NCBI GenBank assembly: GCA_038065715.1
Contig: JBBTQL010000006.1
Span: forward strand, 2,127-66,126
DNA length: 64,000 nucleotides
Source of the DNA: Patescibacteria group bacterium
GTDB lineage: Bacteria; Patescibacteriota; Minisyncoccia; Minisyncoccales; Staskawiczbacteraceae
Direction of reading: 5' to 3'
This document shows positions 1 to 64,000 of this stretch, one piece after another. Numbering within the stretch: the first letter of the stretch is position 1; every line of letters starts with the position of its first letter. Position numbers and translations under genes: made by a program. The notes under the pieces are model-generated. The model saw only the letters and a program-made list of their open reading frames with translations. It was not told where the DNA came from and ran no database searches.

Positions 1-2
1 AA

Positions 3-1451
3 ATAGATAATACTTTATCTGCAGGCGGCAATAGCCCTGGAATTGTAATTTCTGCACCAAGCATTCTATATACAGACGAGAGCGGCAAAACAGACACATT
101 TCAAATTAATCTTTCAACTAAACCATCTTCAAACGTATCTATAAGTTTTAGCAGTTCTAACTCTAAAGAAGGAACCGTATCACCTTTGGCAGTTAATTTT
201 GACCAGGCAAATTGGAACATACCAAAAACTATTACTGTTACGGGCGTTGGTGATACTGTAGTTGATGGGGATAAAACTTATTATGTGATTATAAATCCTG
301 CAGTAAGCAACGACTTAAATTACAACAAAAAAACCGTAAATGACATTAAAGCTATTAATAAAGATGTTCAACCCCCTCAAACGCCAACGAGCTTAAAGGC
401 AGAAGCAACATCTTCTAGCCAAGTAAATCTTACATGGACAGCTGACCAAAATGCAACTAATTATATTATTGAGAGAAAACTGGTTTCTAACTCGCAATGG
501 TCAATTATTGCGACATTAGGAAGCGATAAAATAAGTTATTCTGACACTGGCCTTTCTCCTGAAACTCAATATGAATATAAATTAACTGCCAAAAACAGCG
601 TTGCGCAAGCAACTTCTAATCCTGTGGCAGTAAAAACTCCGCCTGTCGCAGTTACACCCGATAATTCTGCCTTAATAGCATATTATACTTTTGACGATGG
701 CACTGTTACTGATTTAAGTGGTAAGGGCAACAATGGCACCCTTGTAGGGAATCCGAGCGTAGTTACAGGAAGAGTGGGTAAAGCATTAATGTTCACAGGC
801 GGTGCCGATGAATCTAATATAAAAAGAGTAGATTTAGGGAATCCTGCAAATCTTGTAACCCCATCAGAAATAACCGTATCTGTATGGGCAAAATCAAATA
901 ATTTAACATCCATCGGATCTATTGTTTCTAAATATGCATTCAGCACTGGAAAAAATGGGTTTGCGATATATCAAAGAGCAGGAAATATGGTGGCTATAGT
1001 TGCTGATTCTACGGGTATGGGTTTTGTAACCTTAACTGGCGCTTCTGATTTGAATTGGAACTTATGGACAATGACTTTTAAAAATAATGTAATTACTTTC
1101 TATAAAAATGGTGTAGAAAAAGGTACTGCAAATTGGGCTGGCGGAATTAATTCATCATCAAATCGTCTTTTTATTGGGGCGGCATATTATACAAATACTA
1201 TAGCTAAAGATGGATTTGATGGTGCTATTGATGACGTGAGAATTTATAATAAGGTGTTATCAGCAGCAGAAGTTCTTGGGCTTTATAATAGTTATCCCTC
1301 TTCAATAGCAACAACAAAATATAATTTAGCAAGTCTATTAGAAAATATTATTAAATCTACGGTAATATTTCTCGCTTCTGTTGCTACATCTCTGCAAGAA
1401 ATTATTAAATTTATAATAAATAATATAAATAATATTTTCACTGGAAAATAG
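3..1451 (+). CDS. Large surface protein, C-terminal part (5'-truncated by the window edge): adhesin-type repeat, FN3 domain, LamG/concanavalin-A-like lectin domain
   Basis: The frame is open from nt 3, with no stop before the TTG listed at 186. FN3-like segment (PPQTPTSLKAEATSSSQVNLTWTA...YEYKLTAKN). LamG-type signature (LSGKGNNGTL...NRLFIGA...FDGAIDDVRIYNKVLSAAEV). Confidence 0.75.
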   Translation: MDNTLSAGGNSPGIVISAPSILYTDESGKTDTFQINLSTKPSSNVSISFSSSNSKEGTVSPLAVNFDQANWNIPKTITVTGVGDTVVDGDKTYYVIINPAVSNDLNYNKKTVNDIKAINKDVQPPQTPTSLKAEATSSSQVNLTWTADQNATNYIIERKLVSNSQWSIIATLGSDKISYSDTGLSPETQYEYKLTAKNSVAQATSNPVAVKTPPVAVTPDNSALIAYYTFDDGTVTDLSGKGNNGTLVGNPSVVTGRVGKALMFTGGADESNIKRVDLGNPANLVTPSEITVSVWAKSNNLTSIGSIVSKYAFSTGKNGFAIYQRAGNMVAIVADSTGMGFVTLTGASDLNWNLWTMTFKNNVITFYKNGVEKGTANWAGGINSSSNRLFIGAAYYTNTIAKDGFDGAIDDVRIYNKVLSAAEVLGLYNSYPSSIATTKYNLASLLENIIKSTVIFLASVATSLQEIIKFIINNINNIFTGK

Positions 1452-1473
1452 AAAAAACGGCTTTGCTGTTTTA

Positions 1474-1503
1474 ACGGCTCAGACAGGTCTGAGCCGTTTT
1501 TTT
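1474..1503. terminator. Intrinsic terminator hairpin between convergent genes
   Basis: CGGCTCAGAC / GTCTGAGCCG stem followed by a T-run. Confidence 0.6.
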
Positions 1504-1521
1504 ACAAGGCCGTTTTAAGTT

Positions 1522-1839
1522 TCAGAGCGTTGCTCTGTTTCTTTTTTTCCTTTTTGGAGAGCCGCGATCGTTTTTGTATAAATGAGTTTTGTCCCTGATT
1601 TTTCCATTTTTTCCTTCTTGGCAGAATATTCTAAAGGAGATTTTAAGCCCAACCCTGCTTCTCCATAAGAAGAGGATTAGTCCAGATGGGCACTGCCAAA
1701 GATTACGCTTTTTTCCATCTGCGCAAAGCGTATCCTGCATAGCGTTTTCTTCGCCAATGTTTCTTGATATTACTTCGTTTGACCAGGCAACATCGCCTCT
1801 TGGCTCAATAAACCAAGTATATTCACGCTGTTTTTCCAT
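1522..1839 (-). CDS. Hypothetical small protein (GC-richer ORFan)
   Basis: AAGGAAGG lies just upstream of the ATG. Local composition is GC-richer than the flanks. No motif recognised. The overlapping + strand ORF 1589-1915 looks less protein-like. Confidence 0.5.
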   Translation of the reverse strand: MEKQREYTWFIEPRGDVAWSNEVISRNIGEENAMQDTLCADGKKRNLWQCPSGLILFLWRSRVGLKISFRIFCQEGKNGKIRDKTHLYKNDRGSPKRKKRNRATL

Positions 1840-2020
1840 TTTTTGCCTTCCTTATATTAAAGTGAAGGATTTTGTCAATGTTCAGTGTTTGTTATTTTAT
1901 CATTTTTTGTTATAAAAGTCAAAAAAATGAGTTTAAATTATCCCCAGTTTAGGGGTTGCTTTACTCTTAATTTTAAGGTAAAATAGAAGAATAATAGACT
2001 AAGAAAAATATACTGAAAAT

Positions 2021-3166
2021 ATGAGAAAAAATATAGTTATAGAGGATAAAAAAGAAGCGGAGCTTATTAAAGAATTAGAGGCCAGAAAAGATGTTAAAGC
2101 AGAGAGAATAAAAAGGCTTTTAAAACTACCCGACCTGACAAAAAAAGACAATTCTTCTGTAAAAATTTTGGTTGACCAAATAATAAATTTGCCGCGATTC
2201 AAAGATTTTGATTTGGTTGATTTTCCAAGAATTGTAACAGTAGAACAAAATTTTGATGTTTTAAATGCGCCAAAAGACCATCCAAGCCGTAGAGAATCAG
2301 ATACTTATTACTTAGACGATTCTAATATTTTACGCACGCAGACAACAGCAATGTGGCTGTTTTATCTAAGAAATCCAGAAGTGCTAGAGAGATTAAAGAA
2401 TGAGGGCGAAGTAAAAGCATTGTCATCTGGAATAGTGTTTCGCAAAGACGAAATTGACAAAAAGCATTTTCCGGCCTTTCACCAAATAGATGGATTGTTA
2501 ATCTGCAAAAAAGATAAAAAAGTTATAACCTTGGATGATTTAAAAGAGGTTGAAGTTGAAATGACAAAAAGCATTTTTGGCAGTGATGTTGAATACAGAT
2601 TTTTAGTTGACTCGTTTCCGTTTACCGATCCATCAGTGCAAATTGAAATTAAATTTAATGGAGATTGGATGGAGGTAGTCGGTTCTGGTTTGGTGCATAA
2701 TCAAGTTTTGAAAAATTTTGGACTGGATCCGGAAATTTATAACGGCTGGGCATTTGGATTTGGAGTGGAGAGATTGGCAATGATAAAAATGCAAATTCCA
2801 GATATTAGAATTTTATGGTCGGATGACTCAAGAATAACCAGCCAGTTTAAAGATATAAACAGCAAATATAAAGAAGTAAGCAAGTATCCTGAAACCTCAA
2901 GAGACATTTCATTTGTTATTGATAAAAATATAAATTTAAATAATTATTACGAAATTGTGCGAGATTATGCCGAAAATTTAATTGAAGAAGTAAAGCTTGT
3001 TGACGAGTATGAAGACGAAACAAAATTTGGCAAAGATAAAAAAAGTTATACATTTAGAATAATTTACCGTTCTCCGGAAAGAACTTTAACTAATGAAGAA
3101 ATAAACAAAATCCAGGAAGAAATTCGTGAAAAAACGAAAACAGACTTAAGCGCAATTTTAAGGTAA
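2021..3166 (+). CDS. pheS: Phenylalanine--tRNA ligase, single-chain form: alpha-type catalytic core fused to a C-terminal FDX-ACB anticodon-binding domain
   Basis: Class II core motifs ([42 protein letters not shown]). C-terminal module [14 protein letters not shown]...[22 protein letters not shown]. Collinear with mitochondrial FARS2 as I recall it. No pheT follows. Confidence 0.9.
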   Translation: [381 protein letters not shown]

Positions 3167-3170
3167 AATA

Positions 3171-3779
3171 ATGAATTACGCTTTCATTGATTTTCAAAAT
3201 ACAGATAATACCACAAAACAATTGCTTGGTTTTTCGATTAATTGGAAAAAATTGTACGATTTTTTAAAAAATAATTGGAAATGCGAAAAAGTTTTTTTGT
3301 ATATTGGTGTTGATGATAGAGATATGGAAGCAGGAGAATTATCAGAAGAACTAAAGAGTATCGGATTTGTTGTTAGAGGCAAAAAATTGTTTTCGTATAA
3401 AAATAGGGATAAGGAAATAAATGTTTCTTGTTCTAAATGTGGGAACAAATTTATAGAAAAAATTGATATGGGTTATAACAAAAAAGCTAACTGCGATGTT
3501 GATTTGACTGTTGATGCTATGGATTTGGCCCAAAAAGATAATGTGTTCTATATTTTTACTGGAGACGGGGATTTTGAATTTTTAATCAGAAATGTTATTT
3601 TAAAAGAAGTTAAAACTTATATTATATCCAGCGCCAGAAAAATAAAAACAAGAGGGCACAGATATTTTACTTCGCGTCTTTCAAAAAAATTGAGAATACT
3701 GGCAATGGAAAACAAAGACAAGGTTTATATTATTGAAATAAACAATTTACGAATGAAATTTGCGAAAGATATCCGCTAA
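3171..3779 (+). CDS. NYN/LabA-like (PIN-like) domain protein with an inserted zinc-ribbon-like segment
   Basis: FIDFQN ... CDVDLTVDAMD ... FTGDGDFEFLI motif set. CSKCGNKF insert. Confidence 0.7.
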   Translation: MNYAFIDFQNTDNTTKQLLGFSINWKKLYDFLKNNWKCEKVFLYIGVDDRDMEAGELSEELKSIGFVVRGKKLFSYKNRDKEINVSCSKCGNKFIEKIDMGYNKKANCDVDLTVDAMDLAQKDNVFYIFTGDGDFEFLIRNVILKEVKTYIISSARKIKTRGHRYFTSRLSKKLRILAMENKDKVYIIEINNLRMKFAKDIR

Positions 3780-3893
3780 TAAAAAAAAGGAAAAGGACAC
3801 GAAGCGTGGCCTTTTCTAATGATGAGTTCAGTATATCAAAATAAAAGGCCTTGTCAAGAGGCGTAAACTATTTATAATATTTAGTATAAAAAC

Positions 3894-4490
3894 ATGAGCG
3901 AAACACCGCGAGAACAAGAGTCAATTTTACCGGATAAAGTTTTAGAAGTTGAACCGATAGAAGTGAGCAGGGGTACTATTATAAAAATAAGAGAACAAAT
4001 TAAGGAATTAGTTGAAGCTCCCCTTTTGAGTGCGTGCGAGGAGTTATATGATAAAAATATTCAAACATCCGGTACAAGTGCAAACAAAAAAGATATTGAG
4101 AGCCATATGCCTGGTTATATAGTAATAGTTTTTGATTCTTTATCTGACAAAAATAAAGAGATAGCCAAGCAATTTGGTAAAGCAGAAAAATTTGAATTTA
4201 GCGATGACCCATGTCAGGTAAAAATTGAGATTCCGTTAAACGAAAATAGTTCTGCAGAAGAAATAAAGACTTATGCTGAAGCAGTTGCTCATAAGTTTTT
4301 TAAACAAAGAATGACTTGGGCGCCACATTTTACAATAGAAGAATTGAGAGAGGCTTATGCGGGAGATCCTAATGACGAATCTATTACAATAGAAGAGCTT
4401 GAAGATACATATTATTATGATCCACAAAGTAAATTATTCTATTTAAGTGAAGAGCATTTTAGAAAAGTTAACGAAAAAATTGAAGATTAA
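3894..4490 (+). CDS. Hypothetical acidic protein
   Basis: Long ORF preceded by TTGTCA-N16-TATAAT (3851-3879). No motif recognised. Confidence 0.55.
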   Translation: MSETPREQESILPDKVLEVEPIEVSRGTIIKIREQIKELVEAPLLSACEELYDKNIQTSGTSANKKDIESHMPGYIVIVFDSLSDKNKEIAKQFGKAEKFEFSDDPCQVKIEIPLNENSSAEEIKTYAEAVAHKFFKQRMTWAPHFTIEELREAYAGDPNDESITIEELEDTYYYDPQSKLFYLSEEHFRKVNEKIED

Positions 4491-4523
4491 AAATCAGAAA
4501 TTTTAAATTAAAAATTCGTAATT

Positions 4524-6722
4524 ATGAAATTAAACATAAAAGAAAAAGACGAAGAAAAACCAGAGAAACCCGACAAAAGCCCTAAAGGGCATTTTGACGG
4601 GCCCGCCACAATCTCGCCGCCTGCCCGCAATGCTGACAGCATAGCTGCTGCAGGCGGGAAGGCGAGTTTGGGCGGGAAGTCTGCGTCCGTTAAAGTTGCA
4701 AAAAAGATAGAAAAAATTGGAGACAAACCCGCCTCCGCTAAAAGCTCTGGCGAGGCGAAGGAAGAACCCGACAAAAGCGTTTCGCGCATTTTGACGGGTG
4801 CGAGCAAAGCTCGCAAAGACGGCGAATATACGGCTAAAGATATTTACGTTTTAAAGGGTTTAGAGCCCGTTCGCAAAAGGCCTGGAATGTATATAGGTTC
4901 TACCAGCATAGACGGGCTTCATCATTTAATTTGGGAAGTTGTAGATAATTGCTTAGATGAAGCAATGGCAGGATACGCCAAAAATATTGAGGTTATTCTT
5001 TTGCCAAACAATAGAGTAAAAATTTCTGATGACGGAAGAGGCATTCCTGTTGAAAAACATGCGGATACAAAAAAATCGGCTTTAGAAACAGTTATGACAA
5101 CTTTGCATGCTGGAGGAAAATTTGGCGGAGACGCGTATAAGGTCTCTGGAGGCTTGCACGGGGTCGGTATCTCTGTAGTATGCGCGCTTTCAACATATAT
5201 GCTCTCTGAGGTGCATCGCGACGGCGGAGTTTATCAGCAGGAATATTTTAGGGGAGAGCCAAAAACATCAGTAAAAAAAGTCGGTGAATCAAAGAAAACA
5301 GGAACCACCCAAACTTTTGACGCAGACCCGCAAATTTTTTCTGAAATAAAATATGATTCAAAAAGAATTTTAACTCATTTACGCCAGCAGGCTTATTTAA
5401 CAAAAGGGGTAAGAATTTCTTTCTTAGACCATAGAGAAAAAGGGAAAGAAGCAAGTTATGATTTTTATTTTGACGGCGGCGTCGGTTCTTATGTCAAATA
5501 TTTAGTTTTAAGCAATACTCCGCGCCATGAAAATGTTTTTTCAACGGCTTCAGAAAAAAATGAAATTTATGTTGAAGCTGCTTTTCAATACACTCAAGAA
5601 ATGGAGTGCACTGAAGAAAGTTTTGCTAATAATATTTATACCCCAGAAGGCGGAACCCATATTTCAGGATTTCGCGCGGCTTTAACAAGATGCTTAAATG
5701 ATTATGCGAGGCGCGAAGGATTTTTAAAAGAAAAAGACGAGAACTTTACAGGAGATGATGTGAGAGAAGGTTTAACTGCAGTAATCTCTGTAAAAATAAG
5801 AACTCCGCAGTTTGAAGGCCAAACAAAAGCGAAATTAGGAAACCCTGAAGCAAAAAATGCAGTAGAAATGGCTTTGTCAGAGGGTTTGTCAGATTATTTA
5901 GAAAGATTTCCTCAAGACGCAAAAGCAATTATTGAAAATTGCCTTTTGGCGACCAAGGCAAGGCTGGCCGCTAAAGCTGCAAGGCAGACAGTTTTAAGGA
6001 AAGGAATTTTAGAGGGCTTAGCATTGCCTGGTAAATTGGCTGATTGCTTGTCAAAAAAACCCGAAGATTCTGAATTATATATAGTTGAGGGAGAGAGCGC
6101 CGGAGGAAGCGCCAAACAAGCAAGGGATAGGGGATTTCAGGCAATTTTGCCTTTGCGAGGAAAAATTTTAAATGTTGAAAGGGCAAGAGTTGATAAAATG
6201 CTGGCGTCAAAAGAAATTAAATCGTTAATTATTGCTTTAGGAACTGCTGTGGCAGAAGATTTTGATATAGAAAAATTAAGATATCACAGAATAGTTATTA
6301 TGACTGATGCTGACGTTGACGGAGCTCATATAAGAACTTTGCTTTTAACTCTTTTTTATAGATATTTTAAGTCCATAATAGAAGCAGGATATATTTATAT
6401 CGCCCAGCCGCCGCTTTATAAAATTCAGGCAGGAAAACGCATAGAATATGCTTATACAGAAGAACAAAAAGACAAAATTGTAAAAGAAATTGGAAAAGCC
6501 ACTGGCATATCCTTGCAAAGATATAAAGGTTTAGGAGAAATGAATTCTGAACAGCTTTGGGAAACAACAATGAATCCTGAAAACAGATTATTATTGCAAG
6601 TAACAATTGAAGACGGCCACGAAGCAGACAAAACTTTGGATATGTTAATGGGTGAAGAAGTCGGGCCAAGAAAAAAATTTATCCAGACGCACGCAAAAAC
6701 AGTTAAAAACTTAGACGTTTAA
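4524..6722 (+). CDS. gyrB: DNA gyrase subunit B with an N-terminal extension of about 100 codons built from GC-rich repeats
   Basis: GHKL ATPase (LEPVRKRPGMYIG, HHLIWEVVDNCLDEA, DDGRGIP). Toprim (YIVEGESAGGSAKQARDR, LPLRGKILNVE). Tail (IMTDADVDGAHIRTLLLTLF, QRYKGLGEM). The start is uncertain: ATG 4524 or in-frame TTG 4791. Confidence 0.95.
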   Translation: MKLNIKEKDEEKPEKPDKSPKGHFDGPATISPPARNADSIAAAGGKASLGGKSASVKVAKKIEKIGDKPASAKSSGEAKEEPDKSVSRILTGASKARKDGEYTAKDIYVLKGLEPVRKRPGMYIGSTSIDGLHHLIWEVVDNCLDEAMAGYAKNIEVILLPNNRVKISDDGRGIPVEKHADTKKSALETVMTTLHAGGKFGGDAYKVSGGLHGVGISVVCALSTYMLSEVHRDGGVYQQEYFRGEPKTSVKKVGESKKTGTTQTFDADPQIFSEIKYDSKRILTHLRQQAYLTKGVRISFLDHREKGKEASYDFYFDGGVGSYVKYLVLSNTPRHENVFSTASEKNEIYVEAAFQYTQEMECTEESFANNIYTPEGGTHISGFRAALTRCLNDYARREGFLKEKDENFTGDDVREGLTAVISVKIRTPQFEGQTKAKLGNPEAKNAVEMALSEGLSDYLERFPQDAKAIIENCLLATKARLAAKAARQTVLRKGILEGLALPGKLADCLSKKPEDSELYIVEGESAGGSAKQARDRGFQAILPLRGKILNVERARVDKMLASKEIKSLIIALGTAVAEDFDIEKLRYHRIVIMTDADVDGAHIRTLLLTLFYRYFKSIIEAGYIYIAQPPLYKIQAGKRIEYAYTEEQKDKIVKEIGKATGISLQRYKGLGEMNSEQLWETTMNPENRLLLQVTIEDGHEADKTLDMLMGEEVGPRKKFIQTHAKTVKNLDV
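4569..4601 (+). repeat. Palindromic element family 1 (CCCGACAAAAGC..GCATTTTGACGGG), copy 1, in frame in gyrB
   Basis: cccgacaaaagccctaaagggcattttgacggg. Same ends as 4767-4798 and the reverse complement of 41005-41036. Confidence 0.85.
4728..4760 (+). repeat. Family 2-like GC-rich element, in frame in gyrB
   Basis: cccgcctccgc...ggcgaggcgaag. Shares GCCTCCGC and GGCGAG.CGAAG with the copies in gatB, rnhB and gatC. Read in the same frame (A-S-A). Confidence 0.6.
4767..4798 (+). repeat. Palindromic element family 1, copy 2, in frame in gyrB
   Basis: cccgacaaaagcgtttcgcgcattttgacggg. Confidence 0.85.
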
Positions 6723-6808
6723 GAAGACTTGACTTATTTTTATGGTTCAGCTACTATAATAAGTAGATGGCCTTCGGGCTGTTTTTTAAAACAATAAAGA
6801 TATATATT

Positions 6809-7003
6809 ATGAATATTGCGCAAAAAATAAAGATATTTTTTAAAGAGGTTTATTTTGAATTGAAAAGAGTAAGCTGGCTGTCGCGTAAAGATGTTTTAAG
6901 ATATACATTAATTGTTTTAGCCCTTACTATTATAGTAGCCTTCTTTTTAGGGGGGCTGGATTTTATTTTTACTGAAATAATAAAGAGATTTGTCCTTAAA
7001 TAA
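6809..7003 (+). CDS. secE: Preprotein translocase subunit SecE
   Basis: Short protein with one C-terminal TM helix (LIVLALTIIVAFFLGGLDFIF). Canonical position directly upstream of nusG. The internal ATG at 6809 is preferred over 6767. Confidence 0.8.
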   Translation: MNIAQKIKIFFKEVYFELKRVSWLSRKDVLRYTLIVLALTIIVAFFLGGLDFIFTEIIKRFVLK

Positions 7004-7008
7004 AAAAT

Positions 7009-7557
7009 ATGCCAAAACAAGTAATAGAACAAGAAAGAGGCTGGTATGTGATTCACACATATTCTGGTTATGAAGATGCAGTTGCAAAAAACCTTAAACA
7101 AAGGATAGAGAGTTTGGGTATGGAAGATAAAATTTTTAATGTTATTGTTCCAAAAGAGAAAAAAATTAAAATTAAAAATGGTAAGAGAAAAACAATTGAA
7201 GAAAAAATTTATCCAGGATATGTGCTGGTTGAAATGATAATTACCGATGCTTCTTGGTATGTGGTTAGAAATACTCCGAGAGTAACAGGATTTTTAGGGG
7301 CAGGAACCACGCCAATCCCAGTTTCAAAAAAAGACATTGACGACCTAATGAAAAGAATGGAAGTTGGCGAACCGGAGTTTAAAATTGATTTTGAAATTGG
7401 AGCTTCAATTAAAATTACAGACGGCCCGTTTAAGGGTTTTGAAGGAAAAGTTTCTGAGATTGACCAGACAAGGGGTAAAATTAAAGTGCTGGTTAATATG
7501 TTTGGAAGAGATACCCCTGTAGAATTAGATTCTTTGCAAATAAAGAAGGTAGATTAA
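7009..7557 (+). CDS. nusG: Transcription termination/antitermination factor NusG
   Basis: NGN domain (WYVIHTYSGYE). KOW motif (ITDGPFKGFEGKVSEID). secE-nusG-rplK order. Confidence 0.95.
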   Translation: MPKQVIEQERGWYVIHTYSGYEDAVAKNLKQRIESLGMEDKIFNVIVPKEKKIKIKNGKRKTIEEKIYPGYVLVEMIITDASWYVVRNTPRVTGFLGAGTTPIPVSKKDIDDLMKRMEVGEPEFKIDFEIGASIKITDGPFKGFEGKVSEIDQTRGKIKVLVNMFGRDTPVELDSLQIKKVD

Positions 7558-7563
7558 ATTAAA

Positions 7564-7635
7564 ATCCGAAGCACGAAATCCGAAATCCGAAACAAATCCA
7601 AATTTTCGAATTTCGAAATTCGAATTTCGAGTTTC
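7564..7635. repeat. Tandem heptamer array (consensus YCGAAWT, about 8-9 units) with partly self-complementary halves
   Basis: tccgaag cacgaaa tccgaaa tccgaaa ... ttcgaat ttcgaaa ttcgaat ttcgag, in the nusG-rplK spacer. TTCGAA is itself palindromic. Confidence 0.7.
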
Positions 7636-7655
7636 TTTTACGGAGTAAAAGTATT

Positions 7656-8078
7656 ATGGCTAAACAAATTAAGGCAATAATAAAAGTGCAGATTCAGGCT
7701 GGCAAAGCAACGCCAGCGCCTCCAGTAGGGCCGGCGTTAGCTCAATACATTAATGTTGCTGAATTTTGCCAAAAATTTAATGCGGCGACACAGGCAATGG
7801 CGGGCTATACGGTTCCAGCAGAGGTAACAATTTATAATGATAGGTCATATATTTTTAAACTTAAAACGCCGTTAGCTTCAGAGTTATTAAAAAAAGCAGC
7901 TGGCGTTGAAAAAGGATCTGGCGCGCCAAATAAAACAAAAGTAGGCAAAGTCACAAAAGCCCAATTAAAAGAAATTGCTGAAAAGAAATTGCAGGACCTA
8001 AACACCACAGATATAGAACAAGCAATGAAAATAATTGCAGGAACAGCAAAAAATATGGGGATAGAAGTAAGAGACTAA
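7656..8078 (+). CDS. rplK: 50S ribosomal protein L11
   Basis: [22 protein letters not shown]-terminal signature. Position after nusG. Confidence 0.95.
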
Positions 8079-8091
8079 TTTTTAAACAAAA

Positions 8092-8118
8092 AACGGACAC
8101 AGCAAGTTCGTTTTTTTA
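8092..8118 (+). terminator. Putative intrinsic terminator after rplK
   Basis: AACGGAC / GTTCGTT stem (one G-U pair) followed by TTTTTTT. Confidence 0.5.
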
Positions 8119-8269
8119 TTCAGCAAAAGTTTTTGCTTTGAGAAAGAGGTTAAAATAAAGACGATTAAAATTTGACGAATTAACAAAAAGGTTGTAAATT
8201 GACAATAGCTCGCTGGGAGTGTTTCCCGGCTTTGAAAATTGGATATATTAAGAAAGAAAGGGTGATAAA

Positions 8270-9205
8270 ATGGACGTTATATGGAATCTAACACGAGTTT
8301 GTCCTTGGAATTGTAGGATTTGTTGTGTTTCTGCTGTTTATGCCACAGGCAAAACAAAACACAAGGTCGTCACTGCCCAAAAAGAATCAGGCAAAGAACT
8401 AAGTCTCGCTGAGAAATTAACTGTGTTAAGATTATTAGTCGACAGAAACTTTGAAATAGATTTTTCTGGCGGAGACCCGTTGTATTATGAAGAAGATTTT
8501 TTTGTGGTAGAACAAGCTACTCAATGGCTACCATCAAAGAAAATCGGAATTAGTATGACAGGCAGTGAAATTACTGAAGCAAAAATAAACCTTCTTAGAA
8601 AGGTCGGCGTTGTGGAATTCACTTTGGATAATTTGCCAAAAACAAAAAATCCATTTCGCCCGAATGATTTTAATGTTGCATCGATGAAGGCTATGAGAAA
8701 ATGTGTCGCAAACGGAATAAGAGTAAGGGCTATTACAGTTTTATATTCTAAAACAATGCCTGAGAGAAACCTCATAGATTTGTATTCTTGGTTGTGCAAG
8801 AATAATGTTTCAGAATGGGAACTGCTTAGGTATTATCCTATTGGAAGGGGCAGAAATCTGGCAAAAAATTTACCTTCTAAGGAAAAGTACTTGGAGGTAA
8901 TGAGATTTTTAAGGAGTCTTCACGGCTCGACTAGAGTCTTTTTTCAACATTCATTAAATCTGTTGGAGAAAGACATATCTTGCCCAGCAGTAACAAATTC
9001 GTTTGGCATTCTGCCAGATGGCACAGTGGTTGCTTGCGCATGGGCTTTAGACAGAAACTGTTTTCCATTAAGTGAATTCTATCTTGGAAAACTTCCAGAG
9101 GAAGACATTGATAGTATTATTGCAAGGGCACAACAAAAGCCAATGTACTGCAAAACAGCAAATTTTTGCAGAACAATGGTAGAATTAGAAAAAGGAGAAA
9201 AATAA
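8270..9205 (+). CDS. Radical SAM protein with SPASM/twitch-like C-terminal Cys cluster
   Basis: CPWNCRIC (CX3CX2C). GGDPL. C-terminal CPAVTNSFGILPDGTVVACAW...C...C pattern. Confidence 0.8.
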   Translation: MDVIWNLTRVCPWNCRICCVSAVYATGKTKHKVVTAQKESGKELSLAEKLTVLRLLVDRNFEIDFSGGDPLYYEEDFFVVEQATQWLPSKKIGISMTGSEITEAKINLLRKVGVVEFTLDNLPKTKNPFRPNDFNVASMKAMRKCVANGIRVRAITVLYSKTMPERNLIDLYSWLCKNNVSEWELLRYYPIGRGRNLAKNLPSKEKYLEVMRFLRSLHGSTRVFFQHSLNLLEKDISCPAVTNSFGILPDGTVVACAWALDRNCFPLSEFYLGKLPEEDIDSIIARAQQKPMYCKTANFCRTMVELEKGEK

Positions 9206-9206
9206 C

Positions 9207-10007
9207 ATGGTTATCAAAAGTATCAGGTGCAAAACCCTGCTAACCAAGAGCAGATTGCCAGAAGTTGATTATTGCATAAACCCCTATATAGGGTGCTTGC
9301 ATGGATGTGTTTATTGCTACGCCAGATTTATGAGGAGATTTGCCAAGCATACCGAAAGGTGGGGAGATTTTTTGGATGTAAAAATCAATGCTCCTGAGGT
9401 TTTGGAGAAGGAGCTATCAAGACATCCTAAAAGAGGAATAGTGTTGCTGGGCAGTGTTACTGATGCTTATCAACCAGTCGAAAGGAAATATAAAATCACT
9501 CGATCTGTCTTACAGGTATTGTTAAAGCATAATTTTCCTGTTTCCATACTAACCAAATCAGATTTGGTGGTTAGGGATATGGATGTGCTAAAACAGTTAA
9601 AGGATTGCGAAGTCGGTTTGACCATCACAACTTTGGATGGAGGGGTCGCGTCCGATTTCGAACCTCGCACTAATAGTCCGCAGGAGAGAATAGACGCCTT
9701 GAAAGCGCTCCATTCGGCAGGAATAAAAACCTATGCATTTATAGGGCCAATCCTGCCAGGCTTTACGAACCTTAAGGCAATTTTTTCTGAATTAAACGGT
9801 AGAGTTGATTTTGTAATGGCCGAAGTCCTGAATACCAGATGTGGTAACCGGGAAGATATTAAAAAAATAATCGGGGAAAAGTATACCGAATTATTGCCTC
9901 TCTATAACGATGGTTTCAGTAAGGAATACTGGGCTCAAATTGAGAGGGAAGCAAAAGCGTTAAGCGCAAAATTTAGCATACCCTTGAAAGGATTTTACTA
10001 TCATTAA
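9207..10007 (+). CDS. Radical SAM protein, SplB/COG1533-like (DNA photolyase-like family)
   Basis: NPYIGCLHGCVYCYARF context typical of that family. Translationally coupled to the upstream radical SAM gene (1-nt gap). Confidence 0.8.
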   Translation: MVIKSIRCKTLLTKSRLPEVDYCINPYIGCLHGCVYCYARFMRRFAKHTERWGDFLDVKINAPEVLEKELSRHPKRGIVLLGSVTDAYQPVERKYKITRSVLQVLLKHNFPVSILTKSDLVVRDMDVLKQLKDCEVGLTITTLDGGVASDFEPRTNSPQERIDALKALHSAGIKTYAFIGPILPGFTNLKAIFSELNGRVDFVMAEVLNTRCGNREDIKKIIGEKYTELLPLYNDGFSKEYWAQIEREAKALSAKFSIPLKGFYYH

Positions 10008-10030
10008 AATCTGAAGTCAAAATTAAGAAT

Positions 10031-10060
10031 AGCCGCTATTTAAAAAGGCGGCTTTTTTTC
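10031..10060 (+). terminator. Intrinsic terminator after the radical SAM pair
   Basis: AGCCGC / GCGGCT stem followed by TTTTTTT. Confidence 0.7.
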
Positions 10061-10126
10061 TCTACATTTTTGTATTACAATAAGAACATATATTTAAAAT
10101 AATAAATCAAAATAAATTTTTACAAT

Positions 10127-10573
10127 ATGGCCCAAGAAAGACACAAAATAGTTCCAGCATCCTATTTGGTTTTAATAAAAGACGGCAAGATTTTTTTGCA
10201 GAGGCGTTTTAACACTGGTTATGAAGACGGAAAGTATAGTATAGTTGCCGGTCACGTTGATAAAGGCGAAACATTTACTCAGTGCATAATTAGAGAGGCA
10301 GAAGAAGAGTCTGGCATAATATTAAAGGATGATGATTTAAAAGTAGCTCATGTAATGTGCAGAAACTCTGGTACAGAGGAAAACAACGAGAGGATAGATG
10401 TATTTTTTGTAGCCGAAGAATGGGATGGTAAAATTGAAAATAAAGAACCGAATAAATGCGACGATTTATCTTGGTTTGATTTAAATAATTTACCGGAAAA
10501 TATTATTCCTTATGTTAAGCAAGTGATTGATTGCATAAAAAATAAGATATTTTACAGCGAATTTGGTTGGTAA
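10127..10573 (+). CDS. NUDIX hydrolase
   Basis: Nudix box GHVDKGETFTQCIIREAEEESGI. Confidence 0.85.
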   Translation: MAQERHKIVPASYLVLIKDGKIFLQRRFNTGYEDGKYSIVAGHVDKGETFTQCIIREAEEESGIILKDDDLKVAHVMCRNSGTEENNERIDVFFVAEEWDGKIENKEPNKCDDLSWFDLNNLPENIIPYVKQVIDCIKNKIFYSEFGW

Positions 10574-10591
10574 AATTTAAATACGTAATTT

Positions 10592-11428
10592 ATGAAAAAG
10601 AAATCTCTTATAATTTATATTCCTGTAATACACAAAGGATATTTTGATTTTTTAAATAATATAAAAGAAAAAATTTTTTCTGTTTATATTATTGATGAAA
10701 AATTATTAGAAAACATTTCTGAATTTAAGCCAGATATTGCGGCAATGAGCGCAGTGGTGGTTAAAGATTTGTTGGGTAAAATGGGATTTACAAATGTTTC
10801 TATTTTATCTGAAGAAAATATTAAAGAATTAAAAGATAAAGAAGTTATTTTAGCGCAAGATGAAGTTTCCCGTAATTTAGTTGATAAATATTTGAACAAA
10901 GAAAAAGTAGAGTGGCAAACAGTTTTTTTAAGATGGGATAAATCTAAAGTTTTAGCTAAACCTAATCTTGACGATATTCCTATTTCTAAAAACGAGTTTG
11001 ATATTAGAATGATGAAAGAGGCATCCGGAGAATCTGTAAAAAGTGGAGATTGGTGGCGACAAATTGGCGCTGTACTGGTAAAAAACAAAGAAATTATATT
11101 AAAAGCATATAACAAAAACTTGCCCTCTGACCACACGCCATATCAGGTTGGGGAAGTAAGAGATTTGTTTAATCCAGGAGAAAATCAAGAGTTTGCGAAT
11201 ACTATTCACGCTGAACAAAATATTATTGCACAGGCAGGAAAAAATGGAATTTCTGCTATGGGTTCCTCTATGTATGTTACAACTTTTCCTTGCCCTGTGT
11301 GCGCAAAGCTTATTGCTTGTTCTGGCATAGAAAATCTTTATTTTGGCGAGGGCGGTTCAAACTTTGACGCCAAAAAAGTTTTAGAATCCGCAGGTGTAAA
11401 AATAATTTATGTTCCAACAATTAAATAA
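10592..11428 (+). CDS. dCMP deaminase (ComEB-type) with an uncharacterised N-terminal domain of about 130 aa
   Basis: HAEQNII ... PCPVCAKLI zinc-binding deaminase motifs in the C-terminal half. Confidence 0.85.
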
Positions 11429-11439
11429 TAAAAAATAAT

Positions 11440-12261
11440 ATGCAACAATATTTGGATTTGCTAAAATATCTTTTAGAAAACGGAGAGCAAAAAGGCGACC
11501 CGCAGGGAGTGGGTAATATTGCTGTTTTGGGCTATCAAATGCGCTTTAGAATAGATGACGGTTTCCCCTTGCTTACTACAAAAAAAATGCCCTTAAAATC
11601 TGTTATTTATGAATTATTATGGTTTTTAAGAGGTGATACTAATGTTAAATATTTGAATGACCATGGAGTGACGATTTGGGACGAATGGGCCACGCCAGAA
11701 GCAACTGCCCGCTACAATTTGCCAGCTGGCGAGTTGGGGCCAATTTATGGAGAAAAATGGCGACGCTGGAAAAAAAGAGATGGGGGGACAATTGACCAAA
11801 TTGCAAATGTTATCGAGGAAATAAAAACAAATCCAAACTCAAGAAGATTAATTGTAACTTCTTGGGACCCTGAAGACGTTGACAAGGTTTTTGTTGCGCC
11901 TTGCCACTGTTTTTTTAAATTTTTTGTTTCTCAAGGAAAATTATCTTTGCATCTTTTTCAGAGAAGTTGCGATGTTTTTTTGGGAGTGCCTTTTAATATT
12001 GCTTCTTATTCTTTGTTGCTTATGATGATGGCTCAGGCAACAGGGTTGAGGGCTCACGAGTTTGTTCACACTCTGTCTGACGCTCATATATATTTAAACC
12101 ATATTGATCAGGTAAAACTTCAATTAACAAGAGAGCCAAAACCCTTGCCTAAAATGACTATAAACCCTGAAATAAAAAAAATAGACGAATTTAAGTTCGA
12201 AGATTTTAAACTCGAGGGTTATGATTTTCATCCGGCAATTAAGGGCGATATTGCCATTTAA
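11440..12261 (+). CDS. thyA: Thymidylate synthase (ThyA type)
   Basis: [42 protein letters not shown]. The Asn in PFNIAS indicates dUMP specificity. Confidence 0.95.
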
Positions 12262-12701
12262 CCAATTGGAAAGTTAACCGTTTTTGCGCGTTTTGTTTTT
12301 TTATCTATTTTTGGAGAAATTATATGAAAATGCAAATGGCTTACAGAGGCGCCAGTATAATCTGTGTTTCCAAATCTCATTGCTACGCCCCCGCCTTTTA
12401 TTTTCCATTTTTTAATTACCCAGTTTGTTAAATAGGCAATTGACTCAAAATCTTTTTTTGTAAGCTCTGAAAAATTTTCTTTATGTTCATCTCCCAAAAT
12501 TATCAGATGATTTTCTGTGTTTTTGTATGGCCAACTATTGTTGCTTAAAAACCACTTGCCGTTTTTTTTATATATTGGCTTTTTATGGTACTTAAAATTT
12601 TCTTTGCAAAATGGGCATTTGCCAGTTGACTCTATCTCTTTGATAATATTTTTGTATTCGCCTTTTCTGGCGTTTTTTATGTTAACAAATTTTTTTGTCA
12701 T
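12258..12701 (-). CDS. HIT family nucleotide hydrolase/transferase
   Basis: Histidine triad HLHFHII. N-terminal CPFC motif. Confidence 0.75.
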
Positions 12702-13243
12702 ACTATCTTTTTTCCATTGCCAAGATAATCTAAAACTGCTTCAACGTGTTTTTTCATTGTTTTTTCAATAATATTTGAAGTAGATGTGTTTTCAGCTTGG
12801 CGGGGTAAAACTAAAACATCTTCTGAATGCGATTTAATGGCTTGAATCTGTTCTTCAGAATAGCTGTCTTTTGTTGCTACAAAAAGGTCAGGAGTTATTG
12901 TTTCTATCAATTTATATTGCCATTTGCCCTTGTCATCAATATCATCGATTAAAGTGATATAATCAACGCAGTCCTGATATTTTAACATTTCCATTCTTTC
13001 TTCTTGCGGTATAATAGGCCTTAATTCATTCTTATAAAGTTTAATACCTCTGTCTGAGTCTACCCCAACAACTAAAACATCGCCTTGCTCCTTTGCTTTT
13101 ATTAAATATCTTAGGTGACCAATATGAAGCATATCCCATGACCCAACTGTGCACACAATCCTGTGTCCTAAGGTTCTGTGGGCATCAATTATTTTTTTTA
13201 ATTCAGCATAGTCAGAAATAATAGATTTTTTTTGATTTTTCAT
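12698..13243 (-). CDS. Cytidylyltransferase-like nucleotidyltransferase (TagD/RfaE domain II-like)
   Basis: GSWDMLHIGHLRYL (HxGH motif). Overlaps the start of the downstream HIT gene by 4 nt. Confidence 0.75.
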   Translation of the reverse strand: MKNQKKSIISDYAELKKIIDAHRTLGHRIVCTVGSWDMLHIGHLRYLIKAKEQGDVLVVGVDSDRGIKLYKNELRPIIPQEERMEMLKYQDCVDYITLIDDIDDKGKWQYKLIETITPDLFVATKDSYSEEQIQAIKSHSEDVLVLPRQAENTSTSNIIEKTMKKHVEAVLDYLGNGKKIV

Positions 13244-13348
13244 AAATAGTTTTGTATTTTCAGTTATTTTAGCAAATCGAACATAGAGATGTCAATGTTG
13301 ATTTACTTGGCGTTTATGATAATATATATCAAAACAAGATAAAAATTT

Positions 13349-13966
13349 ATGGATAAAAATGATGAGCAAATTTTAGTGGTAAAATCAGGCATAATTTTTG
13401 AGAAAGGTGTTTGGCAGGGGTTAAAAACTGATAATTTGGATTATTATATTGATTTGATAAAAAATAACTGTGAATTTAAAAGAAGGGGCGATGCTGAAGA
13501 AGACGATTCTTTTCAGCAGATAATTCCATATATTGTTTTTAACTTTAAGGAACAATATTTTATTTATAAATATTTGCCTGAGGCCGGAGAAAAAAGGTTA
13601 GTTGATACTTATCAACTTGGAGTTGGCGGCCACATAAATCCGATTGATGAAAAAAATGGCAATACTTTGGAAGCTGGAATGATGCGGGAGTGGAATGAAG
13701 AGGTAGATTTTAAGGGAAACATTTTAGAAAAAAAATTAGTTGGATTATTAAATGACGATTCAAGGCCAGTTGAAAGGGTGCATTTGGGATTAGTTTATAA
13801 TTTTGTAGGAGATAGCCCTGAAATTTCTATAAAAGAAACAGATAAAATGGAAGGCAAATTGGTTGATTTAAAAGACATCGGAAAATATATTGAAGGCAAC
13901 AAAGGAATTTGGGTTCAACTGGTTTATAGGGATTATTTATCAAAACCGCAAAATGATAAAAAATAA
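13349..13966 (+). CDS. Hypothetical protein with a degenerate Nudix-like box
   Basis: GGHINPID...EAGMMREWNEEVDF. Confidence 0.5.
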   Translation: MDKNDEQILVVKSGIIFEKGVWQGLKTDNLDYYIDLIKNNCEFKRRGDAEEDDSFQQIIPYIVFNFKEQYFIYKYLPEAGEKRLVDTYQLGVGGHINPIDEKNGNTLEAGMMREWNEEVDFKGNILEKKLVGLLNDDSRPVERVHLGLVYNFVGDSPEISIKETDKMEGKLVDLKDIGKYIEGNKGIWVQLVYRDYLSKPQNDKK

Positions 13967-14564
13967 TTATCCGGGCAAATTTATTGTTGTTGAGGGGCTT
14001 GATGGCTCTGGAAAATCGGCTCAAGTTGATTTAGTTATTGATTATTTAAAACAACAGGGCAGAGAAGTTGTTGTTACAAAAGAACCAACTGTTGAATCTG
14101 AAGCTGGAAAAAAAATAAAGCAAGCGCTCAGAAATGAAATAACCGTTGAGCCTTTAGAACTACAAAAATTATATGTGCAGGATAGGCGCGAGCATTTAGA
14201 AAACAAAGTAATTCCCGCGCTGAAAGAAGGAAAATTCGTAGTTTCAAGCAGGTATGCTTTTTCAACATTTGCATATGGACATTCTGACGGATTAGACGTT
14301 GATCTGTTAGTAGAATTGAACGAGGAGTTTATATTGCCGGACTTAACAATTATTATTGATGTTCCGCCTGAGTCCTGCATAGAAAGAATAGAAGGCAGGG
14401 GGGAGCCAAAAGAATTATTTGAAAAAAAAGAAAAATTAACAAAAGTAAATGAGATTTATAAAAAAATTCCTGAAATATTTGAAAACGTTATTATGATAAA
14501 TGGAGAGAGGCCAATATCTGAAGTTTTTATCGACATTAAAAAAACAATAGAAAAAGTTTTATGA
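13953..14564 (+). CDS. tmk: Thymidylate kinase
   Basis: P-loop VVEGLDGSGKS. The internal ATG at 13953 is preferred over 13890. Confidence 0.9.
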   Translation: MIKNNYPGKFIVVEGLDGSGKSAQVDLVIDYLKQQGREVVVTKEPTVESEAGKKIKQALRNEITVEPLELQKLYVQDRREHLENKVIPALKEGKFVVSSRYAFSTFAYGHSDGLDVDLLVELNEEFILPDLTIIIDVPPESCIERIEGRGEPKELFEKKEKLTKVNEIYKKIPEIFENVIMINGERPISEVFIDIKKTIEKVL

Positions 14565-15046
14565 TTTCAATGATTGCCGCAGTGGCTGAAAACAAAGTAA
14601 TAGGGAATAAAAATGCTTTGCCATGGCATTTGCCGGCCGATTTTAAATATTTTAAAGAAACTACGCTGGGCAAAACAATTGTAATGGGTTTGAATACTTT
14701 TAAATCAATCGGAGAAAAACCTTTACCCGAAAGGAAAAATGTAGTTTTAAATAATGACCCGAATTATATAGCTCCTGAAGGATGTTTTTTAGCAAAATCA
14801 ATTGAAGAAGTTTTAGAAATGGCAAAAAGCGAAGAAGTAATGGTTTGCGGGGGAGCGTCGGTTTACAAGCAATTTTTACCTTACGCAGACAGATTATATT
14901 TAACTTTTATACATCAAAATTTTGAAGGCGATACATATTTTCCAGAAATAAATACGGTAGAATGGAAGGAAATTAGAAGGGAAGACCATAAAGCCGACGA
15001 AAAAAATTCATTTGATTATTCATTTGTAGTATTAGAGAAAAAGTAA
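14561..15046 (+). CDS. folA: Dihydrofolate reductase
   Basis: ISMIAAVAENKVIGNKNALPWHLPADFKYFKETT. Confidence 0.9.
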   Translation: MISMIAAVAENKVIGNKNALPWHLPADFKYFKETTLGKTIVMGLNTFKSIGEKPLPERKNVVLNNDPNYIAPEGCFLAKSIEEVLEMAKSEEVMVCGGASVYKQFLPYADRLYLTFIHQNFEGDTYFPEINTVEWKEIRREDHKADEKNSFDYSFVVLEKK

Positions 15047-15050
15047 ATTT

Positions 15051-16565
15051 ATGGCATACAAACCAACAATTGGATTAGAAATACACGCAGAACTAAAAAC
15101 ACAGAGTAAAATGTTTTGCGGCTGTAAAAACGATCCAGATGAAAAACGGCCAAATTTTAATATTTGCCCGGTCTGCACAGCTCAGCCGGGATCTCTGCCT
15201 GTTGCAAACGAAGAAGCAATAAAAAAAGTTATAAAAACTGGGCTTGCTTTAAATTGCGAAATTGCAGAAAATTCAAAATTTGACAGAAAAAACTATTTTT
15301 ATCCAGATTTGCCAAAAGGTTATCAAATTTCACAATATGATCAGCCACTGTGTACTGGCGGATTTTTGGAAATAGAAGGTAATCCTTCGGCAGGCTCAGG
15401 ACGTAGAAAAATAAGAATTACAAGAATACATTTAGAAGAAGATACAGGAAGCTTGATGCATCCGGACGGCACGGATTACTCCCTGGTTAATTTAAACAGG
15501 GCAGGGGTGCCTTTAATGGAGCTGGTTACAGAGCCAGATATTATTTCAGGAAAACAGGCCAGAGAATTTGCAGAAGAACTTCAATTAATTTTAAAATATT
15601 TAGGTGTTTCCGATGCTGATATGGAAAAAGGGTTAATGAGAGTCGAGGTTAATATAAGCGTCAGTGATAATCATAAACTGGGAACTAAAGTTGAAATTAA
15701 AAACTTGAACTCATTTAAAGTTGTTGAAAAAGCCGTTGATTTTGAAATTAAAAGGCAGACAGAGTTATTAGAGGCAGGAGAAAAAATTGTGCAGGAAACA
15801 AGGGGCTGGCACGACAAAAAAGAAATTACTTTTTTACAAAGAGAAAAAGAAGAAGCGCATGATTATAGATATTTTCCTGAACCTGATTTGCCTTCACTGC
15901 ATTTTGATAAAAAATTTATTAATGGAATAAAAGCAACAATACCTGAATTGCCAGAGCAAAAAAGAGAGAGGTTTAAAAAAGAATACGGCTTAAATGAGCC
16001 TTTGATTGAAATTTTTGTTTCCAATAAAGACCTTAGCGAATATTACGAAAAAGTTGTTTCTGAATTTGAGCAGTGGCTTAAAGATGAAGCCGCCTCCGCC
16101 TTCGGTACGCCAAAGGCGACAGAAGCTACGGCGAGTCAAGGAAAAAAAATATTTAAGATGATTGCCAATTATTTAATTTCAGATGTTCAAGGTTTGCTTT
16201 TAGGAAAACAGTTTATTGAAACTGACTTCAGAATTACACCAGAAAATTTTGCAGAATTTATTAAAATGATTTATAAAAACGAAATTTCAAGCAAGGTGGC
16301 AAAAATGGTTTTAGCAGATATGTTTAATACGGGCTCTGACCCTTCAACCATTGTAGATGAAAATAATTTAAGGCAGATGTCAGACAATTCTGAACTTGAG
16401 AAAATTATAGAAGAAGTCATTTCAAAAAATTCAAAAGCTGTTGAAGATTATAAAAAAGGAAAACAAAATGCTCTGCAATTTTTAGCAGGGCATGTGATGG
16501 CTGAAACAAGAGGAACAGCAAATCCAGAAAAAGTTAGGGAACTATTGAACAAGCTACTGAATTAA
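15051..16565 (+). CDS. gatB: Asp/Glu-tRNA(Asn/Gln) amidotransferase subunit B
   Basis: PTIGLEIHAEL, CPVCTAQPGSLP, RIHLEEDTG. C-terminal YqeY-like tail. Confidence 0.95.
   Translation: MAYKPTIGLEIHAELKTQSKMFCGCKNDPDEKRPNFNICPVCTAQPGSLPVANEEAIKKVIKTGLALNCEIAENSKFDRKNYFYPDLPKGYQISQYDQPLCTGGFLEIEGNPSAGSGRRKIRITRIHLEEDTGSLMHPDGTDYSLVNLNRAGVPLMELVTEPDIISGKQAREFAEELQLILKYLGVSDADMEKGLMRVEVNISVSDNHKLGTKVEIKNLNSFKVVEKAVDFEIKRQTELLEAGEKIVQETRGWHDKKEITFLQREKEEAHDYRYFPEPDLPSLHFDKKFINGIKATIPELPEQKRERFKKEYGLNEPLIEIFVSNKDLSEYYEKVVSEFEQWLKDEAASAFGTPKATEATASQGKKIFKMIANYLISDVQGLLLGKQFIETDFRITPENFAEFIKMIYKNEISSKVAKMVLADMFNTGSDPSTIVDENNLRQMSDNSELEKIIEEVISKNSKAVEDYKKGKQNALQFLAGHVMAETRGTANPEKVRELLNKLLN
16086..16140 (+). 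repeat. GC-rich element family 2 (GAAGCCGCCTCCGCC...GGCGAG.CAAG), in frame in gatB
   Basis: gaagccgcctccgccttcgg...ggcgagtcaag, encoding EAASAFGTPKATEATASQG. Confidence 0.75.
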
Positions 16566-16580
16566 TTCAGTAGCAGCGTA

Positions 16581-16625
16581 AAAAAAACAGCCCCGACTCG
16601 CATAAAGCAAGCTGGGGCTTTTTGA
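16581..16625. terminator. Bidirectional intrinsic terminator
   Basis: An A-run, then the AGCCCC ... GGGGCT stem, then a T-run. Lies between convergent gatB and the 129-aa ORF. Confidence 0.65.
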
Positions 16626-16638
16626 TTTGTTTGGAGGC

Positions 16639-17028
16639 CTAGTAGTGAGGCCTTGGCGTTGGATCGGCAATGCCGCAGAAGTTGTCAAAAGGGTTGGTAT
16701 GCCGCCCCAACAAATAGAATGCGCAAGGAAGGATCATTGGTGGAGTTGCTTTGTTTCCGTGCGGGCAAGTCCTGTGGAGGATTATCAGCGTTTCTCTGTC
16801 TGGGCCGCCTGCGCGAATCCAAACTTCTCCGTTTTCAAGGACTGCTACCGTATGGCCTTCGTTGTAGCCCCAGCTGCCAAGCTGATAATGCAAAGCCTGT
16901 ATAGGCTCCTCTTCGTCCATGCCTGCTGTGTGGTCGCACACTGGCAAGCCAGTCACGTGGATGAACTTTTTTCTTATCAGTTCATTCCTTTGGTCTTTAA
17001 TCGGCATTGTTGCGGCTGTTGCGTTCAT
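16639..17028 (-). CDS. Hypothetical protein (GC-rich ORFan cassette)
   Basis: GGGAGG Shine-Dalgarno just before the ATG at 17028. The most protein-like of three overlapping ORFs. Markedly GC-richer than its neighbours. Confidence 0.55.
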   Translation of the reverse strand: MNATAATMPIKDQRNELIRKKFIHVTGLPVCDHTAGMDEEEPIQALHYQLGSWGYNEGHTVAVLENGEVWIRAGGPDRETLIILHRTCPHGNKATPPMILPCAFYLLGRHTNPFDNFCGIADPTPRPHY

Positions 17029-17081
17029 GGGTAGCCTCCCTTATCTCAAAAGAACAAATATTGGTTAAAACCCAATAATTA

Positions 17082-17110
17082 AGTATATCATTTTAAAATG
17101 AAGTTGTCAA
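17082..17110 (-). promoter_or_regulatory. Sigma70-type promoter TTGACA-N17-TATACT for the 129-aa ORFan
   Basis: Minus strand reads ttgaca acttcattttaaaatga tatact. The -35 box lies inside the last codons of miaA. Confidence 0.5.
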
Positions 17111-18089
17111 TAGTCTGCGTAATTTTTTTATAATTATTTAGCCAATTTATTTTTTTGCTTCCCCCGCATCTAACTTGTTCTGGCGCGGGGTGTCTTCTAA
17201 ACCAAGTCATCTGGTGCTTTGCAAAATGCTCTGATTCTATTTGAATTTTATCTATCATTTGTTGATATGTAATTTTATTTTGTCCCGATTTTGTCGAGGA
17301 TCCTCGATTGTTTTGCAATCGGGATAAATATTGCGCGACGAAACGATATTCTAAACCAAATTCTTCAAGGCGTTTCCATGACAAGCCAGCTATATGAAGT
17401 TTTTTAACCTCATTTATCATTGCCTGATTACGTAATCGATTAAGCAATCTTTTACGTATTAATTTTTTTAATTCAATAGGAGATTTTGCAATTCCTATTT
17501 GCAACACAGAAAATTGCGACGTCTGCCGTTGCAATTCTGGCACTGGCTTTTTTGTAGTTAAAACAATTTCTAATGCCCTTATCAATCTGCGGGGGTTTTG
17601 CCTGTCAATTAATTCAGCCCGTTTTGGGTCTAATTTTTTTAATTTTTCAAAAAGTTCTTCGTTGCTCAATTTTTCCAATTTTTTTCGTAATTTCCAGTCG
17701 GGTTTTACTTCAGGGATAATAATTCCATCAACAACAGATTGTATATAAAAACCGGTTCCGCCAACTAAAATAGGCAGTTTGTTTCTTTTTTGAATATCTT
17801 TAATTACTTTCAGCGCTAATTTTTGATATTGAGCCACAGTAAATTTTCTTTTTGGATTTGCCACATTTAAAAGATGATGGGGGATTCCTCGCATTTCTTT
17901 TTTAGTTATCTTTCCAGAGCCGATATCCATTCCTTTATAAATTTGCCTTGAATCAGCCGAAATAATTTCTACGCCCTTAATGCCAAGTTTTTTAAATCGT
18001 TGCCCTTCGGCTATGCTCAGGGCCAATTTGATGGACAAATTGGTCTTTCCAGAAGCGGTGGGCCCCAAAATTACAATAAGTTTATTCAT
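17088..18089 (-). CDS. miaA: tRNA dimethylallyltransferase
   Basis: P-loop GPTASGKT. VGGTGFY. Confidence 0.9.
   Translation of the reverse strand: MNKLIVILGPTASGKTNLSIKLALSIAEGQRFKKLGIKGVEIISADSRQIYKGMDIGSGKITKKEMRGIPHHLLNVANPKRKFTVAQYQKLALKVIKDIQKRNKLPILVGGTGFYIQSVVDGIIIPEVKPDWKLRKKLEKLSNEELFEKLKKLDPKRAELIDRQNPRRLIRALEIVLTTKKPVPELQRQTSQFSVLQIGIAKSPIELKKLIRKRLLNRLRNQAMINEVKKLHIAGLSWKRLEEFGLEYRFVAQYLSRLQNNRGSSTKSGQNKITYQQMIDKIQIESEHFAKHQMTWFRRHPAPEQVRCGGSKKINWLNNYKKITQTIDNFILK
18001..18025. repeat. GC-rich hairpin, in frame in miaA
   Basis: tgcccttcggctatgctcagggcca, encoding part of LALSIAEGQRF. Confidence 0.5.
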
Positions 18090-19381
18090 TTAATTATTTT
18101 TGCTTTTAATGTAAAGGGCGCAACTTCGGTTATTTTTACTTTTACTAATTTTCCTAAAATATTTTTGTTTGATTTCACTTTAATCGTTTTGTATTGTTCG
18201 TTTTTGCCAAACCAGTAATCGCCGCGATTACTGTCTATTAAAACCATTGTTTCTTTTCCAATTAGTTTTTTGTTTTTTTCTAAAGCAGTTTGTTTTAAAA
18301 TTTCTGTTAAAACTTTTTCTCTGCGTTTTTTTTCAACAATTGAAACATCATCTTTTAATTTAGCGGCAGCAGTGCCAGTTCGCGGGGAATATTTGTTTAT
18401 ATAAGCCATATCAAATTTAATTTCACGGAAAAGTTTTGCAGTATTTTCAAATTGTTTTTTTGTTTCTCCAGGGAACCCAACAATTATGTCTGTGGACAAG
18501 GCAATGTTTTTAATTTTTTCTCTTAATTTTTTAATTTTATTTTTATAATCTTTTACAGTATAATGCCGATTCATTGATTTCAAAACTTTATCATCACCAG
18601 CCTGAACGGGCAAGTTTAAGTAGGGCGTCACCTTCTTACAAGTTGCCATCGTTTTTATAGCTTCGTCATTAAAGTCTTTTGGGTGGCTGGAAGTAAACCT
18701 TATCCAAAATTCGCCAGGGATATCATTTACCGTTCTTAATAATTTTGGAAAATTTATGCTGTTATCTTTATAGCTATTAACATTTTGCCCCAAAAGCCAA
18801 ATTTCCTTTGCCCCGCGAAGCCTTGGCGAAGTGGGGTTTGTAATATTTTTTATTTCTTGAATAATGTTTTTGGCTGGCCGCGAAATTTCCCTTTCGCGGG
18901 TGTAGGGGACAACGCAATAGGCGCAAAAATTATTGCAGCCTGTCATTATTGGCACATTAGCTGAAAATTTGTTTGAATATTTTGGAGTTATATCTAAATA
19001 ATCACCCTCGTCATATTTTAAGCGATAGCGTGAAATATGACGAGGGTTGGTTTTTATAATTTTTGGGATTTTTTTTATGTTTTTTATATCCAAAACGCAG
19101 TCAAAACCTTTTATAAAAATATTTTTGTCTTTTTTTAAAACACAGCCGGTTAAAATTGTTTTTAAATTTTTATTATTTTTTCTGATATTTTTAAATTTTT
19201 CAACAAGACCGTGAACGCGGTTTACCGCAGACTGCCTGACAGAGCACATTGCCACAACAACTAAATCTGCCTCTTTAAGATTAGAAGTGTTTTTATATTT
19301 TACAGAATCTAAAATCGTGGCAATTCTTTCAGAATCAGATATATTCATTTGGCATCCATATGTTATAATGTGATATTTCAT
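18086..19381 (-). CDS. miaB: tRNA-2-methylthio-N6-dimethylallyladenosine synthase
   Basis: N-terminal YGCQMN. Radical SAM GCNNFCAYCVVPYTRERE. C-terminal TRAM-like domain. Confidence 0.9.
   Translation of the reverse strand: MKYHIITYGCQMNISDSERIATILDSVKYKNTSNLKEADLVVVAMCSVRQSAVNRVHGLVEKFKNIRKNNKNLKTILTGCVLKKDKNIFIKGFDCVLDIKNIKKIPKIIKTNPRHISRYRLKYDEGDYLDITPKYSNKFSANVPIMTGCNNFCAYCVVPYTREREISRPAKNIIQEIKNITNPTSPRLRGAKEIWLLGQNVNSYKDNSINFPKLLRTVNDIPGEFWIRFTSSHPKDFNDEAIKTMATCKKVTPYLNLPVQAGDDKVLKSMNRHYTVKDYKNKIKKLREKIKNIALSTDIIVGFPGETKKQFENTAKLFREIKFDMAYINKYSPRTGTAAAKLKDDVSIVEKKRREKVLTEILKQTALEKNKKLIGKETMVLIDSNRGDYWFGKNEQYKTIKVKSNKNILGKLVKVKITEVAPFTLKAKIIK
18811..18836. repeat. GC-rich hairpin, in frame in miaB
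   Basis: ccccgcgaagccttggcgaagtgggg, encoding PTSPRLRGA. Confidence 0.55.
19005..19046 (-). repeat. Palindromic element family 3 (CCCTCGTCA...TGACGAGGG), 42 nt, in frame in miaB
   Basis: ccctcgtcatattttaagcgatagcgtgaaatatgacgaggg, with a 14-bp perfect stem. Inverted orientation relative to the copies at 30617 and 31310. Confidence 0.85.
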
Positions 19382-19458
19382 AGTGCTTATAATACAATAA
19401 ATTTAGTGTTTTGAAAAGATATTGCGCTTTGATTATTATAGGTTTAGACTTATATATT

Positions 19459-21333
19459 ATGTGCGGAATAATTGCTTATTTGGGAAACAAACAGGCTTTC
19501 CCCATTTTAATTAACGGATTAAAAAAATTAGAATACCGAGGTTACGATTCGGCCGGCATTTGCATTGGCGATAATCATCAGTTATTTCTTGCTAAAAAGA
19601 AAGGCAAGGTCAGCGAACTGGAAAAAGAGTTTTTAAGAGAATATGGTGTTTGTTCCATAGACGGCAATTACTGTGAAATAAAAAAAGAGTTCAAAGAAGT
19701 TATTGGTAATATGGGTATTGCCCACACTCGTTGGGCAACACACGGCGAGCCAAATGAAATAAACGCCCATCCTCATTTCGATTGTAAAAAAGAGATAGCA
19801 GTTGTTCATAATGGTATTATAGAAAACTATAATGCGCTAAAAGAGATTTTGGAAAAAGATGGTCATGTTTTTCTTTCAAAAACAGACACAGAAGTTATAA
19901 GCCATTTAATAGAAAAATTTTATAAAGATAATTTAGAAGACGCCGTAATAAAAGCTTTAAAGCTTGTTGAGGGAACTTTTGGCGTAGCGGTAATTTCTAA
20001 AAAAGAAAAAAATATTATTGTTGCCAGACGCGGCTCTCCAGTTGTTTTAGGAATTGGTGAAGGCGAAAATATTGTTGCTTCTGATGCTGTGGCTGTTCTG
20101 CCATATACAAAAAGAGTCATATATTTAAGCGATAACGAAATGGTCGTGTTGACTGAAAATAATTATATAATTAAAAATCTTAATGGCGATAAAATTGAAA
20201 AAGTAATTGACGAAATAAAATGGACCGCAAGCGAGATAGAAAAAAAGGGGTACAAACATTTTATGTTAAAAGAAATTTTTGAACAGCCTAGTGCGATAGA
20301 AAATACGTTGCGCGGCAGAATAGATAATGATTTTAACGTAAGACTAAGCTTAGATATTGATTTTAAATTTATAAAGAGAATAATAATTGTTGCTTGCGGA
20401 ACGAGCTGGCATTCAGCGTTAATTGGCAAGTATTTGATTGAAAAAATGGCTGATTTTCCAGTTGAAGTTGATTATGCTTCTGAATTTAGATATAGAAATC
20501 CTATTATAGGTTCGGATGATTTACTTTTAGTAATTTCGCAGTCAGGAGAAACAGCGGATGTTTTAGCGGCTTTAAGAGAGGCAAAAAATAAAGGGACAAA
20601 AACTTTGGGTATAATAAATGTAGTCGGTTCAACAATATCAAGAGAGGTTGATTCGGGAATTTATTTGCATGCTGGCCCGGAAATTGGAGTAGCAACGACC
20701 AAAGCTTTTTCTTGCCAGGTAACAGCCTTATTGATGTTTGCACTATTCTTAGCCCAAGAAAAAAACAATAAAACAGGACCTTCTATGGAATGTAAAAAGG
20801 AATTTTTTGAAGACTTATATTCTTTGCCAGATAAAATTAGGGAAGTTCTTTTGCAGTCGGAAAAAATTATTCCTCTGGCAGAAAAATTTAAAGACAGTAA
20901 AAATTTTCTCTATTTAGGCAGGGGAGTAAATTTTCCAGTTGCTTTAGAGGGCGCACTAAAACTTAAAGAAATTTCTTATATTCATGCTGAAGGATACCCG
21001 GCAGCCGAAATGAAACACGGACCAATAGCTTTAATAGATAGCGAAATGCCGGTAGTTTTTATTGCTACCAAAGACCATACCTATAACAAAATTTTAAGCA
21101 ATATGGAAGAGGTTAGCGCCAGGGGCGGACAAATAATAGCTCTGGTTAACGAAGTTGATAAAGATATACTTAATTTAGCAAAAAATGTAATAATAGTCCC
21201 AAAATGCAGGGAGGAATTAATGCCAATATTAAACACCATTCCTTTACAAATTTTAGCTTATCATATTGCTAATTTAAAGGGTATAGATGTTGATAAGCCT
21301 AAAAATTTAGCAAAATCAGTAACTGTTGAATAA
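19459..21333 (+). CDS. glmS: Glutamine--fructose-6-phosphate aminotransferase
   Basis: N-terminal MCGI. Two SIS domains. C-terminal KSVTVE. The ATG at 19459 is preferred over 19411. Confidence 0.95.
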   Translation: MCGIIAYLGNKQAFPILINGLKKLEYRGYDSAGICIGDNHQLFLAKKKGKVSELEKEFLREYGVCSIDGNYCEIKKEFKEVIGNMGIAHTRWATHGEPNEINAHPHFDCKKEIAVVHNGIIENYNALKEILEKDGHVFLSKTDTEVISHLIEKFYKDNLEDAVIKALKLVEGTFGVAVISKKEKNIIVARRGSPVVLGIGEGENIVASDAVAVLPYTKRVIYLSDNEMVVLTENNYIIKNLNGDKIEKVIDEIKWTASEIEKKGYKHFMLKEIFEQPSAIENTLRGRIDNDFNVRLSLDIDFKFIKRIIIVACGTSWHSALIGKYLIEKMADFPVEVDYASEFRYRNPIIGSDDLLLVISQSGETADVLAALREAKNKGTKTLGIINVVGSTISREVDSGIYLHAGPEIGVATTKAFSCQVTALLMFALFLAQEKNNKTGPSMECKKEFFEDLYSLPDKIREVLLQSEKIIPLAEKFKDSKNFLYLGRGVNFPVALEGALKLKEISYIHAEGYPAAEMKHGPIALIDSEMPVVFIATKDHTYNKILSNMEEVSARGGQIIALVNEVDKDILNLAKNVIIVPKCREELMPILNTIPLQILAYHIANLKGIDVDKPKNLAKSVTVE

Positions 21334-21814
21334 AATGTTAATCATAAAAAATGCAGAAAAAGAAAATTTAAAAGATATAGCCAAAATTTCTTCAGAAAAT
21401 TTTTCTGGGCTTAAAAATATTAAAGATGCAGAACAATGGATCGGCTGCAATTTTTTAGCGTTTCCAAGAATTCAATATTTTATTGCAGAAGAAAACGGTA
21501 AAATAGCTGGATATATTGAATGGATAGAAAAAGGCGGATTTAGGGAAAATTCAGTTTGGGAATTAGAGCAAATCTCAGTGGCAAAAGATTTTCAAGGTCA
21601 GGGAGTTGGAACGCAACTTATAAATAAATCTTTTTTAGAAGTAAAAAAATATACAGAAAAAAGAGGGGCAAAATTAAAAGCAATTGAGATTACTACTGGA
21701 ACAGATAATAATGCCCAAAGCCTTTATAAAAAAACATTGGGAGCTGAAAGCGAGTGCGTCATAAAAAATTTATTCCGCGGAGACGAAATTATAATGATAG
21801 CAAGGTTTGAATGA
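21326..21814 (+). CDS. GNAT family N-acetyltransferase
   Basis: QGQGVGTQLI acetyl-CoA binding motif. Confidence 0.8.
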   Translation: MNKMLIIKNAEKENLKDIAKISSENFSGLKNIKDAEQWIGCNFLAFPRIQYFIAEENGKIAGYIEWIEKGGFRENSVWELEQISVAKDFQGQGVGTQLINKSFLEVKKYTEKRGAKLKAIEITTGTDNNAQSLYKKTLGAESECVIKNLFRGDEIIMIARFE

Positions 21815-21821
21815 TCATTAT

Positions 21822-21856
21822 AAAAAAAACAGCTCCGTAAAGGAGCTGTTTTTTTG
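21822..21856. terminator. Bidirectional intrinsic terminator
   Basis: AAAAAAAA CAGCTCC gtaaa GGAGCTG TTTTTTT, between convergent genes. Confidence 0.75.
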
Positions 21857-21878
21857 TTGTATATGGTCCGCAGAATTA

Positions 21879-22913
21879 TTATTCTGTTGCAGCGCATTTG
21901 CCTCGTGAAACTATTTCTATCCCAGCCGCTCTTGCCAAACATTTGTTTCCGTATGTTTTTCCGTTTTTACCGCATACTGGAGCATATTCCTCTGTGCAAA
22001 CTTTTTGCTCTGAAGGAGTTAAACAGTTAAATGCTGTGGCGCATCCTTTCTGGTCTCTCTGTACTTTTATTGTTCCGTTTTTGCAAAAGTCTGCAGATGG
22101 TTTTGACGCAACAGGGCATTTTTTTTCTGTATTTTTTCCTGTCGTTTTTTCTATTAATTTATTGTTTATTTTTTCTCTCACGTTTTCTTTTATGCCATCT
22201 AATCTTTCTTTTACGTCATTTGGCATTTTTTCTTTTATTTTATCTAAAATATCAGAGTTGCTTTCGTCTCCATTTTGCAAAGAATTCTTTATTTTTTCAC
22301 TAATTTTTTCCTTGTTGTCTTGAAGTTTTGTCATTACATCTTTAAACCTTTCCAAGTGCTGTTCTCTTGCTTCTTTAATTTTTTCAAACACCGCCGGTGG
22401 CGCCTGACCTTCAAGTTTTTGGAGAATTTTTTCCTGCAATACCTGCTGGTTTGTGAATTTTTCTAAAAATTTATTTACTTCTTGATTGTTATCTGCCTTA
22501 TCTTTAATTTTATCAGCTGCGTTTTTTAACTTGTCTATGGATTTTCGGTAATTTTCTGTTGCCTTTTTTATTTTTTCAGCATTTGCCCCTTTGTCAGACA
22601 TTTTTTGCAATTCAATCAGTTTTTCGTTCGTAAACTTGCTTTCCAATTCTGCTTTTTTAATTTGGTTTATAGTAAAAAATATTTTAATCCCCCTAGTCCA
22701 ATTTTTTAGAAAATAAAAAGGGCTGTCTGGTAAAATATTTTGGTCGCTTACCTCAAGGTCTGTTGCTGAAACCTGAACAGCAGTATCTTGGGTGGCGGTT
22801 GTTGCCACAGTTTGAGCGCCAGTAGAATCAGTTTGAGCATTTATAGCAGGCGAAAATCCAATAAAAGTTAAGCAGATTAGCGCTGTTAATATATTTTTTA
22901 ATGCAATTTTCAT
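21879..22913 (-). CDS. Secreted protein: DUF5667-like N-terminal/coiled-coil region plus a C-terminal Kazal-type domain
   Basis: Signal peptide. LPDSPFYFLKNWTRGIKIFF. C-terminal CTEEYAPVCGKNGKTYGNKCLARAAGIEIVSRGKC (Kazal cysteine pattern). Confidence 0.7.
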   Translation of the reverse strand: MKIALKNILTALICLTFIGFSPAINAQTDSTGAQTVATTATQDTAVQVSATDLEVSDQNILPDSPFYFLKNWTRGIKIFFTINQIKKAELESKFTNEKLIELQKMSDKGANAEKIKKATENYRKSIDKLKNAADKIKDKADNNQEVNKFLEKFTNQQVLQEKILQKLEGQAPPAVFEKIKEAREQHLERFKDVMTKLQDNKEKISEKIKNSLQNGDESNSDILDKIKEKMPNDVKERLDGIKENVREKINNKLIEKTTGKNTEKKCPVASKPSADFCKNGTIKVQRDQKGCATAFNCLTPSEQKVCTEEYAPVCGKNGKTYGNKCLARAAGIEIVSRGKCAATE

Positions 22914-22989
22914 ATTATGTTTTTTTTATTGTTAATGTTATTGCGAATTTTCGACCTTTACCCCGAAAATTAACCTCTAACGGGGGAGT

Positions 22990-24612
22990 TTAACGGATTT
23001 CTTCTTTTTTTTCTTTTATAAAATATCGCCATCTCTCCAAAAACTCAACAAAAACAGAGAATGGCATATCAATTAAAGCATTAAAAAAAGTGGCAATGGC
23101 ATTGTATTGTTTCCATGTGTTTGAAAGCCATTGTCCAATTCCAGCCATCGGCAGAAATAATATATCAGACACAAAGCTAAAAAAACTTTCTGATTCTTCT
23201 TCAATTGTCAGCTCTTCTGCGCGTTTTCTGATTGCCTTGCCCGCAAAAAGTATTAAAGTAATAAATACTATGTTTATTATAATTGAAGTAATGGAGAATT
23301 TAAAGAAATTGAAAATCCAAATAATTGTTCCAAGGGATATTACAGCTCCCAGCGAGTAAAAAATAGAAATAATTAATCTTGTGAAAAACCCTCGTTTTTT
23401 TTGTATTTTTATTTCATATTTATCTATCTTTTCTTTTTGATATGCAATTTTCATTGTTTCCATTACAGCTATGCTTAAGTTTCTGTTAGAAGGTTTTTTT
23501 ATTGTTGCAACTAAAATAAACATTAAAATAGTTGGTATTAAAATATCTGCCGCCAATAAAATAAAATTAAGATGCCCAGTAAGTATTTTAGACAGCAATA
23601 CTTCCAATAATACTAAGGATAAAACTTTGGTTAAAAAAATAGATAGAGTTGAATAAATAGCCGCCCTTTGAAGCCTTGCTTTAAGCGTGGATAACCTTTT
23701 ACCATAAGCTGATTTTATTAAATTTTCTAATACGGCTGGGTCTTGTATTTTTTTGCCAATTTCTAAAGGATTGTCAGCGGATAATATATCTCCCAATAAT
23801 AAATACGGAGTGTCGTATTTTTCGCAAATTGCATAGAATTTTTTTAAAAGAGGGTGATTCAGTTCTTTTTCTATTTTATTCCATATTTTATAAATATTTT
23901 GAGCTATTTTAAAAAGCAAATCATCGCTGTTTTTGTGCCAATTCGGGTATTTATGCGTTATAAGATTATAACTTATAATCGGCTTGTCTAATTTAAAAAG
24001 AGCTTGTTGAACCGCAATATAAATTTGCATATCCTCGTCCTCTTTTTTTAACAAATCCCTTTCAAAAATATTTTCGCTTACTTTTATTCTTTCTTTCATC
24101 AACTCAAACATATAATCTATTAAAGCTCTCTCTTTTATGGCTGGAACTAAAATTTCTTCTATTTCGCAGGCAGTAATTTCTAAAAGCCAATTGTAAAATT
24201 GCAGTCCAGCTTTGCCCTTTTTATTTTCTGGGCTGTTTTTCAAAATAAAAACATATTTGTCTATTACTTTTTGAGCATCAGCGATTTTTGATTCTTCAAT
24301 TTTGTCATTTAAAAAGTGCCCCCCGCGGATCAATTCTAAAACCAAAGGTTCTGCTATTTGTTCATTGGGCGAAAAATTGCTTAGTTCTAAATCGAAAAAT
24401 CTCCTTTTTAATTTTCTTATAATAGCTGCCCTGCGCATTAAATGTTCTTCTTTCCAGTCAACTATTGTTCTTATATGCTCGTAAAAAGCAGCCACCCTTT
24501 GGGCAACTTCGTCAACATGTAAGGTTAAAACGCCTTCTTTTGGCTTTAAAGATTGCTGCCAGAGATTATATTTTGAAATTAAATTTTTTGTGGCCGCAGA
24601 AAGTTCTGCCAT
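22990..24612 (-). CDS. Hypothetical multi-pass membrane protein
   Basis: 540-aa ORF with several hydrophobic helices in the C-terminal third. No catalytic motif recognised. Confidence 0.6.
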   Translation of the reverse strand: MAELSAATKNLISKYNLWQQSLKPKEGVLTLHVDEVAQRVAAFYEHIRTIVDWKEEHLMRRAAIIRKLKRRFFDLELSNFSPNEQIAEPLVLELIRGGHFLNDKIEESKIADAQKVIDKYVFILKNSPENKKGKAGLQFYNWLLEITACEIEEILVPAIKERALIDYMFELMKERIKVSENIFERDLLKKEDEDMQIYIAVQQALFKLDKPIISYNLITHKYPNWHKNSDDLLFKIAQNIYKIWNKIEKELNHPLLKKFYAICEKYDTPYLLLGDILSADNPLEIGKKIQDPAVLENLIKSAYGKRLSTLKARLQRAAIYSTLSIFLTKVLSLVLLEVLLSKILTGHLNFILLAADILIPTILMFILVATIKKPSNRNLSIAVMETMKIAYQKEKIDKYEIKIQKKRGFFTRLIISIFYSLGAVISLGTIIWIFNFFKFSITSIIINIVFITLILFAGKAIRKRAEELTIEEESESFFSFVSDILFLPMAGIGQWLSNTWKQYNAIATFFNALIDMPFSVFVEFLERWRYFIKEKKEEIR

Positions 24613-24616
24613 AAAA

Positions 24617-26422
24617 TCATTTTTTATTTTCTATCTCTCCTTTTACCTTATCAATAAATTTTTCCAATGGCATTTGGCCTAAGTCTCCCTCGGCCATAGC
24701 CCTTTCGGGCGCAGCCGAACGGGCGAGGCCCTCGCCGCGCTTTCTGACAGAAACCGCGTTTGCAGAAATTTCTTTGTCGCCAACAATTAAAAGATAAGGG
24801 ATTTTTTGCATTTCAGCCTCTCTTATTTTTTTGCCCAAAGTTTCGTTTTCAGATTTTAATTCAATGCGTATTTTTTTTTCTTTTAATTCTTTTTCAATTT
24901 TTTTAGCGTAATCAAAATGTTTTTCTGAAATCGGAATAACTGCAACCTGAACAGGGGACAGCCACAAAGGAAAAGCCCCTTCGTATTTTTCAATAAGAAA
25001 AGCCATTGTTCTTTCTATGGCGCCTATAGACGAGCGATGTATCACAATAGCTTCTTTATCTTTACCATCTTTATCTGTATAAACTAAACTAAATCTTTTT
25101 GGACCCACAAAATCATATTGCACGGTAAAAGCGGTTTCTTCTTTTCCGGCGAAATTTTTCATTTGGATGTCTATTTTTGGGCCATAAAAAGCAGCTTCAT
25201 TTTTTGCCTCAAAAAAAGGAGCATTTCTGTTTTTTAAAACTTTTCTTAAAATGTTTTCTGCGTAATTCCAAGCCTTGTCGTCTTTGTAATATTTTTTGCT
25301 GTCTTTACGGTCGCCTAAGGAAAGCCTGTATCTGTAATCAGTGTTTAATTCTAAATCGAAAATTTTTGCCATGTGGTCAATTAAATCTAATACATTGTTT
25401 ATTTCTTCTTCAATTTTTTCAGGCTGGCAAATTATATGAGAGTCGGCAAGGCAAAAGCTTCTTACTCTTATTAAGCCCGTTAATTCACCGGATTTTTCGT
25501 AGCGAAATTGTTTTGCCAGTTCAGCAATTTTGAAAGGCAGTTCTCTATATGAACGAGGTTTTGCCAAATAAAGTTGGTAGTGGTGGGGGCATGTCATTGG
25601 CCTTAATATAAGTTCTTCTTCGTCAACTTTCATCACGGGGTACATTGTGTCTTTGTAATATGGATAATGTCCGGATTTTTTGTATAAATCTACCTTCGCT
25701 AATTCTGGAGTATAAACATGTTTGTATCCTCTTTTTATTTCTTCATCAACCACCAATCCTTCCAATTCGCGTCTTATTGCAGAACCTTTTTCAGTAAACA
25801 ATGGCAATCCTTTTCCTACTAAATCCGAAAACACAAATAAATCCAGTTTTTTTCCTAAAACTCTGTGGTCGCGTTTTTCAGCTTCTTCCTGCATTTTTAT
25901 ATAATCTTGCAATTCTTTTTCAGTTTCAAAAGCTAAGCCGTAAATTCTTGTCAGCATTTTATTTTTTTCTGAACCCTTCCAGTAAGCCCCTGCTATTTTT
26001 GTTAATTTAAAAGCTTTTGGATTTATTTCATTCGTTGATTTTACATGCGGCCCTTTGCACAGATCCACAAATTCCCGCGAATTCCCGGTATTCGCGGGAA
26101 TGGTGTAAATTGAAACCGTTTTTCCAGGAAGTTCTTTTATTAATTCTAATTTATATGGCTGGTCTTTAAATATTTTTTTTGCTTTTATTTTTGAGATTTC
26201 TTCTTTTTTAAACTTTTGGTTTTGCAAAATCAGCTCGCGCATTTTTTCTTCAATTTTTTTTAGGTCGTCTGGCTCTAATGGTTTTGTTAATTGAAAATCA
26301 TAGTAAAATCCATTTTCAATTGCAGGTCCTATGCCTAATTTTGTTTTAGGCCAAAATTCTAAAACAGCCTCGGCCATTATATGTGATAGGGAATGACGTA
26401 TTTTTTCTATATTTTCTGACAT
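24617..26422 (-). CDS. thrS: Threonine--tRNA ligase (no N-terminal TGS domain)
   Basis: Editing-domain HSLSHIMAEA. Class II core (RPMTCPHHYQ, FRYEKSGELTGLIRVRSF). Anticodon-binding tail. Confidence 0.95.
   Translation of the reverse strand: MSENIEKIRHSLSHIMAEAVLEFWPKTKLGIGPAIENGFYYDFQLTKPLEPDDLKKIEEKMRELILQNQKFKKEEISKIKAKKIFKDQPYKLELIKELPGKTVSIYTIPANTGNSREFVDLCKGPHVKSTNEINPKAFKLTKIAGAYWKGSEKNKMLTRIYGLAFETEKELQDYIKMQEEAEKRDHRVLGKKLDLFVFSDLVGKGLPLFTEKGSAIRRELEGLVVDEEIKRGYKHVYTPELAKVDLYKKSGHYPYYKDTMYPVMKVDEEELILRPMTCPHHYQLYLAKPRSYRELPFKIAELAKQFRYEKSGELTGLIRVRSFCLADSHIICQPEKIEEEINNVLDLIDHMAKIFDLELNTDYRYRLSLGDRKDSKKYYKDDKAWNYAENILRKVLKNRNAPFFEAKNEAAFYGPKIDIQMKNFAGKEETAFTVQYDFVGPKRFSLVYTDKDGKDKEAIVIHRSSIGAIERTMAFLIEKYEGAFPLWLSPVQVAVIPISEKHFDYAKKIEKELKEKKIRIELKSENETLGKKIREAEMQKIPYLLIVGDKEISANAVSVRKRGEGLARSAAPERAMAEGDLGQMPLEKFIDKVKGEIENKK
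24685..24740. repeat. GC-rich double hairpin, in frame in thrS
   Basis: TTCGG..CCGAA and GGCGAG..CTCGCC stems, encoding GEGLARSAAPERAMAEG. Confidence 0.7.
26071..26101. repeat. GC-rich hairpin with a perfect 12-bp stem, in frame in thrS
   Basis: attcccgcgaat tcccggt attcgcgggaat, encoding IPANTGNSRE. Confidence 0.8.
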
Positions 26423-26484
26423 AATTTTTATAGTTAATAAGTATATTTAATAATCTTACCACCTTTACTTTTATCAAGAAAGTC

Positions 26485-26513
26485 TTGACAAAAGTGTATT
26501 ATGGGTGTATGAT
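26485..26513 (+). promoter_or_regulatory. Sigma70-type promoter TTGACA-N17-TATGAT
   Basis: ttgaca aaagtgtattatgggtg tatgat, followed by TAATATAG. Confidence 0.5.
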
Positions 26514-26592
26514 TAATATAGCACACAATAGGTTTTTTTCTTAGCCGAGCTTGTCGCGAGGCAGAAGAAGACCAAACTACAGGAGTTCTGTT

Positions 26593-26916
26593 GTGGACAG
26601 TTTTTCTAAATACATCGTTGTCGCTGTTGCTTTTGTAACCAGCATTGGTGTTGTGGCGCTTGTTGTGTTGGATAAAAAAAACACAAATCAGCCCCTGCAT
26701 CAGGAATCAGCTAAGGCGGAAAGCGATCAAGGACATCAAGAGGAGGCCGACAAGATTGTTAGCCAGATTAGGTATATCAAGGATGAGCGAACCGAACTAT
26801 GTTTTGCCTATATCTTGGACGAACAGGGGAAAATTCAGTTTTTCACCTGCGTGCCAAGCAACATGGTTCAACCAAAGTTGCTAAAAATTGGCAAGACGGA
26901 GGGCAAACAGCCTTAA
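26593..26916 (+). CDS. Hypothetical small membrane-anchored protein (GC-richer cassette)
   Basis: AGGAG lies 7 nt before the GTG at 26593. N-terminal TM helix (YIVVAVAFVTSIGVVALVVL). The ORF track starts at TTG 26551. Confidence 0.5.
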   Translation: MDSFSKYIVVAVAFVTSIGVVALVVLDKKNTNQPLHQESAKAESDQGHQEEADKIVSQIRYIKDERTELCFAYILDEQGKIQFFTCVPSNMVQPKLLKIGKTEGKQP

Positions 26917-26947
26917 GTAATAAAAGGACTTAGCAGGCCTACTGCTT

Positions 26948-26977
26948 ACCGCATTGAAATATATGCGGTTTTTTTAT
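26948..26977 (+). terminator. Intrinsic terminator
   Basis: ACCGCAT / ATGCGGT stem followed by TTTTTTT. Confidence 0.7.
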
Positions 26978-26984
26978 GCAGAAA

Positions 26985-29900
26985 TTATGCAGAATAGAGG
27001 TCGCCTTTTGGGACAATAATTTCTTGGGCGTCGTCGGCAACAATTTTTATTTCTCCATTTCTGTCGTCAACTCTTCCTGCCACAAAAATAATTTTATTTT
27101 CCTGCAAGGCCGCTGGATTTCTTTCTAAAAGATTTGGAAAAATTATAATTTCTGTTTTTCCGGTTAAATCTTCAAGTTTCATAAACAACATTGGCTTGCC
27201 GTTTTTAGTGATAATTTTTTTGACAGAAGAAACTAACCCGCCGACAATAATTTTTTTGTTTACAAAACTTGCGTCAATTCTTGAGATTGGCGTTGTTTTA
27301 TTTTCAAAAAGTTTTTTAAAGCTGTATAAGGGGTGCGAACTTACATAAAGGCCAAGCAATTCTTTTTCCCAGCCCAGCTTTTCAAAGTTGCTTGCTGGAG
27401 TTGCGGGTTCTAATTTTATTTCACTTGTAATTTTTACGCCAGCCGATGCAAAAAGCCCAATTTGGTTTGAATTATTGTTTTTGTTGTTTTCTCTTGCAAT
27501 TTCAAGCATTTTTTCAAGGTTTTGCAAAAGCCTGTTTCTTTCTGCAAACTCGTCAAAAGCTCCAGCTTTTATTAAAGCCTCCATTGATTTTTTATTTAAG
27601 TCTTTTGATTTTACCCTATGTATGAAATCGCTGATAGACGAAAATTTTCCATTTGCTTTTCTTTCTTCAACAACTGCATCTATAATATTTACGCCAACAT
27701 TTTTTATTGCTAATAAGCCAAAGCGAATTTGTCCGCCAGCTGGCGGATTTTTCGGCACAACGGTAAAGTTTTTCAAACTTTCATTTATATTTGGCGGTAA
27801 AACCTCAACATTCATTTTTTTGCATTCGTCAATTAAAAAGGCAATTCTTTCAACGTCGGCTTTTTCTGAAGTTAAAACCGATGCCATAAATTCAACAGGG
27901 TAGTGGGATTTTAAGTAAGCTGTTTGATAGGCAATTGTGGCGTAAGCAGCAGAATGAGATTTGTTAAATCCGTAAGCTGCAAAAGGTAAAATCCATTGCC
28001 ACAATTCTTCGCCAATTTTTTTTGAAACCCCATTTTTTACAGCTCCATCAATAAATTTTACTTCTTGAGCATCTAAAAGATTTTTAATTTTTTTGCCGAC
28101 TGCTTTTCTTAAAACATCGGCTTCGCCCAAAGTAAATCCGCAAATTTCTTGGGCAATTTTCATAAGCTGTTCTTGGTAAATGCAAATGCCCTGCGTTTCT
28201 TTTAATATAGGCTCTAATTTTGGATGTAAATATTCTATTTTTTGGCCACCATGTTTTCTTGAAATATAATCTGGAATAAATTGCATAGGTCCCGGGCGAT
28301 ATAAGGCAACCATTGCGGTAATATCTTCAAAAGTTGTTGGATGCAATTCTTTTAAATATCTTTTCATTCCGTCAGATTCTAATTGAAAAACAGAAGTTGT
28401 TATTGCGTCCTGTAAAAGTTTAAAAGTTTTTTGGTCGTCATAAGGAATATTATCTAAATCAATTTTTAAATTATTATGCAAAACATAAATGCGCGCCAGA
28501 GTGTCTTCTATTATAGTAAGGTTTTTTAACCCTAAAAAATCCATTTTTAAAAGGCCCAAGTCTTCAATGCTGTGCATTTCATATTGGGTTATAATGCCTT
28601 CTTCTGATTGGGTTGACCTCTGCAAAGGAACAGATTCAGTTAAAGGGTCTGCTGAAATCACAATTCCGCAAGCGTGAGTTGAGGCGTGGCGGGCAACTCC
28701 TTCAAGTTTTTTTCCTAAATCAATTAAGCGCTTTGCCTGGTCGTCCATTTTATACATATCCTTAAACTCCGAAACTTTTTCTAATGTTTCTGCCAAATCC
28801 ATGCCGGTTGGAATCATTTTTGCGAGCGAGTCGCAATATGAATAAGTGTACTGCAAAGCCCTGCCAACGTCGCGAATAACAGCGCGGGCCGCCATTGTTC
28901 CAAAAGTAATAATTTGGGCAACACGGTCTTGTCCATATTTTTCTGCAACATATTTTATAACTTCGTCTCTTCTTCTGTCGGCAAAATCTAAATCAATATC
29001 AGGCATAGAAATTCTTTCAGGATTTAAAAATCTTTCAAAAAGCAAATTATGTTTTAAGGGGTCAACGTTAGTGATATTTGTTAAATAGGCAACTAATGAA
29101 CCGCCGGCAGAACCTCTGCCAGGCCCCACAATTATTCTGTTTTGCTTTGCCCAGTTCACAAAATCCTGCACAATTAAAAAATATCCGGCAAAACCGGTTT
29201 TTTCTATAACTGAAATTTCATAATTCATCCTATCTTTTATTTTTTGCAGATGCTCGGTATCTGTGATATTGCCGAATCGTGTTTTCAATCCTTGATGGCA
29301 CAATTCTTCTAAAAATTGTTCTGTTGTTTTTCCTTCTGGTAAAGGGAAAACAGGCAATTTTGTTTTTCCCAGTTCAATTCGCAAATTACATTGTTCAGCT
29401 ATTTTTTGCGTGTTTTCTATAGCTTCTGGAACATCTTTAAAATATTCTGCCATTTCTTCCGGGCTGAGCATTGAAAAATTATCTTGAGCCATAGATAATC
29501 TTTCTGGGTCGTTTGCGTCGGCTCCAGTGTTTATTAACATTAAAACATCTTGGGCTTCTGCGTCTTCTTTTTTTAAATAATGTATGTCGTTTGTGGCAAC
29601 AAGAGGTATGCCTGTTTTTTTAGAAAGCTCTATTAGTTTTTTGTTTACAGTTGCTTGCTCTGGTATGTTGGCATGGCGCTGTAATTCTAAATAAAAATTT
29701 CCTTTGCCAAAAAAAGATTCATATCTTTTTGCGGTTTCTTCTGCTTCATCATCCTTTTTAGATAAAAGAAGCCGAGGAATTTTTCCCTGTATGCAGGCCG
29801 ACAAGCCAATTAATCCTTCTGCGTGAGCGCTTAAAAGTTCTTCGTCTATTCTGGGTTTATAATAAAAACCTTCTAGGTGCGCTTTTGACACAAGTTTCAC

Positions 29901-30203
29901 TAAATTTTTATATCCCTGCTCATTTTTTGCAAGCAGAATTAAGTGATGCCTTCTGTTGTCTATATTTGGCCTTTTGTCTTGCATTTTATCTATAGCAACA
30001 TAAACTTCGCATCCGATAATCGGTTTTATTCCTTTTGTTTTTGCTTTTTTAAAAAATTCAATGGCGCCATACATTACTCCGTGGTCGGTTAAGGCAACAG
30101 AGTCCATTCCAAGCTCTTTTACATAATCTAAAAGTTCGTCAATTTTTGGCAGACCGTCAAGAAGGGAATAGTGGCTATGAACGTGAAGATGAGTAAACTT
30201 CAT
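26985..30203 (-). CDS. dnaE: DNA polymerase III subunit alpha
   Basis: PHP domain FTHLHVHSHYSLLDG. Polymerase core. C-terminal OB fold. Confidence 0.95.
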   Translation of the reverse strand: MKFTHLHVHSHYSLLDGLPKIDELLDYVKELGMDSVALTDHGVMYGAIEFFKKAKTKGIKPIIGCEVYVAIDKMQDKRPNIDNRRHHLILLAKNEQGYKNLVKLVSKAHLEGFYYKPRIDEELLSAHAEGLIGLSACIQGKIPRLLLSKKDDEAEETAKRYESFFGKGNFYLELQRHANIPEQATVNKKLIELSKKTGIPLVATNDIHYLKKEDAEAQDVLMLINTGADANDPERLSMAQDNFSMLSPEEMAEYFKDVPEAIENTQKIAEQCNLRIELGKTKLPVFPLPEGKTTEQFLEELCHQGLKTRFGNITDTEHLQKIKDRMNYEISVIEKTGFAGYFLIVQDFVNWAKQNRIIVGPGRGSAGGSLVAYLTNITNVDPLKHNLLFERFLNPERISMPDIDLDFADRRRDEVIKYVAEKYGQDRVAQIITFGTMAARAVIRDVGRALQYTYSYCDSLAKMIPTGMDLAETLEKVSEFKDMYKMDDQAKRLIDLGKKLEGVARHASTHACGIVISADPLTESVPLQRSTQSEEGIITQYEMHSIEDLGLLKMDFLGLKNLTIIEDTLARIYVLHNNLKIDLDNIPYDDQKTFKLLQDAITTSVFQLESDGMKRYLKELHPTTFEDITAMVALYRPGPMQFIPDYISRKHGGQKIEYLHPKLEPILKETQGICIYQEQLMKIAQEICGFTLGEADVLRKAVGKKIKNLLDAQEVKFIDGAVKNGVSKKIGEELWQWILPFAAYGFNKSHSAAYATIAYQTAYLKSHYPVEFMASVLTSEKADVERIAFLIDECKKMNVEVLPPNINESLKNFTVVPKNPPAGGQIRFGLLAIKNVGVNIIDAVVEERKANGKFSSISDFIHRVKSKDLNKKSMEALIKAGAFDEFAERNRLLQNLEKMLEIARENNKNNNSNQIGLFASAGVKITSEIKLEPATPASNFEKLGWEKELLGLYVSSHPLYSFKKLFENKTTPISRIDASFVNKKIIVGGLVSSVKKIITKNGKPMLFMKLEDLTGKTEIIIFPNLLERNPAALQENKIIFVAGRVDDRNGEIKIVADDAQEIIVPKGDLYSA
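27732..27747. repeat. 16-nt perfect GC-rich palindrome, in frame in dnaE
   Basis: tccgccagctggcgga, encoding part of NPPAGGQ. Confidence 0.6.
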
Positions 30204-30280
30204 AGAATTACTAAATTGCTAATAGCTACGAATATACTAATACGTATTCGTAAATTAGTAATTATTCGTAATTTAGTAGT
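30204..30280. promoter_or_regulatory. Cluster of about 4 operator-like AT-rich motifs directly upstream of dnaE
   Basis: attcgtaaattagta and attcgtaatttagta are direct copies. tactaaatt...tacgaat is a split inverted copy. gctaatagc is a mini-palindrome. Confidence 0.4.
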
Positions 30281-30315
30281 TCTATTTTACTTTTTATGTT
30301 CTGCGCGGTCAACTA

Positions 30316-30344
30316 TTGACAACAATAAAAAATAGGTGTATAGT
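30316..30344 (+). promoter_or_regulatory. Sigma70-type promoter TTGACA-N17-TATAGT
   Basis: ttgaca acaataaaaaataggtg tatagt. Confidence 0.5.
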
Positions 30345-30405
30345 TAAATATATGGGTGGCTTGTTGCTATCTCATATAAAAAGCCTAATTCTGAAAGGAA
30401 AATAC

Positions 30406-30519
30406 ATGGACGAAACAGGCGATAGGTTTAGGGCTATTCTTTTTGGAGCGGTAATTGTCGCGACATTGTTTGCCTTAGCTATGTTGATAGCGGTGGCTGG
30501 CGGTATCGGCGGCAATTGA
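30406..30519 (+). CDS. Hypothetical 37-aa single-TM peptide
   Basis: AAAGGAAA precedes the ATG at 30406. Sequence MDETGDRFRAILFGAVIVATLFALAMLIAVAGGIGGN. Flanked by its own promoter and terminator. Confidence 0.4.
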   Translation: MDETGDRFRAILFGAVIVATLFALAMLIAVAGGIGGN

Positions 30520-30556
30520 CGTTTTGGTCTGCGGCATCAGATGCTTTGCAGACTCG

Positions 30557-30585
30557 GCTGTAGTGTTTTACACTACAGCTTTTTA
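30557..30585 (+). terminator. Intrinsic terminator
   Basis: GCTGTAGTG / CACTACAGC stem followed by TTTTT. Confidence 0.7.
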
Positions 30586-30616
30586 TATTATAAATTCGTC
30601 TTTTTCTACTTTTTTA

Positions 30617-30658
30617 CCCTCGTCATATTTCACGCTATCGCGTGATTTCTGACGAGGG
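30617..30658 (+). repeat. Palindromic element family 3, intergenic copy
   Basis: ccctcgtcatatttcacgctatcgcgtgatttctgacgaggg. The 41 nt at 30618-30658 are identical to 31310-31350. Confidence 0.9.
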
Positions 30659-30679
30659 TTTTATTTTGTGATATAATAA

Positions 30680-30709
30680 AACAATTATAAACAATTATAA
30701 ACAATTATA
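30680..30709 (+). repeat. Three perfect tandem copies of AACAATTATA, followed by a partial inverted copy (TAATTGTT)
   Basis: aacaattata x3, about 45 nt upstream of the PaaX-like gene. Confidence 0.85.
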
Positions 30710-30751
30710 GGTAATTGTTAGTTAGGCAAATTAAAATAACAAATAAGCAAC

Positions 30752-31288
30752 ATGAATAAAACTAAAGAAAAAATATTACTACTTTTATTGGGCGGACTAG
30801 CCTTTGGTTGCAGTTATACATTTGGCAAACAACGTATGGTTTTGAAAACCGTTTCACGGGAATGGAAAAAATTAAACCCAAAAGAACTAAGAGAGGGAAT
30901 AAGTTATTTATATAGATTAGAATTTATTGATAAAAAGGAATATGAAAATGGATTAACCACATTGTCGCTTACAAAAAAGGGAAAGTTAAAAGCGCTGAAT
31001 TTTCAATTAGAAAATATAAAAAATAAAAAAGAGAAATGGGACGGAAAATGGAGAATGGTGGCATTTGATATTCCAGAGAAATATAAAAAAGGCAGAGATG
31101 CTCTGCGTCAAAAACTAAAAAAGATTGGTTTCTGCGAATTACAGAAAAGCGTTTTGATAACGCCTTTCAATTGCAGAGAGGAGATAGGGCTTTTAGTAGA
31201 TTTTTTTAATTTGGAAAAATATGTGCGCTTTGCTGTTTTGGAATTTATTGATAATGAATATTATTTAAAAAAAGTTTTTAAATTATAA
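30752..31288 (+). CDS. PaaX-like (winged-helix plus Cas2/VapD-like fold) putative transcriptional regulator
   Basis: WDGKWRMVAFDIPEKYKKGRDALRQKLKKIGFCELQKSVLITP matches the PaaX-family central motif as I recall it. Confidence 0.65.
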   Translation: MNKTKEKILLLLLGGLAFGCSYTFGKQRMVLKTVSREWKKLNPKELREGISYLYRLEFIDKKEYENGLTTLSLTKKGKLKALNFQLENIKNKKEKWDGKWRMVAFDIPEKYKKGRDALRQKLKKIGFCELQKSVLITPFNCREEIGLLVDFFNLEKYVRFAVLEFIDNEYYLKKVFKL

Positions 31289-31309
31289 TAAATATTATGT
31301 TAATTTAGA

Positions 31310-31350
31310 CCTCGTCATATTTCACGCTATCGCGTGATTTCTGACGAGGG
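31310..31350 (+). repeat. Palindromic element family 3, intergenic copy
   Basis: cctcgtcatatttcacgctatcgcgtgatttctgacgaggg, identical to 30618-30658. Confidence 0.9.
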
Positions 31351-31413
31351 TATGTTGCATATGTTGTTTTATCGTTTTATCGTTTTATTGTTGTCTTATT
31401 ATTATTTTATTTT

Positions 31414-32142
31414 ATGAAATACCCGAATTTTAATGAAGAAAAAAAGTTATGGAAAAAAGGATATAAATATATAGCTGGTTTAGATGAAGCAGGCAGAGGG
31501 CCTTTGGCGGGGCCAGTTGTTGCTGCGGCTGTTGTTATATTAAATCCCAATGACCAAATTCCAATGACCAACAAAATTATAAATATCAAAGCTCAAAAAA
31601 ATTTTGGACATTGGACATTGGGGTTTGGGATTTCTGAAATTAAAGATTCAAAACAACTTTCATATAAAAAACGAGAGCAACTTTATGATATTATTACAAC
31701 AAATCAAAATATTAAATGGGGAGTTGGCATTGTTTCAGAAAAAGTTATTGATAAAATAAATATTCTTGAGGCAACAAAATTGGCTATGAAAAAATCGATT
31801 AAAAATTTAAATCCTGATTTTTTGTTGATAGACGGAAATTTTAAAATAAATATAGATGAAGCCGCCTCCGCCCCGCCATGGCGGCGCTTCGGCGAGCCGA
31901 AGCAAAAGTCTATCATAAAAGGAGATTCAAAAGTTTTTTCAATATCTGCCGCATCAATTATTGCCAAAGTTACAAGAGATAGAATAATGAAAAAAGAGCA
32001 TAAAAAATATCCGCAATATGGATTTGATGGGCACAAAGGATATGGCACAGCTTTTCATTTTAAAATGATTAAAAAACACGGCTCGTGCAAAATTCACAGA
32101 AAAAGTTTTTGGCCCGTCAGCAGTTACAATAATGCAAAATAA
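31414..32142 (+). CDS. rnhB: Ribonuclease HII
   Basis: [33 protein letters not shown]. Carries two apparent in-frame insertions. Confidence 0.9.
31542..31633. repeat. AT-rich composite palindrome, in frame in rnhB
   Basis: aaatcccaatgaccaaattccaatgaccaa ... ttggacattggacattggggtttgggattt, encoding about 25-30 extra residues between the AAV and DSKQLS motifs. Confidence 0.6.
31858..31902 (+). repeat. GC-rich element family 2, in frame in rnhB
   Basis: gaagccgcctccgccccgccatggcggcgcttcggcgagccgaag, encoding [15 protein letters not shown]. Confidence 0.8.
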
Positions 32143-32179
32143 AAAGCCCTGATCGTCCATAATCAGGGCATGTTTTTTG

Positions 32180-34183
32180 CTACTCTGTCGTAGCTACTTC
32201 TACTGCGTTTTTAACGGATGGCCAGTACCTCCATTCGTAGGTCATTGACCGCCAGTTAGTTTTCCATGAGCTTGCAGTAAACTTTGGTTTTTTTATGCCA
32301 TCAATGCTTCCGTACTTTTCTATAGTCTTTTTTTTCCAGTTTGCCTCCATTCTCCTTATTTCCTTTTCATCTTGACCAGGCTTATTTAATGGAGACATGT
32401 CCATATCTATTTCCACTGGCTTTATAGCGGCGTAAGTATTGCCAATCCTTAGTACGATTATCTTTTTTACGGGAACTAAAACCTGTGGCAGACTTTTACC
32501 CTTGCTATCACTAAAGCCTGTTTGATTCAGTCCCTTGAACTCGTACTTGGAAGGGTCGGTAATCTTGCTGATATCAGTTTCGTCTATAAGGGCGAATAAC
32601 AAAAGCCCTTGTCCGCTGTTTTTTGCTTCTTCTGTTTCCAAAAAAATAGTGATAGCGCCATTCGGACTCGAAGGAATGGGGCCAATTGATCCTCGCCAGC
32701 CGGTTTTAATAGATCCAACAGTGAACGCAGAAAAACTAGGCCAGATGTTTTGGTTTGCCGGTAATTTATTTTTACCGGATACTGACTGGAGAAGGCTATC
32801 TGGAGTTTTACCGCTTGAAACCATTGGCATATTTGCTTTTAAGCCCAATGGATTACAGTAAAAGAATGCTTCTGGAACAAAATCCAAGAGCATGCTCAAC
32901 TCTCCACCGCCGTCCCACAGCCTTAAAATGCCTTTCTCATCTCTAAATATAAAGGCATTGTTGCTTATCCAGTGGTATTTGCTGCCTTTTATTTCAGTGA
33001 TGATTGTTTTTGGCTGGATTGGGAAAACATTATTCACCGGCAAGTTGCGGAAAGAATATTTTGGATGTTTTACCAAACCGCTGTTTTTGATGCCGTTTTT
33101 TATTTGTTCTCCATCCAGTAAAAATACAGTTCCTTCTGAAAAAAAAGCAAGCCCGCCGTCTGGTTCTGGTTTCCATGCCAAGCCTTCGCAGTTGCGAAGT
33201 TGCACCGGTATTTCATAAATCCCAGGGTGTAAGTTTTTAGATACTTTGCCTGTTGCGCTATTTCTTATCATAGCTTGGCTTTGTCCTCTAATTTCAATAG
33301 GACCCCATCCAAAAGGAGTTTGGTATATTACAGCAAACAGTTCTTCATCAGGATTTTCGGCCGTTAACCAGACTGCGAAATGTCCGTCTCTCCTAAATGA
33401 AAACCTTTTAATGCACTCGTTTCCCATAAGGCTTGCGTTAGCCTCTATGTCATGCTCGGGTCCACTAAAAACAAGAGGATTTTTGAATTTATATGCATCT
33501 TCTCCAAAATATGACGGGTTTGTTCTAAAAGGCCAGACTGGCGCGCAGAAATTAGTGTTTCCGCAGTATTGCCAAGCAGGCAATGGCGACGGCATGTTGC
33601 CATTAATATCTTTTTTGAAAAAGACAACAGCGTTGCACACATCTTTTTTTGCTATATACAGCGGCCAATATTGGGCAACATGCGGCTTATACTTGGCAAA
33701 CCACATTTTGTCTATTTCGCTCCCCGGCTTTATGGGAACCATAGAGTCGCCTGTTTTTTCAAGCTCAAAAGATATATTGTTTCCGTTTCTTGAAACAACA
33801 ATATTTTTGGCAGACTGCGGCACAATCACGTCTGTAATTCCGTTTGCAACCTCTCTATCTTTTCCAATAGGTTTGAAAACAGTTCTCTTAAGAGTATATG
33901 ATTTTCCGTTAGGCAGAAGCTTTATCCAAAGCTTGCGGTCCTTTATCCAAAATAGAGTTGTTCCATCCTCTGAAACAGTGAAAGGATCGTTGCCGATTGT
34001 TTCCTCAACGCCGCCTGTAAGGTTTATCCGCTGTTTTGTTGTGAAATCGCAGTAAACAAGGTCTTTGCCGTCAGAGAAAACAATGCCTCCCGGGATTTCT
34101 TTGGCTTTTGCAGAAACGCAAAGAGCCAAAAAGATCAAAACTATCAAAACGATCAACCAGAACAATGCGATTGCCTTTTTCAT
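32180..34183 (-). CDS. Hypothetical secreted protein (GC-richer), possibly beta-propeller-like
   Basis: Signal/TM MKKAIALFWLIVLIVLIFLALCVSAKA from the ATG at 34183, preceded by GGGAG. The ORF track extends to 34282. Own promoter upstream. Confidence 0.65.
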   Translation of the reverse strand: MKKAIALFWLIVLIVLIFLALCVSAKAKEIPGGIVFSDGKDLVYCDFTTKQRINLTGGVEETIGNDPFTVSEDGTTLFWIKDRKLWIKLLPNGKSYTLKRTVFKPIGKDREVANGITDVIVPQSAKNIVVSRNGNNISFELEKTGDSMVPIKPGSEIDKMWFAKYKPHVAQYWPLYIAKKDVCNAVVFFKKDINGNMPSPLPAWQYCGNTNFCAPVWPFRTNPSYFGEDAYKFKNPLVFSGPEHDIEANASLMGNECIKRFSFRRDGHFAVWLTAENPDEELFAVIYQTPFGWGPIEIRGQSQAMIRNSATGKVSKNLHPGIYEIPVQLRNCEGLAWKPEPDGGLAFFSEGTVFLLDGEQIKNGIKNSGLVKHPKYSFRNLPVNNVFPIQPKTIITEIKGSKYHWISNNAFIFRDEKGILRLWDGGGELSMLLDFVPEAFFYCNPLGLKANMPMVSSGKTPDSLLQSVSGKNKLPANQNIWPSFSAFTVGSIKTGWRGSIGPIPSSPNGAITIFLETEEAKNSGQGLLLFALIDETDISKITDPSKYEFKGLNQTGFSDSKGKSLPQVLVPVKKIIVLRIGNTYAAIKPVEIDMDMSPLNKPGQDEKEIRRMEANWKKKTIEKYGSIDGIKKPKFTASSWKTNWRSMTYEWRYWPSVKNAVEVATTE

Positions 34184-34311
34184 AGCACTAGCTCCCGTTA
34201 ATGTTTGCCTTGTTAAATATCTTCCAAAATACAATTTTAGAAGATGCGCCAGAAGTAGGGCGTTTAACAGGCAAGTTGTCAAGGTGCTTTCTATATTAAC
34301 TATCTATATTA

Positions 34312-34339
34312 ACTATATGATGTCATAATGTTTTGTCAA
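34312..34339 (-). promoter_or_regulatory. Sigma70-type promoter TTGACA-N16-TATAGT
   Basis: Minus strand reads ttgaca aaacattatgacatca tatagt, followed by TAATATAG. Confidence 0.45.
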
Positions 34340-34505
34340 GTCTTCACCATACTTATTAAAAAAGTTATCCACAGATACAAATAATTGACATACTTGTTTT
34401 AAAATACATAAAAAGTTAAAATAATAAAATATGTAAATAATGTTAAATTATTAAACTGTTAATTTTCAACAATTTAATAGCAAAGTAATTTAGCAATTCA
34501 ATCAA

Positions 34506-34970
34506 ATGAATAAGTCATTAGCATTTTTATTGGTAATTGGCGGAGTAATTATTTTTATTTTAGGTGGCGGCGCAGGCGTTTTTTATCAAACACAGCAAAC
34601 ACAGCAAAATATTCCCCCAAATAATGAAGCAGTGGCGGCAACAACGGCAGTAAAATCATTGTCTTCAAAAGTTATTCCTTCAATTGTTGCATTTGGCGAA
34701 GTTGCAAGCATATCTGGAAGAAATATCACATTAAAAAACGCGGGAGAAAGCTTAATAATAAAAATTGATGAAAACGCGCAAATTTCTTCTTTTAATGCAG
34801 TTCCAGTAAAAGGAACAAACACCCCTACTCAAGGAAAAGCTGAATTTAAAGACATTAAGGTTGGCAATACTTTAAGCATAAATTTAAGGCTTTTACCCAG
34901 TGCCGTTTTAAAGGGCATGTCGGTTGTTATTATCAATTCTTTGCCAAACACAAACGTTGCTCCAAAATAA
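34506..34970 (+). CDS. Hypothetical membrane-anchored protein
   Basis: N-terminal TM helix (LAFLLVIGGVIIFILGGGAGVF). No motif recognised. Confidence 0.55.
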   Translation: MNKSLAFLLVIGGVIIFILGGGAGVFYQTQQTQQNIPPNNEAVAATTAVKSLSSKVIPSIVAFGEVASISGRNITLKNAGESLIIKIDENAQISSFNAVPVKGTNTPTQGKAEFKDIKVGNTLSINLRLLPSAVLKGMSVVIINSLPNTNVAPK

Positions 34971-35029
34971 TAACTTTTTAGCATAAATTAGTTCGCGGTT
35001 TTAAAATAGAATTTTTAAAAATATAATTT

Positions 35030-37108
35030 GTGACAAAAATAAATTCGTTTTATTTCGTTTTTTTTGGATTAATTTTTTTATTAGTCATTTTTGGTTTACG
35101 AGCGAATATAAATCCATCTATAATTACAGTTTTAGCGCAAAATTCTAGCAGCGGCGGAGGTGTATGTCAAACTGATAGTAATTGCGCATACCCAAACGTT
35201 TGTATTGCAAATATTTGCCAGCCCCCGAGCAGCAGTAGCAGTGGTTCCAGTGGCGGGACAACATGCAACGCTATTGACCCCGGCGCGAATTGCACGCCCG
35301 ATTTGCCTATCAGTGTAAATTTTTGTATGACCACTAAATCTATTGGAGAGCGGCTAAACACAGCATCTTGTATTGATAATGAATGTTTAAAGGGGACTAC
35401 TGTAACAAAGATTTCAGATTGTCCGCTTCCGGAGTTGATAGAAAAATATTGTGGGCCTAATAATACTATTAAGGAAAGGAAAAGAGTTTGGTATTGCCGG
35501 GAAAATCAGCCGGTGGGTTCGGGCGTTGTTGGACCGGCATGCGTGCCAGGAACTCAAAATAGCACAGTAGGCAACTGCGGTCCATGCCGGCCAGGAGCCG
35601 CGCGGTGCGCAGGTAGTCCGCCTCAATCAAGCATAGAAGTTCAAATGAATTGTCCTGTTTGCAAGGTCACGGGGTTAAATGCGGCGTGCGTTGATAACCC
35701 TGCTGGCTGGGTAAAAGTTACAGATTGTCCTTTTCAACAAGATATAATTTTGCCTCCAATGGGTTGTACAAATGGTGTTGAATGCAGTGTTGTGATACGT
35801 TTTTCTGGTGAATGCTTTGAGGTTTTCGGCGTTCCTGGTTGTAAAAGTCCTGAAGTTGGTGTTGTTTGTACTCCCTGCGAAGGCGGCGGCGGCGGCAGTT
35901 CAAGCTCAAGTTCCAGTTCCAGTTCAAGTTCCAGTAGTAGCAGTTCTAGCTCAAGTTCAAGCGGCGGCGGTCCTTGCATTGAAGGTAGTCATTCTGAATG
36001 TATAGGCAATCAATGTGTTTGCGTAAATGGTACCGGAATTAGCGCCTGTTTTTATGCTGGTTCTTATTGTTCAGGGTCTGGCAGTAGTTCAAGCAGTTCT
36101 AGTTCAAGTTCCAGCTCCAGCTCCAGCTCCAGTTCAAGCTCTAGCTCCAATGGCGGCGGTATCGTTTGCATATTAAATGGCAAAGGAGTGCCTAATGGAA
36201 CTACTAAATCTTGTTTTTGCGGCGGCGTTACCCCTTGCGTTAATGGCGTGTGGGCTCCTTGTTCGGGTTCTCATTCTTCTTGTGATGGCGGCCAATGTAA
36301 ATGTGTTTCTGGTCCAGGTAATGACCTCTGCGCAAATAATAATATTTGTACAGAAAATGATTATCCGTATGCAGATAATCTACAGGCTTTTACAGGCAGT
36401 TATTGCACGGGAATTCCGGGCACTGAAATGGCTATTTTTAGATGGAATTACGAGCACACGGCTAACATAGGAGAGATAAAATTTCAGTTTCAAGTAGACG
36501 ACAATTCTAATTTTTTATCGCCTGAAGTTGACAGAGTTTATGATAATCTTAATTATCGGGCAGGAGACTTAAATGAGCAAATGGTGCTTGTGCAAATAGA
36601 TCCTTCGCTTCATTATTGCGATGTTAATAATTTATCTAATCCGTATCCTAATAACCAATGCGACCACATTAATTTTAATACTGGCTATTATTGGCGGGTA
36701 AAAGTGTGGGCAAAAGATTATACTCCTTCTGAATGGAAAAATGCTGAGCAAATATTTACATACGGGTATGCCCATGCTTGTCCAAATCCCGACTATTATT
36801 TTAATCCAGATCCTCCGCTTATAAACAATTTAACTACTCTTGTAGATACTTCTACTTGTTATACCTCTACTGGATCTTATCCTTGCAACACGAGCCCAAT
36901 TGTTTCGTATACTTGGGATTGCGCAGACGGTTCTGCTAAAAAATATACCAAAGGAAATATCTCCTGTACTTATACTACTCAATGTTCTCATTATTCTAAC
37001 TTAAAAGTTTGTGATGAAACAGGAGGCTGCGGTTATGTTTCTAAAAACGTTTTTATTTCTCCTTGTTCAAATAATTTACCAGGCAATAAAGAAATTTCTC
37101 CATTTTAA
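35030..37108 (+). CDS. Secreted cysteine-rich protein with two poly-serine linkers and a C-terminal PKD-like domain
   Basis: GTG start. N-terminal TM/signal. Many Cys-rich modules. Two runs of 22 Ser flanked by Gly. C-terminal YTWDCADGS...CTYT...YSNLKVCDETGGCG (PKD-like). Confidence 0.7.
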   Translation: MTKINSFYFVFFGLIFLLVIFGLRANINPSIITVLAQNSSSGGGVCQTDSNCAYPNVCIANICQPPSSSSSGSSGGTTCNAIDPGANCTPDLPISVNFCMTTKSIGERLNTASCIDNECLKGTTVTKISDCPLPELIEKYCGPNNTIKERKRVWYCRENQPVGSGVVGPACVPGTQNSTVGNCGPCRPGAARCAGSPPQSSIEVQMNCPVCKVTGLNAACVDNPAGWVKVTDCPFQQDIILPPMGCTNGVECSVVIRFSGECFEVFGVPGCKSPEVGVVCTPCEGGGGGSSSSSSSSSSSSSSSSSSSSSSGGGPCIEGSHSECIGNQCVCVNGTGISACFYAGSYCSGSGSSSSSSSSSSSSSSSSSSSSSSNGGGIVCILNGKGVPNGTTKSCFCGGVTPCVNGVWAPCSGSHSSCDGGQCKCVSGPGNDLCANNNICTENDYPYADNLQAFTGSYCTGIPGTEMAIFRWNYEHTANIGEIKFQFQVDDNSNFLSPEVDRVYDNLNYRAGDLNEQMVLVQIDPSLHYCDVNNLSNPYPNNQCDHINFNTGYYWRVKVWAKDYTPSEWKNAEQIFTYGYAHACPNPDYYFNPDPPLINNLTTLVDTSTCYTSTGSYPCNTSPIVSYTWDCADGSAKKYTKGNISCTYTTQCSHYSNLKVCDETGGCGYVSKNVFISPCSNNLPGNKEISPF
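35897..35962 (+). repeat. Poly-serine coding tract 1 (22 mixed AGY/TCN codons)
   Basis: agttcaagctcaagttccagttccagttcaagttcc... Confidence 0.9.
36083..36148 (+). repeat. Poly-serine coding tract 2 (22 codons)
   Basis: agtagttcaagcagttctagttcaagttccagctccagctcc... Confidence 0.9.
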
Positions 37109-38151
37109 TAAACGCCGGGGATAAACATATACTTTGTTTTTTTCATATATTCAACATAAGCCTCGTCTTTGATTAAATGCCTTTCTTCGGTTAAAGCTCT
37201 TAAGAAATAAATAAAAGTCCATACAGCTAAGCTTAAAATTGCCACAAAACCATATGTTTTTATAAATGGAATGCCCATAATCCACCAGCTTAAATTTTTT
37301 GAAATGTAGGCTGGATGCCTAACATATTTATAGGGGCCGCCAGAAACAATTCCTCTGTTCGTTAAATTAGAAGCCTTAAATCCCAAAGCAATGGAAGCCC
37401 AGCAATAAATGGCAAACGCCAAAAGAGAAAATGCTCCGGCTATAATGTTTATGTTTATGTTTCCAAAATCATTAAAATCAGAAGAATACCATCCTAAAAA
37501 TCTTCCTGTTAAATCGTTAAACGGCGGGTAGCACATAAGAGTCACCATCCATCCTAAAGCAGTGGGCTCTACTGATTTTACTGTATTTTTTAAAAAAGAA
37601 GACTCAAAAAGATATCCAAACGCGAATATCGCTGTGTCTATCATTAAAATTAAATAAAAAATAAGATAAAAATAAGAGCCTAAAATATTTGCTTTTGTGA
37701 ATTCAAATGAATTTGAATTAGATAGAAATTGGATAAGAGATCTGGTGTTGTTTATTAAAAAATTTATCATTATTGGCGTAAAAAATATTTTTACAAAATA
37801 AAAAAGAACAGACACTTTTTCTGCTTTAGATATTGCTAAGTCTTTTTTTATTTTATCTATAAAAACGAAACTAAATATTTTTTTTAATCCAGAATATACA
37901 AGATAAACCCTTTCTTCTTCAATTGAAATATCATCTCTTATAAACAAATAAGCGCAGTAAAGCAAAAGCAAATCAAAAATAATTCCAGTTGGAGAAAATA
38001 AAATTTTTCCATTAAATAAAAAGTTGAAAATAGGGGATTCAAAATCGCCGAAAAAGCCTTTTGAAAACGGCAGAATAGACAAAATAAAAATCGGCAAACC
38101 GTAAATCAGCAAAGTTAGCGCTATAAGTTTTGTTTTTGGCTTTATATCCAT
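37105..38151 (-). CDS. Multi-pass membrane protein with a C-terminal ICMT/PEMT-like methyltransferase domain
   Basis: GPYKYVRHPAYISKNLSWW ... LTEERHLIKDEAYVEY. Confidence 0.6.
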   Translation of the reverse strand: MDIKPKTKLIALTLLIYGLPIFILSILPFSKGFFGDFESPIFNFLFNGKILFSPTGIIFDLLLLYCAYLFIRDDISIEEERVYLVYSGLKKIFSFVFIDKIKKDLAISKAEKVSVLFYFVKIFFTPIMINFLINNTRSLIQFLSNSNSFEFTKANILGSYFYLIFYLILMIDTAIFAFGYLFESSFLKNTVKSVEPTALGWMVTLMCYPPFNDLTGRFLGWYSSDFNDFGNININIIAGAFSLLAFAIYCWASIALGFKASNLTNRGIVSGGPYKYVRHPAYISKNLSWWIMGIPFIKTYGFVAILSLAVWTFIYFLRALTEERHLIKDEAYVEYMKKTKYMFIPGVY

Positions 38152-38178
38152 TGTTTTTGTTTTTAAATTTTTAATATT

Positions 38179-38889
38179 TTATTTTATAATTTTATTAAAT
38201 AATTGCCTTTTATACAAGCTTAGCACAGAAACAGCCATTTCTAAACTGTCGTGAAAAATTTTAATTTTTGAACCCGGAATTTCTTTCCACTCTAATCCAA
38301 CTTCTTTTATTTTTAAATTTAAATTTTTAGCCAGCCACAAAATTTCAATATCAAAAGCAAAACGTTCAATTTTCTGCATTTCAAAAATTTTTTTGGCGCA
38401 GTCTTTTCTAAAAAGCTTAGCTCCGCAGGAAGCATCTTTTATTTTTGGCAGAAGAGGCCAGCAAAAAATATGAAAACATATTCCTACTATGTGGCGCATA
38501 AAAGATATTTTTGCTTTTGCTCCTTTTGCGGTTCTTGAGCCAATTACTATATCTGCATTTTTTATTTGTAAAAGAAGTTTATTGATTTCAAGTGGCGCCA
38601 CTGCGCCGTCAGCGTCATATATAAAAATCAAATCGCCTAGCGCTTTTTTTACCCCGTTTTTTACTGCATATCCCTTTCCCCGGTTAGGAATTACCTTTAT
38701 TATTTTTATCGGCAGCTGATTTTTAAAAGATTCGGCGACTTCTTCAGTTTTATCTTCTGAACCGTCGTCAACAATTATTATTTCAACAACTTTATAGCCT
38801 GGATTTAAAAAATTTTGCCATTTTGATAAGGTTTTTGAAAGCCTTTTTTCTTCGTTGTAAGCTGGTATTATTATTGAAATAGTTTCCAT
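38179..38889 (-). CDS. Family 2 glycosyltransferase (polyprenol-phosphate sugar synthase-like, Dpm1/Ppm1-like)
   Basis: IIIPAYNEE, IIVDDGSEDKT, DADG. Confidence 0.8.
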   Translation of the reverse strand: METISIIIPAYNEEKRLSKTLSKWQNFLNPGYKVVEIIIVDDGSEDKTEEVAESFKNQLPIKIIKVIPNRGKGYAVKNGVKKALGDLIFIYDADGAVAPLEINKLLLQIKNADIVIGSRTAKGAKAKISFMRHIVGICFHIFCWPLLPKIKDASCGAKLFRKDCAKKIFEMQKIERFAFDIEILWLAKNLNLKIKEVGLEWKEIPGSKIKIFHDSLEMAVSVLSLYKRQLFNKIIK

Positions 38890-40157
38890 ATTTTTTTAAT
38901 TAAAGCGCTGGCGGCTGGAATAGATAAAATTATTAATAACGGAGCATAAGGCATAAGGTAGCGTTCTTCGCCAATGTTTTGCAAATAAACGGTAAGCGGA
39001 ACAGAAAAAATAATTAAAGCCATAAAGTAAAAATATTTTTTGTCAGACTCGTTAATTTTAAGGCGCTTGCCAGAGAGCCCGATGGTTGTTAAAATACTGA
39101 AAATAAATAATAATCCAGTTAAAAGCTTGAATATAAGGCGGAAAGTTTCCCAGCCTGCTATGTTTCCAATAGTTGGAAAAAGATGGCTGTGAAATAATTT
39201 TATTATAGAAGAAAAATTATTTATTAGTTGCTGGGGATGGTTTTTTAAGCAATTAAGCCCTATTTGATAATAATATTTTTGGTTTTCAAAGGGAACTGCG
39301 GTAAAAATTCTGCTATTTTCAGGATAATCAATATTGGCTGGAGGACCAAATCCAAAACTGTATCCATTGTTTGAAAATTGAAGCGATTTTGCATCGCACC
39401 ACAGCATTGCAAATCCAACGCCCCCGTTTGAAGAAATAGATTTTTCAGCTCCGTTTGTGTAATAAAAATTAAAAAGAGCCATAGATGCAACTATAGCTGC
39501 TGCTGTCAAGGTAAAAGTTATCAATAACCGCCAATTAATTTTATAATATAATCCCCAAAGCAAAAAAAGAGGCAAAACTAATGCAAAAATAGGACGGGTC
39601 AAAAAAGCAAGGCCAAAAAATAATCCTATCCATAGCCCGGTTGATGAATTTTGTGGCTTTGTTATTAAAAAATAAAGGCCGAGAAAAAGCAATGGAAAAA
39701 ATAAATTTTCACTCATTACTAAATAATTTAAGTAAATGAGAGGATACCATAAAATTAAAAGCGCCAAAACAATTAAAGCTGTTTTTTGAGACTTGCCTGC
39801 AGGGGCAGGAAACAGCTTTTTTACGATTTGATAAACGCACCAAAAACCAACCATTGCCAGCAACGCCGAAATTACAACATAAATTTCAATTCGCCAATTT
39901 TCCAAGCCAAGCCATATAAGCGGCCGGTAAATAAGGCTTAGCCAAATATGATAAAACGGAGGCCAATATGTTGAAAACATCATGTGTATTCCTTTTGCCA
40001 TTTGCAAGGCCCGCAGGTCATAGGCACCTGGGTCAGACCAAAGATAAAGTTTTGGAGTTGTAAAAATAAAAATATAAAATAAGCGCAGTACAAAACCGAG
40101 CATTAACATAGCATACAACAAAATATCATTTTTTATGGCAAGAAAAAGTTTTCTCAT
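38871..40157 (-). CDS. GT-C fold membrane glycosyltransferase (ArnT/PMT, GT39-like)
   Basis: About 11 predicted TM helices. First loop carries an acidic motif (LWSDPGAYD). Overlaps the downstream GT2 gene. Confidence 0.65.
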   Translation of the reverse strand: MRKLFLAIKNDILLYAMLMLGFVLRLFYIFIFTTPKLYLWSDPGAYDLRALQMAKGIHMMFSTYWPPFYHIWLSLIYRPLIWLGLENWRIEIYVVISALLAMVGFWCVYQIVKKLFPAPAGKSQKTALIVLALLILWYPLIYLNYLVMSENLFFPLLFLGLYFLITKPQNSSTGLWIGLFFGLAFLTRPIFALVLPLFLLWGLYYKINWRLLITFTLTAAAIVASMALFNFYYTNGAEKSISSNGGVGFAMLWCDAKSLQFSNNGYSFGFGPPANIDYPENSRIFTAVPFENQKYYYQIGLNCLKNHPQQLINNFSSIIKLFHSHLFPTIGNIAGWETFRLIFKLLTGLLFIFSILTTIGLSGKRLKINESDKKYFYFMALIIFSVPLTVYLQNIGEERYLMPYAPLLIILSIPAASALIKKIWKLFQ

Positions 40158-40269
40158 TCTTATAATTATACATTTTGTATTAAGTATTGCAAAATAATAA
40201 ATTATCTGTTATATTAAAAAATACCTTAGTATTAAAAATTAAAAATTAGAAATTAAAAATTTCGTTGAT

Positions 40270-40554
40270 ATGGCAGTTCCAAGACATAGGCACACAAAAG
40301 GCAAAAGAAACAAAGTTCGGATGCATTTATATATAAAGCCGGCTGTTTTAACTGTTTGTCCAAAATGCAAAAAACCGGTTAGGCCGCATACAATTTGTAA
40401 GAATTGCGGTTTTTATAAAGGAAAAAAAATTATTGATGTTTTAAAAAATCTTACAAGAAAAAATAAAAAAGCAAAAGAAAAAGAAATAAAGGCTGCCGAA
40501 AAACAGGAAAAACAAGAAAAGCCGATAACAATGGAAGAACTTTCAAAGAAATAG
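40270..40554 (+). CDS. rpmF: 50S ribosomal protein L32 with a Lys-rich C-terminal extension
   Basis: [23 protein letters not shown]...CKNC zinc ribbon. Confidence 0.85.
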
Positions 40555-40556
40555 AA

Positions 40557-41000
40557 ATGGCATCAAGACATTTATCACGTTCAATTGTAATGCAAAGTTT
40601 GTACGAATGGGATTTTTACGGTAAAAAAGATAATGCTTTGAATGGCATAGTTGAAAGAAATTTGGAAGATTTTGGACCTGGGTTGGAGGATAAAAAATTT
40701 GTTTGGGAATTAATTGCCGGAGTTGAAAAGCATTTAAAAGAAATTGATAAAATTATTGAAAAAGCGGCGCCAGAATGGCCAATTTCCCAAATACCAATTA
40801 TTGACAGAAATGTTTTAAGGATTGGGCTTTTTGAGCTTTTATATTCAAACAAAGACGAAGTTCCTCCAAAGGTTGCCATAAACGAAGCAATTGAATTGGC
40901 AAAAACCTTTTCAGGGCCGATTTCAGGAAAATTTATTAACGGAGTTTTAGGCACAGTTTATAAGCAAATATCCGACAGCAGCCCCGAAGGGGCAGCTTGA
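40557..41000 (+). CDS. nusB: Transcription antitermination factor NusB
   Basis: [14 protein letters not shown]...[14 protein letters not shown]...INEAIELAK. The C-terminal codons lie in a GCCCCGAAGGGGC hairpin. Confidence 0.9.
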
Positions 41001-41004
41001 CGGA

Positions 41005-41036
41005 CCCGTCAAAATGCGCGGAGCGCTTTTGTCGGG
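41005..41036 (-). repeat. Palindromic element family 1, copy 3, at the nusB-rnc junction
   Basis: cccgtcaaaatgcgcggagcgcttttgtcggg is the reverse complement of the gyrB copies. It contains the ATG at 41014 listed by the ORF track. Confidence 0.85.
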
Positions 41037-41049
41037 GAACAAAAAAACA

Positions 41050-41739
41050 ATGACAAAAAATTTTGAAAAACTTGAAAAAAAATTGGGATTGAAATTTAAA
41101 AACAAAGACCTTTTAACCCAAGCATTCGTGCACAGGTCTTATTTGAATGAAAATCCGAGTTTTCATTTAAACAACAACGAAAGGCTTGAATTTTTAGGGG
41201 ACGCTGTTTTAGAATTAGTTGTTACAGACCACCTTTACAGAGATTATCCAGAAAAATCAGAGGGCGATTTAACAAATTGGCGGGCGGCATTAGTAAATGC
41301 TAAAATGCTCACCAAGGTTGCAGAAGAATTAGGTTTTAACGATTTTTTATTGTTGTCACGAGGCGAAACAAAAGAATTAGGCAAAGCAAGGCAGTATATT
41401 TTAGCCAATTCTTTTGAAGCGTTAATTGGTTCTATTTATTTGGATTCAGGATACGAACCTGCCGATAAATTTATTAAAAAATATTTAATGGTAAATTTGC
41501 CAAATATTATAAAAAATCAGCTTTATAAAGATTCAAAATCGCAACTTCAAGAAGAGGCGCAGGAAAAAGAGGGGATAACGCCAACTTATAAAGTGGTAAA
41601 AGAATGGGGTCCAGATCACTCTAAAAAATTTATAGTCGGAGTTTTTTTGGGAGAGAATAAAGTGGCAGAAGGAGAAGGCTCTTCAAAACAGGAGGCAGAA
41701 GAAAGCGCGGCAAAAAATGCTTTAGTAATTAAAAAATAA
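41050..41739 (+). CDS. rnc: Ribonuclease III
   Basis: ERLEFLGDAVLELVV signature. C-terminal dsRBD. An alternative start at 41014 lies inside the repeat. Confidence 0.9.
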   Translation: MTKNFEKLEKKLGLKFKNKDLLTQAFVHRSYLNENPSFHLNNNERLEFLGDAVLELVVTDHLYRDYPEKSEGDLTNWRAALVNAKMLTKVAEELGFNDFLLLSRGETKELGKARQYILANSFEALIGSIYLDSGYEPADKFIKKYLMVNLPNIIKNQLYKDSKSQLQEEAQEKEGITPTYKVVKEWGPDHSKKFIVGVFLGENKVAEGEGSSKQEAEESAAKNALVIKK

Positions 41740-41761
41740 AAATATAAAAAACTAAAAATAA

Positions 41762-42235
41762 ATGCTTACAATTCGTTTATCAAGAAAAGGCAAAAAGAAT
41801 CAGCCATTTTTTAGGGTGGTTGTTATAGATAAAAGAAGATCGACAAAAGGAGGAAGGTCGGTTGAAGATTTGGGTTACGTTAATCCTTTAACTAAAAAAA
41901 TATCTTTAAATAAAGAAAGAATTCAGTATTGGCTAAAAACCGGCGCCCAGCCATCGGACACAATTCACAATTTGCTTGTAAAAGAAAAAGTTATAGACGC
42001 AAAAAAAATTCACGTTTCAAAATTAAGCAAAAAAAAGCAAGCAGAAATACTCGCCCGCAATAATGTAGCAGCTTTAGGCGGGGATAAAGAAAATGCAGCT
42101 AAAGTTCAGGCAGCCGCCTCGTCCGCTGACGAGGCGAGCCTCGCCCCCGAAGGGGCGGGAAGCAATCCAGAAGAAGTCGCGAAAGAAGAGTCAAAACCAA
42201 CAGAGGAAGTCGCAGGGGAAGAAGTTAAAGCATAA
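41762..42235 (+). CDS. rpsP: 30S ribosomal protein S16 with a C-terminal extension
   Basis: MLTIRLSRKGKKNQPFFRVVV. Confidence 0.9.
   Translation: MLTIRLSRKGKKNQPFFRVVVIDKRRSTKGGRSVEDLGYVNPLTKKISLNKERIQYWLKTGAQPSDTIHNLLVKEKVIDAKKIHVSKLSKKKQAEILARNNVAALGGDKENAAKVQAAASSADEASLAPEGAGSNPEEVAKEESKPTEEVAGEEVKA
42113..42160. repeat. GC-rich double hairpin in the rpsP C-terminal extension
   Basis: CCTCGTC cgct GACGAGG and CGCCCC cgaa GGGGCG, encoding AASSADEASLAPEGAG. Confidence 0.7.
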
Positions 42236-42255
42236 TATATTAAAAAACAGTCTAA

Positions 42256-42281
42256 AATTCGCCTCAAAAAGCGGATTTTTG
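42256..42281 (+). terminator. Putative terminator after rpsP
   Basis: AATTCGC / GCGGATT stem running into TTTTT. Confidence 0.45.
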
Positions 42282-42298
42282 GTTTAAACAGCGTGCTA

Positions 42299-42326
42299 TT
42301 GACAAGCTTTTTAATAGTGGTATAAT
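42299..42326 (+). promoter_or_regulatory. Sigma70-type promoter TTGACA-N16-TGgTATAAT (extended -10)
   Basis: ttgaca agctttttaatagtgg tataat, followed by TAATATATAG. About 200-nt leader before the ATG at 42536. Confidence 0.55.
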
Positions 42327-42535
42327 TAATATATAGGGTAAATTAAGGCGTTTGGGAGGTCTCTTCTTCATAATCGGTTTCTTGGCTTTTGCTGAGGAAT
42401 TCGGGCAATGAAGTTTTGTGAAAAGGCTCAATAGTCTTTCAAAAAAAACAAGGAGAGATCCCCCAAGCATCTTAGCTTGAAAGGTGCGCGTTCGCCTTTA
42501 ATGAACGCATTTGGCAAATTCTGAAGGAGAAAGTC

Positions 42536-42913
42536 ATGAAAGGTCACCAGGATTCTATGGGATGTTATTTGGTAGTATGTGTTTTAACGGCGATGATTCT
42601 CATATTTTGTATCCTTTTCCTCGGCTTGCGTCGAGAAAAGTTTTTACAGGAGGAGAACGAGAAACTCGTGCAACAGTTAGGGCAGGCTAAGGCCGAAGCA
42701 AAGGACAACATTGGAAAACCGATCACCATTCACAATTTGCCCGATGGTAATTACCTTCGGGCAGAAAATGGGCAGTATGCCTTTGTGCAGATGAACGTGG
42801 ACTATCCGGTCGGCCCTAAGGGACCGCACATTGCAGTTTACTACGAAGAAGATGTGCCTGGAGCACTTAGGGTTAATAAAGGCTCCGTGCAACCCATGGA
42901 AACTCCTAGGTGA
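42536..42913 (+). CDS. Hypothetical small membrane-anchored protein (GC-richer cassette)
   Basis: GGAGAAAG Shine-Dalgarno. N-terminal TM helix (CYLVVCVLTAMILIFCILFLGL). Interrupts the canonical rpsP-KH-trmD operon. Confidence 0.5.
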   Translation: MKGHQDSMGCYLVVCVLTAMILIFCILFLGLRREKFLQEENEKLVQQLGQAKAEAKDNIGKPITIHNLPDGNYLRAENGQYAFVQMNVDYPVGPKGPHIAVYYEEDVPGALRVNKGSVQPMETPR

Positions 42914-42928
42914 AGTTCATGGCCTATT

Positions 42929-42974
42929 GGGAAACAGGCCAAGCGATAAATTTCGCAGTTTCCCCTTTTTTTTC
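42929..42974 (+). terminator. Intrinsic terminator
   Basis: GGGAAAC ... GTTTCCC followed by CTTTTTTTT. Confidence 0.6.
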
Positions 42975-43139
42975 AAATCATTAGTTGAATAACAGAAAAT
43001 TGTCTGATTTCTCAGAAGTAATAAATTTCTTTAGTGGTTTGAAAAAAGGGGAGAGTATAAAAATAAAATTTGACATCTACTGATAAAGGAGTAAAATAAA
43101 AAATAAAGGTCGCAGAACGATTATAGATTTAATGACAGA

Positions 43140-43167
43140 CCCGCCTTCGCATAAAGCTACGGCGGGG
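43140..43167. repeat. GC-rich hairpin in the 5' leader of the KH-domain gene
   Basis: cccgcc ttcgcataaagctac ggcgggg. Confidence 0.6.
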
Positions 43168-43174
43168 CAAAGCA

Positions 43175-43489
43175 ATGACAAAAGAAAACGACAAAGAGTT
43201 TCTTGAGTACATTGTCAAAGAGTTAGTTGATAACCCAAAAGACGTCAAAGTTGAGAGAAAAGTTGACGAAATGGGAGTTTTACTTTCTTTGAAAGTAAAT
43301 CCTGAAGATATGGGCCAAATAATCGGCCGCGAAGGATCAACTGCCAAGGCAATAAGAAATTTAGTCCGAATTGTCGGATTAAAAAATCACGCCAGAGTGA
43401 ACCTCAAAATTGAGGAACCAGAAGGCGGACGCGCTCCAAGAACTGAGAAAAAAGAACTCTCAGAAGATATAGACAATATCAGTTTGTAA
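43175..43489 (+). CDS. KH-domain RNA-binding protein (YlqC/UPF0109-like)
   Basis: GQIIGREGSTAKAIRNLV. Canonical position between rpsP and trmD. Confidence 0.8.
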   Translation: MTKENDKEFLEYIVKELVDNPKDVKVERKVDEMGVLLSLKVNPEDMGQIIGREGSTAKAIRNLVRIVGLKNHARVNLKIEEPEGGRAPRTEKKELSEDIDNISL

Positions 43490-43651
43490 TTTGTAGATTT
43501 TACATATTACCGAAGGCGGTGCTATCATACAGGTAGTACCGTTTTCGTTTTATGTGCCGCTGATTTATACGGATTTTAGCGGATTTATGCGGAAAAATTA
43601 TCAGTATAAATTAGTTAAAATCTGCATTAATCCGTGATTTGCGAAGCAAAT

Positions 43652-44359
43652 ATGAAGTTTGATGTAATTACAATTTTTCCGGAAATTTTTAAGTCCTATT
43701 TGGGCGAGAGTTTAATTGCAAGGGCGCAGAAAAAAAAATTGATAAAAATAAATGTTCATAATTTGCGGAAATGGGGAAAGGGCCCTCATAAACAGGTTGA
43801 TGACAGGCCATTTGGCGGAGGCTTGGGAATGGTTATGCAGGTAGAGCCAATTTATAAAGCTGTAAAAAAAATAAAAAAGCGAGGAAAGACTAAAATAATT
43901 TTGTTTACGCCAAGAGGCAAAAAATTTAACCAAAAACTTGCTTTTCAGTTTTCAAAGTTAGACCAGATAATTTTTATTTGCGGTAGATATGAAGGAGTTG
44001 ACGAAAGAGTGGCAAAAAATATTGCAGACGTTGAGCTATCAATTGGAGATTATGATTTAATGGGAGGGGAGCTTCCGGCAATGGTGGCAATAGAAACAAT
44101 TTCAAGATTAATACCCGGAGTTTTAGGAAAGCCACAATTGTTGGAAGAAAGAGTTACAAAAAAAGGCGGATTTTTAGAATATGCTCAATACACCCGCCCG
44201 GAAATTTTTAATGTTGGTAAATACGAAAAAAGAGGGAGGGCTTGCCCGCCTAAATCTTCTAACAAGAAGTTTTGGCGGGTTCCAAAATTATTGCTTTCTG
44301 GCGACCACAAAAAAATAGAAGAGTGGAAAAAATCCCACTCTAAAGAAATTTTATCTTAA
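43652..44359 (+). CDS. trmD: tRNA (guanine37-N1)-methyltransferase
   Basis: MKFDVITIFPEIF...GRYEGVDERV...GDYDLMGGELPAM...LLSGDHKKIEEW. The ATG at 43652 is preferred over 43634. Confidence 0.9.
   Translation: MKFDVITIFPEIFKSYLGESLIARAQKKKLIKINVHNLRKWGKGPHKQVDDRPFGGGLGMVMQVEPIYKAVKKIKKRGKTKIILFTPRGKKFNQKLAFQFSKLDQIIFICGRYEGVDERVAKNIADVELSIGDYDLMGGELPAMVAIETISRLIPGVLGKPQLLEERVTKKGGFLEYAQYTRPEIFNVGKYEKRGRACPPKSSNKKFWRVPKLLLSGDHKKIEEWKKSHSKEILS
44245..44279. repeat. GC-stemmed hairpin, in frame in trmD
   Basis: cccgcc taaatcttctaacaagaagtttt ggcggg, within an apparent insertion of about 19 aa before VPKLLLSG. Confidence 0.65.
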
Positions 44360-44387
44360 ACTTTACAACAATTTTTTACAACAAATT

Positions 44388-44415
44388 GCCCTTTCAAAAG
44401 GGCTATTTGTTTTTA
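44388..44415 (+). terminator. Putative terminator after trmD
   Basis: GCCCTT tcaa AAGGGC followed by a T-rich tract. Confidence 0.5.
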
Positions 44416-44478
44416 AATTTTAAAACTTGCAATTATTATTTTTTTAGATTAAGATAGGGTATAATTAATTATAAAAAC

Positions 44479-45741
44479 TTGGCAGATAAATTTGTAATTA
44501 AGGGGCGAAAAACTCTTTCAGGAGAAATAGAAGTCAGGGGTTCAAAAAATGCAGCAGGGCCTGTTTTGGCAGCCTGTCTTTTAACCGAAAAAGAGTGTGT
44601 GATAGAAAATCTTCCTTTAATAGAAGATATTTTTAATATACTGGAGGTTTTGAAAAGTATGGGAGTTAAGGTTGAAAATATCGGAGAGAGAAAAGTAAAA
44701 ATTATTGCAGACTCTCTTGATGTTGAAAAAATAGATTTTGAAAAAATTTCAAAAACAAGAATTTCAGTTTTATTATTTGGAAGCTTACTGCACAGGATAA
44801 AGCATTTTAAAATCGGGGCGCCAGGCGGAGACAGAATTGGCCTAAGGCCAATTTCAGTGCACTTGAAAGCGTTAGAAAAATTAGGGGCAAGAATTAAAAG
44901 AGAAAATGGTTTCTATGAAGTTGATTGCGAAAAGCTTAAAGGAACTGAAATTATTTTGGAGGAATTTTCAGTTACTGCCACTGAAAATGTTATGCTGGCA
45001 GCTGTTTTAGCAGAGGGGAAAACAATAATAAAGGGAGCTGCTTGTGAACCCCATGTGCAAGATTTAGGAAAAATGTTGGAAGCAATGGGAGCTAAAATAA
45101 ACGGAGTTGGAACTCATACAATTGAAATTGAAGGAGTAAAAAGCTTAAATGGCGTTTTACATTCTATTATTTCTGATCCGATAGAGGCGGCAACGTTTAT
45201 TGTTTTGGGAGCTGTTGTTCCTGGTAAAATTATTATAAAAAATGTAGACTTCGATTATCTGGACTTATTTTTAGAAAAGCTTTCTTCAATGGGGGTTAAA
45301 TTTGAAAAAGGAAAAAATGAGATAACAGTTTTTTATGCTCCAGATTTAGAGCATACTAAAATTCAGGCATTGCCTTGCCCGGGATTTCCAACAGATTTTT
45401 TGCCTGTGGTTATTCCATTGCTGACGCAGGCGAAAGGAAAGAGTTTGGTGCACGATCCTTTATATGAAAGCAGGTTTAATTATGTGCAAGAGCTAAGAAA
45501 AATGGGCGCTGACATAGAAATAGTTGATCCTCATAGGGCGTTTGTATTCGGCCCAGTAAAACTAATTGGATCGAATATTGCATCGTGGGATATTAGGGCT
45601 GGAGCTTGTTTGGTTATTGCAGGATTAATGGCTGAAGGCGAAACTGTTATTGATAACGTTTTTCAAATTGACAGAGGGTATGAAAAGATAGAGGAGCGTT
45701 TACAGAAATTGGGAGCAGACATTAAGCGCGTAAACGCTTAA
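44479..45741 (+). CDS. murA: UDP-N-acetylglucosamine 1-carboxyvinyltransferase
   Basis: TTG start. FVIKGRKTLSGEIEVRGSKNAAGPVL...; EPSP-synthase-fold repeats. Confidence 0.9.
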   Translation: MADKFVIKGRKTLSGEIEVRGSKNAAGPVLAACLLTEKECVIENLPLIEDIFNILEVLKSMGVKVENIGERKVKIIADSLDVEKIDFEKISKTRISVLLFGSLLHRIKHFKIGAPGGDRIGLRPISVHLKALEKLGARIKRENGFYEVDCEKLKGTEIILEEFSVTATENVMLAAVLAEGKTIIKGAACEPHVQDLGKMLEAMGAKINGVGTHTIEIEGVKSLNGVLHSIISDPIEAATFIVLGAVVPGKIIIKNVDFDYLDLFLEKLSSMGVKFEKGKNEITVFYAPDLEHTKIQALPCPGFPTDFLPVVIPLLTQAKGKSLVHDPLYESRFNYVQELRKMGADIEIVDPHRAFVFGPVKLIGSNIASWDIRAGACLVIAGLMAEGETVIDNVFQIDRGYEKIEERLQKLGADIKRVNA

Positions 45742-45765
45742 ATCTTAAATTAAAAATTAGTTTTT

Positions 45766-46773
45766 ATGTTTAACTCAAAAATTGCAATTGATTTAGGAAC
45801 CTGCAACTCTCTGGTTTATGTCCAGGGCAAGGGGATAGTTTTACACGAGCCTTCGGTTGTTGCTATTTCTTTAACTGACAACAAAATTTTAGCAGTTGGC
45901 GCGCGGGCAAAAGAAATGATAGGCCGCACGCCAGATGACATTAGAGTTTACAGGCCGTTAAAAGACGGGGTTATAGCTGATTATAAAGTAACGCAGGCAA
46001 TGATACGTTATTTTATTGCAAAAACAGCAAGCAGATTCAGGTTTTTTAAACCAGAATTAGTGATATCTGTTCCTGCTGGAATTACCAGCACTGAAAGAAG
46101 GGCTGTTATTGAGGCGGCTCTGTCTTCTGGAGCCAAGCAGGCTTTTGTGGCAAAAGAGCCAATATTGGCTGCAATTGGAGCTGGCATACCAATTAACTCG
46201 TGTTCAGGCCATATGGTAATTGATATTGGCGGAGGCACTTCAGAAGTTGCTGTTATTTCGCTTGGCGGAATTGTAACTTCTCATTCTGTAAGGGTGGCTG
46301 GCGACAAAATAGATACAGCTATAGCCGAATATATAAAAAAGAAATATAATTTGGCTATTGGCACGCAATCAGCAGAAGAAATAAAAATAAAAATTGGCAC
46401 AGCGCTTCCTCAAAGAGAACCAAAGTATTTGGAAATTCAGGGAAGAGATTTAATTTTAGGTTTACCAAGAAATATTAAAATATCAAGCAATGAAGTTTGC
46501 GAGGCAATTTCTGATGTTTTGGTTGAAATAGTGCAAGCCGCTAAAATTGTTTTATCTGAAACACCGCCAGAGCTTTCTGCTGATATAATGAATAAAGGAA
46601 TTGTTGTTGCCGGCGGCGGAGCGCTTTTGCCAAAAATAAATGAATTGATTGCTCAAAGCACAGGAGTGCCATGTTTTGTTGCAGAAGAGCCGCTGTTCTG
46701 CGTAGTAAAGGGAACAGGATTGGTTTTAGAGCATTTAGAGGAGTATAAAAAAGTGGTAATGAGTAAAAAATAA
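45766..46773 (+). CDS. mreB: Rod shape-determining protein MreB (paralog 1)
   Basis: IAIDLGTCNSLVYV, VIDIGGGTSEVAVISLGG, VVAGGGALL. Confidence 0.9.
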   Translation: MFNSKIAIDLGTCNSLVYVQGKGIVLHEPSVVAISLTDNKILAVGARAKEMIGRTPDDIRVYRPLKDGVIADYKVTQAMIRYFIAKTASRFRFFKPELVISVPAGITSTERRAVIEAALSSGAKQAFVAKEPILAAIGAGIPINSCSGHMVIDIGGGTSEVAVISLGGIVTSHSVRVAGDKIDTAIAEYIKKKYNLAIGTQSAEEIKIKIGTALPQREPKYLEIQGRDLILGLPRNIKISSNEVCEAISDVLVEIVQAAKIVLSETPPELSADIMNKGIVVAGGGALLPKINELIAQSTGVPCFVAEEPLFCVVKGTGLVLEHLEEYKKVVMSKK

Positions 46774-46779
46774 CTTTTT

Positions 46780-47682
46780 ATGTTAGTTGGGCATAGCAAA
46801 CAATGGGAGTTTTTAAAGAAAAAGCTTGAACAAAATCAGCTTTCACATGCTTATTTGTTTTCTGGCCAAAATGGAATAGGCAAAAAAACTTTTGTAATAG
46901 AATTTGTAAAATATATAAATTGCCTTGCCTCGCAGAAGCCCCGCCTTGGCGGGGCGGAGGCGGGTCAAATAAATGCAAAAATACCTTGCCAAAAGTGCGC
47001 AAATTGCCTAATGATAGAAAAAAACAGTTTTCCGGATTTAACGGTTTTATCGCCAAATGGAAAAGATGAGAAATTCGGAGATGGAGGCGAAATAAAAATT
47101 TCCAGAATCAGGGAGGCGCAAAATTTTTTAAGCTATAAATCGTATTACGGCTCTTTTAAATCTGTTATCATTGACTGCGCAGAAAGCATGAATCAAGAGG
47201 CGCAAAGCTGTTTATTAAAAACTTTAGAAGAGCCAAAAGGGAAAACACTGATTTTTTTAATTTCTTCAAGGCCAGAAATAATTCTGCCGACAATTTTTTC
47301 AAGATGCCAGCAAATAAAGTTTTTTTGGGGCAAAAATTTGCCAGAAAATTTAGAAAAAAAAGAAATAGAGAAAGAAATTTTAAACAGCTTGATTCCTGTT
47401 TTAAATTCTAATCTTTCAGAAAAGTTTAAATTTGTAAAATCCATTGATGCAGAAAAGCAAAAAATTGAAGACATTATAAAGGTTGCGCAGAAATATTTAA
47501 GGCATTTATTGCTTGCAAAAATAGGCATAGAGAAATTTGATGTTAAAGACGGAGTTTTTGCAAAGTATTCAATTGGCGATTTAAAAAGAGTATTAAATTT
47601 GGCAGAAGCAATAAACAGAGAATTAACGTTTACCAATGCCAGCCCTAAATTGGCATTGGAAATATTATTAATGGAAACATAA
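46780..47682 (+). CDS. holB: DNA polymerase III subunit delta'
   Basis: HAYLFSGQNGIGKKT. Zinc module C..(insert)..CQKCANC. SRCQ. Confidence 0.8.
   Translation: MLVGHSKQWEFLKKKLEQNQLSHAYLFSGQNGIGKKTFVIEFVKYINCLASQKPRLGGAEAGQINAKIPCQKCANCLMIEKNSFPDLTVLSPNGKDEKFGDGGEIKISRIREAQNFLSYKSYYGSFKSVIIDCAESMNQEAQSCLLKTLEEPKGKTLIFLISSRPEIILPTIFSRCQQIKFFWGKNLPENLEKKEIEKEILNSLIPVLNSNLSEKFKFVKSIDAEKQKIEDIIKVAQKYLRHLLLAKIGIEKFDVKDGVFAKYSIGDLKRVLNLAEAINRELTFTNASPKLALEILLMET
46926..46964. repeat. GC-rich hairpin, in frame in holB
   Basis: gccccgcc ttg gcggggc plus flanks, encoding SQKPRLGGAEAGQ inside the zinc-module loop. Confidence 0.7.
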
Positions 47683-47688
47683 AAATAT

Positions 47689-48243
47689 ATGTCGTATAAA
47701 GAATTTATCGACAAAGCCAGGCCAGAGTTTGAAAAGGCTTTAAAATTTTTAGAGAACGAAATTGCGAAAATACGTACATCAAGAGCATCTCCTTCGCTGG
47801 TTGAAGATATAGAAGTTAATGCTTTTGGCTCAAAGTTTGCCTTAAAGCAATTGGGGGCCATTTCTGCGCCACAAACAAACCAGATTGTTATTCAGCCATG
47901 GGATATTTCTTATATTGAACCGATAGAAAAAGCCATTTCTCAGTCTGGATTAGGCATGTCATCGGCCGTTGATAAAAATGTTATAAGAATCGGCTTGCCG
48001 CTTTTAACAGAAGAATACAGGCAAGGCTTAATTAAAATTTTAAATGAAAAGGGCGAGCAGGCAAGGCAGACAATAAGGCATTGCAGAGAAGACGCATGGA
48101 ATAAAATTCAGGACGCTTTTAAAGAAAAAAATATTTCAGAAGACGATAAATTTCGCGGAAAAGACGAACTGCAAAAATTGATTGACGAATACAACGAAAA
48201 AATAAAAAATTTAATTGAAAAGAAAAAAAACGAAGTAGCTTAA
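47689..48243 (+). CDS. frr: Ribosome recycling factor
   Basis: Typical length and motifs (IRTSRASPSLVEDIEV, NVIRIGLPLLTEE). Confidence 0.95.
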   Translation: MSYKEFIDKARPEFEKALKFLENEIAKIRTSRASPSLVEDIEVNAFGSKFALKQLGAISAPQTNQIVIQPWDISYIEPIEKAISQSGLGMSSAVDKNVIRIGLPLLTEEYRQGLIKILNEKGEQARQTIRHCREDAWNKIQDAFKEKNISEDDKFRGKDELQKLIDEYNEKIKNLIEKKKNEVA

Positions 48244-48262
48244 AAATTAAAGATTTCATCAA

Positions 48263-49417
48263 ATGTTATCAACAATTTTAACTTTAGTCATTGCTTTTTT
48301 AAGTTTAATTGCTTTAATGATAATCCACGAATTTGGACATTTTATAATAGCCAAAAAATTTGGCGTTAAAGTTGAAGAATTTGGAGTAGGATATCCTCCA
48401 AGAATTATCGGAAAAAAATTTGGCGATACAATTTATTCTATAAACTGGATTCCATTAGGCGCTTTTGTCAGGATTTACGGCGAAGAAGGAGGGTTGGATG
48501 ATTATAGGAGTTTTTCTAGTTTAGCCATATGGAAAAGAGTTTTAATCGTTATTGGTGGAGTTGCTGCTTTTTGGCTGGCCAGCATAATTATTTTTTCTGT
48601 TGTTTTTGGCATAGGAGCTGATATTCCCGTGGGAGATCAAGACTTGCAAGGTTTAACCAATGCAAGAGTTATAATTGTATCTGTGTCTTATAATTCTCCA
48701 GCAGAGAAAGCAGGATTAAAAGCGGGAGATGTTTTATTGGGCGCTAAAAGCAATAAATATGAAAGCGCAAATGCGGGCACTGAAGAAACAAAAATAGATA
48801 AAGTAAAGGATATTCAAGATTTCTCAAAAAGCCATGCTTCAGAACAAATTAAATTGTCTATTAAAAGGGGCGATAAAACATTAGAAGTTTCTCTTTCGCC
48901 AAGGGCCGAGTATCCTGAAGGAGAAGGGTCAATTGGAGTTGGCTTAGAAAGAATGGCAACTTTAATTCAAAAATATCCGTGGTATCAAGCTCCTATTCAG
49001 GGAACAATTTATTGCTGGGATATTACAGTAAAATCAGCGCAGGGATTATATGACGTTTTTAAAAATATTTTTTCAGGCAAAGGGGTTCCGCAGGGAGCTG
49101 AACTGGCAGGTCCTTTGGGAATTACTATATTTTTAGCAAGGGCTGTGGATTATGGAGTTGGATTTTTTCTGTATTTTATAGGATCTATTTCTGTTTTTAT
49201 TGCCATATTTAATTTGTTTCCAATTCCGGCTTTAGACGGAGGAAAACTGTTGTTTTTGCTTATTGAAAAAATAAAGGGCAGGCCGGTTTCTGCCAAAACA
49301 GAGCAAACAATAACTGCAATATTTTTCTTTTTGCTTATTGCAATGTCTATTTTTGTCACAATAAAATTTGACATCCCGCGTTTTACAGAATTTTTAAAAT
49401 CATCATTGCAAAAATAA
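48263..49417 (+). CDS. rseP: RIP metalloprotease RseP (site-2 protease, M50)
   Basis: HEFGHF zinc motif. PDZ-like middle region. NLFPIPALDGG. Confidence 0.85.
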   Translation: MLSTILTLVIAFLSLIALMIIHEFGHFIIAKKFGVKVEEFGVGYPPRIIGKKFGDTIYSINWIPLGAFVRIYGEEGGLDDYRSFSSLAIWKRVLIVIGGVAAFWLASIIIFSVVFGIGADIPVGDQDLQGLTNARVIIVSVSYNSPAEKAGLKAGDVLLGAKSNKYESANAGTEETKIDKVKDIQDFSKSHASEQIKLSIKRGDKTLEVSLSPRAEYPEGEGSIGVGLERMATLIQKYPWYQAPIQGTIYCWDITVKSAQGLYDVFKNIFSGKGVPQGAELAGPLGITIFLARAVDYGVGFFLYFIGSISVFIAIFNLFPIPALDGGKLLFLLIEKIKGRPVSAKTEQTITAIFFFLLIAMSIFVTIKFDIPRFTEFLKSSLQK

Positions 49418-49432
49418 TTTATATATAACAAT

Positions 49433-50704
49433 ATGTTGCAATCAAAATTGTTTTATAAAACAGATAAACCTGCCCGCAGCGGCTTCGCCGCAGGCGATGC
49501 AGGCGGGGAAAAGTCAGCAATTTCCCACGATTTGCTGGCGCGGGCTGGGTTTGTTGACCAGCTAATGGCTGGAGTTTATAGTTTTTTGCCCTTGGGGTTT
49601 TTGGTTCTGCAGAAAATTGAAAATATAATCAGAAAAAATATGTTGGAGGCCGATGGACAGGAAATTTTAATGCCGGCATTAAATCCAAAAGAAAATTGGC
49701 AAAAAACAGGCAGATGGGATAATTTAGATATACTTTTTAAATTAAAAGGCAATGGCGATAAAGATTATGCTTTGGCTCCAACGCACGAAGAAGTTGTGGT
49801 GCCTTTAGCTAAAAAAATTATTTTTTCGCATAAAGATTTGCCGTTGTCTATTTTTCAATTTCAGACCAAATTTAGAAATGAGTTAAGGGCGAAATCTGGA
49901 ATTTTAAGGACAAGAGAATTTTTAATGAAAGATTTATATTCTTTTCATTCTACGGAAAGGGACTTAGATAAGTATTACGACAAAATGATAAAGATATATA
50001 TGAATATTTTTAAAGAATGCGGCATTGGTAAAAATACTTACCAAACATTGGCCTCTGGCGGAAGTTTTTCTAAGTACTCAGACGAATTTCAAACAACAAC
50101 AGAAGCAGGAGAAGACATAATTTATATCTGCAAAAAATGTAAGTTGGCAATTAATAAAGAAATTAAGCCAGAAAATTCGGTTTGTCCAAAATGCGGCGCA
50201 GGCGAGTTTGACGAAAAAAAAGCTGTTGAAGCAGGAAATATTTTTAAGCTGGGGACAAAATATTCTTTGCCATTTGATTTAAAATTTAGGGATAAAGACG
50301 GCCATGAAAAAGATGTTATTATGGGGTGTTTTGGAATTGGGTTAGGAAGATTATTGGGGACAATTGTTGAGATAAATCATGATGACAAAGGAATTATTTG
50401 GCCAAAATCAGTTGCCCCGTTTTTAGTCCATTTAATAGAAATTAAATCTGATAAAAAAAATATAAAGGCCACAGCAAATAAAATTTATCAAGAATTGAAA
50501 AAAAATGGTATTCAGGTATTATACGATGATAGGCAAGATAAATCAGCTGGAGAAAAATTTGCAGAAGCCGATTTAATGGGTATTCCTTTTAGGGTTGTGG
50601 TTTCAGAGAAAACATTAGCGAAAAATTCTGTTGAAGTAAAAGAAAGAAATAAAAATACAGCGAGATTAATAAAAATAAAACAATTATCAAAAATTTTAAA
50701 GTAA
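49433..50704 (+). CDS. proS: Proline--tRNA ligase, short form lacking the INS editing domain (small CxxC...CxxC insert instead)
   Basis: Class II motifs (FRNELRAKSGILRTREF, GCFGIGLGRL). CKKCKLA...CPKCG. C-terminal anticodon-binding domain. Confidence 0.9.
   Translation: MLQSKLFYKTDKPARSGFAAGDAGGEKSAISHDLLARAGFVDQLMAGVYSFLPLGFLVLQKIENIIRKNMLEADGQEILMPALNPKENWQKTGRWDNLDILFKLKGNGDKDYALAPTHEEVVVPLAKKIIFSHKDLPLSIFQFQTKFRNELRAKSGILRTREFLMKDLYSFHSTERDLDKYYDKMIKIYMNIFKECGIGKNTYQTLASGGSFSKYSDEFQTTTEAGEDIIYICKKCKLAINKEIKPENSVCPKCGAGEFDEKKAVEAGNIFKLGTKYSLPFDLKFRDKDGHEKDVIMGCFGIGLGRLLGTIVEINHDDKGIIWPKSVAPFLVHLIEIKSDKKNIKATANKIYQELKKNGIQVLYDDRQDKSAGEKFAEADLMGIPFRVVVSEKTLAKNSVEVKERNKNTARLIKIKQLSKILK
49469..49508. 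repeat. GC-rich nested hairpin, in frame in proS
   Basis: cctgcccgcagcggcttcgccgcaggcgatgcaggcgggg, encoding PARSGFAAGDAGG before the conserved SH..L..AG motif. Confidence 0.7.
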
Positions 50705-51766
50705 ATGTTTAAAAAACTTTTTTCATTTTTGTCAGTAGATATGGCGATTGATTTGGGTACTGCCAACTCTTTGGTTTACGTAAAAGACAGGGGAATAATT
50801 ATAAATGAGCCGTCTGTTGTTGCTGTTAATAACAAAACAGGCCAAATTTTAGCTATTGGAGAAGAAGCAAAAAAAATGGTTGGCCGCACGCCTTCCTATA
50901 TTACTGCTACAAGGCCATTGGTTAATGGAGTTATTTCTGACTTTGAGGTCACAGAGCAGATGTTAAAATATTTTATTGAAAAAGCGGCTTCGGGCAGTAA
51001 AAAAATGTTTGGAATAGGCCACATGCCAAGAATAATAATTGGAATTCCTTGCGGAGTTACAGAAGTTGAAAGAAAAGCGGTAAGGGATGCCGCAAAAAAT
51101 GCCGGAGCAAGAACAGTGTTTTTAATTGAAGAGCCTTTGGCTTCAGCTATTGGGGCAAAACTTTCCATTCAAGATGCCGGGGGAAACTTCATAGTTGATA
51201 TTGGCGGAGGGACAACAGAAGTGGCAGTTATTTCGCTTGGCGGAATAGTTGCTTTTAGGTCTTTAAGAATTGCCGGAGACAAGCTTAATGACGATATTGT
51301 GCAATTTGCCCAAAAAGAATATAAGTTATTAATTGGCGAAAGAACAGCTGAACTTATTAAAATAAATATTGGTTCTGCTATGCCCCTAAAAGAAAAGAAA
51401 GAAATGCCTATGCGGGGAAGAAATTTAGTTACAGGTTTGCCCGAAGAAGTTGTTATTTTTAATGATGACGTCCAAAGAGCTTTGGAAAGATCGGTAAAAC
51501 AGATATTAGCTGCTATTAAAGTGACAATTGAAGAAACTCCTCCAGAGCTTTTGGCAGATGTAATGACAAATGGCATTTATTTGGCTGGCGGAGGCAGTTT
51601 GCTGAGAGGATTGGATGCTTTAATTTCAAAAGAAACAAAAATGCCATGTAAAATTATTGATGATCCATTAACCTCGGTTGTAAGGGGAGCTGGAATGGCT
51701 TTGGAAAACCTTGAAACATTATCTGAAGTAATGTCAAAAGACGAAGACAGCGGCTTATTTGCGTGA
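50705..51766 (+). CDS. mreB: Rod shape-determining protein MreB (paralog 2)
   Basis: MAIDLGTANSLVYV, IVDIGGGTTEVAVISLGG, YLAGGGSLLRGL. Confidence 0.9.
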   Translation: MFKKLFSFLSVDMAIDLGTANSLVYVKDRGIIINEPSVVAVNNKTGQILAIGEEAKKMVGRTPSYITATRPLVNGVISDFEVTEQMLKYFIEKAASGSKKMFGIGHMPRIIIGIPCGVTEVERKAVRDAAKNAGARTVFLIEEPLASAIGAKLSIQDAGGNFIVDIGGGTTEVAVISLGGIVAFRSLRIAGDKLNDDIVQFAQKEYKLLIGERTAELIKINIGSAMPLKEKKEMPMRGRNLVTGLPEEVVIFNDDVQRALERSVKQILAAIKVTIEETPPELLADVMTNGIYLAGGGSLLRGLDALISKETKMPCKIIDDPLTSVVRGAGMALENLETLSEVMSKDEDSGLFA

Positions 51767-51786
51767 AATTTGTATTTTTAAATTTT

Positions 51787-52062
51787 ATGCTTAGCAAAGA
51801 CGAAGTAAAACGTATTGCAAAGTTGGCGCGGTTGGAATTAACTGAAAAGGAAATAGAAAAAATGCAGAAAGATATGTCTGCGATTTTGGATTATTTTGAT
51901 TTGTTAAAAAAAGCCCCGAAGGTAAAAGTTGAAGCCGCCTCCACCAAGGCTTCGGCGAGCCGAAGAGATGAGGTAGTTTCCAGCCACAATATAAGAGATG
52001 AGCTAATTACTGCAGCTCCCTGTAAAAAAGATGATTACATTAAAGTTAAAACAATATTATAA
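51787..52062 (+). CDS. gatC: Asp/Glu-tRNA amidotransferase subunit C
   Basis: [20 protein letters not shown]. Directly upstream of gatA. The ATG at 51787 is preferred over 51763. Confidence 0.85.
51931..51965 (+). repeat. GC-rich element family 2, in frame in gatC
   Basis: gaagccgcctccaccaaggcttcggcgagccgaag, encoding [12 protein letters not shown]. Confidence 0.75.
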
Positions 52063-53510
52063 TGGATTTAACAGAGTTAGCAATTAAAGAAGCGCACGAA
52101 GGATTAAAAAAGGGAGAATTTACTTCTGTTGATTTAACAAAAGCATATTTAGATAAAATTAAAAAAAATAATAAAAAAGTAAACGCTTATTTATCTGTGA
52201 CCGAAAATTTGGCGTTGGAAATGGCAGAGGAAGCGGATAGAAAAATAAAATCAGGAACTTTAGAAATGTTAACAGGAATTCCTTGTGCCATAAAAGACGC
52301 AATTTTAGTTGAGGGGGAAAAATGCACAGCTGGTTCAAAAATTTTAGAGAATTATATTGCTCCTTACGACGCAACAGTTATTAAAAAATTAAAGGAGCAG
52401 GGAGCTGTTATTTTAGGAAAAACAAATTTAGATGAGTTTGCAATGGGTTCGTCTACTGAAAATTCGGCATTCAGCGCGACAAAAAATCCGCACGATAAAA
52501 CAAGAGTTGCCGGCGGAAGTTCTGGCGGATCGGCGGCCGCGGTTGCGGCAAATATGGCGGTTTTCGCTTTGGGCTCTGACACTGGAGGTTCAATAAGACA
52601 GCCGGCATCCTTTTGCGGGGTTGTTGGATTATGCCCAACATATGGAGCAGTTTCCCGTTATGGTTTAATTGCCCATGCATCTTCTTTAGACCAAATTGGG
52701 CCTCTTGCTAAGAATGTTGAAGATTGTAAAATTGTTTTTGATGCAATTAAAGGCAAAGATCCGCTTGACGCAACAAGCGTTGAGTTGGGAATACAGAATA
52801 CAGAATTTAAAATTAAGAATTTACGCATTGGGGTTCCAAAAGAATATTTTGCGAAGGGATTGGAAAAAGAAGTAGAAGAAATAATCAGAGAAGCGATAAA
52901 AAAAGCAAAGGACGCAGGCGCTGAAATTATTGAAATAAGTTTACCGAGCTCAGAATACGCCTTGGCTTGTTATTATATAATTGGTCCGTCTGAAATATCA
53001 GCTAATTTGGCAAGATTTGATGGAATAAAATACGGGTTGTCCGAACCAGCGGAAAATCTCTTGGATGTATATTTAAAAACAAGAGGGAGGGGATTTGGAG
53101 TTGAAGTAAAAAGAAGAATTATGTTGGGAACATATAGTTTGTCTTCTGGGTATTATGACGCTTATTATCAAAAAGCCCAGGAAGTTAGAGAATTGATAAA
53201 GCAGGATTTTAAAGAGGTATTTGTCCCGCCAGGAGCGGGATCCCGCAGTGGCGGGAAAAAAGTTGATTTATTATTTTGCCCCGTTTCACCATTTCCGGCA
53301 TTTAAAATAGGCGAAAAAACAGATGATCCAATGTCTATGTATTTAGCTGATATTTATACTATTCCTTTAAAATTAGCAGGATTGCCCGGAATTTCTGTTC
53401 CTGTTGGAAAAATTAAAAGCCTGCCAGTTGGTTTGCAGATAATTGGAAATCATTTTGAAGAAGATAAAATTTTTAGTATAGCATCGCAAATAGAAAATAT
53501 GGTAAAATAA
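52062..53510 (+). CDS. gatA: Glutamyl-tRNA(Gln) amidotransferase subunit A
   Basis: Amidase signature [13 protein letters not shown]...[12 protein letters not shown]. Confidence 0.95.
53224..53256. repeat. 33-nt GC-rich nested palindrome, in frame in gatA
   Basis: tcccgcc aggagcggga tcccgcagt ggcggga, encoding [10 protein letters not shown]. Confidence 0.8.
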
Positions 53511-53514
53511 AATA

Positions 53515-54057
53515 ATGACGTGGATTGATTTTTACAATTTTCTTGGAATAAAAGATTTTATTTATTTTATATCAAATCCCTCTATTCAGGATATGCTTTT
53601 TCCTGTAAAGCTTGTTTTTGTTTCTTTTGCAATGTTTTTTTTGGCAGCTGTTGTGTATTTTATGATGAATTCAAGCTGGCTGAAGTTTAAATTTTTAGAA
53701 GATGTTACAGAGTTTTTTTCCTGGCAGGCTTACGGGTTAAAAGAAATATCCAGGCGCTGGAGCAAAATTCAAAAAAGAATGGATATAGGAGCCGAAAGCG
53801 AATATAAGCTTGCCATAATAGAAGCAGACGATTTTTTAGCTGAGATGTTAGGTGATAGAGACTTTACAGGCAAAACGCCAGATGACTTAATAAAAAATGC
53901 CGGAAGCATAATTGTCCCTAATATGGAAAAAGTTTTAGAGGCGCGCAAAATAAGGAATTCTATAGTATATGATCCGGATTTCAAAATAGACCAAAATCAA
54001 GCCAAAAACATATTGGTAATTTACGAGGCGGCAATTAAAAATGTAGGGTCTTCATAG
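53515..54057 (+). CDS. Hypothetical membrane protein
   Basis: One clear TM helix (VKLVFVSFAMFFLAAVVYFMM). No motif recognised. Confidence 0.5.
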   Translation: MTWIDFYNFLGIKDFIYFISNPSIQDMLFPVKLVFVSFAMFFLAAVVYFMMNSSWLKFKFLEDVTEFFSWQAYGLKEISRRWSKIQKRMDIGAESEYKLAIIEADDFLAEMLGDRDFTGKTPDDLIKNAGSIIVPNMEKVLEARKIRNSIVYDPDFKIDQNQAKNILVIYEAAIKNVGSS

Positions 54058-54166
54058 TTTATCTATAAAGGCCTGTTCCCACAGACCAAAGAATGGTGCT
54101 TAATCCCACCAGGCTTATTAATGTAATCCAAACTATTTTAAAAATTGTTTTTGATTTCATATTATA

Positions 54167-54586
54167 ATGGTAGCAAATTTTAAGAAAAAACAAAAGAACA
54201 GATATTCGGCAAACATTGTTTTTTTTGTTTTCGCCGCGAGCTTGATGCTAACAATAATTCTTTTATTAGTGTTTAAAGATATTGGAATATATAAGAAAAA
54301 AGAAAAACTAAATTCTGAATTTGATAATATAAAAAAACAGATCCAGGAAACAATTAAAAAAAACCAAGAATTAAAACAGGGCATAAGCCAGTCAAATAGT
54401 ATAGATTATTTAGAAAAAGTTGCCAGAGAGCAGTTGAACCTTCAAAAACAGGGAGAAAAAGTTGTGTCCTTCATATTGCCCCAGCAACAGCCAAAAAATG
54501 AAGATAAGCAGCAAAATTTTATGGATATAAAAATTTTTACAGGCTGGTTTAGCAGCGGTTGGGATTGGATAAAAAGCAGATTTTAA
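54167..54586 (+). CDS. Septum formation initiator (FtsB/DivIC-like)
   Basis: N-terminal TM helix, coiled coil, and IDYLEKVAREQLNLQKQGEKVV. Confidence 0.7.
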   Translation: MVANFKKKQKNRYSANIVFFVFAASLMLTIILLLVFKDIGIYKKKEKLNSEFDNIKKQIQETIKKNQELKQGISQSNSIDYLEKVAREQLNLQKQGEKVVSFILPQQQPKNEDKQQNFMDIKIFTGWFSSGWDWIKSRF

Positions 54587-54591
54587 TTTAT

Positions 54592-54626
54592 GCGGGATTA
54601 GTATAGTGGCAGTACATAACCTTCCC
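54592..54626 (+). pseudogene. Orphan 5' half of a tRNA-Gly(CCC)-like gene, broken in the anticodon loop
   Basis: GCGGGAT TA GTAT AGTGGCA GTAC A TAACC TTCCC gives acceptor strand, D-arm, 5' anticodon stem and loop up to CCC. No matching GGTTA, T-arm or ATCCCGC occurs downstream. Confidence 0.45.
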
Positions 54627-54675
54627 CCGCCCCGAAAGGGCGAGGCTCGCCCCGCCGCGGCGGGGCGGCAAGGCA
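54624..54675. repeat. GC-rich hairpin cluster abutting the tRNA half
   Basis: ccccgcccc gaaa gggcgagg, plus the 20-nt perfect palindrome cgccccgccgcggcggggcg (54648-54667). Confidence 0.8.
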
Positions 54676-54702
54676 AGATTTGGATTTCATTTTTTAAAAA
54701 AA

Positions 54703-54960
54703 ATGTTTTCAGTATATATTTTACAAAGTTTAAAGGATAAACGCACTTATGTTGGTTTTAGTGATAATGTTGAAAAGAGGTTGATCAGACATAATCAAGG
54801 ATATATCAATGCAACAAAATATAGGCGTCCTTTCAAGGTTTTATTTACAGAAAAAGCAAGAGACATGCAAGAAGCTAAAAAAAGAGAAAAATATTGGAAA
54901 AGTGGAGCCGGACGGCGGAAATTAAAATATTATTTTGAAAACGGGTTTCCCTGCCCTTAA
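54703..54960 (+). CDS. Small GIY-YIG nuclease family protein (UPF0213/COG2827-like)
   Basis: VYILQS...RTYVGFSDNVEKRLIRHNQG...EAKKREKYWK. The stop codon lies in the hairpin ccctgccc ttaaa gggcgggg (54949-54969). Confidence 0.8.
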   Translation: MFSVYILQSLKDKRTYVGFSDNVEKRLIRHNQGYINATKYRRPFKVLFTEKARDMQEAKKREKYWKSGAGRRKLKYYFENGFPCP

Positions 54961-54977
54961 AGGGCGGGGCAGTAAAG

Positions 54978-56579
54978 TTACAGTATGCGAGTGTGGTTCA
55001 ATGGTAGAATGATTCCTTCCCAAGGAATAGACGGGGGTTCGATTCCCCTCACTCGCTCCGTAATAAAACTTTTTTCTCTTTTCCCGACGAATTCGCGGGC
55101 GGCCAAAACGGCCGCCCATTGCGTTTTGAGAGGGGAATTCGTTTCGCTCGGCGCGCTGCGGCGCGCCTCGCGGTTTTGCAAAATGAGGTTCGAGCCGAAG
55201 ATTTCTTTGGTGGCGACCTTTTTCGCAAAAAGGTCGCTGTCGTTTGCGATTTTATCTATGGATTCCGCTTCCTTTATCCAATTTCTCATCGGTTCGAGCC
55301 AGCCAATTTGCTTTTGTTCAAGATGAGATATTTTCTCCTCCAGCGACTTTTTCTCGGAAAGCAATTTTGCTTTTTCAGTTCGGTAGATTTCTCTTTCAAT
55401 ATCCTGTTCTAAATAACCGTCTAAAAGTCGCTGGAGCTTAACGGAAATTTCCACAATTCTTTTTTTGTTTTCTTGAACAAAAGCGATTAAGGATTGGGCG
55501 GTTTTGGTTTTGTCTTTTTCCAGCATTTTATTCAATTCGTCCGCCCAATCTTTTTTCAAAGAAAATTTTTGAAGCAAAAGCGAAATTTGTTTATTCAAAA
55601 CTTCTTGGCGAATGCAAGGTTCGTTGCATTTTGTAATTTTTGATTTATGAGTACAGTGGTAGTAAGTGTAGTAATGTTGGTTTCCGTTTTTTTGTTTTTT
55701 AACCTTGTATTCGCCGGTTATTGCCATTCCGCAATTTCCGCAACGAAGTAGTCCGCAAAATGCTTGCGGTTCATTCTTTTGTTTGTGGTGAGGTCTGCCT
55801 CTTTGCTTTAAAATTTCCTGAACTCTATCAAAAATTTTCTTTGAAATTATTGGCTGGTGTTTACCTTCGTGTGTTTCGCCAGCATAACGGAATAATCCGA
55901 CATAGAACGGATTGGAAAGGATAAAAGAAATTCTGTCTCGTTTTAATAGTTTTCCGCTTCTCGCGCTAATTCCTTGTTGCGCCAAAAAGTTAGAAATATC
56001 TTCAAGACGAGAATTGTTTTCGGCGTACAATTCAAACATTTTTCGGATTATTGGCGATTTCTTTTTATCTACAACTACATTTTTAATTCTCGGGTCGTTT
56101 AAATATCCTATCGGGGCAAAGCCTGGATATTCGCCTCGTTTAACTTTTTGGCGCAAACCTCGTTTTGTGTTTTCGGAAAGACTGTCAACATAGTATTTGC
56201 TTTGCCCGAAAGCAATATTTAACATAAATTTTCCCTGCGGAGTTGATTCAAACCAGAATGTTGGAAATTTCAGCATCGTTAAATGCCCGCAGTCCAAAAG
56301 ATAAATGATTTTCCCTCCGTCAACAGAATTGCGCGCCAGACGGTCGGGGTGCCACGCCAAAATTCCTTGGGCTTGGCCTTTTTCAATTCGTTTTATCATT
56401 TCGTTAAAAATCGGGCGGCCGGGAATTTTGGCTGATTGTTTTTCAATCAGCTCCTCAAGTATTTCAAGGTTTTCCTGTTTGGCAAAAGCGCGCAATTCTG
56501 CAATTTGGTCCTCAATAGAACGAACTTGTTTGTCCTCAACATCTGTGGATTTGCGGGCATACAAAAAGAATTTTTGCAT
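54978..56579 (-). CDS. Large serine recombinase
   Basis: N-terminal resolvase domain (YARKSTDVEDKQVRSIEDQ, catalytic Ser context; HPDRLARN). Recombinase domain. Zinc ribbon (CGNCG...HC). Coiled coil. The last ~70 codons are encoded by inverted repeat a and by the antisense of tRNA-Gly. Confidence 0.85.
   Translation of the reverse strand: MQKFFLYARKSTDVEDKQVRSIEDQIAELRAFAKQENLEILEELIEKQSAKIPGRPIFNEMIKRIEKGQAQGILAWHPDRLARNSVDGGKIIYLLDCGHLTMLKFPTFWFESTPQGKFMLNIAFGQSKYYVDSLSENTKRGLRQKVKRGEYPGFAPIGYLNDPRIKNVVVDKKKSPIIRKMFELYAENNSRLEDISNFLAQQGISARSGKLLKRDRISFILSNPFYVGLFRYAGETHEGKHQPIISKKIFDRVQEILKQRGRPHHKQKNEPQAFCGLLRCGNCGMAITGEYKVKKQKNGNQHYYTYYHCTHKSKITKCNEPCIRQEVLNKQISLLLQKFSLKKDWADELNKMLEKDKTKTAQSLIAFVQENKKRIVEISVKLQRLLDGYLEQDIEREIYRTEKAKLLSEKKSLEEKISHLEQKQIGWLEPMRNWIKEAESIDKIANDSDLFAKKVATKEIFGSNLILQNREARRSAPSETNSPLKTQWAAVLAAREFVGKREKSFITERVRGIEPPSIPWEGIILPLNHTRIL
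54987..55057 (+). tRNA. tRNA-Gly (anticodon CCC)
   Basis: Manual cloverleaf: GCGAGTG TG GTTC AATGGTA GAAT G ATTCC TTCCCAA GGAAT AGAC GGGGG TTCGATT CCCCT CACTCGC T. Confidence 0.9.
55056..55190 (+). repeat. Inverted repeat a (135 nt), left end of the element
   Basis: Perfect reverse complement of 56794-56928, checked base by base. Confidence 0.95.
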
Positions 56580-56600
56580 AGATTTTTAAACTAAAAGCGA

Positions 56601-56707
56601 CTGGAAGTAATGAGCTAATTGTTGAGGTTAGCCAGTTTCCAGCCGCTTTTAATATTCTATTGTTAGGAATAAAATACTCATTACTGAACTAACTAACCTC
56701 AACAATT
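56601..56707. promoter_or_regulatory. Interleaved inverted repeats upstream of the recombinase start
   Basis: X agtaatgag (56606-14) pairs with ctcattact (56677-85). Y aattgttgaggttag (56617-31) pairs with ctaacctcaacaatt (56693-707). A local hairpin ctggaa...ttccag spans 56601-56642. Confidence 0.4.
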
Positions 56708-56793
56708 TCATTATACCACGCTAAATCCAAAAGCAAAAATTCTTTTTTTCTGGCAAAGAAAAAAACGAGACAGAATTAAAATCGCAACGACGA

Positions 56794-57122
56794 AACCTCA
56801 TTTTGCAAAACCGCGAGGCGCGCCGCAGCGCGCCGAGCGAAACGAATTCCCCTCTCAAAACGCAATGGGCGGCCGTTTTGGCCGCCCGCGAATTCGTCGG
56901 GAAAAGAGAAAAAAGTTTTATTACGGAGTATATTTACAACTACGCTCGAACTTACTTTATCAAAAATTCGTGAGAAAAACAATTGCCCACCCGCCGCAAA
57001 GCGGCGGGCGGGCAGAAAACCCAAAAATCGCTCGGGCGGGGCGGGAAGAAAAAGGGGTGTGGGGAAAATGAATTCCCGCCCCGCCCTCGCTCTCGTCGCA
57101 GGCAAAATTTTTTTAGAGCAGA
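56794..57122 (-). repeat. Internal 329-nt inverted copy of the joined element ends (a' + b')
   Basis: 56794-56928 is the reverse complement of 55056-55190. 56926-57122 is the reverse complement of 60831-61027. Both matches are perfect and overlap at the GAG core. Confidence 0.95.
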
Positions 57123-57797
57123 CTAATCATTCAAAATTTCGTCCATACAAAATTTAGCAAGATCGGCCTTGCTTATTTTTTTGCAAATCGATAAATCCTT
57201 CGTGTTCCACGCTAACAATACGTAGCAATCATCCGCATGAGCTTTATAATTGGTCGACTGAATACAGACGTCTGGGTTCGGATTTGAAACATTTCTGACA
57301 AACGTTAAAAAGCATTGCGCTTTTAGCACGTCATCATATGCATTATTTTGGCAAATTGATATATTATTCAGTTTAGCGGCAAAAAAACCAAAACAATCTC
57401 CTCTTATCCAAGAATCTTTTTCTGAAATATCTAGACACTTTTTAGACGCTTCCCTCAAATCCATACCACTCAATACATAACATTGATTCCGAAAATCTAT
57501 ACCTGTCTTATCGGCAGAAGAACCTCCAATGCTTATAAAATCGCAAGCTTTTGGATTTTTATTATTTATAGCAACATCATTAAAGCAAAGCTCTGGCTTG
57601 GCACACGGGAAACTTTCTTCGCAATGATCTGTTGGTGGAGCTAAATAACACAAAATGGGCACGTTGAGTTTGGTTGCCAATGCGGTTAAATCTTGACGAT
57701 CGTAAAAAGATGCACTGATAAAATGCAAAGCAAAAAGTATAAAGGGGAGAAGGATTATTAATACTAGTATCGATATAGCAATTATTGCTTTTTTCAT
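57123..57797 (-). CDS. Secreted/membrane-anchored protein built of about 5 cysteine-pair repeats
   Basis: N-terminal signal/TM. Recurrent C-x(2)-I-S...C-(Y/F) units (ACDFIS..NQCY, KCLDIS..GDCF, ICQNN..AQCF, VCIQS..DDCY, ICKKIS..KFC). Confidence 0.6.
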   Translation of the reverse strand: MKKAIIAISILVLIILLPFILFALHFISASFYDRQDLTALATKLNVPILCYLAPPTDHCEESFPCAKPELCFNDVAINNKNPKACDFISIGGSSADKTGIDFRNQCYVLSGMDLREASKKCLDISEKDSWIRGDCFGFFAAKLNNISICQNNAYDDVLKAQCFLTFVRNVSNPNPDVCIQSTNYKAHADDCYVLLAWNTKDLSICKKISKADLAKFCMDEILND

Positions 57798-57820
57798 CTT
57801 GGAAGTGTTTTTATTTTATA

Positions 57821-57850
57821 AAATCCGCCCCATGTTTCAGGAGCGGATTT
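57821..57850 (-). terminator. Possible terminator between the two cargo genes
   Basis: AAATCCGC ... GCGGATTT stem. The T-rich tail is weak. Confidence 0.35.
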
Positions 57851-57854
57851 AGGA

Positions 57855-60488
57855 TTATTGTCCAAGCAAAGCTTTAATTTGTTGCATTATCGCTTGCAGA
57901 GCGGATGAAATAGATGCCAAACTGCTCTGTGAAACATTATAACTTGTCGCAGACGAAGCAATGGTGAATGACGAGCTGTTAACTGACACGGATTGTCCAT
58001 TGTAATAATCTTGTATGTTTATGAAATAATTACCGGCAGGTGTAAGTGATGCAGGGATTGTCCATGCATATGAGCCATTATTGGGCACATTGGTCGCAAC
58101 CCAATCGCCTGGATTTGAGCCACTTGCAAATGAAATATCCATAGTCTCGGAACCTGGAAGATTTTGCGAAGTCCATGTGATATTATGTGTTTCTCCGACT
58201 TTCCACGTTTCGCCACCACTCGGTGAAGTAATAATAATCGAAGGTTGGGCGGAATTCGCCGTTACGATATTGAAAGAATTATCACTATAATCCCTTCCTA
58301 TTTCGGTTCCGTTTCTTTGAACCATTACAAAAAGTTTGTATGCATATTGCGGGTTTGCTAACGAACTGGGTATTGTTGCTGAACAACTAATAGAGCTACC
58401 TGATAAATTACTGCAGAGTTGAGCCACCGCCGTTTCATTGGAATAAGCTATGTAAACAAATATTTTGTCTGTAGACAATAAATTAGCAGAACTCCATTTA
58501 AAATTATATGTTGAACCAGCATTAAGTTGCCCCCCGCCATTCGGATCAGTAACAGTGATTGATGGAGGCTGAACAGTTGGCGAACTTATGGTAAAGTAAT
58601 TGTCGCTGGAATCAGTAACTTGTGGAGCGTCCGGACCACTTTTTGAAACATATATCTTAAAATTACTACCGATGTTGTCGGAACTTGGAATAGTCCATGA
58701 ATATGTTCCAGCAGAAGCTGGGATATCATTGCCTACGCCAATATTTTGATAAGGGCCACCTATAAGGCCGATGTCTATATTTTGAGAGCTTAATCCTGTC
58801 GAATTCCATGTAATACTGTGGGTTTCTCCTACTTTCCACGTTTCTCCGCCATTTGGCGAAGTAACTGTAATAGAGGCAGTTGCCTGCGCCGTGGAGATAG
58901 TGAAAGCGTTGCTTAAAATTGTTCCGCTGGAGCCATTGTTTTGATAATCAATAGCGATTTTATATGTTCCAGGGATATAATTTGGATTATTAGGGTCTAT
59001 GAACCACGAATAACTACCCAAATTTGCCGAAACACTGGCTGGATTTCCAGATCCAATAGCATATCCATAGGTTTGTCCATTAGAATATCTTACTAATGTA
59101 AGACTAACTGTACTGTTTTGAGAAAAATTTGTTGTAGTCCAAGTTATGTTGTGCGTTTCTCCAACTTTCCAAGTCTCTCCGCCGTTTGGCGAAGTGACGG
59201 TGATTGATGGAGTATTTGTCTGACAATCACTATTTGTAGAACATGCCTTTCCACCCCCGCCAACAACACACTGATTACTGGAATTACAACTCGTTTGCGC
59301 TGTGGCGATAGTGAAATCGCTGTCGCTATAATCCCGCCCTATTTCCGTTCCATTTCTTTGAACCATTACAAAAAGTTTAAACTGTCTGTTTGGCAACGAT
59401 CCCAATAAGACGGGCACAGTGTCTGAACAAGTAGTAGCATTACCAGCTAAAACACCGCAAATTTGGTAGTTTGAAGCCCCGCCGTTATTTAAATAGACAT
59501 ATATTTTATCTGTAGAAAATAAATTGTTAGAACTCCACCTAAAGGTATATGTTGATCCAGCATTAAGAGTCTCTCCACCACTCGGATAGGTAGCCGTAAT
59601 TGAAGGTGGCTGAACTGTCGGAGAACTTATGGTAAAATAGTTATCGCTAGAATCAGTTACACTTGGAGAAGATGGGCCACTTTTTGAAACATATATTTTA
59701 AAATTACTGCCGACATTGTCCGAAGATGGAATGGTCCAAGAATAAGTTCCGGCAGAAGCTGGAATGTCATTGGCAACGCTAATGTTCTGGTAAGGACCGC
59801 CTATAAGCCCAATGTCTATATTTTGAGAACCCATTCCAGTAGAAGCCCATGTTATATTGTGTGTTTCTCCGACTTTCCAAGTCTCTCCGCCGTTTGGCGA
59901 AGTTACAGTAATGGTTGGCTGTGTCGAACTGCATGTCTGCGTTGACACTGGCTGACCCGTAGTTATTCCACAATTATTGGAATCAGTGCAGGTTCTTGTT
60001 TGCTGACCATTGGAACAGGTTGACCAATTTGTGCAAGTCCAATTTCGGGTACAGGTCGGCGGAGTTACCCCGCATCCATATAAACCATTTAATTTTACTC
60101 TTGTTTTCGGACCAACATAACCACTTAAAGGGGTGATTGAATATTTCTGTTGGAATTGAATAACTGCTGATGCGGTTCCTTCATTATAAATATTTCCTGT
60201 GTCCGGGGAATAAGAAAATCCCTGTTTATCTAAAATTGTATGCAAAGCACCAACTTCGGTGCTTCCTGAATTTGCAAATCCTAAATTAGTATTAAAAGTA
60301 TGACACCAAGCTTGTCCACCTTGTTGCTGAGCAATTAATTGCTGTATTTGTTGCATTAGAGATTGAATTTGTGCCTGCAATTGCGCAATTAATGCTGAAT
60401 TATCTGTGGCTTGTGCACTAACAAAACCAGCAGAACCTAAAATTGCTGTTGCGAGAACAGCTGTTACTAATAAAAATTTAATCTTCAT
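57855..60488 (-). CDS. Large surface protein: signal peptide, Gln-rich coiled coil, peptidoglycan-binding-like domain, repeated Ig-like modules
   Basis: PG_binding_1-like (GALHTILDKQGF...SAVIQFQQKYSI...GYVGPKTRVKL). Four modules starting I(T/I)VTSP(N/S)GGETWKVGETH(N/S)ITW. Two near-duplicate blocks of about 250 aa. Confidence 0.75.
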   Translation of the reverse strand: MKIKFLLVTAVLATAILGSAGFVSAQATDNSALIAQLQAQIQSLMQQIQQLIAQQQGGQAWCHTFNTNLGFANSGSTEVGALHTILDKQGFSYSPDTGNIYNEGTASAVIQFQQKYSITPLSGYVGPKTRVKLNGLYGCGVTPPTCTRNWTCTNWSTCSNGQQTRTCTDSNNCGITTGQPVSTQTCSSTQPTITVTSPNGGETWKVGETHNITWASTGMGSQNIDIGLIGGPYQNISVANDIPASAGTYSWTIPSSDNVGSNFKIYVSKSGPSSPSVTDSSDNYFTISSPTVQPPSITATYPSGGETLNAGSTYTFRWSSNNLFSTDKIYVYLNNGGASNYQICGVLAGNATTCSDTVPVLLGSLPNRQFKLFVMVQRNGTEIGRDYSDSDFTIATAQTSCNSSNQCVVGGGGKACSTNSDCQTNTPSITVTSPNGGETWKVGETHNITWTTTNFSQNSTVSLTLVRYSNGQTYGYAIGSGNPASVSANLGSYSWFIDPNNPNYIPGTYKIAIDYQNNGSSGTILSNAFTISTAQATASITVTSPNGGETWKVGETHSITWNSTGLSSQNIDIGLIGGPYQNIGVGNDIPASAGTYSWTIPSSDNIGSNFKIYVSKSGPDAPQVTDSSDNYFTISSPTVQPPSITVTDPNGGGQLNAGSTYNFKWSSANLLSTDKIFVYIAYSNETAVAQLCSNLSGSSISCSATIPSSLANPQYAYKLFVMVQRNGTEIGRDYSDNSFNIVTANSAQPSIIITSPSGGETWKVGETHNITWTSQNLPGSETMDISFASGSNPGDWVATNVPNNGSYAWTIPASLTPAGNYFINIQDYYNGQSVSVNSSSFTIASSATSYNVSQSSLASISSALQAIMQQIKALLGQ

Positions 60489-60682
60489 ATTTTTTTACCT
60501 AAATAAATTCGCAAAGTTTAGCCACTGCTGGCGAGACTACAAATTTAAAAAAGCAATTTTAAATTATTTAATTATATAACTTGCTCTAAAATTGTACAAC
60601 TTATGCACTTGCCTGTGGCGTAGAAACACAAAGCCCGCCGCTAGACCGAGACTTGCACCTCCCATACCCTTTCGGATATAGA

Positions 60683-60734
60683 CCACGAACATGGAGTCTG
60701 AACGACGGGTTCAGTATGTTCGTGGAATTTTTTT
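60683..60734. other. Long hairpin (10-bp outer and 6-bp inner stems) with a T-run on the + strand, inside the cargo-gene leader
   Basis: ccacgaacat ... ctgaac gacgg gttcag ... atgttcgtgg aattttttt. Confidence 0.5.
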
Positions 60735-60830
60735 GCCATGCTCAAAAATTTTAATTCTTGAGTTTAGGCAGTCAATATTTAATTGTTAAATTATTATACC
60801 AAAGAAAATAAGAAAGGTGAAGTGAGCAAA

Positions 60831-61027
60831 TCTGCTCTAAAAAAATTTTGCCTGCGACGAGAGCGAGGGCGGGGCGGGAATTCATTTTCCCCACACCCCT
60901 TTTTCTTCCCGCCCCGCCCGAGCGATTTTTGGGTTTTCTGCCCGCCCGCCGCTTTGCGGCGGGTGGGCAATTGTTTTTCTCACGAATTTTTGATAAAGTA
61001 AGTTCGAGCGTAGTTGTAAATATACTC
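60831..61027 (+). repeat. Inverted repeat b (197 nt), right end of the element
   Basis: Perfect reverse complement of 56926-57122, checked block by block. Contains the 13-bp stem gggcggggcggga/tcccgccccgccc and a second long GC hairpin. Confidence 0.95.
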
Positions 61028-61038
61028 ACGAATTTTTT

Positions 61039-61111
61039 GCCAGAGTAGCTCAGCTGGTAGAGCAACGGTATCGTAAACCGTAGGCCGCGAGTTCGAATCT
61101 CGCCTCTGGCT
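61039..61111 (+). tRNA. tRNA-Thr (anticodon CGT)
   Basis: Manual cloverleaf: GCCAGAG TA GCTC AGCTGGTA GAGC A ACGGT ATCGTAA ACCGT AGGCC GCGAG TTCGAAT CTCGC CTCTGGC T. Confidence 0.9.
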
Positions 61112-61158
61112 CTGTTTTTCAAGGCTTTACAAGTTCTTTGACAATGAGGGCCATAGCT

Positions 61159-61329
61159 ATGAAGTTTTCTGATTTATCTCCGGGATATTTTGTGGTTATA
61201 AAACCGGAAGAATCGGTTGGATTATTGGTTAAAGACACAAAAGGGCGAGTTCGTTTTGCAGACTATAATTTGTTAGAAGGCCACAGCATTGGCTCAGAAA
61301 CAGAAGTTCAAAAAGTGCATTTGAAGTAA
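61159..61329 (+). CDS. Hypothetical 56-aa protein
   Basis: GAGGG lies 8 nt before the ATG at 61159. Followed by a clean terminator. No motif recognised. Confidence 0.4.
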   Translation: MKFSDLSPGYFVVIKPEESVGLLVKDTKGRVRFADYNLLEGHSIGSETEVQKVHLK

Positions 61330-61339
61330 ATAATTTTAT

Positions 61340-61360
61340 AGACCCAAAAGGGTCTTTTTA
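61340..61360 (+). terminator. Intrinsic terminator
   Basis: AGACCC aaaa GGGTCT TTTT. Confidence 0.7.
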
Positions 61361-61396
61361 TTTTACTTCAATTAAAATAATAGATAAAAGTAAAAT

Positions 61397-61523
61397 AACC
61401 CCTCACTAATTTTACCAATAATTTATGTATTACCCCAATGACAGACGGAGTGAAGTAAGGCGAAGTCGCTTCGCCTAATAAAAATCTATTTCAACTTACA
61501 TGGCTGAAATTAGTGATGGGGTT
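61397..61523. repeat. 127-nt intergenic unit bounded by 17-nt inverted repeats (MITE-like)
   Basis: aacccctcactaattt ... aaattagtgatggggtt (one mismatch). Inner hairpin aggcgaag tc gcttcgcct. Confidence 0.6.
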
Positions 61524-61557
61524 TGGAATTTTATTAAAAATATGTTAAATTAGAAAA

Positions 61558-62671
61558 ATGACAGATTTAACTCCGCAAATAAAAGAGCTTCAAGAAAAAC
61601 TCCAGCATTTGGGAGACTGCCTTTGACGTTGAGCAAAAAGAAAAAGAAATAAAAGAGTTTGAAAAAGAAATGCAACTGCCTGGCTTTTGGAATGATAACG
61701 AAAAAGCAAAAAACATAAGCCAAAAAGTTTCTGTCCTAAAAGAGGATATTGAAAACAACGAATTGCTAAAAAAAGAATTGGCCGATTTAGTTGAGTTTAA
61801 TAGTTTAACGAAAGAAGACGAAAGTTTATCAGAAAACTTGGAAGACAAATTTTTGCAGCTTAAAATAAAAATAGAAAAAGAAGAGATAAAAACATTCTTG
61901 TCTGGAAAGTACGATAAAAATAATGCCATATTGGAAATATATTCTGGGGCAGGAGGCCAAGATTCGCAAGATTGGGCAACAATGCTGTTGCGCATGTATC
62001 AAAGATATTGCGCGACAAAAGGTTTTGAAACAGAAATTTTACATCAGTCATTTGGCGAATCTGGAGGGCCTGAAGGAAGAATTGGCACTAAAGCTGTAAC
62101 GCTGGAAATAAAAGGTAATTACGCTTTTGGTTTTTTGAAAAAAGAAACAGGAGTGCATAGATTAGTAAGGCAATCGCCTTTTTCAGCTCAAAAATTAAGG
62201 CACACTTCTTTTGCATTAATAGAGGTAATGCCAGAATTAAAAAAAGAAGAATCAGATATAGAAATAAAGCCAGAAGATTTGAAAATTGATACATTTAAGG
62301 CTTCGGGGCCCGGAGGGCAATATGTAAACAAAACAGAATCAGCAATAAGGCTGACCCATATAAAAACCGGCATAGCAGTTTCTTCGCAGTCAGAAAGATC
62401 TCAGGGAAAAAACAGGGAGAACGCAATGAAAATTTTGTATGCCAAGCTTTACCAGTTGAGAGAATCAGAAAAATCAAAAGAAATAAAAGAAATAAAGGGC
62501 GACAGGGTTTCAGCTCGCTTTGGGAATCAAATAAGGTCTTATGTATTGCATCCTTACAAAATGGTAAAAGATTTAAGGACTCAATATGAAACATCGGATG
62601 CAGAGGGGGTTTTAAACGGAAAGCTTGAAGAATTTATAGAGTCAGAAATTAAAGACAAAGAAATAAAATGA
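61558..62671 (+). CDS. prfB: Peptide chain release factor 2, with programmed +1 frameshift at 61621-61627
   Basis: Frame 0 gives MTDLTPQIKELQEKLQHLGDCL, then CTT TGA C with GGGAG upstream. The +1 frame continues DVEQKEKE... into the 61670 ORF. SPF and GGQ motifs are present (QSPFSAQ; SGPGGQYVNK). Confidence 0.9.
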
Positions 62672-63348
62672 TTAAGTTTGATAAAGTAACAAAAATTTAT
62701 ACAGAAGATACAGCGGTTTTAAATGATATTTCTTTTGAAATAAAAGAGGGAGAGTTTGTTTCTATTGTCGGAAAATCAGGAGCTGGCAAATCAACTTTAA
62801 TTAAATTGCTTTTAGGATTAGAAAAACCAACGTCAGGTGAAATTTATTTCGGAGACGTAAACGTGGAAAAAGCTGACGGCTTAGAACTGCAAAAAATAAG
62901 AAAGCGAGTAGGGTGTATTTTTCAGGATTACAGGCTTTTTCCGCAAAAAACAGTTTATGAAAATGTTTCATATATACTAACAGTTGAGGGAAAAGATAAC
63001 GAAGAAATAGCAGAAGAAGTGCCTAAAGTTCTTGAAGCAATTGGGTTAAAAGACCGCGCAGAAAGTTTTCCAAGAGAGTTATCTGGAGGGGAACAGCAAA
63101 GGCTGGCGGTTGCCAGAGCGTTAATAAATCATCCAGATGTTGTTGTTGCGGACGAACCAACTGGAAACCTTGATCCATATAATACTTATGAAGTTATTTC
63201 TCTTTTAGAAAAATTAAATAAGGCGGGCAAAACAGTGATTTTATTCACTCACGATAGGGAAGTGGTAAATAAGTTAGGAAAAAGAGTGATTACTTTAGAA
63301 AATGGTAAAATAATTCGCGACGAAGAAAAAGGAAGATTTATAATTTGA
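62668..63348 (+). CDS. ftsE: Cell division ATP-binding protein FtsE
   Basis: Walker A GKSGAGKST. ABC signature LSGGEQQR. Walker B VVVADEPT. Confidence 0.9.
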   Translation: MIKFDKVTKIYTEDTAVLNDISFEIKEGEFVSIVGKSGAGKSTLIKLLLGLEKPTSGEIYFGDVNVEKADGLELQKIRKRVGCIFQDYRLFPQKTVYENVSYILTVEGKDNEEIAEEVPKVLEAIGLKDRAESFPRELSGGEQQRLAVARALINHPDVVVADEPTGNLDPYNTYEVISLLEKLNKAGKTVILFTHDREVVNKLGKRVITLENGKIIRDEEKGRFII

Positions 63349-63367
63349 ACAAGCGAAGCGAGTGAAA

Positions 63368-63466
63368 ACCCCGCCCTCTACGCCGATTAAGCGTGAATCA
63401 ATAAAATTAAATATTAATATATAATTTGTTCATCTTGCTTTTTAATAACAGCTTAGAGGGCGGGGT
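63368..63466. repeat. 99-nt unit bounded by perfect 12-nt GC-rich inverted repeats, between ftsE and ftsX
   Basis: accccgccctct ... agagggcggggt with an AT-rich interior. Confidence 0.7.
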
Positions 63467-63481
63467 GCTCATTGTGTTCGC

Positions 63482-64000
63482 ATGCTAACAAATTTTGAAA
63501 GAATTTTTAAATTTGCAATTAATGATTTCAGCAGAAATAAGGGAGTAAGTTTAGCTGCTATTTTTATTTTATTTGTTGTTATTATGCTGGCAACATCGCT
63601 TTTATTTTTTCAGGGATTTGCCAGTTATTTGACAAATCAAATCCAAAACAAAATTGATATTACAGCTTATTTTAAAGACAACGCTACAGAGGATGATATT
63701 TTACAAGCCAAAAGTCAAATTTTGAAAATGTCTCCTGATGTAAAAAGCGTTGAGTATGTATCAAAAGAACAGGCATTGCAGGTATTTAACGAAAAGCATA
63801 AAGGAAATGAAATTATTTCGCAGGCAATAGAAGAGGTGGGAGCCAATCCTTTTTTGCCGTCTTTAAATATTATTACAACGGGCTCCACTTTGCAGTATGA
63901 ACAGATTTCAAATATTTTACAGTCAGACCAATTCAGCAATTTAATTGATAAGGTTGATTTTTCTGAAAAAAAGGATACAATTGAAAAGGTATTTTCGATT
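63482..64000 (+). CDS. ftsX: Cell division permease FtsX (3'-truncated by the window edge)
   Basis: Manual translation MLTNFERIFKFAINDFSRNKGVSLAAIFILFVVIMLATSLLFF... stays open to nt 64000. Follows ftsE. Absent from the ORF track because it has no stop. Confidence 0.8.
   Translation, partial: MLTNFERIFKFAINDFSRNKGVSLAAIFILFVVIMLATSLLFFQGFASYLTNQIQNKIDITAYFKDNATEDDILQAKSQILKMSPDVKSVEYVSKEQALQVFNEKHKGNEIISQAIEEVGANPFLPSLNIITTGSTLQYEQISNILQSDQFSNLIDKVDFSEKKDTIEKVFSI

What the first reader, a model, noticed from the sequence alone, without database searches (positions are those of the whole stretch)
2021..3166. Mitochondrial-type (FARS2-like) single-chain PheRS, with no pheT next to it
Bacterial PheRS is normally an alpha2-beta2 enzyme encoded by adjacent pheS and pheT. 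This 381-aa protein has the alpha catalytic core fused to a C-terminal ferredoxin-fold anticodon-binding domain, equivalent to domain B8 of the beta subunit. It aligns block by block with human mitochondrial FARS2 as I recall it: [27 protein letters not shown] versus [52 protein letters not shown] versus [37 protein letters not shown] versus SKYPAVINDISF. The next gene is an NYN-domain protein, not pheT. A monomeric PheRS lacks the beta-subunit editing site, which bears on translation fidelity. Its presence in a bacterium also bears on the origin of the organellar enzyme.
Basis: partly seen in the sequence, partly recalled or inferred. Interest (0 to 1): 0.6.

Follow-up and report, generated by a model that had tools for sequence, protein, structure and literature searches.

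The report
Single-chain PheRS in a CPR bacterium
This ultra-small groundwater bacterium, like hundreds of related Parcubacteria species, encodes phenylalanyl-tRNA synthetase as one short chain built like the mitochondrial enzyme; it most likely replaces the four-subunit, proofreading enzyme thought to be universal in bacteria.

Summary
ORF 2021-3166 (+) encodes a 381-aa protein: a PheS catalytic core (aa 46-276) fused to a C-terminal FDX-ACB/B8 anticodon-binding domain (aa 287-381). There is no pheS or pheT paralogue in the 64 kb. All Phe-activation motifs are intact. An AlphaFold model (pLDDT 95) superposes on apo human mtPheRS over its full length (TM 0.78-0.80).

The organism is a Parcubacteria-group CPR bacterium. 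The gene occurs in at least 577 species genomes, usually directly upstream of gyrB-secE-nusG-rplK, and is as conserved as GyrB.

That it is the only PheRS is supported indirectly:
- Other CPR lineages keep thrS-infC-rpmI-rplT-pheS-pheT.
- No fused-gene contig (up to 702 kb) matched any canonical pheS/pheT contig retrieved.
- In a public CPR marker matrix, 15 of 137 genomes have FDX-ACB without B5 or the PheS N-domain.

By phylogeny it is a third branch of one fused superfamily. It lies outside the mitochondrial/huge-phage clade and outside NCBIfam's SrmL, whose active site is remodelled. I could not search this genome in full. I found no paper describing it.

The parts
2021..3166 (+). Gene for the single-chain PheRS (381 aa plus stop codon)
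   Evidence: ORF list. An identical protein, P0001, is found on 5 public contigs. Pfam finds two domains. The AF2 model has pLDDT 95.1.
2021..2155 (+). Short N-terminal region (aa 1-45), two helices. It takes the place of the ~100-aa coiled-coil domain of canonical PheS.
   Evidence: No PF02912 (Phe_tRNA-synt_N) hit. Helices at aa 10-21 and 25-35 in the model. R32, P37 and L39 are invariant in the clade.
2156..2848 (+). Class II Phe catalytic module (aa 46-276)
   Evidence: PF01409, E 8.6e-60. Superposes on bacterial PheS alpha cores at rmsd about 2.1 A.
2426..2500 (+). Motif 2 region (aa 136-160): [25 protein letters not shown]
   Evidence: R141, D143, D146, H149, F153, H154, Q155, D157 and G158 are invariant in the clade. 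Group comparison. D157 replaces the E found in canonical and human mitochondrial FHQxEG.
2615..2635 (+). Phe-pocket strand FPFTDPS (aa 199-205)
   Evidence: F199, P200, T202 and S205 are invariant. The motif matches canonical and mitochondrial enzymes, whereas SrmL has HPYT.
2738..2788 (+). Motif 3 region (aa 240-256): [17 protein letters not shown]
   Evidence: A244, F245, G246 and R251 are invariant. SrmL has GLA[LS]G here instead.
2849..2878 (+). Junction (aa 277-286). It lies just after ...SQF (aa 274-276), which aligns with the natural C-terminal ...QF of canonical PheS. It runs through a short linker (KDINS) into the first B8 strand (KYKEVSKYP).
   Evidence: Junction comparison with canonical PheS C-termini, PheT B8 starts and the other fused families.
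2879..3163 (+). FDX-ACB (B8-type) anticodon-binding domain (aa 287-381)
   Evidence: PF03147, E 2.3e-26. TIGR00472 positions 690-798. The family HMM scores mito-type domains at a mean of 67 bits, against 29 bits for CPR PheT B8.

Best explanation
The gene encodes a working single-chain phenylalanyl-tRNA synthetase, and it is the housekeeping PheRS of this Parcubacteria-group CPR bacterium.

Proposed mechanism: one polypeptide carries the class II catalytic module, which makes Phe-AMP and transfers Phe to tRNA-Phe. It also carries a B8-type ferredoxin-fold domain that reads the GAA anticodon. As in human mtPheRS, the anticodon-binding domain packs on the catalytic module in the free enzyme and must swing open to bind tRNA. 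No beta subunit is needed, and there is no B3/B4 site to hydrolyse Tyr-tRNA-Phe or m-Tyr-tRNA-Phe. In this lineage the single-chain enzyme has replaced the ancestral pheS-pheT pair, which other CPR groups still keep in the thrS-infC-rpmI-rplT-pheS-pheT cluster.

Shown: architecture, intact catalytic motifs, predicted fold and closed domain arrangement, strong conservation, fixed housekeeping position, wide distribution.

Inferred: catalytic activity, monomeric state, the domain swing, loss of editing at organism level, and absence of pheS/pheT from this particular genome.
For: Architecture and closest solved relatives.

The catalytic motifs are invariant in the clade and identical in kind to canonical and mitochondrial enzymes. 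The paralogue-like SrmL family has them remodelled.

The AF2 model has pLDDT 95.1 and pTM 0.90. Its best PDB matches are apo human mtPheRS over the whole chain (TM 0.78-0.80, rmsd about 3 A, 388 columns). Bacterial PheS alpha chains cover only the core, at TM 0.55.

Housekeeping behaviour:
- At least 577 species-representative genomes carry it.
- It usually lies directly upstream of gyrB-secE-nusG-rplK.
- It is 79% identical between the window and L004/L006, against 66-70% for GyrB and 50-54% for the neighbouring class II aaRS.
- Over 46 genomes its mean pairwise identity is 0.68, against 0.67 for GyrB. The two distance matrices are correlated (Mantel r 0.33, p 0.001).

Replacement of pheS-pheT:
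- Other CPR lineages keep thrS-tsaC-infC-rpmI-rplT-pheS-pheT. The window has thrS but none of the rest.
- No canonical pheS/pheT lies within 10 kb of the fused gene in 80 genomes, or 10 kb beyond the window's right end.
- The canonical PheS and PheT hit lists share 40 contig lengths with each other. They share none of 20 kb or more with the 198 fused-gene contigs, 21 of which are 100-702 kb.
- Named hosts are complementary: Parcubacteria-group names for the fused gene, Microgenomates group or Saccharimonadales for canonical pheS/pheT.
- A Paceibacterales genome with the canonical pair shows no fused gene in the stored part of its gene table.
- In the anvi'o CPR marker matrix, 15 of 137 genomes have FDX-ACB but no B5. 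All 15 also lack Phe_tRNA-synt_N, against 45 of 69 that have it when B5 and FDX-ACB are both present (Fisher p 1.7e-6). Nine of the 15 have at least 94% of 18 control markers.
Against: The complete genome of this organism could not be searched, so a pheS-pheT pair elsewhere is not excluded.

The marker matrix is anonymised, so its FDX-ACB-only genomes cannot be tied to this clade. B5 HMM sensitivity on divergent PheT is unknown.

Canonical pheT does exist in some Parcubacteria, including a genome labelled Nealsonbacteria. Loss is therefore not class-wide, and co-occurrence in some genomes remains possible.

A 50%-identical relative sits as an accessory gene among metabolic genes in a non-CPR 'Oligoflexia' MAG. 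So genes of this clade can exist as extras.

NCBI's pipeline leaves these proteins as 'hypothetical protein'.

D157 replaces the glutamate of FHQxEG, which in my recollection of the T. thermophilus structures contacts the substrate amino group. The effect of this change is unknown.

AlphaFold was trained on 3CMQ, so the closed arrangement in the model is not independent evidence.
Confidence: 0.8

Rival explanations
1. Paralogue with another role. The genome still has canonical pheS-pheT elsewhere, and this fused protein is an extra PheS-like ligase of unknown substrate, like NCBIfam's 'PheS-related mystery ligase SrmL'.
For: NF051887 (SrmL) scores 259.2 bits, almost the same as pheS_mito at 260. 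NCBI leaves the family as 'hypothetical protein'. A clade member is an accessory gene in a non-CPR MAG. Some Parcubacteria do have canonical pheS-pheT. Whole-genome absence was not shown for this organism.
Against: The score is below the SrmL cutoff of 300, while true SrmL proteins score 376-415. SrmL has a remodelled active site (HPYT, E[CA]G, GLA[LS]G); this clade keeps every canonical Phe motif. SrmL lies next to a reverse transcriptase and a PLD-like nuclease, whereas this gene lies in core housekeeping synteny. The gene is as conserved as GyrB. No contig is shared with the canonical pheS/pheT hits retrieved, and well-covered CPR genomes exist with FDX-ACB but no B5.
Confidence: 0.1
2. Independent convergent fusion. 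The protein is the working PheRS, but it arose inside the CPR by an in-frame deletion joining adjacent pheS to the B8 end of pheT. On this view it is unrelated to the event that produced the mitochondrial enzyme.
For: pheS and pheT are adjacent and co-directional in other CPR. The junction sits right after the residues that align with the natural PheS C-terminus, and is followed by the first B8 strand, so a single deletion would produce it. The core is no closer to mito-type cores than to canonical PheS (about 155-164 against about 165 bits).
Against: The core never groups with CPR canonical PheS (0/100). All fused proteins separate from all sampled canonical PheS (100/100). The FDX-ACB domain scores 67 bits (maximum 79) against mito-type domains, but only 29 bits against CPR PheT B8. 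Caveats: the trees are NJ only, only 12 canonical sequences were sampled, and long-branch effects are possible.
Confidence: 0.12
3. Horizontal acquisition. The gene came from a huge phage or from a eukaryote/organelle, then displaced pheS-pheT.
For: Single-chain PheRS genes are common on huge-phage-like contigs and giant-virus bins (49 IMG/VR loci, plus L017 and L099). The family is mobile enough to appear in an Oligoflexia MAG. The Mantel correlation with GyrB is only moderate, at 0.33.
Against: All viral copies are only 26-44% identical. The CPR clade lies outside the mito/phage clade, which is monophyletic in 83/100 replicates. The position next to gyrB is conserved across several candidate phyla. 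Any transfer would therefore have to be ancient.
Confidence: 0.15

Closest known systems
Mitochondrial monomeric PheRS (human FARS2, PDB 3CMQ/3TUP; model TIGR00469 pheS_mito)
   Same: One chain made of the PheS catalytic module plus a B8/FDX-ACB domain. No N-terminal coiled coil and no editing module. The junction is in the same place. It is the best PDB sequence hit (E 1e-58). The model superposes on the apo form over its full length (TM 0.78-0.80). The FDX-ACB domain is specifically of this type.
   Different: The host is a bacterium, and the gene is a chromosomal housekeeping gene. The protein forms a separate clade outside the mito/phage group. It lacks the insertion in the core that splits the match to eukaryotic sequences into two stretches. 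It has FHQxDG where human mtPheRS has FHQxEA. TIGR00469 is passed by only 1.7 bits.
NCBIfam NF051887, 'PheS-related mystery ligase SrmL'
   Same: A bacterial protein with the same two-domain fused architecture and a similar length. Its model aligns over aa 39-371 of our protein.
   Different: Our protein scores 259 bits, below the cutoff of 300 (true members score 376-415). SrmL has a remodelled active site. The SrmL example examined lies beside a reverse transcriptase and a PLD-like nuclease, not among housekeeping genes.
Canonical bacterial (alpha-beta)2 PheRS, pheS/pheT (TIGR00468/TIGR00472), including the CPR versions in L009 and L011
   Same: The catalytic core is homologous (37-39% identity to CPR PheS), with the same motifs. 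The C-terminal domain is homologous to PheT B8 (28-31% identity).
   Different: There is no N-terminal coiled coil. The TIGR00468 score is 194, below the cutoff of 237. There is no adjacent pheT, no B1-B7 domains and no editing site. The gene is not in the thrS-infC-rpmI-rplT cluster.
Compact single-chain PheRS genes on huge-phage-like and giant-virus contigs
   Same: Same architecture, a length of about 345-370 aa, and no insertion in the core. Some also have FHQxDG.
   Different: Only 26-44% identical. They group with the mitochondrial clade, not with this one. They are carried on viral-type genomes.

Membership tests
Single-chain (mitochondrial-type) PheRS | Catalytic module of PheS and a B8/FDX-ACB domain in one polypeptide | tested here: met
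   PF01409 at aa 46-276 and PF03147 at aa 287-381. TIGR00472 positions 690-798 match aa 271-381.
Single-chain (mitochondrial-type) PheRS | No N-terminal coiled-coil domain and no B3/B4 editing module | tested here: met
   No PF02912 or PF03483 hit. Only 45 residues precede the core.
Single-chain (mitochondrial-type) PheRS | Curated model TIGR00469 passed | tested here: inconclusive
   260.0 bits against a cutoff of 258.35, with the match in two stretches. This is virtually tied with NF051887 at 259.2. Other clade members score 177-264.
Single-chain (mitochondrial-type) PheRS | Fold and closed inter-domain arrangement of apo mtPheRS | tested here: met
   TM 0.78-0.80 and rmsd about 3 A over 388 columns to 3cmq/5mgu. 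The prediction is not independent of the training set.
Single-chain (mitochondrial-type) PheRS | Phylogenetic placement inside the organellar clade | tested here: not met
   The mito and compact (phage) sequences group without the CPR clade in 83/100 NJ bootstraps. The CPR clade is monophyletic in 99/100.
Single-chain (mitochondrial-type) PheRS | Works without a beta subunit (no pheT in the genome) | tested here: inconclusive
   No pheT in the window, its right flank, or 80 related loci. No contig shared with the PheT hits retrieved. The pattern 'FDX-ACB without B5' occurs in 15 of 137 CPR genomes. The whole genome was not searchable.
Single-chain (mitochondrial-type) PheRS | Monomeric state and Phe-tRNA-Phe synthesis | not testable with these tools
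   This needs biochemistry. Only the conservation of motifs 2 and 3 and of the Phe pocket is shown.
SrmL (NF051887) | Curated score cutoff of 300 bits | tested here: not met
   259.2 bits. True members P0232, P0202 and P0259 score 376-415.
SrmL (NF051887) | Family-specific active-site residues (HPYT, E[CA]G, GLA[LS]G), as seen in the three members examined | tested here: not met
   The window protein has FPFT, GSG and GWAFG.
Canonical bacterial PheS alpha subunit (TIGR00468) | Curated cutoff of 237.45 bits, and the N-terminal domain PF02912 | tested here: not met
   194.2 bits, with no PF02912.
Canonical bacterial PheS alpha subunit (TIGR00468) | Adjacent pheT partner | tested here: not met
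   The next gene is an NYN gene here and gyrB in relatives. CPR genomes with canonical pheS have pheT 4-9 bp downstream.

The most novel reading that the evidence does not exclude
The single-chain PheRS is not a eukaryotic invention. It is an old prokaryotic/viral lineage with at least three branches: the Parcubacteria housekeeping enzyme, the huge-phage/organellar branch, and SrmL. On this reading the mitochondrial enzyme was recruited from that pool, and did not arise by a pheS-pheT fusion in the early eukaryote. A whole bacterial radiation also translates Phe codons without any PheRS proofreading.
Probability: 0.3. Interest if true: 0.8.

Novelty: new member of a known kind. Interest (0 to 1): 0.6.

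Why it matters
The heterotetrameric, editing-competent PheRS is described as conserved in all known prokaryotes, and the monomeric form as unique to mitochondria (review PMC3275996). Here a large bacterial radiation, with at least 577 species genomes, appears to run on a 381-aa single-chain enzyme that has no editing site.

- **Translation fidelity:** there would be no hydrolysis of Tyr- or m-Tyr-tRNA-Phe, as in mitochondria.
- **Genome reduction:** about 1.1 kb of coding sequence replaces about 3 kb.
- **Genome quality estimates:** pheS and pheT marker models would be systematically missed in these lineages. I did not test this.
- **Origin of the organellar enzyme:** it can now be examined with bacterial and phage relatives in hand.
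- **Experimental use:** the protein is compact and confidently modelled, and would suit biochemical work on a minimal PheRS.

Tried and rejected
**Looking for pheT in the same genome**
- The tools return at most 10 kb around a known gene, so 0.4-0.7 Mb contigs could not be read through.
- Extending the window on the right gave 10 kb with no pheT.
- The left-end look-up failed, because that ORF is not a called gene.

**Source names.** Cluster look-ups were almost empty.

**Literature.** Eight searches found nothing on a bacterial monomeric PheRS or on pheT loss in Patescibacteria.

**NYN gene as a functional partner: rejected.** It and the 198-aa gene occur only in the close Hainich lineage. 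Relatives have gyrB directly after the PheRS gene.

**The ~180-aa conserved upstream neighbour as a trans-editing factor: rejected.** It has no Pfam domain and is only 31-34% conserved.

**Positional orthology with the old pheST locus: not convincing.** tyrS is adjacent in 7 of 80 loci and thrS is nearby in 7 of 80, but the gene order differs from the ancestral cluster.

**Linker homology as proof of a single fusion event: rejected.** Most of the apparent linker is the first B8 strand, which PheT also has.

**Other points**
- The contig-length collisions at 1304 and 5057 bp are chance. L027 is the whole 5057-bp contig and has no PheT.
- The marker matrix held no non-CPR rows to serve as a control.
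- The 'uncultured Saccharibacteria/Gammaproteobacteria/Bdellovibrionales' labels on TPA_asm MAGs were not used as taxonomy.
Full report
**1. The observation**

The ORF at 2021-3166 (+) exists as described. It starts with ATG and encodes 381 aa. Pfam places a class II Phe catalytic domain (tRNA-synt_2d) at aa 46-276 (E 8.6e-60) and a ferredoxin-fold anticodon-binding domain (FDX-ACB) at aa 287-381 (E 2.3e-26). The C-terminus also aligns to the last 109 positions of the bacterial PheT model (TIGR00472 690-798/798), so it is equivalent to domain B8.

The human FARS2 blocks recalled from memory are confirmed by the alignment to PDB 8p8x/3cmq (E about 1e-58; bacterial PheS alpha chains reach about 1e-42). 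The next gene (3171-3779) is an NYN-domain protein.

Nothing else in the 64 kb resembles PheS or PheT. This was checked by tblastn with the protein itself, tblastn with CPR PheS and PheT, and Pfam scans of the large ORFs.

**2. Organism and distribution**

An identical protein is on record as a 'hypothetical protein' of a 'Patescibacteria group bacterium', and on contigs from Hainich aquifer metagenomes. The same organism is assembly GCA_964366045.1.

More than 120 protein clusters are 76-87% identical and almost all are 380-381 aa long. The best 80 are 61-80% identical. They carry names such as Staskawicz-, Nealson-, Taylor-, Moran- and Wolfebacteria, 'Paceibacterota' and 'Parcubacteria'. The two of these lineages I looked up (Staskawicz- and Moranbacteria) fall in NCBI's Parcubacteria group. 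At 50% clustering the whole family collapses into a handful of representatives.

**3. Genomic setting**

In relatives the gene sits in a conserved housekeeping string...gatC-gatA-(~180 aa)-PheRS-gyrB-secE-nusG-rplK..., near dnaA in L004. PheRS followed by gyrB is the commonest arrangement across the 80 loci.

The NYN gene and the following 198-aa gene are present only in the close Hainich lineage. They are an insertion, not a conserved partner. In the window, the gatA block has been moved to 44.5-54 kb and ends at a serine recombinase and a tRNA-Gly gene.

**4. Is it a working PheRS?**

The following are invariant across the clade and the same as in canonical and mitochondrial enzymes:
- motif 2: R141, D143, H149, F153-H154-Q155, G158
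- the Phe-pocket strand: F199-P200-x-T202...S205
- the glycine-rich strand
- motif 3: A244-F245-G246...R251

The one systematic difference is D157 in FHQxDG, where the others have Glu. Some phage-type sequences share this.

An AlphaFold2 model built on a 64-sequence alignment is very confident (mean pLDDT 95.1, pTM 0.90). Its best PDB matches are apo human mtPheRS over the full chain (TM 0.78-0.80, rmsd about 3 A, 388 columns). Bacterial PheS alpha chains match only the core (TM 0.55). The tRNA-bound open form, 3TUP, fits poorly as a rigid body (rmsd 19 A). That is what one expects if the anticodon-binding domain has to swing on tRNA binding, as proposed for the human enzyme (PMC3275996). The model is not independent of 3CMQ, which was available when AlphaFold was trained.

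**5. Is it the only PheRS?**

I could not read whole genomes, so the evidence is indirect. It comes from several directions.

(a) Other CPR lineages keep the classical cluster clpP-DUF5665-thrS-tsaC-infC-rpmI-rplT-pheS-pheT-...-tyrS-recG. These lineages are Woykebacteria (Microgenomates group), Saccharimonadales-type genomes, and one genome from the same aquifer. The window has thrS but none of the other cluster genes.

(b) No canonical pheS or pheT lies within 10 kb of the fused gene in any of 80 genomes, or in the 10 kb beyond the window's right end.

(c) The hit lists for CPR canonical PheS and PheT share 40 contig lengths with each other, as adjacent genes should. They share none of 20 kb or more with the 198 contigs that carry the fused gene. 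Twenty-one of those are 100-702 kb, a large part of a CPR genome.

(d) Named hosts are complementary.

(e) A published gene table for a Paceibacterales genome (PMX_810_sub) lists adjacent canonical pheT (2046 nt) and pheS (1062 nt). In the stored part of the table there is no other protein with PF01409 or PF03147 (PMC10936435). The best hit of that PheT is a PheT from a 'Nealsonbacteria' genome. So the canonical pair survives in some Parcubacteria, and the picture is either/or, not class-wide loss.

(f) The anvi'o CPR marker matrix, reproduced as supplement 1 of PMC8672522, gives a genome-level signature. B5 and FDX-ACB lie in the same gene in canonical genomes. Yet 15 of the 137 genomes I could read have FDX-ACB without B5. 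All 15 also lack the canonical PheS N-terminal domain, against 45 of 69 that have it when both B5 and FDX-ACB are present (Fisher p 1.7e-6). Nine of the 15 have at least 94% of 18 control markers, so incompleteness does not explain the pattern. The genomes are anonymised, so the link to this clade is an inference.

(g) The protein is as conserved as GyrB. It is 79% identical between the window and L004/L006, against 66-70% for GyrB and 50-54% for the neighbouring class II aaRS. Over 46 genomes the means are 0.68 and 0.67. Pairwise identities correlate with those of GyrB (Mantel r 0.33, p 0.001). This fits a mostly vertically inherited essential gene, though the correlation is only moderate.

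**6. Relationship to known families**

NCBIfam gives a near tie. pheS_mito (TIGR00469) scores 260.0 bits, just above its cutoff of 258.35. 'PheS-related mystery ligase SrmL' (NF051887) scores 259.2 bits, below its cutoff of 300. Canonical pheS scores 194 bits, below its cutoff of 237.

True SrmL proteins score 376-415 bits and have a remodelled active site. In the one context I could see, SrmL lies beside two ~740-aa unknown proteins, a reverse transcriptase and a PLD-like nuclease. So this is not SrmL.

By domain, the core is equidistant from canonical PheS (about 165 bits) and mito-type cores (about 155-164 bits). The FDX-ACB domain is clearly closer to the mito-type (mean 67, maximum 79 bits) than to CPR PheT B8 (29 bits) or SrmL (34 bits).

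In bootstrapped NJ trees of the core:
- all fused proteins separate from all 12 sampled canonical PheS in 100/100 replicates
- the CPR fused clade never joins CPR canonical PheS (0/100)
- the CPR fused clade is monophyletic in 99/100
- the mito and compact sequences group without it in 83/100

So it is a third branch of one single-chain superfamily, not a member of the organellar clade. On present evidence it is also not a recent CPR-internal fusion. The junction sits right after the residues that align with the natural PheS C-terminus, followed by a 5-9-residue linker and the first B8 strand. This fits an in-frame pheS-pheT deletion, but it cannot separate one event from several. These trees are NJ only, with limited canonical sampling.

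Many compact 'mito-type' sequences are viral, or on virus-like contigs. P0135 and P0277 lie on phage-like contigs of 160 and 341 kb. An IMG/VR scan gave 49 loci, mostly on 200-536 kb contigs, plus a few giant-virus bins, all 26-44% identical to the window protein. A 50%-identical member of the CPR clade sits as an accessory gene among metabolic genes in an 'Oligoflexia' MAG.

**7. Mechanism and consequences**

The best-supported reading is a self-sufficient PheRS. The catalytic module activates Phe and charges tRNA-Phe. The B8-type domain reads the anticodon. The enzyme opens on tRNA binding, as mtPheRS does.

With no B3/B4 module there is no cis-editing of Tyr- or m-Tyr-tRNA-Phe. No editing-type domain was found in the conserved neighbour gene. 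Activity, monomeric state and the fidelity consequences are inferred.

**8. Novelty**

The 2010 structural review says the heterotetramer is conserved in all known prokaryotic species, and that the mitochondrial enzyme is the only monomeric class II Phe enzyme (PMC3275996). Only five papers in the library use any phrase for a monomeric PheRS, and all concern organelles. No search linked pheT loss to Patescibacteria.

The proteins are in public databases, labelled 'PheRS alpha chain' by JGI or 'hypothetical protein' by NCBI. I therefore rate this as a new (bacterial, housekeeping) member of a known kind (single-chain PheRS), with interest 0.6. The main open point is direct proof that these genomes lack pheS-pheT.

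Noticed in passing
L017 (160-kb contig), L099 (341-kb contig), L100-L148 (IMG/VR): Compact single-chain PheRS genes (about 345-370 aa, core plus FDX-ACB) are encoded on huge-phage-like contigs of 200-536 kb and in a few giant-virus bins. There are 49 loci in IMG/VR, 26-44% identical to the window protein. The paper library held nothing that mentions both huge/jumbo phages and phenylalanyl-tRNA synthetase.
   Followed up: partly
L098 605-9741: A true SrmL gene (NF051887, 402 bits) is followed by two ~740-aa proteins without domains, a reverse transcriptase (RVT_1), a 564-aa protein and a PLD-like nuclease. The setting looks like a defence or mobile island. The SrmL active-site motifs are remodelled.
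   Followed up: partly
window 3171-4490: An NYN-domain gene (202 aa, starting 4 nt after the PheRS stop codon) and a 198-aa gene without domains lie between the PheRS gene and gyrB. They occur only in the close Hainich lineage (also L001-L003 and L039); relatives lack both.
   Followed up: partly
window 54978-56579 (-) and 54987-55059 (+): The 3' end of a large serine recombinase gene overlaps a tRNA-Gly(CCC) gene on the other strand. This lies about 0.9 kb downstream of the gatA-p180 block, where relatives have the PheRS gene. It is a likely integration or rearrangement breakpoint. An 877-aa Kre9/PG-binding surface protein gene follows.
   Followed up: no
window 60648-60770 (-): A LOOT RNA (Rfam RF03000) matches at 73.6 bits, with the full-length model, upstream of tRNA-Thr(CGU).
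   Followed up: no
window 8270-10007: Two adjacent radical SAM genes lie after rplK in this lineage. Relatives L004 and L006 go straight from rplK to dCMP deaminase.
   Followed up: no
L149 10001-11245: A 414-aa member of the CPR fused clade (50% identical) lies among metabolic genes (M20 peptidase, MR/MLE racemases, beta-lactamase, TrmO) in a MAG labelled Oligoflexia. It is either a horizontally acquired extra copy or a binning error.
   Followed up: partly
window 45766-46773 and 50705-51766: Two MreB paralogues lie in the same conserved housekeeping block (murA-mreB-holB-frr-rseP-aaRS-mreB-gatCA). The arrangement is conserved in relatives L004 and L006.
   Followed up: no

Follow-up and report, generated by a model that had tools for sequence, protein, structure and literature searches.

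The genome of an ultra-small groundwater Patescibacteria/CPR bacterium carries short GC-rich hairpin blocks in frame within many of its housekeeping genes, a feature that is apparently new for Patescibacteria/CPR. The blocks are probably families of very short (~15-60 nt) GC-rich palindromic selfish DNA modules, similar to REP and RPE sequences, that have been filtered by reading frame. The window (the whole 64-kb stretch of DNA analysed here) is 35.6 % G+C and 88.5 % coding, and the nearest named relatives of its contig are Candidatus Staskawiczbacteria.

Hairpin blocks in the window

The first-pass annotation had reported GC-rich in-frame hairpin blocks, and this observation is confirmed; its interpretation of them as inserted palindromic elements is supported with two corrections. 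The blocks lie where they had been placed, with at least 70 % G+C over 30 nt against the 35.6 % of the window, and fold prediction yields a hairpin for each, although the description 'very high GC' suits most blocks but not miaB 19005-19046, trmD or thrS 26071-26101, which are 45-55 % G+C. Both of the arm hexamers said to recur exceed first-order Markov expectation for the window (CCCGCC, 26 occurrences with 4.4 expected; GGCGGG, 29 with 7.9 expected). Perfect GC-rich stems of at least 8 bp are in approximately 9-fold excess (15, against 1.6 ± 1.2 in Markov-1 simulations), whereas hairpins of all compositions are not enriched in the window (108, with 98 expected). The gene names were correct, NCBIfam identifying gyrB, gatB, miaA, miaB, thrS, dnaE, rnhB, rpsP, trmD and holB, and Pfam gene calls backing proS, gatC and gatA; all of the named ORFs remain open through the blocks. 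The blocks are not an artefact, since an identical GatA protein is encoded on six contigs from separate assemblies. The elements, by position in the window and strand, are:

4566-4800, plus: gyrB N-terminal tail cluster, at least four hairpin modules by folds (E-type 4567-4601; large hairpin 4602-4676; F1 copy 4726-4762; E-type 4765-4799)
15381-15407, plus: gatB, lineage-specific 8-aa insert NPSAGSGR, 58-62 % G+C
16086-16140, plus: gatB, F1 element with nested inner hairpin (EAASAFGTPKATEATASQG), net +12 aa (alignment A2)
17160-17192, minus: miaA, 11-aa hairpin insert HPAPEQVRCGG, stem CCCCGC/GCGGGG, fold z -2.6
17283-17324, minus: miaA, 14-aa hairpin insert SRLQNNRGSSTKSG (TCCCGATT...AATCGGGA, inner TCGAGGATCCTCGA), perfect 8-bp stem, fold z -4.4
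17970-18025, minus: miaA, 12-aa insert, from orthologue alignment
18811-18836, minus: miaB, hairpin insert of ~7 aa (PTSPRLR)
19004-19047, minus: miaB, 45-nt hairpin repeat in frame (NPRHISRYRLKYDEG), 15-bp perfect stem
24692-24733, minus: thrS, multi-hairpin insert in the anticodon-binding domain (EGLARSAAPERAMA), 42 nt, 74 % G+C
26071-26101, minus: thrS site 2, 12-bp perfect palindrome ATTCCCGCGAAT...ATTCGCGGGAAT, net +7 aa
27732-27747, minus: dnaE, 16-nt perfect palindrome TCCGCCAGCTGGCGGA (NPPAGG), net +4 aa
30616-30660: intergenic member of the 45-nt hairpin family, lying upstream of a PaaX_M-like ORF
31310-31351: a further intergenic member of this family, on the downstream side of the PaaX_M-like ORF
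31540-31647, plus: rnhB (RNase HII), long in-frame hairpin, 108 nt, AT-rich (30 % G+C), fold z -5.9
31858-31902, plus: rnhB, F1 element in which CCGCCATGGCGG is nested, net +13 aa (alignment A2)
40978-41036: hairpins in a short inter-ORF gap, including a third E-type copy (41004-41036) in reverse orientation
42113-42160, plus: rpsP (ribosomal protein S16) C-terminal extension, three GC-rich hairpin modules by fold
43140-43167: intergenic CCCGCC...GGCGGG hairpin directly upstream of a KH-domain ORF
44231-44279, plus: trmD, hairpin insert (RGRACPPKSSNKKFW), outer stem CCCGCC/GGCGGG
46926-46968, plus: holB, F1 element with nested hairpin, reverse orientation (LASQKPRLGGAEAG), inside the Cys...Cys loop
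49469-49508, plus: proS, hairpin close to the N-terminus (PARSGFAAGDAGG), 39-40 nt
51931-51965, plus: gatC, un-nested F1 copy, from the F1 alignment
53224-53256, plus: gatA, double hairpin TCCCGCCAGGAGCGGGATCCCGCAGTGGCGGGA, 33 nt
54619-54683: three GC-rich hairpin modules clustered between genes, 75 % G+C
63368-63466: intergenic GC-rich stem of 13 bp (ACCCCGCCCTCTA...) around an AT-rich interior of 73 nt

The list includes four in-gene elements that had been overlooked (gatB 15381-15407, miaA 17160-17192 and 17283-17324, and the 108-nt rnhB hairpin), and the related hairpins noted earlier between genes (43140-43167, 54624-54675 and 63368-63466) are indeed present as intergenic copies and clusters.

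Absence of the blocks from orthologues

Alignments of up to 85 orthologues per gene reveal in-frame lineage-specific insertions of 12-42 nt in gatA, proS, thrS (two), dnaE, rnhB, gatB, miaA (three), miaB, trmD and holB, and the closest relatives have the same genes without them; the segments are not ancestral. In gatA the element is missing in all 80 orthologues. It splits a GAA codon exactly after the G, turning the empty site TTT GAA AAA into TTT G + 33 nt + AA AAA, and the gain of 11 aa stated earlier equals the 33-nt element. The proS element is missing in 41 of 43 informative orthologues, the first thrS insert in all 40 aligned orthologues (up to 82 % identity) and the dnaE palindrome in five relatives at 82-86 % identity. 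Both gatB inserts are missing in L090 (78 % identity) and L086 (76 %), that at 15381-15407 being only weakly hairpin-forming (fold z -0.7). For miaA, the insert at 17160-17192 is lacking in L090 and L132, and that at 17283-17324 in L090, L132 and L101; the 17970-18025 insert is missing in 14 of 19 orthologues, whereas L132/L129 and L106 have related inserts there. The miaB 18811-18836 insert is missing in 15 of 16, and the hairpin found at this site in L104 has CCCC...GGGG arms around an AT-rich interior.

The other gains proposed earlier also hold: 13 aa in rnhB, where the nearest relatives lack the 31858-31902 insert; approximately 13 aa inside the Cys...Cys loop of holB; and approximately 19 aa in trmD relative to Staphylococcus aureus TrmD (14 aa relative to the sole close orthologue, L104). 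The trmD insert is present in about half of the close homologues, and its hairpin is retained in five species with a compensatory pair. Among homologues the 108-nt rnhB segment varies or is missing. The predicted models place the inserts in low-confidence loops, as low-pLDDT coil (<50 for trmD, ~48 for rnhB 31858-31902 and <57 for rnhB 31540-31647). More than 15 blocks lie within genes, and every one keeps the frame and is free of stops.

An insertion origin is less clean for rpsP, gatC and the gyrB tail. The rpsP hairpin block stands as reported, but it falls within a variable C-terminal extension with too few orthologues, and so may or may not be an insertion. The suggestion that the gatC element replaces residues rather than adding them is borne out: the segment is hypervariable and its net length gain is zero, yet its DNA can still be recognized as an F1 copy. 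Relative to the other copies it has an internal difference of 1 nt that puts its second half in another frame, so that its peptide differs. The gyrB block and its hairpins are likewise present but form an N-terminal tail, which is in the gene only if ATG 4524 is the translation start, in which case ~78 aa are added. This start is plausible in view of the similarity of MKLNIKEKDEEKPEK to the Lys-rich tails of GyrB orthologues, which are only 20-40 aa long.

The same tendency is seen in a survey of 10 genes in 160 related loci: 30 % of 166 lineage-specific inserts have fold z<-2, compared with 7.6 % of 314 controls (P=9×10−9; z-scores from composition-preserving shuffles), and the inserts have a G+C excess of +0.10.

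Families of elements

The elements have family structure, with 13 non-self matches at E≤10−3 involving 8 of 22 elements and none in 20 shuffled sets. The 36-nt F1 family has five copies in the window and others outside it, in rnhB of L165-L168, at the position of the 31858-31902 element, and in thrS of L087. The rnhB (plus) and holB (minus) elements have ~45 nt in common in opposite orientations, with a match of 35 nt at 91 %, and GATGAAGCCGCCTCCGCC is common to the gatB 16086-16140 element and rnhB. The E-type repeats of gyrB match each other and 41004-41036 (94 % over 33 nt). The 45-nt miaB family includes the two copies flanking the PaaX_M-like ORF and has three matches in L085, of which one lies in frame within rnhB and is read in the same frame. 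The 5′ part of the third miaA insert (18001-18025) is a copy of a widespread family, CCCTTCGRC-nnn-GCTCAGGGC (peptide LALSIAEGQ), with a 24/24-nt (96 %) match to a gatA insert of L007 and a further match in L008. The rpsP block matches L153 16647-16673 (27 nt, 96 %) and has GGCGAGSCTCGCC in common with 54639. Identical copies of the dnaE palindrome occur in other species (the 21-mer TTGTCCGCCAGCTGGCGGATT in L153 and L098; 16-18-mers in L078, L027 and L028), and NPPAGG is encoded in the window's DnaE and three unrelated ORFs. The proS element is 87 % identical over 39 nt to an insert in the holB Zn-loop of another species (L036), where it is read in a different frame, and the gatA element is of the same type as, and similar to, a proS insert of L005. 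Copy numbers per family are small (2-5), as only 64 kb of genome was examined.

Since copies run in either direction and differ in reading frame, the shared unit is DNA and not peptide, and by these sequence comparisons the inserts are DNA repeats rather than convergent peptides. The elements are modular and nested, and pairing is kept through compensatory changes (2 of 9 F1 pairs). Target-site duplications are lacking in 21 of 25 elements. Different species may carry different hairpins at one codon position (thrS site 2, a proS site, miaB, miaA, trmD and rnhB); at thrS site 2, for example, an F1-type insert is present in L087 but a perfect 2×20-nt palindrome in L086. This can reflect either permissive loops or local generation.

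Origin of the elements

We propose that modules would be copied to many places in this genome and those of its relatives, and that the survivors of selection would be those with a net length that is a multiple of three, free of stops and situated in tolerant loops or tails; later modules would insert into earlier ones, giving nested hairpins, and clusters would accumulate. Because the window is 88.5 % coding most insertion opportunities are intragenic, and as 93 of 108 element reading frames are open, either orientation can be read, to give a loop rich in Ala, Gly, Pro, Arg and Ser. The strict conservation of frame suggests that the inserts are translated, and the elements would seem to be selfish rather than useful. 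Recent mobility is suggested by between-species comparisons only. The mover could conceivably be a hairpin-recognizing single-strand DNA transposase (HUH/Y1, RAYT-like) acting in trans beside a short TTG motif, although we regard this as doubtful. TTG adjoins 7 of 50 element ends (1.24 expected, P=2×10−4), or 7 of 116 (2.9 expected, P=0.03) with an objective hairpin definition. Y1_Tnp genes are found in two related loci but no hairpins flank them there, no transposase of any hairpin-recognizing type is encoded within the 64 kb, and neither of the REP tags, GTAG and CGTC, shows enrichment.

An alternative is that local template switching during replication (inverted duplication) creates hairpins de novo at fragile sites with no mobile element, recurrence at one codon marking a mutational hot spot. 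The lack of target-site duplication and the occupation of identical positions by different hairpins in different species are consistent with this, as are two particular inserts: the 3′ arm of the trmD outer stem (TGGCGGG) is formed by the invariant, ancestral W-R-V codons and the 5′ half of that insert nearly matches the adjoining AAGAAGTTTTGGCGGG in reverse complement, while the 3′ arm at thrS site 2 overlaps codons present in orthologues, aligning with ancestral S-G-K-F. For these two sites, where one arm coincides with ancestral codons, local inverted duplication fits better than transposition. As a general account it is unlikely, as it leaves unexplained the sequences of 21-45 nt that recur almost unchanged in genes unrelated to one another, in either orientation and in different frames, both inside one species and from species to species; and for the gatA, first thrS and L005 proS inserts the empty site contains no arm. 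The hairpins could instead be functional, as selected mRNA stabilizers, translational pause sites or protein-binding palindromes with the peptides a tolerated by-product, in view of the pairing retained in F1 and the TrmD insert, the persistence of GC-rich codons in a 35 % GC genome, and conservation between species that is greater for the elements than for their host genes. However, even the most closely related copies of essential genes differ in whether they carry an element; a given element may lie in either direction, and also outside genes; the RNA folds of the sense and antisense strands do not differ significantly (22 vs 14, P=0.24); and no Rfam family is matched, all of which makes this quite improbable.

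If selection acted on the proteins, favouring flexible loops rich in Ala, Gly and Pro, GC richness and apparent hairpins would be side effects of codon composition; this would account for loop peptides rich in A, G, P, R and S and for the recurrence of NPPAGG and EAAS/EAAF in the same frame. This reading is disfavoured by the orientation and frame data, the same DNA giving different peptides when reversed (rnhB and holB), read in another frame (proS and L036 holB) or shifted (gatC), and with copies in intergenic DNA and fold z-scores that rest on shuffles keeping composition it seems highly improbable. Hardly credible is the notion that removal or bypassing keeps the blocks from ever being translated, which would make them intron-like or akin to byps, the translational-bypass elements of yeast (Magnusiomyces) mitochondria that derive from GC clusters. 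GC-rich hairpins in AT-rich genes may resemble byps in size and composition, but without a need for translation the chance that more than 15 blocks would all be in frame and stop-free is about (1/3)^15, and old inserts show conserved peptide patterns. Mobile selfish modules filtered by frame remain our preferred reading.

Relation to known palindromic elements

The comparison with Rickettsia palindromic elements (RPE) drawn in the first-pass annotation holds for behaviour but not for identity: the blocks work like RPEs, but as 15-60 nt modules they are far shorter than the ~100-150 bp RPE-1 type and closer to palindromes of REP size. In the accounts of Ogata et al. (2000, 2002) given in PMC10969869 and PMC3733652, RPEs too are palindromic families in frame in unrelated housekeeping genes of a small AT-rich genome, presumed to be translated, compatible with the protein fold and having no identified transposase. 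The present elements differ in size, phylum and nesting, the likeness being one of description and not of consensus sequences, and their families are common to species whose GatA orthologues are only ~60-70 % identical. The further statement that no equivalent had been described stands for CPR/Patescibacteria, for which a full-text literature search found no report of such elements, but not more widely; in-frame intragenic REPs are known outside Rickettsia, those of Opitutus terrae and of Thauera being examples (Di Nocera et al., 2013; PMC3733652), and the novelty is therefore limited to the phylum.

REP/BIME sequences, which are mobilized by RAYT (Y1/HUH) transposases, are also imperfect 20-40 bp palindromes in families, with module clusters and no target-site duplication, and some lie wholly in ORFs, often of replication or repair genes, and encode amino acids (PMC3733652). 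The elements here differ in having no GTAG or CGTC tag and no RAYT gene found flanked by repeats, and in that most copies, in absolute number, are intragenic. Yeast mitochondrial GC clusters are likewise mobile, GC-rich palindromes, with modules of 30-50 nt; their host genome is compact and very AT-rich, and occasional copies lie inside coding regions (PMC4478555). They are organellar and mostly intergenic, whereas the present elements are bacterial, and the likeness is again by description and not by sequence comparison. Allomyces mitochondria have double-hairpin elements, and the gatA element is literally a double hairpin. Inverted repeats are also embedded in frame in conserved protein genes of Nematomorpha mitochondria, as the elements are here, although there the repeats are perfect, reach 284 bp, code in both arms and do not form dispersed short families (PMC6649704).

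GC-rich hairpins in the window

The window has a G+C content of 35.6 % over 64 kb and begins near the replication origin, with dnaA, dnaN and then gyrB, and a positive GC skew; about 88.5 % of it is coding and 11.5 % non-coding. The sequence is on record as a contig from groundwater of the Hainich well H43 (0.1-µm filtrate), and its closest named protein relatives are from Candidatus Staskawiczbacteria and other Patescibacteria. The gene names given in the first-pass annotation are correct, and so is its description of GC-rich hairpins lying in frame within these genes: the blocks that it located coincide with stretches reaching 70 % G+C or more in a sliding 30-nt window, every block folds into at least one hairpin, and all host ORFs stay open through them. 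The arm motifs CCCGCC (26 observed, 4.4 expected) and GGCGGG (29 observed, 7.9 expected) are over-represented in the window, as are perfect GC-rich stems of 8 bp or more (15, Markov-1 simulations giving 1.6±1.2); counted regardless of composition, hairpins show no enrichment there (108 versus 98). The GC-rich blocks at 7706–7741 and 29098–29130 are conserved coding sequence and were rejected as elements. Fold z-scores used here are from mononucleotide shuffles.

Comparison with orthologues

Two sets of related loci were fetched (individual loci carry L-numbers below), with 80 surrounding GatA orthologues in species genomes and another 80 surrounding ThrRS orthologues in metagenomes, the latter with up to 82 % identity. 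Orthologues of 13 genes were extracted, with ORFs delimited stop-to-stop, and aligned with codon-level views; since the GatA loci yielded no rpsP or trmD orthologues by synteny, those of trmD came from a separate protein search. No strain nearer than 71–86 % protein identity was found, and the comparisons are between species only. The proposal that the blocks are insertions, and not ancestral segments of the proteins, is upheld at most sites, where relatives lack them. The ends of the inserts can be placed to within a few bases.

In-gene inserts in the window
16086–16140, gatB insert, +12 aa
17970–18025, miaA insert, +12 aa
18811–18836, miaB insert, about +7 aa
24692–24733, thrS insert (site 1), 42 nt, lacking in 40 of 40 orthologues
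26071–26101, thrS insert (site 2), +7 aa
ThrRS insert peptide, EGLARSAAPERAMA
27732–27747, dnaE insert, +4 aa, lacking in five relatives of 82–86 % identity
31858–31902, rnhB insert, +13 aa
49469–49508, proS insert, lacking in 41 of 43 informative orthologues
53224–53256, gatA insert, 33 nt, lacking in 80 of 80 orthologues
holB insert, in the Cys...Cys loop, about 13 extra residues
trmD insert, +14 aa relative to a single close orthologue, about +19 aa relative to Staphylococcus aureus TrmD

At gatA the empty site TTT GAA AAA has become TTT G + 33 nt + AA AAA. When every window ORF was compared pairwise with its three best relatives, inserts missed by the first-pass annotation came to light in miaA (17283–17324 and 17160–17192) and gatB (15381–15407), and RNase HII has an additional 108-nt AT-rich hairpin at 31540–31647 (fold z −5.9). 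The rpsP site is weaker, as its block lies within a variable tail with few orthologues. The suspicion that the gatC block replaces residues agrees with the absence of a net length gain, and the surrounding stretch is hypervariable, so that the case for insertion is weaker there. The gyrB block falls in an N-terminal tail of 105 residues (20–40 in orthologues) and is in-gene only if the ATG at 4524 is the start, which also makes this a weaker site.

Repeat families

That the hairpins form families is confirmed at the DNA level: a comparison of 22 elements gave 13 non-self matches at E≤10−3 and none in 20 replicates of composition-preserving shuffles. Within the 64 kb, on which all window copy numbers rest, there are five copies of the 36-nt repeat F1 (consensus ATGAAGCCGCCTCCGCCAAAGGCTTCGGCGAGCCAAGGCAA), three of the E-type repeat, three of a 45-nt hairpin and two of GGCGAGSCTCGCC. 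The F1 copies lie in the gyrB tail, gatB, rnhB and gatC and, reversed, in holB; beyond the window, four other species have F1 at their rnhB site and L087 has it in thrS. The rnhB and holB copies have about 45 nt in common, including a nested inner hairpin, and since they are in opposite orientations in genes on the same strand their peptides are unrelated; in the gatC copy a one-base internal difference puts the second half in another frame.

Several other elements also recur in different species. The proS element matches an insert in the HolB Zn loop of L036 (87 % over 39 nt), where the frame differs, and the gatA double hairpin is closely related to an element in L005 proS. Both L153 and L098 have an identical copy of the dnaE 21-mer TTGTCCGCCAGCTGGCGGATT, whose core is present in three more species and which encodes NPPAGG in the window DnaE and in three unrelated ORFs. 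The miaA hairpin at 18001–18025 is one member of a family, CCCTTCGRC...GCTCAGGGC, that is widespread: it is also present in gatA of L007, L008 and L013, and within it L006 gatA and L008 proS match at 96 % over 25 nt. A further family common to different species is a double hairpin that encodes the peptide KSRHRRGLSMPTKSSILDKVGT, found in L058 GatA (aa 257–280) and, in another genome, twice in the RNase HII P0093. The 45-nt hairpin is in frame in miaB, with two intergenic copies around a PaaX_M-like ORF, and L085 has three copies, one of them in frame in rnhB. We note that it brackets the PaaX_M (Cas2-like domain) ORF both in the window (30616–30660 and 31310–31351) and in L085 (4894–4917 and 5546–5584), where the protein is 79 % identical; an ORF bracketed by its own dispersed hairpin might by analogy be likened to the RAYT/REP layout.

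Anatomy of the elements

The modules are 15–60 nt long, lengths among the 25 elements examined for flanking repeats being 15–75 nt, and they are single, nested or clustered. An inner hairpin is nested at the centre of F1 in rnhB, holB and gatB, and at the 3′ side in L166; clusters are found at 4566–4800, 42113–42160 and 54619–54683 and in the inverted repeats 56980–57106 and 60847–60973 (127 nt). Across 18 elements, 93 of 108 reading frames are stop-free. Pairing is retained in the F1 core, with compensatory double changes in two of nine pairs. The hairpin of the TrmD insert is kept in five species, with one compensatory change (T-A to C-G) and an inner stem that differs in three of the five, and in a sixth species, L173, this site is occupied by an unrelated hairpin of 13 bp. 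Extra-stable loop motifs are present in rnhB and gatC (C(TTCG)G), holB (CTTG), 54630–54640 and the thrS mRNA strand (GAAA), and miaB and L005 proS (GCGAAGC).

No flanking direct repeats were found at 21 of 25 elements, and there is no consistent target-site duplication. The REP tags GTAG and CGTC are not enriched in these 25 elements, being at or below shuffle expectation (GTAG 0, CTAC 2, CGTC 5, GACG 6), and a single GACG lies near an element terminus. The trinucleotide TTG abuts 7 of 50 element ends when our own boundaries are used (1.24 expected, P=2×10−4) and 7 of 116 ends under an objective hairpin definition (2.9 expected, P=0.03); it pre-exists in the empty sites at gatA and L005 proS.

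Inserts in relatives and in the proteins

A survey of 10 genes over up to 160 loci took in 166 lineage-specific inserts, each 4 aa or longer, with 314 same-length segments as controls. A fold z below −2 was found for 30 % of the inserts and 7.6 % of the controls (Mann–Whitney P=9×10−9), and for 32–50 % of inserts of 7–16 aa as against 1–4 % of controls. Insert G+C averages 0.10 above that of its own gene, and the genome of the window is the richest, with 15 inserts in 10 genes.

More than 15 in-gene blocks are all in frame and stop-free, which, were reading of the blocks not required, would have a probability of about (1/3)^15, and we infer from this pattern that the inserts are translated. 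In AlphaFold models both RNase HII inserts have pLDDT below 57 within an otherwise confident fold, and the TrmD insert is coil with pLDDT below 50 in a weaker model. Older inserts have conserved peptide patterns, EAAFAKGYGxPK in RNase HII and ACPPKSSxKKFW in TrmD. Three variable sites account for the spread in length of RNase HII homologues (200–307 aa); after the AAAV motif there are long AT-rich palindromes whose sequence differs by lineage, encoding peptides such as IPMTNK...GHWTLGF and EIRNSKQIQNS...SDFDIRIS.

Relationship to known elements

The in-gene hairpins had been likened to the Rickettsia palindromic elements (RPE), and the likeness holds to the extent that a palindromic repeat family lies in frame within ORFs of unrelated genes; it does not extend to membership of the RPE-1 type, which is about 100–150 bp long whereas the modules are 15–60 nt. 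Elements of that type also encode a conserved peptide, whereas the window peptides vary with orientation and frame. The host genus of RPE is Rickettsia, and that of the window elements belongs to the Patescibacteria. REPs are similar in being imperfect palindromes of 20–40 bp in multi-copy families, but those of the GTAG/CGTC superfamilies end in a tetranucleotide tag that the window elements do not have. As for the RAYT gene that REPs flank, the 64 kb contain none and the Y1_Tnp ORFs of two related loci (below) have no hairpins beside them. REPs are predominantly extragenic, whereas about 18 of about 26 element loci in the window are inside ORFs, with a density per kb about threefold greater in the non-coding 11.5 %. 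MITEs are 70–300 bp long with terminal inverted repeats and target-site duplications, unlike these elements of 15–75 nt, 21 of 25 without duplication. The elements are thus not of the RPE-1 type (length), not GTAG/CGTC REPs (no tag) and not MITEs (no duplication, too short). For translational bypass elements (byps) and introns, which are untranslated, frame is dispensable, whereas the in-gene copies in the window are all in frame and stop-free.

The phenomenon works like the intragenic REPs of Opitutus, Thauera and Rickettsia, many of which are in replication and repair genes (PMC3733652), and like RPE (reviewed in PMC10969869), and the elements resemble mitochondrial GC clusters (PMC4478555). 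Full-text literature searches found no description of such elements in Patescibacteria, and a perspective on the group mentions only rRNA insertions and introns (PMC11665869). Rfam has no family at the elements, its matches in the window being two tRNAs and a LOOT RNA.

Origin of the elements

We consider it probable that the elements are selfish REP/RPE-like palindromic modules that have been copied around and filtered by selection. Copies would enter many genomic places as selfish DNA, and selection would retain those that are in frame, free of stops and in permissive loops. Local template switching would instead create each hairpin as an inverted duplication, the new arm being the reverse complement of adjacent sequence, and the window sites are mixed in this respect: trmD and thrS 26071–26101 fit, one arm being ancestral sequence, but gatA, thrS 24692–24733 and L005 proS do not, and the dispersed families are unaccounted for, so that we regard this origin as improbable. 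Still less credence is given to the hairpins being functional; the retained pairing would agree with a function, but presence is patchy, both orientations are found and there is no sense-strand bias, sense and antisense fold energies being not significantly different. The data on orientation and frame speak against both pure protein-level selection and bypass or splicing of the blocks, and these explanations are disfavoured.

As to how selfish modules might move, elements that end in hairpins, abut TTG and lack duplications resemble the products of single-strand transposition of the IS200/IS605 and RAYT types. Pfam searches of 20 window ORFs detected no Y1/HUH or DDE transposase, the only matches of note being a large serine recombinase and a small GIY-YIG protein. 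A tblastn search of 2.1 Mb of related loci, with IS608 TnpA and E. coli RAYT sequences as queries, yielded two Y1_Tnp ORFs (L161 11025–11705 and L162 3891–4532; 214–227 aa; PF01797 above threshold) that are IS200-like and RAYT-like, adjoin thrS and are 40 % identical to each other. No hairpins were found flanking them, and as candidate mobilisers they are a lead and not evidence. Phage carriage was also considered and rejected, as a search of 2.9 million viral contigs found neither the exact F1 core nor the dnaE 21-mer.

A broader proposal, towards which we are more sceptical than inclined, is that the phylum Patescibacteria may host a novel class of ultra-short modular palindromic elements, cross-species, nesting and compensatorily paired, that insert beside TTG without duplication and time and again remodel surface loops of essential proteins; these would include aminoacyl-tRNA synthetases, DNA polymerase III, amidotransferase and tRNA-modifying enzymes. 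Patescibacteria have tiny genomes with scant intergenic DNA, yet their conserved proteins abound in unexplained insertions. Should many of them derive from short selfish palindromes, part of the sequence divergence that hampers alignment and phylogenetic placement would be explained, selfish DNA would survive extreme streamlining by being concealed in protein loops, annotators would gain a concrete rule for spotting such inserts, and dozens of positions would be known at which essential enzymes naturally tolerate an insertion; were this true for the phylum, the elements would be a main source of unexplained insertions in reduced-genome proteins. That some modules are identical across species is relevant, too, to the question of DNA exchange between ultra-small bacteria that live side by side.

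Neighbouring features of the window

The segment 32180–37108, which has raised G+C (0.40–0.44) and GGC-repeat runs near 35866–35907, contains two large ORFs of 700 and 692 aa; Pfam gave no significant domain for either, the 692-aa ORF having a sub-threshold PKD_4 match, and no orthologues are present in the fetched loci. Directly after the hairpin cluster at 54619–54683 is an 85-aa ORF (54703–54960) with a stand-alone GIY-YIG nuclease domain, which precedes a region of higher G+C (about 0.40) at 54978–61122, between tRNA-Gly(ccc) (54987–55059) and tRNA-Thr(cgt) (61039–61112). This region encodes a large serine recombinase (Resolvase, Recombinase and Zn_ribbon_recom domains) within 94-nt inverted repeats (55088–55181 and 56803–56896), and the 127-nt inverted repeats, which are perfect, enclose two ORFs, one of 224 aa and one of 877 aa, the product of the latter having peptidoglycan-binding and Ig-like repeat domains. 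The LOOT RNA (RF03000) is at 60648–60770, and the region as a whole has the look of an integrated element, an invertible cassette or both.

Follow-up and report, generated by a model that had tools for sequence, protein, structure and literature searches.

AT-rich Patescibacteria contigs harbour a large family of short, GC-rich hairpin elements that lie within unrelated housekeeping genes and are read predominantly on one strand and in one frame. This frame bias is real. It is most likely a by-product of polar insertion into A-rich tracts combined with selection, and the element is probably an RPE-like, non-autonomous hairpin sequence whose frame derives from polar A-tract targeting, from an open 33-nt unit and from selection. 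It is the distribution of the copies that points to mobility, and the inserted codons are probably translated as an extra loop of the host protein.

The units are characterized by two conserved arms, [C/G]CCGCCTCC and CTTCGGCGAG[G/C]C[G/A]AAG, separated by a short hairpin that is variable in sequence and whose pairing is kept: its terminal stem has a mean of 3.0 bp, compared with 0.4 in shuffles, and is built from 11 different stem sequences. Unit length ranges from 31 to 44 nt, the usual value being 33 nt or 11 codons, and the commonest form is a 33-nt near-palindrome, CCCGCCTCCGCCGAAGGCTTCGGCGAGGCGAAG, which is predicted to fold equally well in both orientations; the predicted folding energy of the P-type unit is -20 kcal/mol. 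In antisense orientation the element would place GGAGG in the mRNA. Among the matches listed, two perfectly linked bases set two subtypes:

P-type: C...G, read PAS...FGEAK
A-type, the 'Family 2' of an earlier sequence-only reading: G...C, read AAS...FGEPK

A base pair between these two linked bases was considered and rejected, as manual inspection disclosed no consistent helix register; in the predicted fold the 3' subtype-defining base is paired instead with a C that is invariant. In a 32-nt variant the reading is PASAKASARR or AASAKASASQR, the frame of the 5' part being kept and the 3' arm falling in another frame, and tandem arrays of 36-nt units also exist (L040).

The window, namely the whole stretch of 64,000 nt that was analysed, has a G+C content of ~35% and is dotted with numerous short islands of ~70% G+C, most of which are inside housekeeping genes. 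Its source population is that of the Hainich groundwater assemblies and the closest relatives of its source are Candidatus Staskawiczbacteria. Within this stretch GCCGCCTCC with at most one mismatch is found 18 times against 4.4 expected, and the 3' stem with at most three mismatches six times against 0.22 expected; neither count was reached in any of 100 dinucleotide shuffles. A search with an nhmmer profile built from metagenome copies, complemented by inspection, gives the following features:

4728..4760, + strand: gyrB copy, P-type, 33 nt, read PASAKSSGEAK (nhmmer E=6e-5)
16089..16115, + strand: first gatB copy, A-type without the 6-nt loop (GCCGCCTCCGCCTTCGGTACGCCAAAG), phase 0, read A-A-S-A-F-G-T-P-K
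16116..16142, + strand: second gatB half-copy (GCGACAGAAGCTACGGCGAGTCAAGGA), matched by eye to L103 and L123, of lower confidence
31861..31902, + strand: rnhB copy, A-type, 42 nt (nhmmer E=1.4e-3)
42110..42143, + strand: segment of the rpsP C-terminal extension (GCAGCCGCCTCG...GAGGCGAGCC), read A-A-A-S in the same frame, possibly related
43140..43172, + strand: diverged P-type copy (CCCGCCTTCGC...GGGGCAAAG), a weak match (nhmmer E=0.22)
46923..46964, - strand: holB copy in reverse orientation, P-type, 42 nt (nhmmer E=1.4e-3)
51934..51966, + strand: gatC copy, A-type 32-nt variant plus one base (nhmmer E=1e-7)

The sequence-only reading had listed the gatB, rnhB, gatC and gyrB copies, and both their positions and their hosts are confirmed. 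All four are on the coding strand, and in each the [G/C]CC codon begins in phase 0 of the host ORF. That they share one frame is accurate for the 5' block of all four; in gatC the agreement is confined to the 5' half, and its 3' stem lies in a different frame from that of rnhB because the two spacers differ by 10 nt. The gatB copy is the most degenerate of the four and scores poorly with the nhmmer profile; its first part is nevertheless identical to the A-type consensus at 24 of 27 positions (score 33, compared with a shuffle maximum of 25). The 3' block of the adjacent half-copy is read, by eye, in the frame of the 32-nt variant (ATASQG, cf. ASASQR). In rnhB the inner hairpin is enlarged (GCCCCGCC-AT-GGCGGCGC). 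The gyrB copy, which had been regarded as a looser relative, is instead a good member of the commoner subtype and is located in a 95-residue N-terminal extension preceding the GyrB domain. Two copies had been missed. One is that of holB, whose antisense translation is CLASQKPRLGGAEAGQ and which is ~83% identical to the rnhB copy by a count made by eye; the other, at 43140-43172, is untranslated; it sits in a 5' leader, 2 nt upstream of an ATG at 43175. The rpsP segment is linked to the family by resemblance and has no match to the nhmmer profile.

Beyond the window, a slightly degenerate pattern recovered at least 118 loci from metagenome contigs, most of them with AT-rich flanks. A strict A-type pattern was also run against the GTDB representative genomes, a collection that does not include the source genome, and gave one real match, in a Nomurabacteria genome, where a gene that is rhodanese-like by eye contains QAASAQGFGEPKE in the same frame; the remaining matches are chance occurrences in GC-rich genomes. 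No copies were found in viral contigs.

The frame preference was quantified with a census in which the host of each match in AT-rich context was the longest stop-to-stop ORF spanning the element, required to reach at least 450 nt and to be no less than twice as long as the runner-up; hosts at least 40% identical were collapsed to one. The metagenome matches listed, together with the window, provided 35 independent genic copies. Among these, 25 are in sense orientation with the block read xCC GCC TCC, which corresponds to [P/A]-A-S-A-x-x-F-G-E-[A/P]-K (binomial p=1e-12 against an expectation of 1/6). The other two sense frames account for one and three of the 35 copies among the matches listed, and the three antisense frames for two, three and one. 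The sense:antisense ratio in the same sample is 29:6 (p=1e-4 against 1:1), equivalent to a sense share of 83%, and the in-phase share is 71%. The same rule is followed by diverged copies that were recovered by the profile only. The translations of the consensus are:

Sense frames: PASAEGFGEAK (favoured); PPPPKASARR; RLRRRLRRGE
Antisense frames: LRLAEAFGGGG; FASPKPSAEA; SPRRSLRRRR

The sequence-only reading had held that the element is always read in one frame, and had offered as its own refutation a census in which frames and strands occurred at chance proportions once stop-containing frames were removed. The preference survives that census, with 25 of 35 copies in the predicted frame, and stop-containing frames are not its cause: no stop interrupts the consensus in any of the six frames, and 20 of the 35 copies are likewise fully open. 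The word 'always' does not survive, since ~29% of the independent genic copies among the matches listed use other frames and, within the window itself, the antisense holB copy and the untranslated copy at 43140-43172 depart from the rule.

The short forms are mainly intragenic among the matches listed, and occupy loops, linkers and terminal extensions. Pfam confirmed ten unrelated housekeeping hosts (GyrA, ATP synthase beta, SerRS, NusA, FtsZ, TrmD, DHFR, S9, UvrC and TatD), and further hosts identified by eye include IleRS, LeuRS, RecG, trigger factor and L1. Exceptions to the frame rule were recognized by eye in UvrC, TatD, PyrF, PrmC, LeuRS and GatA, of which UvrC and TatD are Pfam-confirmed. 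As the earlier reading rested on just three or four copies, it might be argued that GC-rich Ala, Pro, Ser and Gly codons simply recur in loops as a matter of composition. The probability of such a chance artefact is now negligible: shuffle controls are exceeded, the census refutes it (p=1e-12) and, among the matches listed, unrelated genes contain identical 32-mers with GC-ending codons in genomes that otherwise favour A/T-ending codons.

The flanks of the element bear on how the frame might be fixed. Among the matches listed, the codon preceding favoured-frame copies is RAA in 12 of 22 cases, compared with a background of 14% (p=9e-6), and the codon that follows is RAR in 18 of 22, compared with 17% (p=5e-11). 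The antisense copies among the matches listed have flanks with an AT skew of +0.32 when read in the element's own orientation (six copies, two of them doubtful), whereas the coding strand itself has a skew of +0.12, and reading that strand in reverse should give a negative value. The host context of these antisense copies consists of T-rich hydrophobic codons, for example inside the GIY-YIG hairpin of UvrC. A-rich tracts in the genes of the window are themselves strongly oriented: RAARAA is on the sense strand in 81% of its occurrences and is both on the sense strand and in phase in 44%, and for GAAGAA the latter share rises to 82%. The observed strand ratio and much of the phase bias are therefore predicted by a preference for A-rich tracts with fixed polarity. 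Among sense copies, 86% are in phase, as opposed to the 54% predicted by RAARAA targeting (p=5e-4), and an additional filter is therefore needed; selection against poly-Pro and Arg-rich inserts is a plausible one.

These observations suggest that polar target choice is the cause of the frame rule. Copies would land in unrelated housekeeping genes, keep the frame and be translated as an extra loop, the unit being a multiple of three and open in every frame. Insertion, or persistence, would occur with fixed polarity in A-rich RAA tracts and, as such tracts in these purine-loaded genes are mostly sense-strand, in-phase Lys/Glu codons, the element would be phased automatically. Purifying selection would then eliminate the majority of copies that are read as poly-Pro or Arg-rich peptides.

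Peptide selection might act alone: insertion would be random in orientation and phase, and the only frame to be tolerated would be the one that specifies the small, flexible, mildly acidic PASAEGFGEAK loop. The location of copies in loops, linkers and terminal extensions accords with this idea, the alternative sense peptides PPPPKASARR and RLRRRLRRGE are plausibly harmful, and the 32-nt variant retains the 5' frame though its 3' half is read differently. We regard it as unlikely. The antisense peptide FASPKPSAEA looks equally harmless, yet it is found unchanged in one copy among the matches listed (L147), two others (L046 and L089) start in that frame, and the overall ratio of 29:6 (p=1e-4) is left unexplained. 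Furthermore, PyrF, PrmC, LeuRS and TatD tolerate Arg-rich frames, favoured-frame copies lie between RAA codons at a frequency far above the Lys/Glu background, and the position of antisense copies among T-rich hydrophobic codons fits better with a rule at the DNA level. The sequence-only reading had put forward two causes, selection for a peptide that is tolerated and a mechanism of insertion that is coupled to frame or strand; both appear to contribute, neither in the form in which it was stated. Tolerance falls short on the strand ratio, and coupling of insertion to the frame requires no codon-aware mechanism, given flanks that are A-rich in the element's own orientation even in antisense copies.

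Of three further candidate causes of the rule, two were rejected and the third is weakly disfavoured. Filtering by stop codons is dismissed by the openness of the six frames described above. Avoidance of internal Shine-Dalgarno sequences is disfavoured by the higher frequency of GGAGG relative to CCTCC on the sense strand (44 vs 13) and by the rarity of upstream SD-like motifs, which precede 4 of 62 ORFs. A link with the replication strand is countered, weakly and in a small sample, by two favoured sense-frame copies in genes on the locally minority strand and by the antisense copies L046 and L057, to which the doubtful L065 and L140 may be added, in majority-strand genes; only one case fits.

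Comparison of orthologues sheds light on the history of individual insertions. Compared with the Thermotoga RNase HII, the rnhB copy is inserted into a loop, and among orthologues at 60-75% identity both filled and empty sites are seen: the empty allele P0242 (...KSKIL|QKS...) can be set beside the filled P0246, P0250, P0243 and that of the window. The gain is clean and amounts to 10-11 codons. P0243 contains a nested 33-nt insert, some orthologues bear a different insert in the same loop, and a decaying copy, GCCGCCTTCGCCAAGGGCTATGGCGTGCCAAAG, reads AAFAKGYGVPK. The RNase HII proteins are identical across other assemblies of the same Hainich groundwater population. Because a Glu codon 5' of the element is restricted to filled alleles, part of the A-rich flank may belong to the element and travel with it rather than being a mark of the target. 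None of 19 GatB orthologues at ~80% identity has the gatB copy, which is lineage-specific. In gatC the situation is different: at the corresponding site orthologues have a P-type copy, synonymous positions within the arms are conserved in orthologues that differ elsewhere, and comparison with element-free GatC reveals no net gain in length. The gatC copy is ancient and orthologous, and its site looks overwritten rather than simply expanded.

The gatC case gives some substance to the notion that templated patching or gene conversion, for example through template switching at hairpins, generates the copies from masters such as tRNA-trailer modules, so that host sequence is overwritten and nothing is inserted. 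Besides the replacement without length gain, the window gatC carries a consensus A-type unit at the very site where orthologues carry decayed P-type ones, which looks like re-conversion, and a recombination breakpoint is detected in gatC against L152. Tandem arrays and nested copies exist, and no target-site duplication was found on inspection by eye, the -1 codon being unlike the RAA within the 3' end of the element. As a general account patching is nonetheless very unlikely, for RNase HII has gained its codons cleanly, the gatB and holB copies add length to their hosts, conversion needs a homology that unrelated genes do not possess, and the discrete size of 33 nt suggests a defined unit. 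The preferred reading remains that of an inserted hairpin element. The usual terminal inverted repeats were not found among the copies examined, and a scan of 20 ORFs of the window disclosed neither a transposase nor a RAYT gene.

Among known systems the closest parallel is offered by the Rickettsia palindromic elements (RPEs), repeats of a reduced, AT-rich genome that occupy intergenic sites and also stand in frame within many conserved protein-coding genes unrelated to one another (Ogata et al. 2000, per PMC2229807). RPEs are translated as extra peptide segments, their transposase is unknown, and they are also located next to or inside RNA genes; they are 105-146 bp long and restricted to Rickettsia (PMC2229807). 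The Patescibacteria element is likewise in frame in many unrelated protein-coding genes. It differs in its usual unit of 33 nt and in its host, is not a member of the RPE family on either count, and homology is unlikely given that the host belongs to the Patescibacteria; a further distinction is that the single-frame rule and the link to A-rich tracts have been quantified here. REP/BIME sequences are imperfect palindromes of 20-40 nt with a high copy number, whose hairpin is probably recognised and some of which are at gene 3' ends (PMC3733652). The Patescibacteria element is also an imperfect palindrome of a size within that range. REPs, however, are extragenic, are tagged at one end with GTAG or CGTC and are associated with RAYT transposases (PMC3733652), whereas the copies described here are mostly intragenic and the tag is absent in ~80 unique copies among the matches listed.

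MITEs with open frames, such as Correia/NEMIS, ERIC and YPAL, are small non-autonomous repeats that are sometimes fused in frame; they span ~100-200 bp, carry inverted repeats at their termini and are flanked by duplications of TA or other targets (PMC2229807). In contrast, the Patescibacteria unit is one whole quasi-palindrome, without terminal repeats or target duplication. PARCEL, the palindromic amphipathic repeat coding element, is described as an intragenic tandem-repeat coding sequence that consists of palindromic DNA and has spread among unrelated microbes (PMC2996958). The Patescibacteria units differ in being mostly single 11-codon inserts in housekeeping enzymes, although the tandem arrays of L040 exist. 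Genic copies are also unlike intrinsic terminators, as they are followed by RAA codons and not by a U-run.

A resemblance outside the bacteria involves mitochondrial GC clusters and the 'byp' translational-bypass elements of Magnusiomyces (reportedly Lang et al. 2014, PNAS). These are short GC-rich hairpins of 27-55 nt, dispersed over the protein-coding genes in a genome of very high A+T content; byps reportedly interrupt the frame, and the ribosome passes over them. The Patescibacteria element is similarly a short, GC-rich hairpin in the genes of an AT-rich genome. Unlike byps, it is traversed by continuous ORFs, has lengths divisible by three, at 27, 33 or 42 nt, and evolves like coding sequence when orthologous copies are compared. 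Searches of openly available full-text literature disclosed no description of the element in Patescibacteria, and the 33-nt unit is apparently undescribed; it may be regarded as a new and very short form of 'protein-coding palindrome'.

The proteins of Patescibacteria are known for odd insertions and extensions whose source is largely unexplained. If the interpretation is correct, the hairpin element would be a concrete source of 11-residue loops in essential enzymes, the affected proteins including gyrase, FtsZ, aminoacyl-tRNA synthetases, RNase HII and GatCAB. After the Rickettsia elements, it would provide a second clear example of selfish DNA within coding sequence. Should polar A-tract targeting hold, a mobile sequence would be in frame by default, without sensing codons. 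On a practical level, the 33-mers can mislead marker-gene alignments and phylogenies and may fragment assemblies or mislead recombination analyses.

A final set of observations concerns tRNA genes. Some variants are longer, at 35-41 nt, and have an enlarged inner hairpin; these are located directly 3' of tRNA genes (Ser, Glu, Trp and Asp), as if they were processing or terminator hairpins. Together with the conservation of the gatC arms at synonymous sites and the maintenance of hairpin pairing through sequence change, this placement could be taken to indicate a functional module, in which a useful peptide, such as a short linear motif, or an mRNA hairpin constrains orientation and frame. That proposal is improbable in the light of what happens to the copies, as orthologous ones show decay of the encoded peptide (AAFAKGYGVPK, SASIKGSSLRK) and many lineages have lost them; in addition, the hosts have no function in common, a fold that is equal in both orientations means that a role as RNA hairpin would not fix the strand, and no Rfam family matches either the element or the tRNA-trailer module. 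A more elaborate version of the preferred reading, which we advance as a tentative possibility and do not expect to hold in full, is that the 33-nt family, widespread in Patescibacteria metagenome contigs, possibly originated from a ~90-nt tRNA-trailer module, spread via a hairpin intermediate of single-stranded DNA or RNA, and would be self-phasing through polar insertion in A-rich Lys/Glu tracts; on that reading it would supply essential proteins of ultra-small bacteria quite generally with new surface loops. The tRNA-adjacent variants run antisense to the tRNA and are part of a conserved trailer of ~90 nt ending ...GGCTACGGCGTGAC..AGTCCGCC.

Besides Family 2, the GC-rich hairpin unit of usually 33 nt, the window contains eight further GC-rich islands able to form hairpins. 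Seven of the eight are genic, lying in frame or at the 3' end of the gene, and one is intergenic:

4594-4679, gyrB
15381-15407, gatB (NPSAGSGRR, also present in two orthologues)
24683-24751, thrS
40972-41011, unidentified ORF 40557-41000, whose stop codon lies within the island
42144-42171, rpsP
49465-49515, proS
53221-53258, gatA
54617-54684, intergenic

Several families of GC-rich hairpin islands are present in the source genome.

Long variants of the Family 2 element are located directly 3' of tRNA genes (Ser, Glu, Trp and Asp), antisense to the tRNA, at the metagenome loci L036, L042, L049, L083, L089, L092, L095, L110 and L129. These variants are part of a conserved trailer of ∼90 nt with the end GGCTACGGCGTGAC..AGTCCGCC; comparison of the trailer with Rfam returned no matching family. 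The element also occurs within ORFs as 36-nt units joined head to tail, three to five per array, whose predicted product would be a PASALKGFGEAK repeat:

L040, 3419-3597
L064, 532-710
L067, 754-860

The RNase HII orthologues P0241-P0333 (alignment A4) range from 200 to 307 residues in length and display several insertion hot spots. Some of them carry a different insert, TLRQAQGEKYIP, in the Family 2 loop, and in P0243 one 33-nt element is nested within another copy. In gatC (51787-52062), the DNA of the window is diverged from that of the Hainich groundwater contig L152 up to about column 76 and 100% identical to it from there through to the stop codon, a pattern that looks like an intragenic recombination breakpoint; the element falls in the identical portion.

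In only 4 of the 62 long ORFs of the window is the assumed start preceded by GGAG, GAGG or AGGA at a distance of no more than 20 nt: Shine-Dalgarno use seems rare here, or else many assumed starts are wrong.

The region 54978-61122 is characterized by two perfect inverted repeat pairs, which bracket a recombinase gene:

55056-55190 with 56794-56928, pair 1, 135 nt
56926-57122 with 60831-61027, pair 2, 197 nt
54978-56579, minus strand, large serine recombinase
60648-60770, minus strand, match to LOOT RNA (Rfam, 73.6 bits, above the gathering score)

The region has the appearance of invertible DNA, as one segment or two, or of an integrated element. Its inverted repeats also bracket an 877-residue surface-type protein, which combines Kre9/KNH Ig-like repeats with a peptidoglycan-binding domain. 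tRNA-Gly and tRNA-Thr lie at the borders of the region, and the LOOT RNA match is positioned just within the right-hand inverted-repeat region.
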